Source: Eledone cirrhosa (Eukaryota). From it: 64,000 bases of DNA. This document shows, in pieces, positions 1 to 64,000 of the stretch (positions are counted from its first letter, which is position 1; each line of letters begins with the position of its first letter). The notes under the pieces are model-generated. The model saw only the letters and a list, made by a program, of their open reading frames with translations. It ran no database searches and was not told where the DNA came from. Made by a program: the position numbers and the translations under genes. The stretch spans positions 2,604,001-2,668,000 of the forward strand of contig OZ024764.1 of assembly GCA_964016885.1 (NCBI GenBank), in the 5' to 3' direction.

Positions 1-3000
1 ACTGTGTGTCAGTGTATGTGTGTGACTGTGTCAGTGTATGTATGTGTGTGACTGTGTCAGTGTATGTGTGTGACTGTGTGTCAGTGTATGTGTGTGAATG
101 TGTGTCAGTGTATGTGTGTGACTGTGTGTCAGTGTATGTGTGTGACTGTGTGTCAGTGTATGTGTGTGACTGTGTGTCAGTGTATGTGTGTGACTGTGTG
201 TCAGTGTATGTGTGTGACTGTGTGTCAGTGTATCTATGTGTGTGACTGTGTCAGTGTATGCGTGTGACTGTGTGTCAGTGTATGTGTGTGACTGTGTCAG
301 TGTATGTGTGTGACTGTGTGTCAGTGTATGTGTGTGTGTGACTGTGTCAGTGTATGTGTGTGACTGTGTGTCAGTGTATGTGTGTGACTGTGTGTCAGTG
401 TATGTGTGTGACTGTGTCAGTGTATGTGTGTGACTGTGTCAGTGTATGTGTGTGACTGTGTGTCAGTGTATGTGTGTGACTGTGTCAGTGTATGTGTGTG
501 ACTGTGTGTCAGTGTATGTGTGTGACTGTGTGTCAGTGTATGTGTGTGACTGTGTGTCAGTGTATGTGTGTGACTGTGTCAGTGTATGTGTGTGTCTGTG
601 TCAGTGTATGTGTGTGACTGTGTGTCAGTGTATGTGTGTGACTGTGTGTCAGTGTATGTGTGTGACTGTGTCAGTGTATGTGTGTGACTGTGTGTCAGTG
701 TATGTGTGTGACTGTGTGTCAGTGTATGTGTGTGACTGTGTGTCAGTGTATGTGTGTGACTGTGTGTCAGTGTATCTGTGTGACTGTGTGTCAGTGTATG
801 TGTGTGACTGTGTGTCAGTGTATTTGTGTGACTGTGTCAGTGTATGTGTGTGACTGTGTGTCAGTGTATGTGTGTGACTGTGTCAGTGTATGTGTGTGAC
901 TGTGTGTCAGTGTATGTGTGTGACTGTGTGTCAGTGTATGTGTGTGACTGTGTCAGTGTATGTGTGTGACTGTGTCAGTGTATGTGTGTGACTGTGTGTC
1001 AGTGTATGTGTGTGACTGTGTGTCAGTGTATGTGTGTGACTGTGTCAGTGTATGTGTGTGACTGTGTCAGTGTATGTGTGTGACTGTGTGTCAGTGTATG
1101 TGTGTGACTGTGTGTCAGTGTATGTGTGTGACTGTGTCAGTGTATGTGTGTGACTGTGTGTCAGTGTATGTGTGTGACTGTGTCAGTGTATGTGTGTGAC
1201 TGTGTGTCAGTGTATGTGTGTGACTGTGTCAGTGTATGTGTGTGACTGTGTGTCAGTGTATGTGTGTGACTGTGTGTCAGTGTATGTGTGTGACTGTGTC
1301 AGTGTATGTGTGTGACTGTGTGTCAGTGTATATGTGTGACTGTGTGTCAGTGTATGTGTGTGACTGTGTCAGTGTATGTGTGTGACTGTGTCAGTGTATG
1401 CCTGTGACTGTGTCAGTGTATGTGTGTGACTGTGTGTCAGTGTATGTGTGTGACTGTGTGTCAGTGTATGTGTGTGGCTGTCAGTGTATGTGTGTGACTG
1501 TGTCAGTGTATGTGTGTGACTGTGTGTCAGTGTATGTATGTGACTGTGTGTTAGTGTATGTGTGTGACTGTGTGTCAGTGTATGTGTGTGGCTGTCAGTG
1601 TATGTGTGTGTCTGTGTCAGTGTATGTGTGTGACTGTGTGTCAGTGTATGTGTGTGACTGTGTCAGTGTATGTGTGTGACTGTGTGTCAGTGTATATGTG
1701 TGACTGTGTGTCAGTGTATGTGTGTGACTGTGTCAGTGTATGTGTGTGTGTGACTGTGTGTCAGTGTATGTGTGTGACTGTGTCAGTGTATGTGTGTGAC
1801 TGTGTGTCAGTGTATGTGTGTGACTGTGTGTCAGTGTATGTGTGTGACTGTCTGTCAGTGTATGTGTGTGACTGTGTGTCAGTGTATGTGTGTGACTGTG
1901 TCAGTGTATGTGTGTGACTGTGTGTCAGTGTATGTGTGTGACTGTGTCAGTGTATGTGTGTGACTGTGTGTCAGTGTATGTGTGTGACTGTGTCAGTGTA
2001 TGTGTGTGACTGTGTGTCAGTGTATGTGTGTGACTGTGTGTCAGTGTATGTGTGTGACTGTGTGTCAGTGTATGTGTGTGACTGTGTGTCAGTGTATGTG
2101 TGTGACTGTGTGTCAGTGTATGTGTGTGACTGTGTGTCAGTGTATGTGTGTGACTGTGTGTCAGTGTATGTGTGTGACTGTGTGTCAGTGTATGTGTGTG
2201 ACTGTGTCAGTGTATGTGTGTGACTGTGTGTCAGTGTATGTGTGTGACTGTGTCAGTGTATGTGTGTGACTGTGTGTCAGTGTATGTGTGTGACTGTGTG
2301 TCAGTGTATGTGTGTGACTGTGTGTCAGTGTATGTGTGTGACTGTGTGTCAGTGTATGTGTGTGACTGTGTGTCAGTGTATGTGTGTGACTGTGTGTCAA
2401 TGTATGTGTGTGACTGTGTGTCAGTGTATGTGTGTGACTGTGTCAGTGTATGTGTGTGACTGTGTGTCAGTGTATGTGTGTGACTGTGTCAGTGTATGTG
2501 TGTGACTGTGTGTCAGTGTATGTGTGTGACTGTGTCAGTGTATGTGTGTGACTGTGTCAGTGTATGTGTGTGACTGTGTCAGTGTATGTGTGTGACTGTG
2601 TCAGTGTATGTGTGTGGCTGTGTGTCAGTGTATGTGTGTGACTGTGTGTCAGTGTATGTGTGAGTCTGTGTCAGTGTATGTGTGTGACTGTGTGTCAGTG
2701 TATGTGTGTGACTGTGTGTCAGTGTATGTGTGTGACTGTGTCAGTGTATGTGTGTGACTGTGTGTCAGTGTATGTGTGTGACTGTGTGTCAGTGTGTGTG
2801 TGTGACTGTGTGTCAGTGTATGTGTGTGACTGTGTGTCAGTGTATGTGTGTGACTGTGTCAGTGTATGTGTGTGACTGTGTGTCAGTGTATGTGTGTGAC
2901 TGTGTCAGTGTATGTGTGTGACTGTGTCAGTGTATGTGTGTGACTGTGTGTCAGTGTGTGTGTGTGACTGTGTGTCAGTGTATGCGTGTGACTGTGTCAG

Positions 3001-6000
3001 TGTATGTGTGTGTCTGTGTCAGTGTATGTATGTGACTGTGTGTCAGTGTATGTGTGTGACTGTGTGTCAGTGTATGTGTGTGACTGTGTGTCAGTGTATG
3101 TGTGTGACTGTGTGTCAGTGTATGTGTGTGACTGTGTGTCAGTGTACGTGTGTGACTGTGTCAGTGTATGTGTGTGTCTGTGTCAGTGTATGTATGTGAC
3201 TGTGTGTCAGTGTATGTGTGTGACTGTGTGTCAGTGTATGTGTGTGACTGTGTGTCAGTGTATGTGTGTGACTGTGTCAGTGTATGTGTGTGACTGTGTC
3301 AGTGTATGTGTGTGACTGTGTGTCAGTGTATGTGTGTGACTGTGTGTCAGTGTATGTGTGTGACTGTGTCAGTGTATGTGTGTGACTGTGTCAGTGTATG
3401 TGTGTGACTGTGTCAGTGTATGTGTGTGACTGTGTGTCAGTGTATGTGTGTGACTGTGTGTCAGTGTATGTGTGTGACTGTGTCAGTGTATGTGTGTGAC
3501 TGTGTGTCAGTGTATGCGTGTGACTGTGTCAGTGTATGTGTGTGACTGTGTGTCAGTGTATGTGTGTTACTGTGTGTCAGTGTATGTGTGTGACTGTGTC
3601 AGTGTATGTGTGTGACTGTGTCAGTGTATGTGTGTGACTGTGTGTCAGTGTATGTGTGTGACTGTGTGTCAGTGTATGTGTGTGACTGTGTGTCAGTGTA
3701 TGTGTGTGACTGTGTCGGTGTATGTGTGTGACTGTGTGTCAGTGTATGTGTGTGTCAGTGTATGTGTGTGACTGTGTGTCAGTGTATGTGTGTGACTGTG
3801 TGTCAGTGTGTGTGTGTGACTGTGTATCAGTGTATGTGTGTGACTGTGTGTCAGTGTATGTGTGTGACTGTGTCAGTGTATGTGTGTGACTGTGTCAGTG
3901 TATGTGTGTGACTGTGTGTCAGTGTGTGTGTGTGACTGTGTGTCAGTGTATGTGTGTGACTGTGTGTCAGTGTATGTGTGTGACTGTGTCAGTGTATGTG
4001 TGTGACTGTGTGTCAGTGTATGTGTGTGACTGTGTCAGTGTATGTGTGTGACTGTGTGTCAGTGTATGTGTGTGACTGTGTGTCAGTGTATGTGTGTGAC
4101 TGTGTCAGTGTATGTGTGTGACTGTGTCAGTGTATGTGTGTGACTGTGTGTCAGTGTATGTGTGTGACTGTGTGTCAGTGTATGTGTGTGACTGTGTCAG
4201 TGTATGTGTGTGACTGTGTCAGTGTATGTGTGTGACTGTAGTGTCAGTGTATGTGTGTGACTGTGTGTCAGTGTATGTGTGACTGTGTCAGTGTATGTGT
4301 GTGACTGTGTCAGTGTATGTGTGTGACTGTGTGTCAGTGTATGTATGTGACTGTGTCAGTGTATGTGTGTGACTATGTGTCAGTGTGTGTGTGTGACTGT
4401 GTGTCAGTGTATGTGTGTGACTGTGTGTCAGTGTATGTGTGTGACTGTGTGTCAGTGTGTGTGTGTGACTGTGTGTCAGTGTGTGTGTGTGACTGTGTGT
4501 CAGTGTATGTGTGTGACTGTGTGTCAGTGTGTGTGTGTGACTGTGTGTCAGTGTGTGTGTGTGACTGTGTGTCAGTGTATGTGTGTGACTGTGTGTCAGT
4601 GTATGTGTGTGACTGTGTCAGTGTATGTGTGTGACTGTGTGTCAGTGTATGTGTGTGACTGTGTCAGTGTATGTGTGTGACTGTGTGTCAGTGTATGTGT
4701 GTGACTGTGTCAGTGTATGTGTGTGACTGTGTGTCAGTGTATGTGTGTGACTGTGTGTCAGTGTATGTGTGTGACTGTGTGTCAGTGTATGTGTGTGACT
4801 GTGTGTCAGTGTATGTGTGTGACTGTGTGTCAGTGTATGTGTGTGACTGTGTCAGTGTATGTGTGTGACTGTGTCAGTGTATGTGTGTGACTGTGTGTCA
4901 GTGTATGTGTGTGACTGTGTGTCAGTGTATGTGTGTGACTGTGTGTCAGTGTATGTGTGTGACTGTGTCAGTGTATGTATGTAACTGTGTGTCAGTGTAT
5001 GTGTGTGACTGTGTGTCAGTGTATGTGTGTGACTGTGTCAGTGTATGTGTGTGACTGTGTCAGTGTATGTGTGTGACTGTGTGTCAGTGTATGTGTGTGA
5101 CTGTGTGTCAGTGTATGTGTGTGACTGTGTGTCAGTGTATGTGTGTGACTGTGTCAGTGTATGTGTGTGACTGTGTGTCAGTGTATGTGTGTGACTGTGT
5201 GTCAGTGTATGTGTGTGGCTGTCAGTGTATGTGTGTGACTGTGTGTCAGTGTATGTATGTGACTGTGTGTCAGTGTATGTGTGTGACTGTGTGTCAGTGT
5301 ATGTGTGTGACTGTGTCAGTGTATGTGTGTGACTGTGTCAGTGTATGTGTGTGACTGTGTGTCAGTGTATGTGTGTGACTGTGTGTCAGTGTACGTGTGT
5401 GACTGTGTCAGTGTATGTGTGTGTCTGTGTCAGTGTATGTGTGTGACTGTGTCAGTGTATGCCTGTGACTGTGTCTGTATGTGTGTGACTGTGTGTCAGT
5501 GTATGTGTGTGACTGTGTGTCAGTGTATGTGTGTGACTGTGTGTCAGTGTATGTGTGTGACTGTGTCAGTGTATGTGTGTGACTGTGTGTCAGTGTATGC
5601 ATGTGACTGTGTGTCAGTGTATGTATGTGTGTGACTGTGTGTCAGTGTATGTGTGTGACTGTGTGTCAGTGTATGTGTGTGACTGTGTGTCAGTGTATGT
5701 GTGTGACTGTGTCAGTGTATGTGTGTGTCTGTGTCAGTGTATGTATGTGACTGTGTGTCAGTGTATGTGTGTGACTGTGTGTCAGTGTATGTGTGTGACT
5801 GTGTCAGTGTATGTGTGTGACTGTGTGTCAGTGTATGTGTGTGACTGTGTGTCAGTGTATGTGTGTGACTGTGTCAGTGTATGTGTGTGACTGTGTCAGT
5901 GTATGTGTGTGACTGTGTGTCAGTGTATGTGTGTGACTGTGTCAGTGTATGTGTGTGACTGTGTGTCAGTGTATGTGTGTGACTGTGTGTCAGTGTATGT

Positions 6001-7281
6001 GTGTGACTGTGTGTCAGTGTATGTGTGTGACTGTGTCAGTGTATGTGTGTGTCTGTGTCAGTGTATGTATGTGACTGTGTGTCAGTGTATGTGTGTGACT
6101 GTGTGTCAGTGTATGTGTGTGACTGTGTCAGTGTATGTGTGTGACTGTGTTTCAGTGTATGTGTGTGACTGTGTGTCAGTGTATGTGTGTGACTGTGTCA
6201 GTGTATGTGTGTGACTGTGTCAGTGTATGTGTGTGACTGTGTCAGTGTATGTGTGTGACTGTGTGTCAGTGTATGTGTGTGACTGTGTCAGTGTATGTGT
6301 GTGACTGTGTGTCAGTGTATGTGTGTGACTGTGTCAGTGTATGTGTGTGACTGTGTGTCAGTGTATGTGTGTGACTGTGTCAGTGTATGCCTGTGACTCT
6401 GTGTCAGTGTATGTGTGTGACTGTGTGTCAGTGTATGTGTGTGACTGTGTGTCAGTGTATGCCTGTGACTGTGTGTCAGTGTATGTGTGTGACTGCGTCA
6501 GTGTATGTGTGTGACTGTGTGTCAGTGTATGTGTGTGACTGTGTCAGTGTATGTGTGTGACTGTGTGTCAGTGTATGTGTGTGACTGTGTGTCAGTGTAT
6601 GTATGTGACTGTGTGTCAGTGTATGTGTGTGACTGTGTGTCAGTGTATGTGTGTGACTGTGTCAGTGTATGTGTGTGACTGTGTCAGTGTATGTGTGTGA
6701 CTGTGTGTCAGTGTATGTGTGTGACTGTGTGTCAGTGTACGTGTGTGACTGTGTCAGTGTATGTGTGTGTCTGTGTCAGTGTATGTATGTGACTGTGTGT
6801 CAGTGTATGTGTGTGACTGTGTGTCAGTGTATGTGTGTGACTGTGTGTCAGTGTATGTGTGTGACTGTGTCAGTGTATGTGTGTGACTGTGTGTCAGTGT
6901 ATGTGTGTGTGTGACTGTGTGTCAGTGTATGTGTGTGACTGTGTGTCAGTGTATGTGTGTGACTGTGTGTCAGTGTATGTGTGTGACTGTGTCAGTGTAT
7001 GTGTGTGACTGTGTGTCAGTGTATGCATGTGACTGTGTGTCAGTGTATGTATGTGTGTGACTGTGTGTCAGTGTATGTGTGTGACTGTGTCAGTGTATGT
7101 GTGTGACTGTGTCAGTGTATGTGTGTGACTGTGTCAGTGTATGTGTGTCTGTGTCAGTGTATGTATGTGACTGTGTGTCAGTGTATGTGTGTGACTGTGT
7201 GTCAGTGTATGTGTGTGACTGTGTCAGTGTATGTGTGTGACTGTGTGTCAGTGTATGTGTGTGACTGTCAGTGTATGTGTG
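1..7281. repeat. 22/24-bp (TG)-rich minisatellite GTGTATGTGTGTGACTGT(GT)GTCA, ~300 units, intronic, truncated by window start
   Basis: Directly visible; units alternate irregularly between TGACTGTGTCA and TGACTGTGTGTCA. All C/V-rich ORFs here are by-products. Confidence 0.97.
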
Positions 7282-7308
7282 AGATGAGGTTCTTTACACG
7301 GTACTCAC

Positions 7309-7360
7309 GTCCAATTTCAGATGTGATGGGTCGTTCGTCGTCGGGAAGGCCAGAGTTAAC
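7309..7360 (-). CDS. CENPJ: Coding exon (52 nt, phase 0->1) VNSGLPDDERPITSEIG of a CENPJ/SAS-4-like gene
   Basis: tttatttcAG acceptor and GTGAGT donor; in frame with exon 11611-10994; DDERPI..IG resembles the EERPIKAAIG segment that begins the tubulin-binding PN2-3 region of human CENPJ (recalled, not aligned). Confidence 0.65.
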
Positions 7361-7439
7361 CTGAAATAAAGTGGTAGTAGTTGCAGTAGGAATAGTATTG
7401 TACATCAATACTCATCCTTTTCCATTTTTAAAGGGTTTT

Positions 7440-10400
7440 AAACAACACCCAGTCCACACTGTGAAGTGGTCATGTAGGTGTCACAACAAACAACACCCAG
7501 TCCACACTGTAAAGTGGTCATGTAGGTGTCACAACATAAAATATCCAGTCCACACTGTAAAGTGGTCATGTAGGTGTCACAACAAAAAGTACCCAGTCCA
7601 CACTGTAAAGTGGTCATGTAGGTGTCACAACAAAAAGCACCCAGTCCACACTGTAAAGTGGTCATGTAGGTGTCACAACAAAAAGCACCCAGTCCACACT
7701 GTAAAGTGGTCATGTAGGTCTCACAACAAAAAGCACCCAGTCCACACTGTAAAGTGGTCATGTAGGTGTCACAACAAAAAGCACCCAGTCCACACTGTAA
7801 AGTGGTCATGTAGGTGTCACAACAAAAGGCACCCAGTCCACACTGTAAAGTGGTCATGTAGGTGTCACAACATAAAATATCCAGTCCACACTGTAAAGTG
7901 GTCATGTAGGCAACAAACAACACCCAGTCCACACTGTAAAGTGGTCATGTAGGTGTCACAACAAAAAGCACCCAGTCCACACTGTAAAGTGGTCATGTAG
8001 GTGTCACAACAAACAACACCCAGTCCACACTGTAAAGTGGTCATGTAGGTGTCACAACATAAAATATCCAGTCCACACTGTAAAGTGGTCATGTAGGTGT
8101 CACAACAAAAAGTACCCAGTCCACACTGTAAAGTGGTCATGTAGGTGTCACAACAAAAAGCACCCAGTCCACACTGTAAAGTGGTCATGTAGGTGTCACA
8201 ACAAAAAGCACCCAGTCCACACTGTAAAGTGGTCATGTAGGTCTCACAACAAAAAGCACCCAGTCCACACTGTAAAGTGGTCATGTAGGTGTCACAACAA
8301 AAAGCACCCAGTCCACACTGTAAAGTGGTCATGTAGGTCTCACAACAAAAAGCACCCAGTCCACACTGTAAAGTGGTCATGTAGGTGTCACAACAAAAAG
8401 TACCTAGTCCACACTGTAAAGTGGTCATGTAGGTCTCACAACAAAAAGTACCCAGTCCACACTGTAAAGTGGTCATGTAGGTGTCACAACAAAAAGCACC
8501 CAGTCCACACTGTAAAGTGGTCATGTAGGTGTCACAACAAAAAGTACCCAGTCCACACTGTAAAGTGGTCATGTAGGTGTCACAACAAAAAGCACCCAGT
8601 CCACACTGTAAAGTGGTCATGTAGGTGTCACAACAAAAGGCACCCAGTCCACACTGTAAAGTGGTCATGTAGGTGTCACAACAAAAAGCACCCAGTCCAC
8701 ACTGTAAAGTGGTCATGTAGGTGTCACAACAAAAAGCACCCAGTCCACACTGTAAAGTGGTCATGTAGGTGTCACAACAAAAAGCACCCAGTCCACACTG
8801 TAAAGTGGTCATGTAGGTCTCACAACAAAAAGCACCCAGTCCACACTGTAAAGTGGTCATGTAGGTGTCACAACAAAAAGTACCTAGTCCACACTGTAAA
8901 GTGGTCATGTAGGTCTCACAACAAAAAGTACCCAGTCCACACTGTAAAGTGGTCATGTAGGTGTCACAACAAAAAGCACCCAGTCCACACTGTAAAGTGG
9001 TCATGTAGGTGTCACAACAAAAAGTACCCAGTCCACACTGTAAAGTGGTCATGTAGGTGTCACAACAAAAAGCACCCAGTCCACACTGTAAAGTGGTCAT
9101 GTAGGTGTCACAACAAAAGGCACCCAGTCCACACTGTAAAGTGGTCATGTAGGTGTCACAACAAAAAGCACCCAGTCCACACTGTAAAGTGGTCATGTAG
9201 GTGTCACAACAAAAAGTACCCAGTCCACACTGTAAAGTGGTCATGTAGGTGTCACAACAAAAAGTACCCAGTCCACACTGTAAAGTGGTCATGTAGGTGT
9301 CACAACAAAAAGTACCCAGTCCACACTGTAAAGTGGTCATGTAGGTGTCACAACAAAAAGCACCCAGTCCACACTGTAAAGTGGTCATGTAGGTCTCACA
9401 ACAAAAAGCACCCAGTCCACACTGTAAAGTGGTCATGTAGGTGTCACAACAAAAGGCACCCAGTCCACACTGTAAAGTGGTCATGTAGGTGACACAACAA
9501 AAAGCACCCAGTCCACACTGTAAAGTGGTCATGTAGGTGTCACAACAAAAGGCACCCAGTCCACACTGTAATGTGGTCATGTAGGTCTCACAACAAAAAG
9601 CACCCAGTCCACACTGTAAAGTGGTCATGTAGGTGTCACAACAAAAGGCACCCAGTCCACACTGTAAAGTGGTCATGTAGGTGTCACAACAAAAGGCACC
9701 CAGTCCACACTGTAAAGTGGTCATGTAGGTGTCACAACAAAAGGCACCCAGTCCACACTGTAAAGTGGTCATGTAGGTGTCACAACAAAAGGCACCCAGT
9801 CCACACTGTAAAGTGGTCATGTAGGTGTCACAACAAAAAGCACCCAGTCCACACTGTAAAGTGGTCATGTAGGTGTCACAACAAAAGGCACCCAGTCCAC
9901 ACTGTAAAGTGGTCATGTAGGTGTCACAACAAAAAGCACCCAGTCCACACTGTAAAGTGGTCATGTAGGTCTCACAACAAAAAGCACCCAGTCCACACTG
10001 TAAAGTGGTCATGTAGGTGTCACAACAAAAAGTACCTAGTCCACACTGTAAAGTGGTCATGTAGGTCTCACAACAAAAAGTACCCAGTCCACACTGTAAA
10101 GTGGTCATGTAGGTGTCACAACAAAAAGCACCCAGTCCACACTGTAAAGTGGTCATGTAGGTGTCACAACAAAAAGTACCCAGTCCACACTGTAAAGTGG
10201 TCATGTAGGTGTCACAACAAAAAGCACCCAGTCCACACTGTAAAGTGGTCATGTAGGTGTCACAACAAAAGGCACCCAGTCCACACTGTAAAGTGGTCAT
10301 GTAGGTGTCACAACAAAAAGCACCCAGTCCACACTGTAAAGTGGTCATGTAGGTGTCACAACAAAAAGCACCCAGTCCACACTGTAAAGTGGTCATGTAG

Positions 10401-10780
10401 GTGTCACAACAAAAAGCACCCAGTCCACACTGTAAAGTGGTCATGTAGGTCTCACAACAAAAAGCACCCAGTCCACACTGTAAAGTGGTCATGTAGGTGT
10501 CACAACAAAAAGTACCTAGTCCACACTGTAAAGTGGTCATGTAGGTGTCACAACAAAAAGTACCCAGTCCACACTGTAAAGTGGTCATGTAGGTGTCACA
10601 ACAAAAAGTACCCAGTCCACACTGTAAAGTGGTCATGTAGGTGTCACAACAAAAAGCACCCAGTCCACACTGTAAAGTGGTCATGTAGGTGTCACAACAA
10701 AAAGTACCCAGTCCACACTGTAAAGTGGTCATGTAGGTGTCACAACAAAAAGCACCCAGTCCACACTGTAAAGTGGTCAT
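7440..10780 (+). repeat. 48-bp tandem array (~70 units) made of an internal SINE segment
   Basis: Unit CACCCAGTCCACACTGTAAAGTGGTCATGTAGGTGTCACAACAAAAAG; runs directly into the SINE body at ~10781. Confidence 0.95.
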
Positions 10781-10975
10781 ACAAAAAGCACACAGTCTAC
10801 ATTGTAAATGTCGTTGGTGCTAGGAAGGGCATCCAGCCTTAGAAAACCAGCCAGAAACACCCCTATATGAGCGAGACATGGTCACCTGACCCAACATGCC
10901 TCTAAATGGGACCTGTCTAACCCATGCTAACGTGGAAGACAGATGTTAATCGACGACGATGATGATGATGATGAT
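10781..10975 (+). mobile_element. SINE 3' half (GTTGGTG.TAGGAAGGGCATCCAGC core, CCCATGCTAGC-type end, (GAT)n tail)
   Basis: Same core and tail recur at 13280-13437, 19360-19512, 19610-19790 and, inverted, at 14775-14935 and 15735-15900. Confidence 0.8.
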
Positions 10976-10993
10976 AAGACAAACAATACTCAC

Positions 10994-11611
10994 ATTAGCA
11001 GCTTGATTATCTTCCGTACTCAGATCAACCGTTGAAGAGGTCATATCAGGAGACTCTTCAACATCTTCAACAACACAAATCCCTTCATCATTGCCCCGAT
11101 CGTTGTCCTCACCATGAGGTTGGGGTGGCTTATCCTCACTTCTGATACGAGGACCAGGGTTGCTTTCATTATAAAAATCTTCATCCCCTTTGCTACAAGG
11201 AGCAGTGTTTGTTTTATCATATGAACCCTCATCCCCTCTTCTACGAGGAGCAGTTATGTTTTCACTATAGTTATCTCCATCCCCCTTGCTACAGGAAGCA
11301 GTGTTGTTTTGGTTGTAAAAATCCCTGTCTTCTCTGCTATGAGGGGCAGTGTAGTTTCTCCCACAGGAAACCTCGTTCTCTCTGCTATGAAGAGCAGCGT
11401 AGTTTCTCCCACAGGAACCCTTGTTCTCTCTGCTATGTGGGGCAGCGGTAGGGGTGTTATTTTGGTCCCAATGATCCTCATCTTCCCCTTTATTACGGCC
11501 ACACTGTCCTTCATCACAGCCAACGACCTCAGACAACATGTGAAAGCCATCCAGCTTTTGTCCAGTACTTGGAGAATATTCATCTTCGGAATTTGATATC
11601 ATCTCGTCAAC
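10994..11611 (-). CDS. CENPJ: Coding exon (618 nt, phase 0->0) VDEMISNSEDEY...EDNQAAN, acidic low-complexity linker with 16-aa degenerate repeats
   Basis: cttcatttttccAG acceptor, GTGAGT donor, open for 206 codons (within ORF 10946..11701), phase-compatible with both neighbouring exons. Confidence 0.75.
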
Positions 11612-11719
11612 CTGGAAAAATGAAGAGTAAAAAAAATAATAAAAAAAAAGACCAACAATATATTTAATCTGATGAAGAAAGGCTGATGTCTGAAACATCA
11701 AGAATATTTACCTTCAATG

Positions 11720-13279
11720 TGTAGGTGTCACGACAAAAAACACACACAGTCCACGCTGTAATGTAGTCGTGTAGGTAACTCGGTAAAAAGGCTCCCAGTC
11801 CACACTGTAATGTGGTCGTGTAGGTAACATGGTAAAAAGGCTCCCAGTCCACACTGTAAAGTGGTCATGTAGGAGACACGGTAAAAAGGCTCCCAGTCCA
11901 CACTGTAAAGTGGTCATGTAGGAGACACAGTAAAAAGGCTCCCAGTCCACACTGTAAAGTGGTCATGTCGGTAACACAGTAAAAAGGCTCCCAGTCCACA
12001 CTGTAAAGTGGTCGTGTAGGAGACACGGTAAAAAGGCTCCCAGTCCACACTGTAAAGTGGTCATGTAGGAGACACAGTAAAAAGGCTCCCAGTCCACACT
12101 GTAAAGTGGTCATGTAGGAGACACAGTAAAAAGGCTCCCAGTCCACACTGTAAAGTGGTCATGTAGGTAACGCAGTAAAAAGGCTCCCAGTCCACACTGT
12201 AAAGTGGTCATGTAGGTAACACAGTAAAAAGGCTCCCAGTCCACACTGTAAAGTGGTCATGTAGGTAACACAGTAAAAAGGCTCCCAGTCCACACTGTAA
12301 AGTGGTCATGTAGGTAACACAGTAAAAAGGCTCCCAGTCCACACTGTAAAGTGGTCATGTAGGTAACTCGGTAAAAAGGCTCCCAGTCCACACTGTAAAG
12401 TGGCCGTATAGGTAACACGGTAAAAAGGCTCCCAGTCCACACTGTAAAGTGGCCGTGTAGGTAACAGTAAAAAGGCTCTCAGTCCACACTGTAAAGTGGT
12501 CATGTAGGTAACTCGGTAAAAAGGCTCCCAGTCCACACTGTAAAGTGGCCGTATAGGTAACACGGTAAAAAGGCTCCCAGTCCACACTGTAAAGTGGTCA
12601 TGGAGGTAACACAGTAAAAAGGCTCCCAGTCCACACTGTAAAGTGGTCATGTAGGTAACACAGTAAAAAGGCTCCCAGTCCACACTGTAAAGTGGTCATG
12701 TAGGAGACACAGTAAAAAGGCTCCCAGTCCACACTGTAAAGTGGTCATGTAGGTAACACAGTAAAAAGGCTCCCAGTCCACACTGTAAAGTGGTCATGGA
12801 GGTAACTCGGTAAAAAGGCTCCTAGTCCACACTGTAAAGTGGTCATGTAGGTAACACAGTAAAAAGGCTCCCAGTCCACACTGTAAAGTGGTCATGGAGG
12901 TAACTCAGTAAAAAGGCTCCTAGTCCACACTGTAAAGTGGTCATGTAGGTAACACAGTAAAAAGGCTCCCAGTCCACACTGTAAAGTGGTCATGTAGGAT
13001 ACACAGTAAAAAGGCTCCCAGTCCACACTGTAAAGTGGTCATGTCGGTAACACAGTAAAAAGGCTCCCAGTCCACACTGTAAAGTGGTCATGTAGGAGAC
13101 ACAGTAAAAAGGCTCCCAGTCCACACTGTAAAGTGGTCATGTAGGTAACACAGTAAAAAGGCTCCCAGTCCACACTGTAAAGTGGTCATGTAGGTAACAC
13201 AGTAAAAAGGCTCCCAGTCCACACTGTAAAGTGGTCATGGAGGTAACTCGGTAAAAAGGCTCCCAGTCCACACTGTAAA
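11720..13279 (+). repeat. 49-bp tandem array (~31 units), same SINE segment as 7440-10780 but a different variant
   Basis: Unit AAAAAGGCTCCCAGTCCACACTGTAAAGTGGTCATGTAGGTAACACAGT; continues into the SINE 3' half at 13280-13437. Confidence 0.95.
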
Positions 13280-13589
13280 CGTGATTGGTGTTAGGAAGGG
13301 CATCCAGCCGTAGAAAACCTGCCAGATAGGCCTATACGAGCGAGACACGGTGACCCGACCAATCTTGCCTCAAGTGGGACAATTCCCATCTAACCCTTGC
13401 TAGCGTGGAAGATAGATGTTAAACGATGATGATGATGTATATATGGTCACATAGCTCCTGAGGGAGTTGTAGGGGTGCTGTTGTGGCATACTGTGTTTCT
13501 GGGTTATTTCTAAAGCTCAGTGGAACCCATCTCCTCTCCAGACCTGAATACAGCAGATCTCCTCCAGAGAAGTACAGTATACTGCTTAC

Positions 13590-13628
13590 CTGCCAACTGT
13601 CAGAGCTAGTGAATATATATGATATATT
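13590..13628 (-). CDS. Candidate 39-nt in-frame small exon NISYIFTSSDSWQ (phase 0->0)
   Basis: tatatttcAG acceptor and strong CAG|GTAAGC donor; inclusion or skipping both keep the frame between exons 17531-17422 and 11611-10994. No homology support. Confidence 0.4.
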
Positions 13629-13649
13629 CTGAAATATACAGTGACTGAT

Positions 13650-14200
13650 CGGCCTGATTTGCATATCAGCAGATCCACTGATCTGCCAGATTTGCATATC
13701 AGCAGATCCACTGATCAGCAGATCCACTGATCTGCCAGATTTGCATATCAGCAGATCCACTGATCAGCCAGATTTGCATATCAGCAGATCCACTGATCAG
13801 CAGATCCACTGATCTGCCAGATTTGCATATCAGCAGATCCACTGATCAGCCAGATTTGCATATCAGCAGATCCACTGAGCAGCAGATCCACTGATCAGCC
13901 AGATTTGCATATCAGCAGATCAGCCAGATTTGCATATCAGCAGATCCACTGATCAGCCAGATTTGCATATCAGCAGATCAGCCAGATTTGCATATCAGCA
14001 GATCCACTGATCAGCCAGATTTGCATATCAGCAGATCCACTGATCAGCCAGATCTACATATTAGCAGATCCACTGATCAGCCAGATCTACATATTAGCAG
14101 ATCCACTGATCAGCCAGATCTACATATTAGCAGATCCACTGATCAGCCAGATTTGCATATTAGCAGACTGCATGATCAGTCATATCTACATATTAGCAGA
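13650..14200. repeat. ~33-bp minisatellite GCCAGATTTGCATATCAGCAGATCCACTGATCA with shorter variants
   Basis: Directly visible; about 12 copies of ATTTGCAT. Confidence 0.9.
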
Positions 14201-14379
14201 CAGGCCAGTCAGTTTCATTTATACTGTACTGATGAAAAGTAATCACCCAGAAACATTAGTGTCTGCCATTCTGTTTACATGCCAACACAAGAGCAAGAAA
14301 GACGGAGTCATTCTACTGACATGGCTTAAAAGAGGCTGTTTGCATAATTGCAAATGAATCAAATATTATTATTACTAAT

Positions 14380-14578
14380 AAGGGCGGTGAATTGGCAGTA
14401 TCGGTAGAGGGTTGGACGCCATGCTTTCCAGCATAGTTACGTCCCTTTTCGGTCTGAGTTCAAATCCCGCCGAGGTTAACTTTGCCTTTCATCCTTAAGG
14501 GGTCGATAAAATAAAGTACCAGTAATGTACTGGGTAATTGCTGGCCTTGTGCCTAAAGTAGAAACAATTATTATTAAT
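14380..14578 (+). mobile_element. Full-length tRNA-derived SINE (Nin/Deu-domain-like core)
   Basis: A-box-like TGGCAGTATCGG, B-box GAGTTCAAATCC, core GCCTTTCATCCTT..GGGGTCGATAAAATAAAGTACCAG, (ATT)n tail. Confidence 0.8.
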
Positions 14579-14769
14579 ATTCGAAAAAAACTCAGATTAC
14601 GTTTAACCCATGCTAGCGTGGAAGATGGACGTTAAACGATGATGATGATGACATTTATTGTATTCAGTCATGTAGAGTGATACACTATTTGTTATATATA
14701 TATGGAGAGATAGAGTGAGAGAGAGGAAGAATCAATCCCAGTACTAGACTGGTACATTCTGTCTGTGTG

Positions 14770-15095
14770 TATCATCATCATTTTACATCTGCTTTTCCCT
14801 GCTTGCAAGGGTGGGACGGGAACTGATTCTGGCTTGATTTCTACAGCTGGATGCCCTTCCTAACACCAACCTCATTTACAGTGAGTGCTGGGTGCTTTTT
14901 TGCCGTGGCACCTCCACGACCACTTTACAGTGGAATGATAGGGACCCCAGTCCCTATCATCTCATTTCTACAGCTGAGTAAACTGGAGCAATGTGAAATA
15001 AAGTGTCTTGCTCAGGGAAACAACATATCACCAGGTCTGAGAATTGAACTCCCAACCTTTCGATTGCAAGGCCAATGCTCTAACCACGAAGCCAT
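14770..15095 (-). mobile_element. Composite SINE copy (tRNA/CORE-like head plus GGAAGGGCATCC core and (GAT)n tail); near-duplicate at 15725-16035
   Basis: The two blocks are visibly near-identical ~960 bp apart; each holds a single, unamplified copy of the 48-bp array unit. Confidence 0.7.
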
Positions 15096-15099
15096 GTAT

Positions 15100-15414
15100 A
15101 TATCATAGATTGAGTTAGAAACTCAAAATAGTCTTTAACAATTAAATAGCTCAAAGAAGGGAATCTTTCCGAGCCGTGTAACATAATTGAATATATGAGA
15201 GGGGTCAACACAGACATAAGTATAAATTAATAAGTTTAAATTAGTATTTTTTCAACCTAGCTAACTTGGTCATTTGCAATTGGAACACATGTATACTTGT
15301 ATGTGTTGACCCCTCTCATATATCCAATTATATTACACGGCTCGGAAAGGTTCCCTTCTTTGAGGCTATTTAATTGTAAAAGACTATTTTGAGTTTCTAA
15401 CTCAATCTATGATA
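15100..15414. repeat. Long inverted repeat, ~120-bp arms around a ~65-bp spacer
   Basis: ATCATAGATTGAGTTAGAAACTCAAAATAGTC... is the reverse complement of ...GACTATTTTTGAGTTTCTAACTCAATCTATGAT. Confidence 0.85.
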
Positions 15415-16154
15415 TTCTCGGCTCCTTATGTAGAACTAACTTTAGTCTCATAAACCCGGCTGCTATTTTTAGCGGCATGAGTATGAGACGCGCCAGGCGC
15501 TGCGACATGTGCTTTTATATCAGCACATCTCTCAGTCTTCTTAGATCCTTTGAAGTGAAAGGTACAAATTTCATGGACACCCACTGAAGAACACAGGAAT
15601 TCTGGCTTTCACTTAATAATTCTTGCTAAACAGATTTTGGTCTGTCCGAGTATCATAGGCTATTGCCCGATATAGGTTTGTTATTTTTATTGATTTATTA
15701 ATTTAAATCGAGTCAGGCAAACCATCCTCATCATCACCATCATCATTTTACATCCGCTTTTCCCTGCTTGCAAGGGTGGGACAGGAACTGATTCTGGCTT
15801 GATTTCTACAGCTGGATACCCTTCCTAACACCAACCTCATTTACAGTGAGTGCTGGGTGCTTTTTTGCCATGGCACCTCCATGACCACTTTACAGTGGAA
15901 TGATAGGGACCTCAGTCCTATCATTTTATTTCTATAGCTGAGTAAACTGGAGCAATGTGAAATAAAGTGTCTTGCTCAAGGAAACAACACATCACTCGGT
16001 CTGAGAATTGAACTCACAACCTTTCGATTGCCTCCATGTTTTAAATTAGTATTTTTTCAACCTAGCTAACTTGGTCATTGGCAATTGGAACACATGTATA
16101 GTTATATCTGTGTCCATCTCTCTCATATATTCAATTATATATATATATATATAT

Positions 16155-17187
16155 CTAGGGCGGGTAAAATTCCCGAGATCCATGGACGAGTTCTCTCCAG
16201 CGGTCTCTGTCCCTCATTATCGCTGTCATGTCCTGCGTCTCCAACAGCCCAGTGTCTGTCCTTAGGGCATCAACATACGTTAACCTTGGTCTTCCTCTTC
16301 CAGTGTGTCAATGCAGGGGCTCCCACAGGAACACTGAGTGCAGTGTCAACTCTGGATGTCAGTGAGCATGTCCAGCTAACCTCTGTCTCCCTCTTCCAGT
16401 GTGTCAATGCAGGGGCTCCCACAGGAACACTGAGTGCAGTGTCAACTCTGGATGTCGGTGAGCATGTCCAGCTAACCTCAGTCTTCCTCTTCCAATGTGT
16501 CAATGCAGGGGCTCCCACAGGAACACTGAGTGCAGTGTCAACTCTGGATGTCGGTGAGCATGTCCAGCTAACCTCAGTCTTCCTCTTCCAGTGTGTCCAT
16601 GTAGGGGCTCCCACAGGAGCACTGAGTGCAATGTCAACTCTGGATGTCGGTGAACATGTCCAGTTAACCTCAGTCTTCCTCTTCCAGTGTGTCCATGTAG
16701 GGGCTCCCGCAGGAGCACTGAGTGCAGTGTCAACTCTGGATGTCGGTGAACATGTCCAGCTAACCTCTGTCTCCCTCTTCCAGTGTGTCAATGCAGGGGC
16801 TCCCACAGGAACATTGAGTGCAGTGTCAACTCTGGATGTCGGTGAGCATGTCCAGCTAACCTCTGTCTCCCTCTTCCAGTGTGTCAATGCAGGGGCTCCC
16901 ACAGGAACACTGAGTGCAGTGTCAACTCTGGATGTCGGTGAACATGTCCAGCTAACCTCTGTCTCCCTCTTCCAGTGTGTCAATGCAGGGGCTCCCACAG
17001 GAACACTGAGTGCAGTGTCAACTCTGGATGTCGGTGAGCATGTCCAGCTAACCTCAGTCTCCTCTGTGTCACTTTTGAGCTGACTTTTGGGAAGCTCCCA
17101 TACAGCTCTGAGTTCTTCATCCTCAGTGTATACTGATTAATGTTCAGAGCCATCCTCAGCATTCTCGTGTAGCACCCATCCACCATC
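16155..17187 (-). mobile_element. 5'-truncated RTE/RTEX-like LINE 3' end with an internal 96-bp segment in 8 tandem copies
   Basis: Translation DGCYTRMLRMALNI...ELYG..PKVS..V.QRRLRLAGH..RHPE....V.LWEP.HG...GRPR..YVD.L..D is a typical RTE-group ORF2 C-terminus; flanked by (TA)n. Confidence 0.85.
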
Positions 17188-17421
17188 CATATATATATGG
17201 AGAGATAGAGTGAGAGAGAGGAAGTGTGAAAGAGATATAGAGGATGAATCAACCCCAGTAATAGACTGGTATTCTTTCTATCGACCTCGATGATGGATGA
17301 AAGGCAAAGTTGACCGTGGCGGGATTTGAACTCTGAAAGCAGAGAGCTGAACCAAATTCCACGAAGGTTTCTATCTGTCGATCTAACAACTCTACGAGCA
17401 GTGTAGTAAGATTATACGAAC

Positions 17422-17531
17422 CTGAAAGGGTACTCGTGGTGCTGGTGGTGCCATGGAGCCAGGGAACTGAGACCTGGGCGGTGTTTCTAATACCACATGG
17501 GAGCGTAACAGTCCAGCTGAAGCAGTATTAT
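17422..17531 (-). CDS. CENPJ: Coding exon (110 nt, phase 1->0) DNTASAGLLRSHVVLETPPRSQFPGSMAPPAPRVPFQ
   Basis: ctaacctttgacttttcAG acceptor (with CTAAC branch motif), CAG|GTTCGT donor, open frame that bridges the phase-1 upstream exon and phase-0 downstream exon. Confidence 0.7.
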
Positions 17532-17759
17532 CTGAAAAGTCAAAGGTTAGGGGTCGTTTTTTTTGTAGTTGTCATAACAGACGTGTGATGAAGGAGTGGG
17601 AGGAAAAAATACAAGGATTTTAGGGTAGAAATTGTGGTGGTGTTGGTGGAGTCTGTGGTAATGGTGATGGTGCTGTTGTTGTTGTTAGTGGTGGTAATGG
17701 TTGTGTTGATAGTTGTGGGGGTGGTGTTGGTGGTGGGGTGGTCATGACACCTACATCAC

Positions 17760-19360
17760 TATTGTAAAGTGGTCATGTAGGTGTCACAACAAAAAGCACC
17801 CAGTCCACTCTGTAAAGTGGTCATGTAGGTGTCACAACAAAAAGTACCCAGTCCACACTGTAAAGTGGTCATGTAGGTGTCACAACAAAAAGCACCCAGT
17901 CCACACTGTAAAGTGGTCATGTAGGTGTCACAACAAAAAGCACCCAGTCCACTCTGTAAAGTGGTCATGTAGGTGTCACAACAAAAAGTACCCAGTCCAC
18001 ACTGTAAAGTGGTCATGTAGGTGTCACAACAAAAAGTACCCAGTCCACACTGTAAAGTGGTCATGTAGGTGACACAACAAAAAGCACCCAGTCCACACTG
18101 TAAAGTGGTCATGTAGGTGTCACAACAAAAAGTACCCAGTCCACACTGTAAAGTGGTCATGTAGGTGTCACAACAAAAAGCACCCAGTCCTCTCTGTAAA
18201 GTGGTCATGTAGGTGTCACAACAAATAGTACCCAGTCCACACTGTAAAGTGGTCATGTAGGTGTCACAACAAAAAGTACCCAGTCCACACTGTAAAGTGG
18301 TCATGTAGGTGTCACAACAAAAAGTACCCAGTCCACACTGTAAAGTGGTCATGTAGGTGTCACAACAAAAAGCACCCAGTCCAATCTGTAAAGTGGTCAT
18401 GTAGGTGTCACAACAAAAAGTACCCAGTCCACACTGTAAAGTGGTCATGTAGGTGTCACAACAAACAACACCCAGTCCACACTGTAAAGTGGTCATGTAG
18501 GTGTCACAGCAAATAGTACCCAGTCCACACTGTAAAGTGGTCATGTAGGTGTCACAACAAAAAGTACCCAGTCCACACTGTAAAGTGGTCATGTAGGTGT
18601 CACAACAAAAAGTACCCAGTCCACACTGTAAAGTGGTCAGGTAGGTGTCACAACAAAAAGTACCCCGTCCACACTGTAAAGTGGTCATGTAGGTGTCACA
18701 ACAAATAGTACCCAGTCCACACTGTAAAGTGGTCATGTAGGTGTCACAACAAAAAGTACCCAGTCCACACTGTAAAGTGGTCATGTAGGTGTCACAACAA
18801 AAAGTACCCAGCCCACACTGTAAAGTGGTCATGTAGGTGTCACAACAAAGAGTACCCAGTCCACACTGTAAAGTGGTCATGTAGGTGTCACAACAAAAAA
18901 CACCCAGTCCACACTGTAAAGTGGTCATGTAGGTGTCACAACAAACAACACCCAGTCCACACTGTAAAGTGGTCATGTAGGTGTCACAACAAAAAGTACC
19001 CAGTCCACACTGTAAAGTGGTCATGTAGGTGTCACAACAAATAGTACCCAGTCCACACTGTAAAGAGGTCATGTCACAACAAATAGTACCCAGTCCACAC
19101 TGTAAAGTGGTCATGTAGGTGTCACAACAAACAACACCCAGTCCACACTGTAAAGTGGTCATGTAGGTGTCACAACAAAAAGTATCCAGTCCACACTGTA
19201 AAGTGGTCACGTAGGTGTCATGACAAACAACACCCAGTCCACACTGTAAAGTGGTCATGTAGGTGTCACAACAAAAAGTACCCAGCCCACACTGTAAAGT
19301 GGTCATGTAGGTGTCACAACAAAAAGTACCCAGCGCACACTGTAAAGTGGTCATGTAAAG
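17760..19360 (+). repeat. 48-bp tandem array (~33 units), third expansion of the same SINE segment; SINE 3' half follows at 19360-19512
   Basis: Same consensus as 7440-10780. Confidence 0.95.
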
Positions 19361-19876
19361 CACTCAATGTAAATGTGGTTGGCATTAGGAAGGACATCCA
19401 ACTGTAGAAATCAAGCCAAAATCAGCCAAAATCACCTGACCTAGCATTGCCCCACAACTGGGCAACCCATCTAATCCATGCTAGCATGGAAAAATGGACG
19501 TAAAACAATGATATATATATAGTGGCCTGTCCCTCCTCATAGTGGTGCCATCCAACCCCAGGCTCTGAAACTGTGGTTCTGCACCTGTCCCTCCTCATAA
19601 CAGAGCCACCCGGTCCACACTGTAAATGTGGTTGGCGTTAGGAAGGGCATCCAGCTGTAGAGACCAAACCAGACTTACAGTGCTCACTGGAGCAAGGTGC
19701 AATACATGGCCAAACCTGGCTAGACTGTAAATGTGGTTGGCGTTAAGAAGGGCATCCAGCTGTAGAGACCAAGCCAGACTTACAGTCCTCACTGGAGTAA
19801 GTCCAAGAAAACCAAGTCCAAAATACAGAGCAAAATCTGGTCACCTAACTATTAAACCCTCAGATGATGATGATGA

Positions 19877-21135
19877 GGTAAAAGGTGTGAATGTCTCACC
19901 TGTGCTGTGACAGGTAAGGAAAAGGTGTGAATGTCTCACCTGTGACAGGTAAGGAAAAGGTGTGAATGTCTCACCTGTGACAGGTAGGTAAAAGGTGTGA
20001 ATGGCTCACCTGTGACAGGTAGGTACAAGGTGTGAATGGCTCACCTGTGACAGGTAGGTAAAAGGTGTGAATGTCTCACCTGTGACAGGTAAGGAAAAGG
20101 TGTGAATGTCTTACCTGTGACAGGTAGGTACAAGGTAGATATCAATGTCTCACCTGTGACAGGTAGGTAAAAGGTGTGAATGTCTCACCTGTGACAGGTA
20201 ATAAAAGATGTGAATGTCTCACCTGTGACAGGTAATAAAAGATGTGAATGTCTCACCTGTGTTGTGACAGGTAAGGAAAAGGTGTGAATGTCTCACCTGT
20301 GTTGTGACAGGTAATAAAAAGTGTGAATGTCTCACCTGTGTTGTGACAGGTAAGGAAAAGGTGTGAATGTCTCACCTGTGTTGTGACAGGTAATAAAAAG
20401 TGTGAATGTCTCACCTGTGTTGTGACAAGTAATAAAAGGTGTGAATGTCTCACCTGTGTTGTGACAGGTAATAAAAAGGTGTGAATGTCTCACCTGTGAC
20501 AGGTAAGTAAAAGATGTGAATGTCTCACCTGTGTTGTGACAGGTAATAAAAGATGTGAATGTCTCACCTGTGTTGTGACAGGTAAGGAAAAGGTGTGAAT
20601 GGCTCACCTGTGACAGGTAGGTAAAAGGTGTGAATGTCTCACCTGTGTTGTGACAGGTGATAAAAGATGTGAATGTCTCACCTGTGACAGGTAAGGAAAA
20701 GGTGTGAATATCTCACCTGTGTTGTGACAGGTAAGGAAAAGGTGTGAATGTCTCACCTGTGCTGTGACAGGTAAGTAAAAGATGTGAATGTCTCACCTGT
20801 GACAGGTAAGGAAAAGGTGTGAATGGCTCACCTGTGACAGGTAGGTAAAAGGTGTGAATATCTCACCTGTGTTGTGACAGGTGATAAAAGATGTGAATGT
20901 CTCACCTGTGACAGGTAAGGAAAAGGTGTGAATATCTCACCTGTGTTGTGACAGGTAAGGAAAAGGTGTGAATGTCTCACCTGTGCTGTGACAGGTAAGT
21001 AAAAGATGTGAATGTCTCACCTGTGTTGTGACAGGTAAGGAAAAGGTGTGAATGGCTCACCTGTGACAGGTAAGTAAAAGGTGTGAATGTCTCACCTGTG
21101 CTGTGACAGGTAAGTAAAAGGTGTGAATGTCTCAC
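19877..21135 (-). repeat. 35/40-bp tandem array (~33 units) that repeats the exon 21348-21136 donor junction
   Basis: Minus-strand unit GTGAGACATTCACACCTTTTACTTACCTGTCACAG(CACAG); the first unit starts exactly at the intron GT (21135). Confidence 0.92.
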
Positions 21136-21348
21136 CTGTGCTGTGTAGGTTGGCCATCACCTTCTGCCGTTGCTCCATCTCCTGCCTCAGAAGCAGCAGT
21201 TGCTGCTTCTGTTGCTGCATCAACATCTCCTGCTGCTGTATCTGCTGACGTCGCAGCTCCTTAAACCTGTGCACCAGTTGCAGTTGATGCACCTCGTGGC
21301 ACGAGCCTGCTGCTGCCGATGCTGGTGGTGCCGTGCTGCACATCTCAC
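21136..21348 (-). CDS. CENPJ: Coding exon (213 nt, phase 1->1) encoding a Q-rich coiled coil LVHRFKELRRQQIQQQEMLMQQQKQQLLLLRQEMEQRQK
   Basis: CAG acceptor, CAG|GTGAGA donor, GC-rich open frame; resembles the first coiled coil of CENPJ ([36 protein letters not shown], recalled). Confidence 0.72.
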
Positions 21349-21437
21349 CTGTACAGGTGGGTTAATTAATTTTAATTTGAGTTCGTTAGATAGAAAGATA
21401 CAAAACATATTTAGATTATTTGTAGTGTGGTGTAAAT

Positions 21438-22900
21438 ATATGTGTGTATATATAGGTGTGTGTATATATGTGTGTGTATATGTGTGTATATATAGGTGTG
21501 TGTATATATGTGTGTGTATATATATGTGTGTATATATGTGTGTATATATATGTGTGTATATATAGGTGTGGGTATATATGTATGTATATATGTGTGTATA
21601 TATAGGTGTGTGTATATATGTGTGTGTATATATATGTGTATATATATGTGTATATATATGTGTGTATATATAGGTGTGTGTATATATGTGTGTATATATG
21701 TGTGTATATATAGGTGTGTGTATATATATGTGTGTATATATATGTGTGTATATATAGGTGTGTGTATATATGTATGTATATATGTGTGTATATATAGGTG
21801 TGTGTATATATGTGTGTGTATATATATGTGTGTATATTCTAGGGCGGGTAAAATTCCCGAGATCCATGGACGAGTTCTCTCCAGCGGTCTCTGTCCCTCA
21901 TTATCGCTGCCATGTCCTGCGTCTCCAACAGACCACTGTCTGTCCTTAGGGCATCAACATACGTTAACCTTGGTCTTCCTCTTCTAGTGTGTCCATGTAG
22001 GGGTTCCCACAGGAGCACTGAGTGCAATGTCAACTCTGGATGTCGGTGAGCATGTCCAGCTAACCTCAGTCTCCCTCTTCTAGTGTGTCCATGTAGGGGC
22101 TCCCAAAGGAGCACTGAGTGCAGTGTCAACTCTGGATGTCGGTGAGCATGTCCAGCTAATCTCAGTCTCCTCTGTGTCACTTTTGAGCTGACTTTTGGGA
22201 TGCTCCCGTACAGCTCTGAGTTTTTCATCCTCAGTGTATACTGATTAATGTTCAGAGCAATCCTCAGCATTCTCGTGTGTATATAGGTGTGTATATAGGT
22301 GTGTGTATATATGTGTGTATATATGTGTATGTATATAGGTGTGTATATATGTGTGTGTATATGTGTGTGTATATATGTGTGTATATAGGTGTGTGTATAT
22401 ATATGTGTGTGTATATAGGTGTGTATATATGTGTGTATATATGTGTGTGTATATATGTGTGTGTATATAGGTGTGTGTATATAGGTGTGTATATATGTGT
22501 GTGTATATAGGTGTGTGTATATAGGTGTGTGTATATGTGCGTGTATATAGGTGTGTGTATATATGTGCGTGTATATAGGTGTGTGTATATATGTGTGTGT
22601 ATATAGGTATGTGTGTATATATGTGTGTATATAGGTGTGTGTATATATATGTGTGTATATATGTGTGTATATATGTGTGTGTATATAGGTGTGTGTATAT
22701 ATGTGTATATAGGTGTGTATATATGTGCGTGTATATAGGTGCGTGTATATAGGTGTGTGTATATAGGTGTGTGTATATAGGTGTGTATATATGTGTGCAT
22801 ATATGTGTGTATATGTGCGTATATAGGTGTGCGTATATATGTGTGTGTATATATGTGTGTGTATATATGTGTGTGTATATAGGTGGGTGTATATATCGTG
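21438..22900. repeat. Compound (TA)/(TG) microsatellite with recurring TATAGGTGTG, interrupted by a LINE fragment
   Basis: Directly visible on both sides of 21838-22276. Confidence 0.9.
21838..22276 (-). mobile_element. Second copy of the same RTE/RTEX-like LINE 3' end, with the 96-bp segment in only 2 copies
   Basis: ORF 21839..22270; near-identical to 16155-17187 outside the repeated segment. Confidence 0.85.
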
Positions 22901-22937
22901 GCTGCCAACTCATATATACATACATACATGCCAACTC

Positions 22938-23000
<63 letters not shown>

Positions 23001-23385
23001 CATACATGGTGGCTGCCAACTCGTTTTCGAGTACGGCCACTACTTTATATCCATGTAGGAGAACCCCTACCAATGCGCTGGTGTGTATGTATGGTGTGTA
23101 TGTGTGTATGTATATATATGTATGGTGTGTATGTATGGTGTGTATGTATATATACGTACGTGTGTATGTATATATACGTACGTGTGTGGTATATATAACT
23201 AGTAGTGACAGTAAAAACAATTTGAAAAAAAAAAACAATAATAATTGTTTCTACTTTTGGCACAAGGCCAGCAATTAACCCCCAGTGTATTACTGGTACT
23301 TTAGTACACTGGGTAATTGGTGGCCTTGTGCCAAAAAGTAGGAAAAAAAACAAAAAAAAAAACAATAATAATGAAAATAACAAAC

Positions 23386-24156
23386 CAGCTGATCCTTGCT
23401 GTGTATCAGAGTAATTTGTGGCAGCGAGCCCATTGCCTAAAGTACGTCGAGGGAAGTTGCTGCCACCAGCACCACCATTGCTACTGCTCGTCTCTTCTAC
23501 TACGTGGGGTCTAGTTGTCCCCATTTCACCTTCTCTGTCATCCCCACCACCACCATCAACATCATCACCATCATCATCACCACCATCACTTTCATAACAT
23601 TCCCCGCCGCCATGGCCTTCGTCAACATTATTGTTGTTGCTGTTGTTGTTATTACTGTTGTTATAAGCAGTGTAGTTGTAGTTGTTGTTGTTGTGGTGGT
23701 GGTGAGGGCGCCGGCGGGGTGGTTGATGTTTCACGGTACAAGGGGAAACAACTCTTCCGTTATTCTGCAATACTTTGTTGATGGCGGCGAAGTTGTTGAT
23801 TTTCTTGCTGCTGCTGTTGCTGTTGTTGTTGTTGCTGTTGTTGTTGTTGTTCTGCAGAGAAGATAATGATGACGGTGATGATGATGATGCTGATGCTGAT
23901 ATAATAGCAGTCGACCTTGCTGCTTTATTTTCCTCGTCCGTCGTCGCAGTCGCTAGCGTCCTCTCCCTAAGATGGTGTTTCCCCTTCTGACCAGCTGCGA
24001 TGCTGTTGTTGGTGTTGTTAGGGGTCAGACGTGTACGAGAACGACCAGAAGAAGGTCTCTTGTGGTTGGTAGTGTTGGTGGACGAGGGTATGATGTTATC
24101 CAGTACATCTCCAGATAGACTAGGAATAAAGTTAGATGTAGTAGCAGTAGTAGTAT

Positions 24157-24195
<39 letters not shown>

Positions 24196-24265
24196 AAGCT
24201 GTTGTAGGCGGTGACAGTGGTAGGAAAGTTGTCAGTCCATATCGAAGGAAATCTCCTCTCTCCAT
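23386..24265 (-). CDS. CENPJ: Probable first large coding exon (ATG at 24265; acceptor at 24308-24309), low-complexity poly-T/N/S/H/D N-terminus
   Basis: 880 nt open from MERGDF; in-frame TAA just before the ATG; GCTG|GTTTGT donor in phase 1 matches exon 21348. No recognisable homology within this exon. Confidence 0.55.
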
Positions 24266-24344
24266 TTAATGTTTACAGCCAGAGTGAAATCCCTTCCGCG
24301 ACAGAATCTGGAGTTCAGGAAACAAAACAAACCCGAATTAGTAA

Positions 24345-24945
24345 ATAATAATAATAATAATATTAATAATTGTTTCTACGTTAGACACAAGGCCAGCAAT
24401 TACCCAGTGTATTACTGGTACTTTATTTTATCGACCTCCGTAAGGATGAAAGGCAAAGTCAACCTCGGTGGGATTTAAACTCAGATCGTGAAGGGACGTA
24501 ACTCTTTGCTGCAAAGCATGGCGTCCGACCATCTACCGATACTGCCAACCCACTAATAATAATAATAAATGTTTCTACTTTAGGCACAAGGCCAGCAATT
24601 ATCCAGTGTATTACTGGTACTTTATTTTATCGACCTCCGTAAGGATGAAAGGCAAAGTCAACCTCGGCGGGATTTGAACTCAGACCATAAAGGGACGTAA
24701 CTCTTTGCTGCAAAGCATGGCGTCCGACCCTCTATCAATACTGCCAATCCACCATAATAATAATAATAATAATAATAATTGTTTCTACTTTTGGAACAAG
24801 GCCAGCAATTATCTCAGTGCATTACTGGTACTTTATTTTATCAAGCCCGTAAGGATGAAGGGCAAAGTTAACCTTGGCGGGATTTGAACTCAGACTGGCA
24901 AGGGACGTAAGTTTGCCACAAAGCATGGCGTCCGACTCTCTACCG
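24345..24945 (-). mobile_element. Three head-to-tail copies (~200 bp each) of the tRNA-derived Nin-like SINE
   Basis: Each is the reverse complement of 14380-14578; separated by (AAT)n. Confidence 0.85.
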
Positions 24946-25055
24946 ATGGTTTCTTTATTGGCCACAAGGGCTGACATCAAGAAAAACATTACAGACGGCA
25001 CAGAGCGGCACGATGTGGGTTTTGTGCGTGTAAAGATTTTTATTATTTATATAAA

Positions 25056-25235
25056 AACGGTGGATTGGCAGTATCGGTGGAGGGCCGGACGCCATGCTTT
25101 CCAGCATAGTTACGTCCCTTTACGATCTGAGTTCAAATCCCGCCGAGGTTGACTTTGCCTTTCATCCTTACGGGGTCGATAAAATAACGTACCAGTAATA
25201 CACTGGGTAATTGTGCCTAAAGTAGAAACAATTAT
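25056..25235 (+). mobile_element. tRNA-derived Nin-like SINE, inverted relative to the adjacent trimer
   Basis: B-box GAGTTCAAATCC and core as at 14380. Confidence 0.82.
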
Positions 25236-25505
25236 TTATATAAAAAAAGAAAAAGAAAAAGACATAGAAACATATATATATATATATAAACAATAAAAAT
25301 GAAAATTGAAACAATGAAAAATTCCCCAACAGGGGCGAAACCTCCGAAGGTTACTCGTGGCGAAAACCACACAAAAGACCACGACCACCCTGACCACCAG
25401 GGCAAGCGCCCTCTCTCAATTTTTCCATTTCTCAAACTACAGGCGTATATTCAGAGCGGTCCCGTTCACTCGGACCATTCTCGCTACATTCACACACCCT
25501 TTCAT

Positions 25506-25541
<36 letters not shown>

Positions 25542-25914
25542 GAGAGACAGATAAATAGGCAGACACCAGACAGACAGACAGAGAGACAGGCAGACAGGGA
25601 GACAGACAGAGAGAGAGACAGACAGACAGACAGACAGGGAGATAGACAGACAGGGAGACAGACAGACAGAATCGGTGACAAAAACCTTTTTTTAAGCTGT
25701 ACTTACCAACACAACCAACAACTACCTACAGAGAGGAAAGATCTGATGATGGATTAGGGGTCATGTGTGTCTGGGTGGTCGTGGGGGGTGAGCTCGGTCC
25801 TCCAGTGTTGTTAAGAGAGCTGGAGGTAACGACTGTAACAGTGTTTTAGGAGGTAACATGTTCCTAGCATGTTACCACATGAATTGTTGGGGAGTCAGTG
25901 AGATATGTGAGTTA

Positions 25915-26482
25915 TGTGGTGGTGGGGTGTTGGTGGTAGTGGTGGTGAAGGTGGTGTTTGTGGTGGTAGTGGTGGTAGTGGTGGTGGTGGTGGTGGTGGT
26001 AGTGGTAGTGGTGGTAGTGGTGGTGGTGGTGGTGGTGGTAGTGGTAGTGGTGGTGGTGGTGGTAGTGGTGGTGGTGGTGGTAGTGGTGGTGAAGGTGGTG
26101 TTGGAGGAGGTGGTGGTGGTGGTGGTGGTGGTGGTGTTGGTGGTGGTGATGGTGTTAGTGTCGGAGGTGGCGGCGGTGGTGGTGGTGGTGGTGTGGGGGG
26201 TACTGGTGGGGGTTGGGGGTTGGAGTGGGGGGTGACGGTGTGGTGATGGTGGTGTGAAGGTGGTGGTGGTGGTGGAGGTGGTAGTCGTGGTGGTGGTGAT
26301 GGTGGTGGTGGTGGTGGTGTTGGAGGTGGTGATGTTAGCGGTGGTGGTGGTAGTGGTGGTGGTGGTGGTGTTGGTGGTGGTGATGTGTTGGCGGTGTTAT
26401 AATGATGGTGTTGTAGTGGTAGTGGTGGTGGTAGTGGTGATGTTGGAGGAGATGGTGTTGTTGTTGTGATGATGGTGGTGGT
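25915..26482. repeat. (GGT)n G-rich microsatellite
   Basis: Directly visible. Confidence 0.95.
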
Positions 26483-26639
26483 GTTTAGCCCTGAGTCAAT
26501 GGTGATCCAAACAGATCTATCAAAGTATGTACATATCAGAGGTTTTCAGTGGGCTCTACTGCCCTTGAGAAGGTCCAGAGATCACTGAGGCTAGGGGGAT
26601 GAGGGGTAGAGATGATATAAGAGCCTACAGTCTGACTTA

Positions 26640-27197
26640 AGCCAGAAGGCTCATTTAGCCGGTGCTTATCCCGGTTTCATGGTGTGAAGTGACAGAGAGT
26701 GCAAGACTTCCCCCCTGGACAGGACACCAGTCCATCGCAGGGTTAAACCCCCAGCTATTACTGGTACTTATCCCGGTTTCATGGCGTGAAATCAGTGAGA
26801 GTACAAGACTTCCCCCTGGACAGGACACCAGTCCATCACAGGGTTAAACCCCCAGCTATTACTGGTACTTATCCCGGTTTCATGGCGTGAAGTGACTGAG
26901 AGTACAAGACTCCCCCCTGGACAGGACACCAGTCCATCACAGGGTTAAACCCCCAGCTATTACTGGTACTTATCCCAGTTTCATGGCGTGAAGTGACTGA
27001 GAGTACAAGACTTCCCCCTGGACAGGACACGAGTCCATCACAGGGTTAAACCCCCAGCTATTACTGGTACTCATTTTCAGCTGAGTATACTGGAGCAACG
27101 TGAAATGAAGTGTTTTGCTCAAGAACATAACACACAACCCAAGAATCAAACCCACGACATTATGATTGTAAGTCCAACACCCTTACCACTAGGCCAC
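26640..27197 (-). mobile_element. tRNA-headed SINE (CORE-like and V-domain-like motifs) with a ~101-bp internal segment in 4 tandem copies (26665-27070)
   Basis: Minus strand: GTGGCCTAGTGGTAAGG A-box, GGGTTTGATTC B-box, CTTGAGCAAAACACTT, then repeated CCCTGTGATGGACTGGTGTCCTGTCCAGGGG. Confidence 0.75.
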
Positions 27198-27279
27198 ACA
27201 TCTCCACAAAGATGATATGATAATATATTAAATATCAAATTATATAGTAAAATAAAAAATATAATATATTTATTTATAC

Positions 27280-28068
27280 TAATGAAAGGCCGGTTATACG
27301 ATGCCTGTGTGAGATGCGCGATGCTGCATGGCAGTGAAACATGGGCAGCTCAATGTTCGTGAACGACCAAGCATAGATGAGTTGAGAGAGAAACTGTGTA
27401 TAAGAGGGATAAGTTGTGGTGTGGGAGAGAAGACTGAGATGGTATGGACATGTGATGAGTTGAGAGAGAAACTGTGTATAAGAGGGATAAGTTGTGGTGT
27501 GTGGGAGAGAAGACTGAGATGGTATGGACATATGATGAGTTGAGAGAGAAGCTGTGTATAAGAGGGATAAGTTGTAGTGTGTGGGAGAGAAGACTGAGAT
27601 GGTATGGACATGTGATGAGTTGAGAGAGAAACTGTGTATAAGAGGGATAAGTTGTAGTGTGTGGGAGAGAAGACTGAGATGGTATGGACATGTGATGTGT
27701 TGAGAGAGAAACTGTGTATAAGAGGAATAAGTTATAGTGTGTGGGAGAGAAGACTGAGATGGTATGGACATGTGATGTGTTGAGAGAGAAACTGTGTATA
27801 AGAGGGATAAGTTGTGGCGTGTGGGAGAGAAGACTGAGATGGTATGGACATGTGATGTGCATGGAGGATGACCACTGGGTAAAGAAGTACCAAGAAATGC
27901 CAGTTGAAGGAAGACACAGTTGAGGAAGACCACAAAAAACATGGGCGGAGGTGGTGAGAACAGACCTCAGATTGCTGAAGCTCACGGAGGAGATGACGAA
28001 GGACCGTGACGGGTGGAGAGATGCTGTGCTGAATAGGACCCGTCCCACTCTTGGAAGCAGGGAAAAAT
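27280..28068 (+). mobile_element. RTE-like LINE 3' end with an ~80-bp segment in 6 tandem copies (27378-27858)
   Basis: ELREKL.IRGI.CGV.ERRLRWYGHVM.MEDDHWVKK...VEG...GRP.KTW.EVV..DL..L.LTEEMT.DR..WR translation. Confidence 0.85.
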
Positions 28069-28459
28069 CATCATCATCATCATCATTTTACGTGGATGTA
28101 AAATGATGATGATGACATGGTACACCCTTGCCATTCTGAGTTCAAATCAAGCCGAGGTTAACTTTGCCTTTCATCCTTACGGGGGTTGATAAAATAAAGT
28201 ACCAGTAATACACTGGTGTCGATTTAATCAACTGCCCCCTTCTCAAAATTGTTGCCCTCGTGCCTCAATCAGAAATCATTTTGTTGTTGTTATTTTTGTT
28301 TGTTTGTTGCAGCAGGACCAGACCCAGATTCAAGAGGCACCAAAATCACTGACAGCAGAGTGTGCACCTTCAAAACCGCTGCGGGAGTACCAGTAATACA
28401 CTGGGGTTGTTGCTGGCCTTGAGCCAAAAATAGAAACCATTGTTTATTATATATACTGG

Positions 28460-30342
28460 TTGGATGTCCTTCCTAACACCAGCACCACTTTACAGCATGG
28501 ACTGGGTGCTTTTATTCGTGCCACCAGCACTAGAGAGGTTGTCTTACTGGACTCAGGGGCCCTCTCTACCCCTCCATTTTACAGCATGGACTGGGTGCTT
28601 TTATTTGTGCCACCAGTACTAGAGAGGTTGTCTTACTAGACTCAGGGGCCCTCTCTACCCTTCCATTTTACAGCATGGACTGGGTGCTTTTATTTGTGCC
28701 ACCAGTACTAGAGAGGTTGTCTTACTAGACTCAGGGGCCCTCTCTACCCTTCCATTTTACAGCATGGACTGGGTGCTTTTATTTGTGCCACCAGTACTAG
28801 AGAGGTTGTCTTACTAGACTCAGGGGCCCTCTCTACCCTTCCATTTTACAGCATGGACTGGGTGCTTTTATTCGTGCCATCAGTACTAGGGAAGTTGTCT
28901 TACTGAACTCAGGGGCCCTCTCTACCCCTCCATTTTACAGCATGGACTGGGTGCTTTAATTTGTGCCACCAGTACTAGAGAGGTTGTCTTACTAGACTCA
29001 GGGGCCCTCTCTACCCTTCCATTTTACAGCATGGACTGGGTGCTTTAATTTGTGCCACCAGTACTAGAGAGGTTGTCTTACTGGACTCAGGGGCCCTCTC
29101 TACCCTTCCATTTTACAGCATGGACTGGGTCCTTTTATTCGTGCCATCAGCACTAGGGAAGTTGTCTTACTGAACTCAGGGGCCCTCTCAACCCCTCCAT
29201 TTTACAGCATGGACTGGGTGCTTTAATTTGTGCCACCAGTACTAGAGAGGTTGTCTTACTGGACTCAGGGACCCTCTCTACCTCTCCATTTTACAGCATG
29301 GACTGGGTGCTTTAATTTGTGCCACCAGTACTAGAGAGGTTGTCTTACTGGACTCAGGGACCCTCTCTACCTCTCCATTTTACAGCATGGACTGGGTGCT
29401 TTTATTTGTGCCACCAGTACTAGGGAAGTTGTCTTACTGGACTCAGGGGCCCTCTCTACCTCTCCATTTTACAGCATGGACTGGGTGCTTTTATTTGTGC
29501 CACCAGTACTAGAGAGGTTGTCTTACTGGACTCAGGGGCCCTCTCTACCCCTCCATTTTACAGCATGGACTGGGTGCTTTTATTTGTGCCACCAGTACTA
29601 GAGAGGTTGTCTTACTAGACTCAGGGGCCCTCTCTACCCTTCCATTTTACAGCATGGACTGGGTGCTTTTATTTGTGCCACCAGTACTAGAGAGGTTGTC
29701 TTACTGGACTCAGGGGCCCTCTCTACCCTTCCATTTTACAGCATGGACTGGGTGCTTTTATTTGTGCCACCAGTACTAGAGAGGTTGTCTTACTGGACTC
29801 AGGGACCCTCTCTACCCTTCCATTTTACAGCATGGACTGGGTGCTTTTATTTGTGCCACCAGTACTAGAGAGGTTGTCTTACTGGACTCAGGGGCCCTCT
29901 CTACCCTTCCATTTTACAGCATGGACTGGGTGCTTTTATTTGTGCCACCAGTACTAGAGAGGTTGTCTTACTGGACTCAGGGACCCTCTCTACCCTTCCA
30001 TTTTACAGCATGGACTGGTGCTTTTATTTGTGCCACCAGTACTAGAGAGGTTGTCTTACTAGACTCAGGGGCCCTCTCTACCCTTCCATTTTACAGCATG
30101 GACTGGGTCCTTTTATTCGTGCCATCAGCACTAGGGAAGTTGTCTTACTGAACTCAGGGGCCCTCTCAACCCCTCCATTTTACAGCATGGACTGGGTGCT
30201 TTTATTTGTGCCACCAGTACTAGGGAAGTTGTCTTACTGGACTCAGGGGCCCCCTCCATTTTACAGCATGAACTGGGTGCTTTTATTCATGCCACCAGCA
30301 CTAGGGAAGTTGTCTTACTGGACTTAGGGGACTTCTCTACCC
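28460..30342 (-). repeat. 89-bp tandem array (~21 units) from the same SINE family, opposite orientation
   Basis: Unit contains TTTACAGCATGGACTGGGTGCTTTT (reverse complement of the AAAAGCACCCAGTCC...TGTAAA core); left flank TGGATGTCCTTCCTAACACC is the SINE core reversed. Confidence 0.9.
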
Positions 30343-30750
30343 TGTACCAATTTATTCGGAGTAGTAGCTCTATTAGACGGGTTGCCTACGTGACATGTGG
30401 AGAAATGCTGTGCTGAATAGGACCCGTCTCACCCTTGCAAGCATGGAAAAGCAGACATAAAATGATGATGATGATGATGATGATTGGGTGTAAGCAGGTC
30501 TCTCTGGAAATAGGGTTGGAGTGTGCTGAGGGTATTTTGTGGCCGTGAGAAGGGGTTTGGCCCCAAAGGTTTGTAAACCTCTGCTGAAATTGTCTGTCTC
30601 TCAGTTTGTCTTCACATCTTTTTGTCTATCTCTCTATCTATTTATCTATCTACATCAATGTAAAAGGTAAACAGAAATAACAACACAATCGGTACAGTAT
30701 AGGGAAGGAATATATTAGGTTAACGCTTGATATAGCAGGAAGAGGGTATT

Positions 30751-30778
30751 AACGTTTCGGACGCTAGTCCTTCATCAG
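30751..30778 (-). ncRNA. Minimal hammerhead ribozyme-like core (Penelope-type), stem I weak
   Basis: CTGATGA-A-GGAC tagc GTCC-GAAAC-GTT on the minus strand. Confidence 0.5.
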
Positions 30779-30944
30779 AAGAAAGAATGAGAAATAAGAT
30801 AGATTGAAGAGACGGGTGGGGTGGAATTGGAAAAAAATGTCTTTAGATAAAAATAACAGGTCCATTCATGTTGACATCTCTTGCAAAACTCCTGATCCAG
30901 CAGACCTATGATCAAAGATTTTCCAGCTCTAACTATCTTGTCTA

Positions 30945-31190
30945 ATATACAGACACAGTGTATCTAGGACTACATTATCTAATGTGTCCTGTCATATATA
31001 GACACGGTGTACCTAGGACTACACTATCTAATGTGTCCTGTCTTATATACAGACACAGTGTATCTAGGACTACATTATCTAATGTGTCCTGTCTTATATA
31101 GACACAGTTTACCTAGGACTACATTATCTAATGTGTCCTGTCTTATATACAGACACAGTGTACCTAGGACTACATTATCTAATATGTCCT
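30945..31190. repeat. ~50-bp minisatellite x5 (AGACACAGTGTATCTAGGACTACATTATCTAATGTGTCCTGTCTTATAT)
   Basis: Directly visible. Confidence 0.85.
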
Positions 31191-31659
31191 TTGCTGTTGT
31201 TTAACCCCAGGTCAGTCCAGAACAAGGCTGTAAACATGAGATTCACAGCAACAGGTAAACCCTTTAGGTACGTTAAACTAAAGGAGACCCCTATACGGTA
31301 GATAGACCTGTTAGAAACAGCAGCCAAATCTACCTCAAATTAAACCCTACAACTTTATATATATGTAAGTGTAGATAAATGTTAGAAATAGCAGCCATAT
31401 GTACCTCAAATCACATCCCATCTTTTAAAGGTATATACATACACACACACGTATATATATATATACATGTTGTGTATATATATGTGTGTGTTATGTATAT
31501 ACATATACACACATATATATATCTATACATATATATACACACACATATGTATATATATATATGTATTGGAATGTGTATTTAAAATACCGTAGCATTTAAA
31601 ACATTAACTGAATAAGTACTCAATACTGGCGTGTAGTGTGTAGAGATCTATTTTCCAAA

Positions 31660-31723
<64 letters not shown>

Positions 31724-32215
31724 TTTCACTATATGTATATATACATATATATATATAAGCAAAGGGATATAAGTATATATATATCTATATACACACGCAA
31801 ACGTACATACATACACGTATGTATGTATAGTTACATGCATATATATATATACATACATATACATGTACGTATATATAAACACACATACACGTGTATACAC
31901 TGTTACATGTATACATATATATATATATATATATACGTGTGTATGTTTACATTGTCTGTCTAATATGTAGCTGCGGAATACACAATACACACCAGTCAAC
32001 ACACAACACAACACACCAGTCAACACACAACATAACACACCAGTCAACACACAACACAACACAACAAAGTGTCAGATGAACTACTTGACAACTTGGCTGC
32101 TATTTCTAGCATAAACTGACGACCATGCAGAGGTTTTCTGGCTCAAATTTACTTTTTTTAAATCAATAAACTTCACAAAACTTGGAGGAAATATTAAATA
32201 AAAAGTTGTGATCAC

Positions 32216-32360
32216 CTTTGGACATTTTGTTTGTAAATCACTCACATATTATATATATTTATATATATTTACACATCAAACTCCGTTTGACGAAGTTTCG
32301 CCATTATGAACTGAGAGAGAAAAATAACAAAGTTGTGAGAGTCTCGCGTGAAGTTGAGAG
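32216..32360 (-). promoter_or_regulatory. Candidate promoter / first exon of the minus-strand gene
   Basis: Unique sequence with several CpGs, TCTCGCGTGA (one mismatch to the TCTCGCGAGA promoter motif), E2F-like TTTCGCC, then CAAAATGTCCAAAG|GTGATC on the minus strand. Motif-level evidence only. Confidence 0.3.
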
Positions 32361-32469
32361 ACTCTCGTCTAGAGTGGAGCTTGGAGTGAGGGTAGAGTGC
32401 CGGCTGGAGTGGATGGTGGAGTGGAGCTTGGAGTGGAGGGTGGAGTGAGAGGGATGAGTGACGGCTTGT

Positions 32470-32635
32470 TGTCTTTCTTCTTCTTCGTCTTCTTTCTTCT
32501 TTTTTTTGTCTTTTTTTCTTCTTTGTTTTCTTCGTCTGTTGCTGTTGTTTTCTTCTTTCTTTCTTTGTTTCTTCTTCGTCTACTTTGCTTTCTTCTTTCT
32601 TTTTTCTTCGTCTTTTTCTTCTTTGTTTTCTTCTT

Positions 32636-32665
<30 letters not shown>
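32470..32665. repeat. (TTC)n pyrimidine microsatellite
   Basis: Directly visible. Confidence 0.9.
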
Positions 32666-32666
<1 letters not shown>

Positions 32667-32667
32667 A

Positions 32668-34000
32668 ACTTAGCCCAGTAGACGTCCCTTCTCCCCCTGC
32701 TGACGTCAAGTCCCCCCAAAGCATTTGGGGTGCCATCCAGTGCAGCCTAGCCTCAGACAGACTCACGCGCCAGCTCGACCAGCACCCACCTTGCCTGTTT
32801 CCGTGCAGCTTCCAAACCCCACAGTGGTGCCTGGCTCCATGCCCTGCCCTAATTCTCCAGCTGGATAACAATAGCCTGCGCATCGGCATTTCCTTGAGGC
32901 TTGGACTCCGGATCTGTGAGCTACACAATTGTCGCTGTGGTTCCACCGTGGACCATTTTGGCCTCCACCTGTGGTCCTGTCACCACAGTGCCGACGGCCT
33001 TCCATGCCATACTGCACTCAATGAGGTCATAAGGCATGGATGCTGCAGTCTTCCCTTCCCAGCTCGAGCCAGTGGGGCTGGACCGAGGGGACGGCAAAAG
33101 GCCAGACGGTATGACCATCTTCCCACTCCGCAGTGGTAAATCCTTCATCTGGGATGCCACTTGCAGCGACCCTTTCTCCAGCCGCAACCTGGTGCAGTCT
33201 GCGACTAACCCAGGTTCTGCTGCACATCGGGCTGAGGAGGCCAAACTCTCCAAGTACCGGTCGCTCTCCGCCAGGTTTGCAGTCGTGCCCTTGGCAGTGG
33301 AGACTTCTGGTGTCCTTGGCCCTAGGGCTACCTCCCTACTTACCACCATAGGCTCTGAGCTGGCTACCCCTAACAGTGGAGACTTCTGGTGTCCTTTGCC
33401 CTAGGGCTACCTCCCTACTTACCACCATAGGCTCTGAGCTGGCTACCCCTAACAGTGGAGACTTCTGGTGTCCTTTGCCCTAGGGCTACCTCCCTACTTA
33501 CCACCATAGGCTCTGAGCTGGCTACCCCTAGCAGTGGAGACTTCTGGTGTCCTTGGCCCTAGGGCTACCTCCCTACTCCCCACCATAGGTACATACCTGG
33601 CTACCTGTAGCAGTGGACACTTCTGGTGTCCTTGGCCCTAGGGCTACCTCCCTACTCCCCACCATATGTACATACCTGGCTACCTGTAGCAGTGGACACT
33701 TCTGGTGTCCTTGGCCCTAGGGCTACCTCCCTACTTACCACCATAGGCACTGAGCTGGCCAGCCGCAGGTGTGAGCCTTGCGAGATGGAATGGCTCTTCC
33801 AGCACATCTCCCTTACCATCCTCTGGGGAAACACCTTCTCCATTCTGTCTGCCGGGGCTGTGGGGGAGGCCAGCACATGGGACCCCATTTGCTCACCATA
33901 CAGACTGAGGGGGCGGGCGAGAGAGATGGAGGCAAGGACAGTGGGGGTTCAGATCTTCCACATCGGACCATACCCTCTAACTCTATCTCTTTCTTATTAA
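32668..34000 (+). mobile_element. Degenerate CRE-like non-LTR retrotransposon C-terminus (zinc knuckle + restriction-like endonuclease) with a 79-bp segment in 6 tandem copies (33295-33765)
   Basis: LRLGL.IC..H.CRCG..VD..GLH..SC knuckle, H.ALNEVI, EP.GL.R.DGKRPDG.T..P...GK...WDATC (PD..D motif), P.AVET.G..G; frameshifted. Confidence 0.82.
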
Positions 34001-34011
34001 TTCTTTTTACA

Positions 34012-37000
34012 TTATAATAATAATAATGAAAATATTGTGTACAGTGCTCAGGTGCACTACAACTCATCAAAGGTGTATGTATAGTACATAGGGTAATGTA
34101 CAAACGTCAGGAAAATGAACAGTGCATGAGTCATGATATACACATGTGTGCATGTGTATGGAAGGGGTACATCAGGTGTAGTTTTGGCGAATTTCGGGAA
34201 GCATGAGGGTTTTAATGGATGCAGTGTCTCGACAGCTAACAACTGATGCAGGTAGTTTGTTCCATGGAGGTTTTAAAGGATGCAGTGTCTCGACTGATGC
34301 AGCTAGTTTGTTCCATAGAGGTTTGTTCCATGGAGGTTTTAAAGGATGCAGTGTCTCGACAGCTAACAACTGATGCTGGCAGTTTGTTCCATGGAGGTTT
34401 TAAAGGATGCAGTGTCTCGACAGCTAACAACTGATGCAGGTAGTTTGTTCCATGGAGGTTTTAATGGATGCAGTGTCACGACAGCTAACAACTGATGCAG
34501 GTAGTTTGTTCCATGGAGGTTTTAAAGGATGCAGTGTCTCGACAGCTAACAACTGATGGAGGTAGTTTGTTCCATGGAGGTTTTAAAGGATGCAGTGTCT
34601 CGACAGCTAACAACTGATGCAGGTAGTTTGTTCCATGGAGGTTTTAAAGGATGCAGTGTCTCGACAGCTAACAACTGATGGAGGTAGTTTGTTCCATGGA
34701 GGTTTTAAAGGATGCAGTGTCTCGACAGCTAACAACTGATGCAGGTAGTTTGTTCCATGGAGGTTTTAAAGGATGCAGTGTCTCGACAGCTAACAACTGA
34801 TGCAGCTAGTTTGTTCCATGGAAGTTGTAAAGGATGCAGTGTCTCGACAGCTAACAACTGATGCAGGTAGTTTGTTCCATGGAGGTTTTAATGGATGCAG
34901 TGTCTCGACAGCTAACAACTGATGCAGGTAGTTTGTTCCATGGAAGTTGTAAAGGATGCAGTGTCTCGACAGCTAACAACAGATGCAGGTAGTTTGTTCC
35001 ATGGAGGTTTTAATGGATGCAGTGTCTCGACAGCTAACAACTGATGCAGGTAGTTTGTTCCATGGAAGTTGTAAAGGATGCAGTGTCTCAACAGCTAACA
35101 ACTGATGCAGCTAGTTTGTTCCATAGAGGTTTGTTCCATGGAGGTTTTAAAGGATGCAGTGTCTCGACAGCTAACAACTGATGCAGCTAGTTTGTTCCAT
35201 GGAAGTTGTAAAGGATGCAGTGTCTCGACAGCTAACAGCTGATGCAGGTAGTTTGTTCCATGGAGGTTTTAATGGATGCAGTGTCTCGACAGCTAACAAC
35301 TGATGCAGGTAGTTTGTTCCATGGAGGTTTTAATGGATGCAGTGTCTCGACAGCTAACAACTGATGCAGGTAGTTTGTTCCATGGAAGTTGTAAAGGATG
35401 CAGTGTCGCAACAGCTAACAACTGATGCAGCTAGTTTGTTCCATAGAGGTTTGTTCCATGGAGGTTTTAAAGGATGCAGTGTCTCGACAGCTAACAACTG
35501 ATGCAGCTAGTTTGTTCCATGGAAGTTGTAAAGGATACAGTGTCTCGACAGCTAACAACTGATGCAGGTAGTTTGTTCCATGGAGGTTTTAATGGATGCA
35601 GTGTCTCGACAGCTAACAACTGATGCAGGTAGTTTGTTCCATGGAGGTTTTAATGGATGCAGTGTCTCGACAGCTAACAACTGATGCAGGTAGTTTGTTC
35701 CATGGAGGTTTTAATGGATGCAGTGTCTCGACAGCTAACAACTGATGCAGGTAGTTTGTTCCATGGAAGTTGTAAAGGATGCAGTGTCTCAACAGCTAAC
35801 AACTGATGCAGCTAGTTTGTTCCATAGAGGTTTGTTCCATGGAGGTTTTAAAGGATGCAGTGTCTCGACAACTAACAACTGATGCAGGTAGTTTGTTCCA
35901 TTGTTCCATGGAGGTTTTAAAGGATGCAGTGTCTCGACAGCTAACAACTGATGCAGGTAGTTTGTTCCATGGAGGTTTTAATGGGTGCAGTGTCTCGACA
36001 GCTAACAACTGATGCAGGTAGTTTGTTCCATGGAGGTTTTAATGGATGCAGTGTCTCGACAGCTAACAACTGATGCAGGTAGTTTGTTCCATGGAGGTTT
36101 TAATGGATGCAGTGTCTCGACAGCTAACAACTGATGCAGGTAGTTTGTTCCATGGAAGTTGTAAAGGATGCAGTGTCTCAACAGCTAACAACTGATGCAG
36201 CTAGTTTGTTCCATAGAGGTTTGTTCCATGGAGGTTTTAAAGGATGCAGTGTCTCGACAACTAACAACTGATGCAGGTAGTTTGTTCCATTGTTCCATGG
36301 AGGTTTTAAAGGATGCAGTGTCTCGACAGCTAACAACTGATGCAGGTAGTTTGTTCCATGGAAGTTGTAAAGGATGCAGTGTCTCAACAGCTAACAACTG
36401 ATGCAGCTAGTTTGTTCCATAGAGGTTTGTTCCATGGAGGTTTTAAAGGATGCAGTGTCTCGACAGCTAACAACTGATGCAGCTAGTTTGTTCCATGGAA
36501 GTTGTAAAGGATGCAGTGTCTCGACAGCTAACAACTGATGCAGGTAGTTTGTTCCATGGAGGTTTTAATGGATGCAGTGTCTCGACAGCTAACAACTGAT
36601 GCAGGTAGTTTGTTCCATGGAGGTTTTAATGGATGCAGTGTCTCGACAGCTAACAACTGATGCAGGTAGTTTGTTCCATGGAGGTTTTAATGGATGCAGT
36701 GTCTCGACAGCTAACAACTGATGCAGGTAGTTTGTTCCATGGAAGTTGTAAAGGATGCAGTGTCTCAACAGCTAACAACTGATGCAGCTAGTTTGTTCCA
36801 TAGAGGTTTGTTCCATGGAGGTTTTAAAGGATGCAGTGTCTCGACAACTAACAACTGATGCAGGTAGTTTGTTCCATTGTTCCATGGAGGTTTTAAAGGA
36901 TGCAGTGTCTCGACAGCTAACAACTGATGCAGGTAGTTTGTTCCATGGAGGTTTTAATGGATGCAGTGTCTCGACAGCTAACAACTGATGCAGGTAGTTT

Positions 37001-40000
37001 GTTCCATGGAGGTTTTAATGGATGCAGTGTCTCGACAGCTAACAACTGATGCAGGTAGTTTGTTCCATGGAGGTTTTAATGGATGCAGTGTCTCGACAGC
37101 TAACAACTGATGCAGGTAGTTTGTTCCATGGAAGTTGTAAAGGATGCAGTGTCTCAACAGCTAACAACTAATGCAGCTAGTTTGTTCCATAGAGGTTTGT
37201 TCCATGGAGGTTTTAAAGGATGCAGTGTCTCGACAACTAACAACTGATGCAGGTAGTTTGTTCCATTGTTCCATGGAGGTTTTAAAGGATGCAGTGTCTC
37301 GACAACTAACAACTGATGCAGGTAGTTTGTTCCATTGTTCCATGGAGGTTTTAAAGGATGCAGAGTCTCGACAGCTAACAACTGATGCAGGTAGTTTGTT
37401 CCATGGAGGTTTTAATGGATGCAGTGTCTCGACAGCTAACAACTGATGCAGGTAGTTTGTTCCATGGAGGTTTTAATGGATGCAGTGTCTCGACAGCTAA
37501 CAACTGATGCAGGTAGTTTGTTCCATGGAAGTTGTAAAGGATGCAGTGTCTCAACAGCTAACAACTGATGCAGCTAGTTTGTTCCATAGAGGTTTTAAAG
37601 GATGCAGTGTCTCGACAACTAACAACTGATGCAGGTAGTTTGTTCCATTGTTCCATGGAGGTTTTAAAGGATGCAGAGTCTCGACAGCTAACAACTGATG
37701 CAGGTAGTTTGTTCCATGGAGGTTTTAATGGATGCAGTGTCTCGACAGCTAACAACTGATGCAGGTAGTTTGTTCTATGGAGGTTTTAATGGATGCAGTG
37801 TCTCGACAGCTAACAACTGATGCAGGTAGTTTGTTCCATGGAGGTTTTAATGGATGTAGTGTCTCGACAGCTAACAACTGATGCAGGTAGTTTGTTCCAT
37901 GGAGGTTTTAAAGGATGCAGTGTCTCGACAGCTAACAACTGATGCAGGTAGTTTGTTCCATGGAAGTTGTAAAGGATGCAGTGTCTCGACAGCTAACAAC
38001 TGATGCAGGTAGTTTGTTCCATGGAGGTTTTAAAGGATGCAGTGTCTCGACAGCTAACAACTGATGCAGGTAGTTTGTTCCATGGAAGTTGTAAAGGATG
38101 CAGTGTCTCGACAGCTAACAACTGATACTGGTAGTTTGTTCCATAGAGGTTTTAAAGGATGCAGTGTCTCGACAACTAACAACTGATGCAGGTAGTTTGT
38201 TCCATGGAGGTTTTAAAGGATGCAGTGTCTCGACAGCTAACAACTGATGCAGGTAGTTTGTTCCATGGAGGTTTTAAAGGATGCAGTGTCTCGACAGCTA
38301 ACAACTGATGCAGGTAGTTTGTTCCATGGAGGTTTTAAAGGGTGAAGTGTCTCGACAGCTAACAACTGATGCAGGTAGTTTGTTCCATGGAGGTTTTAAT
38401 GGATGCAGTGTCTCGACAGCTAACAACTGATGCAGGTAGTTTGTTCCATGGAGGTTTTAATGGATGCAGTGTCTCGACAGCTAACAACTGATGCAGGTAG
38501 TTTGTTCCATGGAGGTTTTAATGGATGCAGTGTCTCGACAGCTAACAACTGATGCAGGTAGTTTGTTCCATGGAAGTTGTAAAGGATGCAGTGTCTCAAC
38601 AGCCAACAACTGATGCAGCTAGTTTGTTCCATAGAGGTTTGTTCCATGGAGGTTTTAAAGGATGCAGTGTCTCGACAACTAACAACTGATGCAGGTAGTT
38701 TGTTCCATTGTTCCATGGAGGTTTTAAAGGATGCAGTGTCTCGACAGCTAACAACTGATGCAGGTAGTTTGTTCCATGGAGGTTTTAATGGATGCAGTGT
38801 CTCGACAGCTAACAACTGATGCAGGTAGTTTGTTCCATGGAGGTTTTAATGGATGCAGTGTCTCGACAGCTAACAACTGATGCAGGTAGTTTGTTCCATG
38901 GAGGTTTTAATGGATGCAGTGTCTCGACAGCTAACAACTGATGCAGGTAGTTTGTTCCATGGAAGTTGTAAAGGATGCAGTGTCTCAACAGCTAACAACT
39001 GATGCAGCTAGTTTGTTCCATAGAGGTTTGTTCCATGGAGGTTTTAAAGGATGCAGTGTCTCGACAACTAACAACTGATGCAGGTAGTTTGTTCCATTGT
39101 TCCATGGAGGTTTTAAAGGATGCAGTGTCTCGACAGCTAACAACTGATGCAGGTAGTTTGTTCCATGGAGGTTTTAATGGATGCAGTGTCTCGACAGCTA
39201 ACAACTGATGCAGGTAGTTTGTTCCATGGAGGTTTTAATGGATGCAGTGTCTCGACAGCTAACAACTGATGCAGGTAGTTTGTTCCATGGAGGTTTTAAT
39301 GGATGCAGTGTCTCGACAGCTAACAACTGATGCAGGTAGTTTGTTCCATGGAAGTTGTAAAGGATGCAGTGTCTCAACAGCTAACAACTGATGCAGCTAG
39401 TTTGTTCCATAGAGGTTTGTTCCATGGAGGTTTTAAAGGATGCAGTGTCTCGACAACTAACAACTGATGCAGGTAGTTTGTTCCATTGTTCCATGGAGGT
39501 TTTAAAGGATGCAGTGTCTCGACAGCTAACAACTGATGCAGGTAGTTTGTTCCATGGAAGTTGTAAAGGATGCAGTGTCTCAACAGCTAACAACTGATGC
39601 AGCTAGTTTGTTCCATAGAGGTTTGTTCCATGGAGGTTTTAAAGGATGCAGTGTCTCGACAGCTAACAACTGATGCAGCTAGTTTGTTCCATGGAAGTTG
39701 TAAAGGATGCAGTGTCTCGACAGCTAACAACTGATGCAGGTAGTTTGTTCCATGGAGGTTTTAATGGATGCAGTGTCTCGACAGCTAACAACTGATGCAG
39801 GTAGTTTGTTCCATGGAGGTTTTAATGGATGCAGTGTCTCGACAGCTAACAACTGATGCAGGTAGTTTGTTCCATGGAGGTTTTAATGGATGCAGTGTCT
39901 CGACAGCTAACAACTGATGCAGGTAGTTTGTTCCATGGAAGTTGTAAAGGATGCAGTGTCTCAACAGCTAACAACTGATGCAGCTAGTTTGTTCCATAGA

Positions 40001-43000
40001 GGTTTGTTCCATGGAGGTTTTAAAGGATGCAGTGTCTCGACAACTAACAACTGATGCAGGTAGTTTGTTCCATTGTTCCATGGAGGTTTTAAAGGATGCA
40101 GTGTCTCGACAGCTAACAACTGATGCAGGTAGTTTGTTCCATGGAGGTTTTAATGGATGCAGTGTCTCGACAGCTAACAACTGATGCAGGTAGTTTGTTC
40201 CATGGAGGTTTTAATGGATGCAGTGTCTCGACAGCTAACAACTGATGCAGGTAGTTTGTTCCATGGAGGTTTTAATGGATGCAGTGTCTCGACAGCTAAC
40301 AACTGATGCAGGTAGTTTGTTCCATGGAAGTTGTAAAGGATGCAGTGTCTCAACAGCTAACAACTAATGCAGCTAGTTTGTTCCATAGAGGTTTGTTCCA
40401 TGGAGGTTTTAAAGGATGCAGTGTCTCGACAACTAACAACTGATGCAGGTAGTTTGTTCCATTGTTCCATGGAGGTTTTAAAGGATGCAGTGTCTCGACA
40501 ACTAACAACTGATGCAGGTAGTTTGTTCCATTGTTCCATGGAGGTTTTAAAGGATGCAGAGTCTCGACAGCTAACAACTGATGCAGGTAGTTTGTTCCAT
40601 GGAGGTTTTAATGGATGCAGTGTCTCGACAGCTAACAACTGATGCAGGTAGTTTGTTCCATGGAGGTTTTAATGGATGCAGTGTCTCGACAGCTAACAAC
40701 TGATGCAGGTAGTTTGTTCCATGGAAGTTGTAAAGGATGCAGTGTCTCAACAGCTAACAACTGATGCAGCTAGTTTGTTCCATAGAGGTTTTAAAGGATG
40801 CAGTGTCTCGACAACTAACAACTGATGCAGGTAGTTTGTTCCATTGTTCCATGGAGGTTTTAAAGGATGCAGAGTCTCGACAGCTAACAACTGATGCAGG
40901 TAGTTTGTTCCATGGAGGTTTTAATGGATGCAGTGTCTCGACAGCTAACAACTGATGCAGGTAGTTTGTTCTATGGAGGTTTTAATGGATGCAGTGTCTC
41001 GACAGCTAACAACTGATGCAGGTAGTTTGTTCCATGGAGGTTTTAATGGATGTAGTGTCTCGACAGCTAACAACTGATGCAGGTAGTTTGTTCCATGGAG
41101 GTTTTAAAGGATGCAGTGTCTCGACAGCTAACAACTGATGCAGGTAGTTTGTTCCATGGAAGTTGTAAAGGATGCAGTGTCTCGACAGCTAACAACTGAT
41201 GCAGGTAGTTTGTTCCATGGAGGTTTTAAAGGATGCAGTGTCTCGACAGCTAACAACTGATGCAGGTAGTTTGTTCCATGGAAGTTGTAAAGGATGCAGT
41301 GTCTCGACAGCTAACAACTGATACTGGTAGTTTGTTCCATAGAGGTTTTAAAGGATGCAGTGTCTCGACAACTAACAACTGATGCAGGTAGTTTGTTCCA
41401 TGGAGGTTTTAAAGGATGCAGTGTCTCGACAGCTAACAACTGATACTGGTAGTTTGTTCCATAGAGGTTTTAAAGGATGCAGTGTCTCGACAGCTAACAA
41501 CTGATGCAGGTAGTTTGTTCCATGGAGGTTTTAAAGGATGCAGTGTCTCAACAGCTAACAACTGATGCAGGTAGTTTGTTCCATGGAGGTTTTAAAGGAT
41601 GCAGTGTCTCGACAGCTAACAACTGATGCAGGTAGTTTGTTCCATGGAGGTTTTAAAGGATGCAGTGTCTCGACAGCTAACAACTGATGCAGGTAGTTTG
41701 TTCCATGGAGGTTTTAAAGGGTGAAGTGTCTCGACAGCTAACAACTGATGCAGGTAGTTTGTTCCATGGAGGTTTTAAAGGATGCAGTGTCTCGACTGAT
41801 GCAGCTAGTTTGTTCCATAGAGGTTTGTTCCATGGAGGTTTTAAAGGATGCAGTGTCTCGACAGCTAACAACTGATGCTGGCAGTTTGTTCCATGGAGGT
41901 TTTAAAGGATGCAGTGTCTCGACAGCTAACAACTGATGCAGGTAGTTTGTTCCATGGAGGTTTTAATGGATGCAGTGTCACGACAGCTAACAACTGATGC
42001 AGGTAGTTTGTTCCATGGAGGTTTTAATGGATGCAGTGTCACGACAGCTAACAACTGATGCAGGTAGTTTGTTCCATGGAGGTTTTAAAGGATGCAGTGT
42101 CTCGACAGCTAACAACTGATGCAGGTAGTTTGTTCCATAGAGGTTTTAAAGGATGCAGTGTCTCGACAGCTAACAACTGATGCAGGTAGTTTGTTCCATG
42201 GAGGTTTTAAAGGATGCAGTGTCTCGACAGCTAACAACTGATGGAGGTAGTTTGTTCCATGGAGGTTTTAAAGGATGCAGTGTCTCGACAGCTAACAACT
42301 GATGCAGGTAGTTTGTTCCATGGAGGTTTTAAAGGATGCAGTGTCTCGACAGCTAACAACTGATGGAGGTAGTTTGTTCCATGGAGGTTTTAAAGGATGC
42401 AGTGTCTCGATAGCTAACAACTGATGCAGGTAGTTTGTTCCATGGAGGTTTTAAAGGATGCAGTGTCTCGATAGCTAACAACTGATGCAGGTAGTTTGTT
42501 CCATGGAGGTTTTAAAGGATGCAGTGTCTCGACAGCTAACAACTGATGGAGGTAGTTTGTTCCATGGAGGTTTTAAAGGATGCAGTGTCTCGACAGCTAA
42601 CAACTGATGCAGGTAGTTTGCTCCATGGAGGTTTTAAAGGATGCAGTGTCTCGACAGCTAACAACTGATGGAGGTAGTTTGTTCCATGGAGGTTTTAAAG
42701 GATGCAGTGTCTCGACAGCTAACAACTGATGCAGGTAGTTTGTTCCATGGAGGTTTTAAAGGATGCAGTGTCTCGACAGCTAACAACTGATGCAGGTAGT
42801 TTGTTCCATGGAGGTTTTAAAGGATGCAGTGTCTCGACAGCTAACAACTGATGCAGCTAGTTTGTTCCATGGAAGTTGTAAAGGATGCAGTGTCTCGACA
42901 GCTAACAACTGATGCAGGTAGTTTGTTCCATGGAGGTTGTAAAGGATGCAGTGTCTCGACAGCTAACAACTGATGCAGGTAGTTTGTTCCATGGAGGTTT

Positions 43001-46000
43001 TAATGGATGCAGTGTCTCGACAGCTAACAACTGATGCAGGTAGTTTGTTCCATGGAAGTTGTAAAGGATGCAGTGTCTCAACAGCTAACAACTGATGCAG
43101 CTAGTTTGTTCCATAGAGGTTTGTTCCATGGAGGTTTTAAAGGATGCAGTGTCTCGACAGCTAACAACTGATGCAGCTAGTTTGTTCCATGGAAGTTGTA
43201 AAGGATGCAGTGTCTCGACAGCTAACAACTGATGCAGGTAGTTTGTTCCATGGAGGTTTTAATGGATGCAGTGTCTCGACAGCTAACAACTGATGCAGGT
43301 AGTTTGTTCCATGGAGGTTTTAATGGATGCAGTGTCTCGACAGCTAACAACTGATGCAGGTAGTTTGTTCCATGGAGGTTTTAATGGATGCAGTGTCTCG
43401 ACAGCTAACAACTGATGCAGGTAGTTTGTTCCATGGAAGTTGTAAAGGATGCAGTGTCTCAACAGCTAACAACTGATGCAGCTAGTTTGTTCCATAGAGG
43501 TTTGTTCCATGGAGGTTTTAAAGGATGCAGTGTCTCGACAGCTAACAACTGATGCAGCTAGTTTGTTCCATGGAAGTTGTAAAGGATGCAGTGTCTCGAC
43601 AGCTAACAACCGATGCAGGTAGTTTGTTCCATGGAGGTTTTAATGGATGCAGTGTCTCGACAGCTAACAACTGATGCAGGTAGTTTGTTCCATGGAGGTT
43701 TTAATGGATGCAGTGTCTCGACAGCTAACAACTGATGCAGGTAGTTTGTTCCATGGAAGTTGTAAAGGATGCAGTGTCTCAACAGCTAGCAACTGATGCA
43801 GCTAGTTTGTTCCATAGAGGTTTGTTCCATGGAGGTTTTAAAGGATGCAGTGTCTCGACAACTAACAACTGATGCAGGTAGTTTGTTCCATTGTTCCATG
43901 GAGGTTTTAAAGGATGCAGTGTCTCGACAGCTAACAACTGATGCAGGTAGTTTGTTCCATGGAAGTTGTAAAGGATGCAGTGTCTCAACAGCTAACAACT
44001 GATGCAGCTAGTTTGTTCCATAGAGGTTTGTTCCATGGAGGTTTTAAAGGATGCAGTGTCTCGACAGCTAACAACTGATGCAGCTAGTTTGTTCCATGGA
44101 AGTTGTAAAGGATGCAGTGTCTCGACAGCTAACAACTGATGCAGGTAGTTTGTTCCATGGAGGTTTTAATGGATGCAGTGTCTCGACAGCTAACAACTGA
44201 TGCAGGTAGTTTGTTCCATGGAGGTTTTAATGGATGCAGTGTCTCGACAGCTAACAACTGATGCAGGTAGTTTGTTCCATGGAGGTTTTAATGGATGCAG
44301 TGTCTCGACAGCTAACAACTGATGCAGGTAGTTTGTTCCATGGAAGTTGTAAAGGATGCAGTGTCTCAACAGCTAACAACTGATGCAGCTAGTTTGTTCC
44401 ATAGAGGTTTGTTCAATGGAGGTTTTAAAGGATGCAGTGTCTCGACAGCTAACAACTGATGCAGCTAGTTTGTTCCATGGAAGTTGTAAAGGATGCAGTG
44501 TCTCGACAGCTAACAACTGATGCAGGTAGTTTGTTCCATGGAGGTTGTAAAGGATGCAGTGTCTCGACAGCTAACAACTGATGCAGGTAGTTTGTTCCAT
44601 GGAGGTTTTAATGGATGCAGTGTCTCGACAGCTAACAACTGATGCAGGTAGTTTGTTCCATGGAAGTTGTAAAGGATGCAGTGTCTCAACAGCTAACAAC
44701 TGATGCAGCTAGTTTGTTCCATAGAGGTTTGTTCCATGGAGGTTTTAAAGGATGCAGTGTCTCGACAGCTAACAACTGATGCAGCTAGTTTGTTCCATGG
44801 AAGTTGTAAAGGATGCAGTGTCTCGACAGCTAACAACTGATGCAGGTAGTTTGTTCCATGGAGGTTTTAATGGATGCAGTGTCTCGACAGCTAACAACTG
44901 ATGCAGGTAGTTTGTTCCATGGAGGTTTTAATGGATGCAGTGTCTCGACAGCTAACAACTGATGCAGGTAGTTTGTTCCATGGAGGTTTTAATGGATGCA
45001 GTGTCTCGACAGCTAACAACTGATGCAGGTAGTTTGTTCCATGGAAGTTGTAAAGGATGCAGTGTCTCAACAGCTAACAACTGATGCAGCTAGTTTGTTC
45101 CATAGAGGTTTGTTCCATGGAGGTTTTAAAGGATGCAGTGTCTCGACAGCTAACAACTGATGCAGCTAGTTTGTTCCATGGAAGTTGTAAAGGATGCAGT
45201 GTCTCGACAGCTAACAACTGATGCAGGTAGTTTGTTCCATGGAGGTTTTAATGGATGCAGTGTCTCGACAGCTAACAACTGATGCAGGTAGTTTGTTCCA
45301 TGGAGGTTTTAATGGATGCAGTGTCTCGACAGCTAACAACTGATGCAGGTAGTTTGTTCCATGGAGGTTTTAATGGATGCAGTATCTCGACAGCTAACAA
45401 CTGATGCAGGTAGTTTGTTCCATGGAAGTTGTAAAGGATGCAGTGTCTCAACAGCTAACAACTGATGCAGCTAGTTTGTTCCATAGAGGTTTGTCCCATG
45501 GAGGTTTTAAAGGATGCAGTGTCTCGAGAGCTAACAACTGATGCAGCTAGTTTGTTCCATGGAAGTTGTAAAGGATGCAGTGTCTCGACAGCTAACAACC
45601 GATGCAGGTAGTTTGTTCCATGGAGGTTTTAATGGATGCAGTGTCTCGACAGCTAACAACTGATGCAGGTAGTTTGTTCCATGGAGGTTTTAATGGATGC
45701 AGTGTCTCGACAGCTAACAACTGATGCAGGTAGTTTGTTCCATGGAAGTTGTAAAGGATGCAGTGTCTCAACAGCTAGCAACTGATGCAGCTAGTTTGTT
45801 CCATAGAGGTTTGTTCCATGGAGGTTTTAAAGGATGCAGTGTCTCGACAACTAACAACTGATGCAGGTAGTTTGTTCCATTGTTCCATGGAGGTTTTAAA
45901 GGATGCAGTGTCTCGACAGCTAACAACTGATGCAGGTAGTTTGTTCCATGGAAGTTGTAAAGGATGCAGTGTCTCAACAGCTAACAACTGATGCAGCTAG

Positions 46001-49000
46001 TTTGTTCCATAGAGGTTTGTTCCATGGAGGTTTTAAAGGATGCAGTGTCTCGACAGCTAACAACTGATGCAGCTAGTTTGTTCCATGGAAGTTGTAAAGG
46101 ATGCAGTGTCTCGACAGCTAACAACTGATGCAGGTAGTTTGTTCCATGGAGGTTTTAATGGATGCAGTGTCTCGACAGCTAACAACTGATGCAGGTAGTT
46201 TGTTCCATGGAGGTTTTAATGGATGCAGTGTCTCGACAGCTAACAACTGATGCAGGTAGTTTGTTCCATGGAGGTTTTAATGGATGCAGTGTCTCGACAG
46301 CTAACAACTGATGCAGGTAGTTTGTTCCATGGAAGTTGTAAAGGATGCAGTGTCTCAACAGCTAACAACTGATGCAGCTAGTTTGTTCCATAGAGGTTTG
46401 TTCCATGGAGGTTTTAAAGGATGCAGTGTCTCGACAACTAACAACTGATGCAGGTAGTTTGTTCCATTGTTCCATGGAGGTTTTAAAGGATGCAGTGTCT
46501 CGACAGCTAACAACTGATGCAGGTAGTTTGTTCCATGGAGGTTTTAATGGATGCAGTGTCTCGACAGCTAACAACTGATGCAGGTAGTTTGTTCCATGGA
46601 GGTTTTAATGGATGCAGTGTCTCGACAGCTAACAACTGATGCAGGTAGTTTGTTCCATGGAGGTTTTAATGGATGCAGTGTCTCGACAGCTAACAACTGA
46701 TGCAGGTAGTTTGTTCCATGGAGGTTTTAATGGATGCAGTGTCTCGACAGCTAACAACTGATGCAGGTAGTTTGTTCCATGGAGGTTTTAATGGATGCAG
46801 TGTCTCGACAGCTAACAACTGATGCAGGTAGTTTGTTCCATGGAAGTTGTAAAGGATGCAGTGTCTCAACAGCTAACAACTGATGCAGCTAGTTTGTTCC
46901 ATAGAGGTTTGTTCCATGGAGGTTTTAAAGGATGCAGTGTCTCGACAACTAACAACTGATGCAGGTAGTTTGGTCCATTGTTCCATGGAGGTTTTAAAGG
47001 ATGCAGTGTCTCGACAACTAACAACTGATGCAGGTAGTTTGTTCCATTGTTCCATGGAGGTTTTAAAGGATGCAGAGTCTCGACAGCTAACAACTGATGC
47101 AGGTAGTTTGTTCCATGGAGGTTTTAATGGATGCAGTGTCTCGACAGCTAACAACTGATGCAGGTAGTTTGTTCCATGGAGGTTTTAATGGATGCAGTGT
47201 CTCGACAGCTAACAACTGATGCAGGTAGTTTGTTCCATGGAAGTTGTAAAGGATGCAGTGTCTCAACAGCTAACAACTGATGCAGCTAGTTTGTTCCATA
47301 GAGGTTTTAAAGGATGCAGTGTCTCGACAACTAACAACTGATGCAGGTAGTTTGTTCCATTGTTCCATGGAGGTTTTAAAGGATGCAGAGTCTCGACAGC
47401 TAACAACTGATGCAGGTAGTTTGTTCCATGGAGGTTTTAATGGATGCAGTGTCTCGACAGCTAACAACTGATGCAGGTAGTTTGTTCTATGGAGGTTTTA
47501 ATGGATGCAGTGTCTCGACAGCTAACAACTGATGCAGGTAGTTTGTTCCATGGAGGTTTTAATGGATGTAGTGTCTCGACAGCTAACAACTGATGCAGGT
47601 AGTTTGTTCCATGGAGGTTTTAAAGGATGCAGTGTCTCGACAGCTAACAACTGATGCAGGTAGTTTGTTCCATGGAAGTTGTAAAGGATGCAGTGTCTCG
47701 ACAGCTAACAACTGATGCAGGTAGTTTGTTCCATGGAGGTTTTAAAGGATGCAGTGTCTCGACAGCTAACAACTGATGCAGGTAGTTTGTTCCATGGAAG
47801 TTGTAAAGGATGCAGTGTCTCGACAGCTAACAACTGATGCAGCTAGTTTGTTCCATGGAAGTTGTAAAGGATGCAGTGTCTCGACAGCTAACAACTGATA
47901 CTGGTAGTTTGTTCCATAGAGGTTTTAAAGGATGCAGTGTCTCGACAACTAACAACTGATGCAGGTAGTTTGTTCCATGGAGGTTTTAAAGGATGCAGTG
48001 TCTCGACAGCTAACAACTGATACTGGTAGTTTGTTCCATAGAGGTTTTAAAGGATGCAGTGTCTCGACAGCTAACAACTGATGCAGGTAGTTTGTTCCAT
48101 GGAGGTTTTAAAGGATGCAGTGTCTCAACAGCTAACAACTGATACAGGTAGTTTGTTCCATGGAGGTTTTAAAGGATGCAGTGTCTCGACAGCTAACAAC
48201 TGATGCAGGTAGTTTGTTCCATGGAGGTTTTAAAGGGTGCAGTGTCTCGACAGCTAACAACTGATGCAGGTAGTTTGTTCCATGGAGGTTTTAAAGGATG
48301 CAGTGTCTCAACAGCTAACAACTGATGCAGGTAGTTTGTTCCATGGAGGTTTTAAAGGATGCAGTGTCTCGACAGCTAACAACTGATGCAGGTAGTTTGT
48401 TCCATGGAGGTTTTAAAGGATGCAGTGTCTCGACAGCTAACAACTGATGCAGGTAGTTTGTTCCATGGAGGTTGTAAAGGATGCAGTGTCTCGACAGCTA
48501 ACAACTGATGCAGGTAGTTTGTTCCATGGAGGTTTTAAAGGGTGCAGTGTCTCGACAACTAACAACTGATGCAGGTAGTTTGTTCCATGGAGGTTTTAAA
48601 GGGTGTAGTGTCTCGACAGCTAACAACTGATGCAGGTAGTTTGTTCCATGGAGGTTTTAAAGGGTGCAGTGTCTCGACAACTAACAACTGATGCAGGTAG
48701 TTTGTTCCATGGAGGTTTTAAAGGATGCAGTGTCTCGACAGCTAACAACTGATGCTGGTAGTTTGTTCCATGGAGGTTTTAAAGGATGCAGTGTCTCGAC
48801 AGTTAACAACTGATGCAGGTAGTTTGTTCCATGGAGGTTGTAAAGGATGCAGTGTCTCGACAGCTAACAACTGATGCAGCTAGTTTGTTCCATGGAGGTT
48901 TTAAAGGATGCAGTGTCTCGACAGCTAACAACTGATGCAGGTAGTTTGTTCCATGGAGGTTTTAAAGGATGCAGTGTCTCGACAGTTAACAACTGATGCA

Positions 49001-49390
49001 GGGAGTTTGTTCCATGGACGTTTGTTCCATGGAGGTTTTAATGGATGCAGTGTCTCGACAGCTAACAACTGATGCAGGTAGTTTGTTCCATGGAGGTTGT
49101 AAAGGATGCAGTGTCTCGACAGCTAACAACTGATGCAGCTAGTTTGTTCCATGGAGGTTTTAAAGGATGCAGTGTCTCGACAGCTAACAACTGATGCAGG
49201 TAGTTTGTTCCATGGAGGTTTTAAAGGATGCAGTGTCTCGACAGTTAACAACTGATGCAGGGAGTTTGTTCCATGGACGTTTGTTCCATGGAGGTTTTAA
49301 TGGATGCAGTGTCTCGACAGCTAACAACTGATGCAGGTAGTTTGTTCCATGCTTCAGCATGCGAAGAAGCCGGAAAAATTTCCTTGAGTT
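34012..49390 (-). mobile_element. CR1-like LINE 3' end whose ORF2 terminal 61 bp is expanded into a 15-kb satellite
   Basis: Right flank reads ..FF...AEAWNKLPASVV; left flank ..KTLMLPEIRQNYT* then 3' UTR ending GTGCACCTGAGCACTGTACACAATATTTTC(ATT)n. Confidence 0.78.
34203..49350. repeat. 61-bp satellite (~240 units) with higher-order structure
   Basis: Unit GATGCAGTGTCTCGACAGCTAACAACTGATGCAGGTAGTTTGTTCCATGGAGGTTTTAAAG. Confidence 0.97.
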
Positions 49391-49435
49391 CATTAGATTA
49401 CAGGGATTAACGTGAGTCCTTTACTCTGTAGCTTC

Positions 49436-49502
<67 letters not shown>

Positions 49503-50001
49503 TTATTTAGGTTTGTTGATTCACCACTGGATAGAACAGGTCATTCCGTATAGTCAACCTTGATGTAATATTAGGGAAAGCACTCAACGTAATGCAACTC
49601 ACCCGTCTTCGTTTGTGTAGTTGGTGGTGCGAGTACTGAGTTAATTATTATAAGGAGGCTGGACTGGTGTAATTCCTTAAAGGTTTATTATACTATGAAC
49701 ACTTCAATGACCGGGTTCAGTATGAATCCGGGGACATCATCAGGTATTAGAAATTTAACAAAGGAATATAATCCATGGAGCTGAAAAGGCAGAAAGACGG
49801 CCACACATTTAGTAGTTTCTTGTTCGGTTGACTGCCCTTAATATATATATATATATAAGTTTATCGTGGCTTCAATCAAGGGTAACCACAGTAAGTAAGG
49901 TACTCAATACATAGTAGAGTATAAATGTTTTAATATAAAAAAGCTTCTACAGGACTAGAACTGTTTCATACAAATGAAAGAGTTCTAGTCCTGTAGAAGC
50001 C

Positions 50002-50032
<31 letters not shown>

Positions 50033-50185
50033 TCTTCTTATAAAGAGCAGCAGACATGAAGTATATATATATTTATTCATTTAACAGAGAAATGGCTTCT
50101 ACAGGATTAGAACTTTTTTGTTTGTAAGAAATCATCAGGAATGCATACTAGGATCAAATATATATTTTGTTTATAGTTGAAATTG

Positions 50186-50713
50186 TATTTCAATTAATTA
50201 ATGAAGAATTTTGAGGGATTTACTAAAATTATTAATTATTTTATTATTAAGATAGTAACTTAAACCTTATAATTCAATTAATTAATGAAGAATTTAGGGA
50301 GATTTACTAAAATTATTAATTAGCCAGACCTAACAGAAAATATGATTTAAAAAATTCAAACCAGATCTTTTCTCCATCGCCACTGTTATTTTCTCTGAAA
50401 TAATTTATGAAACACACCATATAATGTGTCTATATTGTTTATATTTCAATAGGAGGGGGTTAGATTTGAGACAAACTTCGCTGGGTATTTTTTTTTTTTG
50501 TTCAAGCAGAACGAACGACATTAGTTACGTGCTTATCAGAGTTATCTCCCTTGTACTGTTAATTTTGGGGTTTTGTCAATAAATAATCTCGGATTTATAA
50601 AATGTATTTTTCATGAATTAATTGAAATAGTGTTTAAGTTACTATCTTAGTAATCAAATAATTAATCATTTTATTAGTAAATCTCTCAAAGTTCTTCATT
50701 AATTAATTGAAAT
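50186..50713. repeat. AT-rich inverted repeat (~100-bp arms at 50186-50290 and 50612-50713), MITE-like
   Basis: ATTTCAATTAATTAATGAAGAA.TTTGAG.GATTTACTAA...AAGATAGTAACTTAAAC is present in both orientations. Confidence 0.65.
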
Positions 50714-50844
50714 CAGCCCTAATACTATATGCCATGTGTGTTTATATATTTATATATATTTATATTTATATCTTTCTCTAACTTAAAATTTTACACATAG
50801 AAACATACACTAATAGACGGTCATGTCTTCCTTGGCCTTCTTTG

Positions 50845-53800
50845 ACTGCAGCTGACTTCTACTGGCATCTCTTGATAACTTCTTCACCCAGCAATCATCA
50901 TCCATATACACCACACACATCACATGTCTATACCAGTGCAGTCTTCTCTCTCTGCCCAGGTCTTCCTCTTCTGCAGCTCCCTTCTACTGGCATCTCTTGA
51001 TAACTTCTTCACCCAGCAATCATCATCCATATACACCACACACATCACATGTCTATACCAGTGCAGTCTTCTCTCTCTGCCCAGGTCTTCCTCTTCTGCA
51101 GCTCCCTTCTACTGGCATCTCTTGATAACTTCTTCACCCAGCAATCATCATCCATATACATCACACACATCACATGTCTATACCAGTGCAGTCTTCTCTC
51201 TCTGCCCAGGTCTTCTTCTACTGCAGCTGATTTCTACTGGCATCTCTTGATAACTTCTTCACCCAGCAATCATCATCCATATACACCACACACATCACAT
51301 GTCTATACCAGTGCAGTCTTCTCTCTCTGCCCAGGTCTTCCTCTTCTGCAGCTCCCTTCTACTGGCAAGTCTTGATAACTTCTTCACCCAGCAATCATCA
51401 TCCATATACATCACACACATCACATGTCTATACCAGTGCAGTCTTCTCTCTCTGCCCAGGTCTTCCTCTTCTGCAGCTCCCTTCTACTGGCATCTCTTGA
51501 TAACTTCTTCACCCAGCAATCATCATCCATATACATCACACACATCACATGTCTATACCAGTGCAGTCTTCTCTCTCTGCCCAGGTCTTCTTCTACTGCA
51601 GCTGATTTCTACTGGCATCTCTTGATAACTTCTTCACCCAGCAATCATCATCCATATACACCACACACATCACATGTCTATACCAGTGCAGTCTTCTCTC
51701 TCTGCCCAGGTCTTCCTCTTCTGCAGCTCCCTTCTACTGGCAAGTCTTGATAACTTCTTCACCCAGCAATCATCATCCATATACATCACACACATCACAT
51801 GTCTATACCAGTGCAGTCTTCTCTCTCTGCCCAGGTCTTCCTCTTCTGCAGCTCCCTTCTACTGGCAAGTCTTGATAACTTCTTCACCCAGCAATCATCA
51901 TCCATATACACCACACACATCACATGTCTATACCAGTGCAGTCTTCTCTCTCTGCCCAGGTCTTCCTCTTCTGCAGCTCCCTTCTACTGGCAAGTCTTGA
52001 TAACTTCTTCACCCAGCAATCATCATCCATATACACCACACACATCACATGTCTATACCAGTGCAGTCTTCTCTCTCTGCCCAGGTCTTCCTCTTCTGCA
52101 GCTGACTTCTACTGGCAAGTCTTGATATCTTCTTCACCCAGCAATCATCATCCATATACACCACACACATCACATGTCTATACCAGTGCAGTCTTCTCTC
52201 TCTGCCCAGGTCTTCCTCTACTGCAGCTGACTTCTACTGGCAAGTCTTGATAACTTCTTCACCCAGCAATCATCATCCATATACACCACACACATCACAT
52301 GTCTATACCAGTGCAGTCTTCTCTCTCTGCCCAGGTCTTCCTCTACTGCAGCTGACTTCTACTGGCAAGTCTTGATAACTTCTTCACCCAGCAATCATCA
52401 TCCATATACACCACACACATCACATGTCTATACCAGTGCAGTCTTCTCTCTCTGCCCAGGTCTTCCTCTACTGCAGCTGACTTCTACTGGCATCTCTTGA
52501 TAACTTCTTCACCCAGCAATCATCATCCATATACATCACACACATCACATGTCTATACCAGTGCAGTCTTCTCTCTCTGCCCAGGTCTTCCTCTACTGCA
52601 GCTCCCTTCTACTGGCAAGTCTTGATAACTTCTTCACCCAGCAATCATCATCCATATACACCACACACATCACATGTCTATACCAGTGCAGTCTTCTCTC
52701 TCTGCCCAGGTCTTCCTCTACTGCAGCTGACTTCTACTGGCAAGTCTTGATATCTTCTTCACCCAGCAATCATCATCCATATACATCACACACATCACAT
52801 GTCTATACCAGTGCAGTCTTCTCTCTCTGCCCAGGTCTTCCTCTACTGCAGCTGACTTCTACTGGCAAGTCTTGATAACTTCTTCACCCAGCAATCATCA
52901 TCCATATACACCACACACATCACATGTCTATACCAGTGCAGTCTTCTCTCTCTGCCCAGGTCTTCCTCTACTGCAGCTCCCTTCTACTGGCAAGTCTTGA
53001 TAACTTCTTCACCCAGCAATCATCATCCATATACACCACACACATCACATGTCTATACCAGTGCAGTCTTCTCTCTCTGCCCAGGTCTTCCTCTACTGCA
53101 GCTGACTTCTACTGGCAAGTCTTGATATCTTCTTCACCCAGCAATCATCATCCATATACATCACACACATCACATGTCTATACCAGTGCAGTCTTCTCTC
53201 TCTGCCCAGGTCTTCCTCTTCTGCAGCTCCCTTCTACTGGCAAGTCTTGATAACTTCTTCACCCAGCAATCATCATCCATATACACCACACACATCACAT
53301 GTCTATACCAGTGCAGTCTTCTCTCTCTGCCCAGGTCTTCCTCTACTGCAGCTGACTTCTACTGGCATCTCTTGATAACTTCTTCACCCAGCAATCATCA
53401 TCCATATACATCACACACATCACATGTCTATACCAGTGCAGTCTTCTCTCTCTGCCCAGGTCTTCCTCTACTGCAGCTGACTTCTACTGGCATCTCTTGA
53501 TAACTTCTTCACCCAGCAATCATCATCCATATACACCACACACATCACATGTCTATACCAGTGCAGTCTTCTCTCTCTGCCCAGGTCTTCCTCTACTGCA
53601 GCTGACTTCTACTGGCATCTCTTGATAACTTCTTCACCCAGCAATCATCATCCAAATACACCACACACATCACATGTCTATACCAGTGCAGTCTTCTCTC
53701 TCTGCCCAGGTCTTCCTCTTCTGCAGCTCCCTTCTACTGGCAAGTCTTGATAACTTCTTCACCCAGCAATCATCATCCATATACATCACACACATCACAT

Positions 53801-56800
53801 GTCTATACCAGTGCAGTCTTCTCTCTCTGCCCAGGTCTTCCTCTACTGCAGCTGACTTCTACTGGCAAGTCTTGATATCTTCTTCACCCAGCAATCATCA
53901 TCCATATACACCACACACATCACATGTCTATACCAGTGCAGTCTTCTCTCTCTGCCCAGGTCTTCCTCTTCTGCAGCTCCCTTCTACTGGCAAGTCTTGA
54001 TAACTTCTTCACCCAGCAATCATCATCCATATACATCACACACATCACATGTCTATACCAGTGCAGTCTTCTCTCTCTGCCCAGGTCTTCCTCTTCTGCA
54101 GCTCCCTTCTACTGGCAAGTCTTGATATCTTCTTCACCCAGCAATCATCATCCATATACACCACACACATCACATGTCTATACCAGTGCAGTCTTCTCTC
54201 TCTGCCCAGGTCTTCCTCTACTGCAGCTGACTTCTACTGGCAAGTCTTGATAACTTCTTCACCCAGCAATCATCATCCATATACACCACACACATCACAT
54301 GTCTATACCAGTGCAGTCTTCTCTCTCTGCCCAGGTCTTCCTCTACTGCAGCTGACTTCTACTGGCAAGTCTTGATATCTTCTTCACCCAGCAATCATCA
54401 TCCATATACACCACACACATCACATGTCTATACCAGTGCAGTCTTCTCTCTCTGCCCAGGTCTTCCTCTACTGCAGCTGACTTCTACTGGCAAGTCTTGA
54501 TAACTTCTTCACCCAGCAATCATCATCCATATACATCACACACATCACATGTCTATACCAGTGCAGTCTTCTCTCTCTGCCCAGGTCTTCCTCTTCTGCA
54601 GCTCCCTTCTACTGGCAAGTCTTGATAACTTCTTCACCCAGCAATCATCATCCATATACATCACACACATCACATGTCTATACCAGTGCAGTCTTCTCTC
54701 TCTGCCCAGGTCTTCCTCTTCTGCAGCTCCCTTCTACTGGCAAGTCTTGATATCTTCTTCACCCAGCAATCATCATCCATATACACCACACACATCACAT
54801 GTCTATACCAGTGCAGTCTTCTCTCTCTGCCCAGGTCTTCCTCTACTGCAGCTGACTTCTACTGGCAAGTCTTGATAACTTCTTCACCCAGCAATCATCA
54901 TCCATATACACCACACACATCACATGTCTATACCAGTGCAGTCTTCTCTCTCTGCCCAGGTCTTCCTCTACTGCAGCTGACTTCTACTGGCAAGTCTTGA
55001 TAACTTCTTCACCCAGCAATCATCATCCATATACACCACACACATCACATGTCTATACCAGTGCAGTCTTCTCTCTCTGCCCAGGTCTTCCTCTACTGCA
55101 GCTGACTTCTACTGGCAAGTCTTGATAACTTCTTCACCCAGCAATCATCATCCATATACACCACACACATCACATGTCTATACCAGTGCAGTCTTCTCTC
55201 TCTGCCCAGGTCTTCCTCTACTGCAGCTGACTTCTACTGGCAAGTCTTGATAACTTCTTCACCCAGCAATCATCATCCATATACACCACACACATCACAT
55301 GTCTATACCAGTGCAGTCTTCTCTCTCTGCCCAGGTCTTCCTCTTCTGCAGCTGACTTCTACTGGCAAGTCTTGATAACTTCTTCACCCAGCAATCATCA
55401 TCCATATACACCACACACATCACATGTCTATACCAGTGCAGTCTTCTCTCTCTGCCCAGGTCTTCCTCTTCTGCAGCTGACTTCTACTGGCAAGTCTTGA
55501 TATCTTCTTCACCCAGCAATCATCATCCATATACACCACACACATCACATGTCTATACCAGTGCAGTCTTCTCTCTCTGCCCAGGTCTTCCTCTACTGCA
55601 GCTGACTTCTACTGGCAAGTCTTGATAACTTCTTCACCCAGCAATCATCATCCATATACACCACACACATCACATGTCTATACCAGTGCAGTCTTCTCTC
55701 TCTGCCCAGGTCTTCCTCTACTGCAGCTGACTTCTACTGGCAAGTCTTGATATCTTCTTCACCCAGCAATCATCATCCATATACACCACACACATCACAT
55801 GTCTATACCAGTGCAGTCTTCTCTCTCTGCCCAGGTCTTCCTCTACTGCAGCTGACTTCTACTGGCAAGTCTTGATAACTTCTTCACCCAGCAATCATCA
55901 TCCATATACATCACACACATCACATGTCTATACCAGTGCAGTCTTCTCTCTCTGCCCAGGTCTTCCTCTACTGCAGCTGACTTCTACTGGCAAGTCTTGA
56001 TATCTTCTTCACCCAGCAATCATCATCCATATACACCACACACATCACATGTCTATACCAGTGCAGTCTTCTCTCTCTGCCCAGGTCTTCCTCTACTGCA
56101 GCTGACTTCTACTGGCAAGTCTTGATAACTTCTTCACCCAGCAATCATCATCCATATACACCACACACATCACATGTCTATACCAGTGCAGTCTTCTCTC
56201 TCTGCCCAGGTCTTCCTCTTCTGCAGCTCCCTTCTACTGGCAAGTCTTGATAACTTCTTCACCCAGCAATCATCATCCATATACATCACACACATCACAT
56301 GTCTATACCAGTGCAGTCTTCTCTCTCTGCCCAGGTCTTCCTCTTCTGCAGCTCCCTTCTACTGGCAAGTCTTGATAACTTCTTCACCCAGCAATCATCA
56401 TCCATATACACCACACACATCACATGTCTATACCAGTGCAGTCTTCTCTCTCTGCCCAGGTCTTCCTCTTCTGCAGCTGACTTCTACTGGCAAGTCTTGA
56501 TATCTTCTTCACCCAGCAATCATCATCCATATACACCACACACATCACATGTCTATACCAGTGCAGTCTTCTCTCTCTGCCCAGGTCTTCCTCTACTGCA
56601 GCTGACTTCTACTGGCAAGTCTTGATAACTTCTTCACCCAGCAATCATCATCCATATACATCACACACATCACATGTCTATACCAGTGCAGTCTTCTCTC
56701 TCTGCCCAGGTCTTCCTCTTCTGCAGCTCCCTTCTACTGGCATCTCTTGATAACTTCTTCACCCAGCAATCATCATCCATATACATCACACACATCACAT

Positions 56801-59800
56801 GTCTATACCAGTGCAGTCTTCTCTCTCTGCCCAGGTCTTCCTCTACTGCAGCTCCCTTCTACTGGCATCTCTTGATAACTTCTTCACCCAGCAATCATCA
56901 TCCATATACACCACACACATCACATGTCTATACCAGTGCAGTCTTCTCTCTCTGCCCAGGTCTTCCTCTACTGCAGCTCCCTTCTACTGGCAAGTCTTGA
57001 TAACTTCTTCACCCAGCAATCATCATCCATATACACCACACACATCACATGTCTATACCAGTGCAGTCTTCTCTCTCTGCCCAGGTCTTCCTCTACTGCA
57101 GCTGACTTCTACTGGCAAGTCTTGATATCTTCTTCACCCAGCAATCATCATCCATATACATCACACACATCACATGTCTATACCAGTGCAGTCTTCTCTC
57201 TCTGCCCAGGTCTTCCTCTACTGCAGCTGACTTCTACTGGCAAGTCTTGATAACTTCTTCACCCAGCAATCATCATCCATATACACCACACACATCACAT
57301 GTCTATACCAGTGCAGTCTTCTCTCTCTGCCCAGGTCTTCCTCTACTGCAGCTGACTTCTACTGGCAAGTCTTGATAACTTCTTCACCCAGCAATCATCA
57401 TCCATATACATCACACACATCACATGTCTATACCAGTGCAGTCTTCTCTCTCTGCCCAGGTCTTCCTCTACTGCAGCTGACTTCTACTGGCAAGTCTTGA
57501 TAACTTCTTCACCCAGCAATCATCATCCATATACATCACACACATCACATGTCTATACCAGTGCAGTCTTCTCTCTCTGCCCAGGTCTTCCTCTACTGCA
57601 GCTGACTTCTACTGGCAAGTCTTGATAACTTCTTCACCCAGCAATCATCATCCATATACATCACACACATCACATGTCTATACCAGTGCAGTCTTCTCTC
57701 TCTGCCCAGGTCTTCCTCTACTGCAGCTGACTTCTACTGGCATCTCTTGATATCTTCTTCACCCAGCAATCATCATCCATATACACCACACACATCACAT
57801 GTCTATACCAGTGCAGTCTTCTCTCTCTGCCCAGGTCTTCCTCTACTGCAGCTGACTTCTACTGGCAAGTCTTGATATCTTCTTCACCCAGCAATCATCA
57901 TCCATATACATCACACACATCACATGTCTATACCAGTGCAGTCTTCTCTCTCTGCTCAGGTCTTCCTCTACTGCAGCTCCCTTCTACTGGCAAGTCTTGA
58001 TAACTTCTTCACCCAGCAATCATCATCCATATACACCACACACATCACATGTCTATACCAGTGCAGTCTTCTCTCTCTGCCCAGGTCTTCCTCTACTGCA
58101 GCTGACTTCTACTGGCAAGTCTTGATAACTTCTTCACCCAGCAATCATCATCCATATACACCACACACATCACATGTCTATACCAGTGCAGTCTTCTCTC
58201 TCTGCCCAGGTCTTCCTCTACTGCAGCTGACTTCTACTGGCAAGTCTTGATAACTTCTTCACCCAGCAATCATCATCCATATACACCACACACATCACAT
58301 GTCTATACCAGTGCAGTCTTCTCTCTCTGCCCAGGTCTTCCTCTACTGCAGCTGACTTCTACTGGCAAGTCTTGATAACTTCTTCACCCAGCAATCATCA
58401 TCCATATACATCACACACATCACATGTCTATACCAGTGCAGTCTTCTCTCTCTGCCCAGGTCTTCTTCTACTGCAGCTGACTTCTACTGGCAAGTCTTGA
58501 TAACTTCTTCACCCAGCAATCATCATCCATATATATCACACACATCACATGTCTATACCAGTGCAGTCTTCTCTCTCTGCCCAGGTCTTCCTCTACTGCA
58601 GCTCCCTTCTACTGGCAAGTCTTGATAACTTCTTCACCCAGCAATCATCATCCATATACACCACACACATCACATGTCTATACCAGTGCAGTCTTCTCTC
58701 TCTGCCCAGGTCTTCCTCTTCTGCAGCTCCCTTCTACTGGCAAGTCTTGATAACTTCTTCACCCAGCAATCATCATCCATATACACCACACACATCACAT
58801 GTCTATACCAGTGCAGTCTTCTCTCTCTGCCCAGGTCTTCCTCTACTGCAGCTGACTTCTACTGGCAAGTCTTGATATCTTCTTCACCCAGCAATCATCA
58901 TCCATATACACCACACACATCACATGTCTATACCAGTGCAGTCTTCTCTCTCTGCCCAGGTCTTCCTCTACTGCAGCTGACTTCTACTGGCAAGTCTTGA
59001 TATCTTCTTCACCCAGCAATCATCATCCATATACACCACACACATCACATGTCTATACCAGTGCAGTCTTCTCTCTCTGCCCAGGTCTTCCTCTTCTGCA
59101 GCTCCCTTCTACTGGCAAGTCTTGATAACTTCTTCACCCAGCAATCATCATCCATATACATCACACACATCACATGTCTATACCAGTGCAGTCTTCTCTC
59201 TCTGCTCAGGTCTTCCTCTACTGCAGCTCCCTTCTACTGGCAAGTCTTGATAACTTCTTCACCCAGCAATCATCATCCATATACACCACACACATCACAT
59301 GTCTATACCAGTGCAGTCTTCTCTCTCTGCCCAGGTCTTCCTCTACTGCAGCTGACTTCTACTGGCAAGTCTTGATAACTTCTTCACCCAGCAATCATCA
59401 TCCATATACACCACACACATCACATGTCTATACCAGTGCAGTCTTCTCTCTCTGCCCAGGTCTTCCTCTTCTGCAGCTGATTTCTACTGGCATCTCTTGA
59501 TAACTTCTTCACCCAGCAATCATCATCCATATACATCACACACATCACATGTCTATACCAGTGCAGTCTTCTCTCTCTGCCCAGGTCTTCCTCTACTGCA
59601 GCTGATTTCTACTGGCATCTCTTGATAACTTCTTCACCCAGCAATCATCATCCATATACATCACACACATCACATGTCTATACCAGTGCAGTCTTCTCTC
59701 TCTGCCCAGGTCTTCCTCTTCTGCAGCTCCCTTCTACTGGCAAGTCTTGATAACTTCTTCACCCAGCAATCATCATCCATATACATCACACACATCACAT

Positions 59801-60105
59801 GTCTATACCAGTGCAGTCTTCTCTCTCTGCCCAGGTCTTCCTCTACTGCAGCTGACTTCTACTGGCATCTCTTGATATCTTCTTCACCCAGTAATCATCA
59901 TCCATATACACCACACACATCACATGTCTATACCAGTGCAGTCTTCTCTCTCTGCCCAGGTCTTCCTCTACTGCAGCTGACTTCTACTGGCATCTCTTGA
60001 TATCTTCTTCACCCAGCAATCATCATCCATATACATCACACACATCACATGTCTATACCAGTGCAGTCTTCTCTCTCTGCCCAGGTCTTCCTCTACTGCA
60101 GCTCC
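50845..60105 (-). repeat. 125-bp satellite (~74 units) derived from an RTE-like LINE ORF2 C-terminus
   Basis: Minus-strand unit GAGAGAAGACTGCACTGGTATAGACATGTGATG...ATGGATGATGATTGCTGGGTGAAGAAG...ATGCCAGTAGAAGG...GAGGAAGACC matches 27825-27931 (ERRL.WY.HVM..MDDD.WVKK..EMPVEG...RGRP). Confidence 0.92.
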
Positions 60106-60170
60106 CTGGTATCTCATGGCACTTCCATCCATACACATCACATGTCTATACCAGCACAGCTTTCCCTCAA

Positions 60171-61234
60171 CCCATTAGCATTTAAACCAACCATATCCGG
60201 CTAGAATTCTCTCACTTCTTTCTGATCAAACCGGCTGTAACTGGCCACTCATACTGATGTTAAGGTATTGTTCTCAAAATAAATAATATCAAAATCTCAA
60301 TGTTATGTGATATATTATGCCTTTACTGTGGAAATACAACAGTATATATAGAGTAATGTAAATGTTATGTGAGATATTATGTGAGGTAAAGCCTTTACTG
60401 TGAAAATACAATAGTATATATAGAGTAATGTAAATGTTATGTGAGATATTATGTGAGGTAAAGCCTTTACTGTGAAAATACAATAGTATATATAGAGTAA
60501 TGTAAATGTTATGTGAGATATTATGTGAGGTAAAGCCTTTACTGTGAAAATACAATAGTATATATAGAGTAATGTAAATGTTATGTGAGATATTATGTGA
60601 GGTAAAGCCTTTACTGTGAAAATACAATAGTATATATAGAGTAATGTAAATATTATGTGAGATATTATGTGAGGTAAAGCCTTTACTGTGACAATACAAT
60701 AGTATATATAGAGTAATGTAAATGTTATGTGAGATATTACGTGAGGTAAAGCCTTTACTGTGAAAATTCAATAGTATATATAGAGTAATGTAAATGTTAT
60801 GTGAGATATTATGTGAGGTAAAGACTTTACTGTGACAATACAATAGTATATATAGAGTAATGTAAATGTTATGTGAGATATTATGTGAGGTAAAGCCTTT
60901 ACTGTGAAAATACAATAGTATATATAGAGTAATGTAAATGTTATGTGAGATATTATGTGAGGTAAAGCCTTTACTGTGAAAATACAATAGTATATATAGA
61001 GTAATGTAAATTTTATGTGAGATATTATGTGAGGTAAAGACTTTACTGTGACAATACAATAGTATATATAGAGTAATGTAAATGTTATGTGAGATATTAT
61101 GTGAGGTAAAGCCTTTACTGTGAAAATACAATAGTATATATAGAGTAATGTAAATGTTATGTGAGGTATTATGTGAGGTAAAGCCCTTACTGTGAAAATA
61201 CAATAGTATATATAGAGTAATGTATGCTAAAGGG
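60171..61234. mobile_element. piggyBac-like MITE with an internal 72-bp segment in ~13 tandem copies (60297-61224)
   Basis: Termini tcaa|CCCATTAGCAT ... ATGCTAAAGGG|ttaa: near-perfect TIR, CCC ends, TTAA-type target site (left copy TCAA). Confidence 0.72.
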
Positions 61235-61467
61235 TTAATCATCCTGAATAAAAAAAATAAAAAAAACGACAAACAATATCAACACCAGTACATTACTGGT
61301 ACTTTATTTTATCTTATTTTATTTTATTTCAACTATGGAAGAAGGTTCGAAAAAAAAATTAGTTGTAGTGAGATTTAAACTCAGAATTAAACACAATTAA
61401 ATACCACAGTTTAATGTAATGTCCAGTGGAGGCAATGATATCTCCCACCTCTCTAGCCCTGCATAAG

Positions 61468-61972
61468 TGTACTTGGTTATACCAATGCCTAGTCACGCTA
61501 TCATGTGGCCTTGTTGAAGTATAAAGCGATGTTCCTTGTAAGGGTGCTTGGCTATTCCAGTGCCTAGTCACACTGTCATGTGGCCTTGCTGAAGTATAAA
61601 GAAATGTTCCTTGTACGGGTACTTGGCTATTCCAGTGCCTAGTCACACTGTCATGTGGCCTTGCTGAAGTATAAAGAAATGTTCCTTGTACGGGTACTTG
61701 GCTATTCCAGTGCCTAGTCACGCTATCATATGCCCTTACTGAAGGACCAGGTGATGCTCCATTTGAGGGTGCTTGGCTATTCCAGTGCCTAGTCACACTA
61801 TCATGTGCCCTTACTGAAGTACCAGATGATTCTCCTGGTGAGATGCTTGGCTATTCCAGTGCCTAGTCACACTATCATGTGCCCTTACTGAAGTATCAAG
61901 TGATACTCCTGTTGAGGGTGCTTGGCTATTCCAGTGCCTCAGTCCTGCTATCACCTGGCCTTGCTGAAGTAT
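61468..61972. repeat. 75-bp minisatellite x~7
   Basis: Unit CTTGGCTATTCCAGTGCCTAGTCACACT.TCATGTG.CCTT.CTGAAGTA...; origin not recognised. Confidence 0.88.
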
Positions 61973-62520
61973 CCTATGTTTAATCAATTTTCCACTTAAA
62001 TTTTTAATTCAGTTCCACTGAAAATATTTCATTTAGTTTTCTCTTATTCAACTTAATCCCTCTTAAATTTCCAATCCAGTTCCTCTCAAATTTCCAGTTA
62101 ATTCCACACAAATGTTGATTCCATTTTTCCTCGGAAACTTTTCTATTCAAATTCCACTCAAAATTTCCAACTCAATTTTTTTTCCATTTAGTTTCAAGTC
62201 TAAATTTCCACCTCAAATATACGAATCCAGAATATTTCAGTCAAAGTTTTTTTTAACTTTTCTATATAACTTTTCTATATAACTTAGTAATTTATAAAGT
62301 TTTTCGTTCCTTTCGGTTTTTTTCAATGTCGACCCAGCAACAAAATTATAGCCTTTTGAAATCAGAGATTCCCTTCAATACTTGTTGTATGTTATATATA
62401 TACTAATAATATATAGTTAGTATATAACCAAAAGTTTATATGGTTCATTGATTTATTCAACGAATTCAATTTTACAATAGATTAGAAGCACTCGACAGAT
62501 ATTTATCTGGCGTATTTAAT

Positions 62521-62793
62521 ATTCAGAATATTAATAAATGAGAAATATTATCATAACCAAAGTATATATTGTATTATATATATTTCAAAGGGACAATGGT
62601 GTTTAAGTACGTTTTCATCCTGCCACTACAGGAATTGAAGATTCAAGTACCTTAGCGGGATGTTGCATATCCAATCTCTCATATATTTTATCTGATGAAA
62701 ACGTACTGAAACCCCATTGTACCTTTGAAATATGTATAATAAAATATATACTTTGGTTATGATAATATTTCTCATTTATTAATATTTTGAATA
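62521..62793. repeat. Inverted repeat, ~97-bp arms around a ~75-bp spacer
   Basis: AATATTAATAAATGAGAAATATTATCATAACCAAAGTATATA...GTACGTTTTCATC versus GATGAAAACGTAC...TATATACTTTGGTTATGATAATATTTCTCATTTATTAATATT. Confidence 0.85.
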
Positions 62794-62805
62794 ATATTAT
62801 AGTTA

Positions 62806-62859
<54 letters not shown>

Positions 62860-63186
62860 AACAAGGGGAGAAGAATACTGCATTGTTGCACATGGATTAC
62901 ATATTATAAAATTAGTCCCTCATCAGTGATTTGCCAACCTTCATATATATAGTTCCCTTGCAAGCAGGGAAAAGCGGACGTAAAATGATGATGATGATGA
63001 TATATACTAACTATATAAATATAGTTAGTATATATATACTAACTATATATAGTTACTATAAATATAGTTAGTATATATATACTATATATATGTGAAGTAA
63101 TTCCGTCGGAAAAGTCCAGGAAAAAAGAGTGCTCTATGTAGGTAACAGAGCTTAATAGTTATGTAATAAACAACATAAGGCAATTA

Positions 63187-63247
63187 TTCCATTTACCAGT
63201 GGTTTCTTAAAAGCAAAAACATTTTGCTTTCAATCATCAGAACGGAA
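63187..63247 (-). ncRNA. Type I hammerhead ribozyme motif
   Basis: Stem I UUCCGUU/AAUGGAA; core CUGAUGA; stem II UUGAAAGCAAAA-ugu-UUUUGCUUUUAA; GAAA; stem III (A)CC-acu-GG(U); cleavage triplet GUA. Confidence 0.68.
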
Positions 63248-64000
63248 AAATCCTGGCGTATTTATTGACTTTGGATTTTAAAAACTATATATATATATAT
63301 ATACTAACTCTATATAGTTACTATATATATATATATTAGCTATATAAATCAGTTGAATGTGTATTTGTTAGCTATAGAGTTCCAAACAGCCTACATTTAT
63401 CAAAGCTTGAGATAGGATCAAATGTAGCAGTATCATGAAATATACTTAGCCAATTTATACCAAATAATATTTCCTAACAGCAGATGGTTGGTGTAATGTT
63501 GGCTTTGTGATCTTTTGGTGTGATGTATGGCTTTCTTTTCTATTTTTATTTTCTTCACAGCAGTCTATTGAGAGCCTCTAGTTAGTATTTAGTGTTTAAT
63601 AAATGACAAACAAAGGAATGATATGGTAACAAACACAAAAGGCCCAGAACTCCTTGAGGAATGTGGTACCATAATTTCCAGGGTCGAAGACGCTAGTTTT
63701 TTCTTAAAATAAGTCTCAAAAATCTACCAAGCATCCTGGAGGCAGAATGTTGTTTATTATTTATTTTCAAATTTTTGGTTGTCAAAATTAGGGTGCGTCC
63801 TTGAGGACGAAGCGTCTTTGGCGCCGGGAAACGTGGTGGTTCTGGTGCCTTAGCCTGGTTATTATGTAGCTTTATGAAAGTATATGGTTTAGTTTTCATT
63901 CAAATTTTCACTCAGATTTCCCCCAAATTTCCAACTCAAAGATCTTTATTTTATTAGCATTTGTGATCTTTATTTGTGATATACGATCTTCTCTTCTTTT

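Follow-up and report, generated by a model that had tools for sequence, protein, structure and literature searches.

The tandem arrays of the window, a 64,000-nucleotide stretch of Eledone cirrhosa DNA on the 29-Mb chromosome C25 of a 3.0-Gb genome, are best explained as members of genome-wide families of minisatellites internal to transposable elements (TEs), found mostly on small chromosomes and acquired by single-unit element copies mainly through out-of-register ectopic recombination. We put the probability of this reading at roughly 0.68. Young copies likely gain units copied from older array-bearing copies elsewhere, rather than building them locally.

A first-pass annotation had described 12 of the arrays as internal segments of transposon copies, amplified head to tail. 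TRF analysis of the window confirms the period and copy number of all 12 (Table 1), and parent-element sequence is retained on at least one flank in 12/12. Each of the 12 units is also present as non-tandem dispersed sequence, at 5–115 other fetched loci. When alignments to dispersed copies were required to cross the array boundary, both sides were well supported for the seven arrays marked ‘both flanks’ and a single side for those at 7446, 17763, 28485 and 34208; at 50845, the right side is weakly supported. With units internal to a dispersed repeat and flanks in register, all 12 arrays are TE-derived minisatellites or satellites, although they comprise nine unit families and hence are not 12 independent cases. 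The clade labels RTE-like, CR1-like and CRE-like (the last for the host at 33294) are presumptive, taken from motifs in translations; a Pfam search for retroelement domains in the short TE fragments gave no match. The MITE at 60319 has short terminal inverted repeats with TTAA at its ends, and we take it to be piggyBac-like. The array at 19880, with 0 dispersed matches, is not TE-derived. Searches of the putative exons of the window against Pfam, a protein atlas and the PDB returned no usable match, leaving the earlier CENPJ label unsupported.

Table 1 Tandem arrays of the window, with presumptive clade labels for the host elements
Position	Strand	Unit (bp) × copies	Host or context	Parent-sequence support
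7446..10780	+	48 × 69.6	SINE	right flank only
11747..13279	+	49 × 31.3	young SINE copy	both flanks
16281..17062	-	96 × 8.1	RTE-like LINE 3' fragment	both flanks
17763..19357	+	48 × 33.4	SINE	one side
19880..21145	-	35/40 × ~34	across apparent exon end and GT donor (splice reading from sequence)	
21965..22170	-	96 × 2.1 (dimer)	second RTE-like copy	both flanks
26661..27071	+	101 × 4.1	SINE	both flanks
27376..27857	+	80 × 6.1	second RTE-like family	both flanks
28485..30343	-	89 × 21.0	begins in reverse-oriented SINE	mainly left
33294..33759	+	79 × 5.9	endonuclease-like region of CRE-like element	both flanks
34208..49351	-	61 × 239	young (type A) CR1-like 3' end	one side
50845..60103	-	125 × 74.1	RTE-like segment	short flanks of parent sequence (left, 18 loci; right, 2 loci)
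60319..61224	.	72 × 12.6	MITE	both flanks

The majority of dispersed copies are single-unit, and the typical family copy has no array. Arrays of at least three units were present, family by family, in 1/19, 2/29, 1/29, 2/29, 0/29 and 2/29 flank-selected copies and in 11/29 for the MITE, a tally that leaves out the 125-bp family because its flank search matched a neighboring MITE. On the window's chromosome, 26/79 sampled family copies carry arrays.

Evidence that units were imported comes first from the CR1-like family, whose flanks separate into a young subfamily A and an old subfamily B with 100/98 support in a flank tree. The array at 34208 lies in an A copy that is truncated ~10 bp past the array and whose flank is 98–99% identical to single-unit copies. 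Its first junction is native, and 236/236 scored inner junctions are of the older type B. The biggest array thus sits in a very young copy, so array size is not age; with units that belong to genome-wide families in fixed registers, the satellite-birth series that the first-pass annotation saw in the window does not hold. Among 29 A-flank arrays, unit 1 has an A junction in every case, at least one inner junction is B in 29/29, and B is the majority in 28/29, in a sample favoring B-junction matches because the query used to find CR1-like arrays had that junction itself. In A-flank dimers, B is the sole junction (3/3). Another three B states are present in 99, 87 and 63 of the 142 middle units, compared with 4, 4 and 6 of the 26 single-unit A copies. 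Genome-wide, exact patterns, which overlook mutated junctions, give 19,809 matches to the B junction against 37, at 6 places, to the native A tandem junction; native A junctions were found inside the C4 interior. Most 61-bp arrays sit in subfamily B, the natural owner of these bases, and import is seen only in the A-flank cases. One diagnostic CR1 site is a CpG, so recurrence there is possible. We considered a fold-back origin of the B junction and reject it, since subfamily B natively has these bases at its boundary and they accompany three other B states.

Derived junctions recur at unlinked loci with independent flanks in the CR1-like, RTE-like and MITE families alike, and the units at 34208, 16281 and 60319 and in the 48- and 49-bp SINE arrays do not all come from their own host copy. 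For example, the array at 16281 and another 1.8 Mb away (L142) are separate insertions and both mosaics, the former of two unit types; they have a derived junction and variants in common, and the junction substitution they share is missing from 22 single-unit copies. The dimer at 21965 has the same register as 16281, and the 80-bp register of 27376 recurs at C25:8.1 and 9.0 Mb. Among the SINE arrays, the 7446 consensus is identical to arrays at unlinked loci, and its units are 98% identical to those at 17763, whereas the flanks of these two arrays are only 80% identical. At 11747, the first unit is native-like, and the inner units mix variants found in another subfamily. The 101-bp register of 26661 recurs at C25:0.27 and C25:1.39 Mb, although 3/4 diagnostic sites of this SINE are CpG, so recurrent mutation is possible; the 28485 unit was found in 5 dispersed loci. 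SINE hosts with 73–84% flank identity carry identical or 98% identical unit consensus sequences, and unit identity is uncorrelated with flank identity (rho 0.02, 231 pairs). In the 60319 MITE, the inner 26-nt linker is unlike its own leader, and in 11 of 21 MITE arrays with a readable leader the linker is absent from that leader. The same units, in the same register, recur on many chromosomes.

Could each copy instead have duplicated its own segment, through unequal exchange or microhomology-seeded slippage, with a compartment comprising all small chromosomes determining the rate? In this account, which we consider unlikely, shared registers reflect family-encoded repeats and shared variants reflect recurrent mutation. 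Fixed direct repeats do bound the units. The commonest SINE, for instance, contains in its non-array copies an imperfect direct repeat with a spacing of 48 bp; this degenerate, two-anchor repeat is a built-in seed and not an array, so the objection that family consensus sequences already contain the arrays holds for the spaced repeat but not for the tandem state. Clear native births also exist: all 6 units of L153 have the 80-bp register and their own subfamily's haplotype, the L085 array matches its own native SINE, L011 shows an 81-bp register, and the native A junctions can be counted with them. Moreover, arrays outside TEs show the same local enrichment as TE arrays, and TEs contribute to arrays in about the proportion in which they make up the surrounding DNA, so the process is not transposon-specific; to this extent, the earlier proposal that post-insertion expansion affects non-TE DNA as well as several TE classes is supported. 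Nevertheless, independent births cannot yield old-subfamily junctions in 29/29 young CR1-like copies, dimers included, MITE linkers missing from the host leader or the non-template junction base common to two RTE-like insertions. Furthermore, the older subfamily natively has the B junction as its left boundary, so this junction is no junction-made artifact. In many arrays, some junctions or units could not have come from the host copy itself, and local slippage, one driver that the first-pass annotation favored, is thus insufficient alone.

Alternatively, array-bearing source elements may have transposed (LINE fragments in trans, MITEs directly), after which copies contracted on large chromosomes and were kept or extended on small ones. 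Non-autonomous elements and MITEs with central tandem repeats disperse satellites, as the accessible part of one study describes (10.1101/2023.04.24.538079). Dispersal of this kind would fit the 4/21 MITE arrays in which the leader equals the common linker, the patches of B states in some single CR1-like copies, as expected from contraction, and the stronger clustering of array labels on the flank tree than in shuffles. We regard it as quite improbable, however, because the A-flank arrays have differing insertion flanks, are interspersed with singles on the tree, are spread over several A sub-haplotypes and differ in their first units. A single clade for these arrays is rejected (p-AU 0.018), in a tree built on 185 columns in which most inner branches lack support, the bootstrap is unsettled and arrays and singles were selected by different queries. 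This rejection concerns a single origin of the CR1-like A copies; for the MITE, an array may have moved with its source element. In addition, units of 61, 79, 80 and 125 bp would disrupt a reading frame, and young copies are mostly single-unit.

Assembly artifact, through over-expanded repeats or merged reads of paralogous arrays, is very unlikely. The 61-bp array does include a 2,263-bp exact duplicate at a lag of 3,196, a tested 1.6-kb stretch is spanned by none of the public-run records examined (short contigs and reduced-representation reads), and the lengths given for long arrays are those of the assembly. By contrast, units diverge by ~3–12% and form ordered mosaics and higher-order patterns, short contigs from public runs traverse unit junctions of the 80-bp array, and the same pattern is seen again at dozens of loci in arrays of only two or three units.

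The rate of array gain is governed by chromosome compartment. Flank-selected family copies carry arrays in 18/89 cases on small chromosomes and 0/95 on large ones, and the bias persists with the MITE left out (8/69 versus 0/87, p=0.001). Likewise, 36/40 matches to flank plus junction are on small chromosomes, compared with 8/35 placed flank-only matches. In 10-kb samples, such arrays occur in 17/20 elsewhere on C25 and 17/31 on other small chromosomes, the interiors of large chromosomes being sparsely covered (23 stretches of 10 kb). A regional driver, as the first-pass annotation proposed, is therefore borne out as a strong small-chromosome bias but is not specific to the window locus. Its subtelomeric version is seen in array density in the 10-kb samples, but not per copy (4/64 distal versus 6/114 interior, p=0.75), and no per-copy subtelomeric effect was seen on large chromosomes. 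The compartment effect probably acts through recombination or break density.

We propose that short direct repeats within a family (4–20 bp), which are observed, would seed rare local duplication in a fixed register. Arrays, once abundant, could then become templates for single-unit copies, as the observed pattern of junctions suggests: a break in such a copy could be repaired from an array, or a circle of units could integrate through homology. Either route would leave the flanks and the first junction native and the inner junctions foreign. We infer the donor route, as well as the connection with recombination. Copy number might subsequently shift fast by unequal exchange inside the array. 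Transposons would thus serve as substrate and docking sites, with transposition not the driver. We lean slightly towards a broader proposal, satellite homing, in which ectopic import of tandem junctions into naive parent-TE copies is the main source of new minisatellites, for SINEs, LINEs and MITEs alike and mostly on small chromosomes. If so, each dispersed TE family is a landing-site network for its own satellite.

There are several implications. First, donor and recipient are usually hard to distinguish in satellite spread, but in this genome host units can be told from imported ones by bases diagnostic of subfamily, and many loci together show the full range from single unit through dimer to 239 copies. 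Events of local birth, gene conversion and circle integration thus become directly countable. Second, ectopic exchange among TE copies may drive the load of tandem repeats and the lengthening of introns on small chromosomes. Finally, in genomes of this kind, both the ages and the consensus sequences of TEs would then be distorted by conversion. A literature search, with subscription papers mostly outside its coverage, found no report of TE-internal minisatellites in cephalopods or of array import into parent-TE copies. What is new is the mechanism, namely foreign-subfamily junctions inside young copies; TE seeding and the minisatellite richness of small chromosomes were already known.

TE-derived minisatellites include human Alu- and LTR-derived arrays, a mouse B1-derived VNTR family and the MaLR-derived Ms6-hm and Hm-2 (PMC9659126). 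As in the available account of those cases, amplification in place affects a segment inside the TE, in many family copies and several TE classes. Compared with the descriptions given there, the arrays here have a high per-copy frequency (26/79 on the window's chromosome), reach 15 kb and often contain inner units from a subfamily other than the host's. On small chicken chromosomes, minisatellites and dispersed satellite families are similarly enriched (PMC4992247), although the accessible description includes neither a TE-internal origin nor copy-to-copy transfer. The euchromatic Cast satellites of Tribolium castaneum also form long dispersed arrays with recent interchromosomal exchange (10.1101/2023.04.24.538079). 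In the portion of that study available, however, they have TE-poor surroundings and irregular ends, and gene conversion is discounted by the authors, whereas our arrays lie in register inside homologous TE copies. Drosophila Rsp-like repeats are proposed to have spread into 1.688 clusters by gene conversion between loci or by reintegration of eccDNA, with homologous repeats as seeds (PMC7403614), and there, as here, one junction is recurrent at many loci. As that source is excerpted, Rsp-like repeats dock in another satellite on one chromosome; in Eledone, the docking sites are single-unit copies of the parent SINE, LINE or MITE, across chromosomes.

All twelve arrays that the first-pass annotation had listed as amplified transposon interiors were found with their stated periods and copy numbers (table), in a window of which 77% is covered by TRF tandem repeats. 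Each of the twelve units also occurs in dispersed, non-tandem form in 5-115 other fetched loci, and alignments to the dispersed copies run past the array edge on both sides in seven arrays and on one side in four; the second-side crossing is weak in array 50845. Arrays 13644, 19880, 30939 and 61464 have a dispersed unit in 0-1 loci, and the satellite at window start has no dispersed parent among the fetched loci; the adjoining 10 kb (L146) is 98% tandem repeat. We take the class names (RTE-, CR1-, CRE-like and others) from motifs, and a Pfam search of short element fragments did not confirm them. In appearance the SINE families are probably of the octopod cephalopod kind. Because family copies picked by flank similarity mostly carry one unit, the arrays arose after insertion, as the annotation had proposed.

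Arrays and other features; bare positions are window coordinates
Position	Feature	Unit
1-7281	TG-rich satellite	24/46/70 bp
7446	SINE array	48 bp
11141-11447	degenerate in-frame repeats within putative minus-strand exon	48 bp
11747	SINE array	
13644	other array	
16281	RTE-like array	96 bp
17763	SINE array	48 bp
19880-21145	minus strand, apparent exon end plus GT donor	~34 copies
21149-21350	glutamine-rich putative exon	
21965	RTE-like array	96 bp
24353-24947	tandem of three almost complete SINE copies	199 bp x 2.9
~25040-25240	inverted SINE copy	
26661-27200 (with flank)	SINE array	101 bp
27376	RTE-like array	80 bp
28485	SINE array	
30939-31190	non-TE array	51 bp
33294	CRE-like array	
34208	CR1-like array	61 bp x 239
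35986-41444	exact duplicate inside 61-bp array, lag 3,196	2,263 bp
50845	RTE-like array	
60319	piggyBac-like MITE array	72 bp
61464	other array	
C25:0.80 Mb	RTE-like array	96 bp
C25:2.40 Mb (L145)	non-TE array	51 bp, 13.5 + 32.2 copies
C25:11.0 Mb (L154:4699-5162)	zinc-finger-like array	84 bp
C1:20.0 Mb (L165)	satellite from sub-segment of CR1-like 61-bp region, entire 10-kb stretch	shorter period

As a check against artefact, array units differ in an ordered fashion, and short contigs of public runs span unit junctions of the 80-bp array, though none of the public-run records covers an array from end to end. The long exact duplicate inside the 61-bp array, which is accompanied by other long exact matches, reflects either very recent unequal exchange or assembly duplication, and so leaves the length of this array uncertain by some kilobases. 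Elsewhere in the window, the glutamine-rich putative exon is followed by the exon-end array, which is predicted to offer many alternative 5' splice sites.

The origin of array units was examined in the CR1-like family, whose flank sequence splits an old subfamily, B, from a young one, A (support 100/98), and whose 61-bp segment differs between them at five positions, including two at the unit junction. Nearly all CR1-like arrays have B-type units, as expected where the host is B. The host of the window array is A, with a flank 98-99% identical to young single-unit copies and an A-type first junction, and its inner junctions are B-type in 236 of 236 cases. A search with another A-flank array copy, a query biased toward B junctions, returned 40 tandem matches; the top 28 loci were examined, and the 26 new ones form, with L022, L027 and the window, a set of 29 A-flank arrays. 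In every one the first junction is A and B junctions lie within, B being the majority in 28; in A-flank dimers B is the sole junction (3/3). The other three B states are carried by 99, 87 and 63 of 142 middle units, as against 4, 4 and 6 of 26 A singles. Because the query favoured B junctions, exact 25-letter junctions were counted across the whole genome, giving 37 native A-type junctions at 6 places and 19,809 of B type.

The 29 A-flank arrays have differing insertion flanks, and the flank tree intersperses them with single-unit copies (14 changes). A single clade of these arrays was rejected (p-AU 0.018) on a 185-column alignment in which most inner branches are without support. The longest array sits in a very young host, so array size is not age. 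Five young single-unit copies on large chromosomes (L039, L035, L037, L048 and L049) have patches of old-subfamily bases, which are either short conversion tracts or contracted arrays.

Evidence from the 96-bp RTE-like, MITE and 48-bp SINE families agrees with this pattern of foreign units. The 96-bp arrays at 16281 and C25:0.80 Mb, the latter found blind, are separate insertions and mosaics of two unit types, and they have in common four unit variants and a junction substitution absent from 22 singles. Among 27 MITE arrays, 21 have a readable leader of their own; the 26-nt inner linker has no counterpart in that leader in 11 of the 21, including the window array, and matches it in 4. The 48-bp SINE unit consensus is identical or 98% alike though host flanks are only 73-84% alike, and unit and flank identity are uncorrelated (rho 0.02, 231 pairs). 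The commonest SINE has a natural imperfect direct repeat at 48-bp spacing in 32 non-array copies. In the 101-bp SINE (window array; L312, L313, L315, L335), C25 copies, both arrays and singles, have in common variants seldom seen elsewhere, of which three fall at CpG sites and one does not, and 5 of 39 non-self best flank matches are on C25; this hints at chromosome-local conversion.

The foreign-unit pattern is not universal. L153 has an 80-bp register holding its own subfamily's haplotype, the units of the L085 SINE array match the native SINE, an 81-bp register is in use at L011, and native A junctions are present in the C4 interior. Local births are thus real, and uncommon in the one family counted (CR1-like).

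The phenomenon is real and compartment-wide. The annotation had called it locus-wide; arrays are indeed dense in the window, but C25 and the other small chromosomes carry them too. The assembly spans 3.0 Gb, and of 27 chromosome-scale contigs seen, four measure 379-443 Mb, four 94-136 Mb and 19, here called small (27% of placed DNA), 22-61 Mb; C25, which holds the window at 2,604,001-2,668,000, is 29.4 Mb. In a sample of 99 10-kb stretches, placed by the analyst at round coordinates and including two that flank the window, arrays with a period of at least 30 and at least 3 copies reached 1.40 per 10 kb on C25 (17/20 samples positive), 1.26 on other small chromosomes (17/31), 0.64 at large-chromosome ends (≤30 Mb; 13/25) and 0.22 in large interiors (3/23), against 2.3 in the window. 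As lower bounds set by a small repeat library, 47 of 89 sampled arrays had a dispersed-repeat unit (18/28, 22/40, 7/16 and 0/5, in the same order), and dispersed repeats made up 58%, 47%, 48% and 27% of non-array DNA. TEs therefore supply roughly their share, and the array-forming process is not TE-specific. The 84-bp array at L154, which resembles tandem C2H2 zinc fingers, entered the density and dispersed-unit counts as non-TE. The 51-bp non-TE array recurs ~200 kb away, so non-TE units too are spread locally.

Per copy, arrays of at least 3 units in seven families numbered 26/79 on C25, 33/197 on other small chromosomes, 4/64 in large distal regions and 6/114 in large interiors, the last figure containing one call that was false and one that was entered twice, with MITE anchors and two families of <12 copies omitted. 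Hand-scored, flank-selected anchors had arrays in 18/89 cases on small and 0/95 on large chromosomes; without the MITE, whose query touched the array start, the tally was 8/69 versus 0/87 (p=0.001). For the CR1-like family, 36 of 40 flank-plus-junction matches lie on small chromosomes, against 8 of 35 placed flank-only matches, and the 61-bp array is matched on 13 other chromosomes at 97-98% identity.

The data show that seeds and registers are fixed, that inner junctions of foreign type sit within native flanks, that insertion sites are independent and that there is a small-chromosome bias. We infer that foreign units enter a copy through out-of-register ectopic repair, in which either an array serves as template for synthesis-dependent strand annealing or a unit circle integrates by homology; unequal exchange would follow import.

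A literature search covering mainly open-access papers returned no account in which parent TE copies import arrays, and the main text of a 2026 octopus repeat annotation is without discussion of TE-internal arrays (PMC13282606). Subfamily markers give the present system its interest by making satellite spread countable. TE-derived minisatellites (PMC9659126) and, in chicken, the richness of small chromosomes in minisatellites (PMC4992247) are already known. For satellite spread, interlocus conversion and eccDNA have been proposed in Drosophila (PMC7403614), and eccDNA plus transposition in Tribolium (10.1101/2023.04.24.538079).
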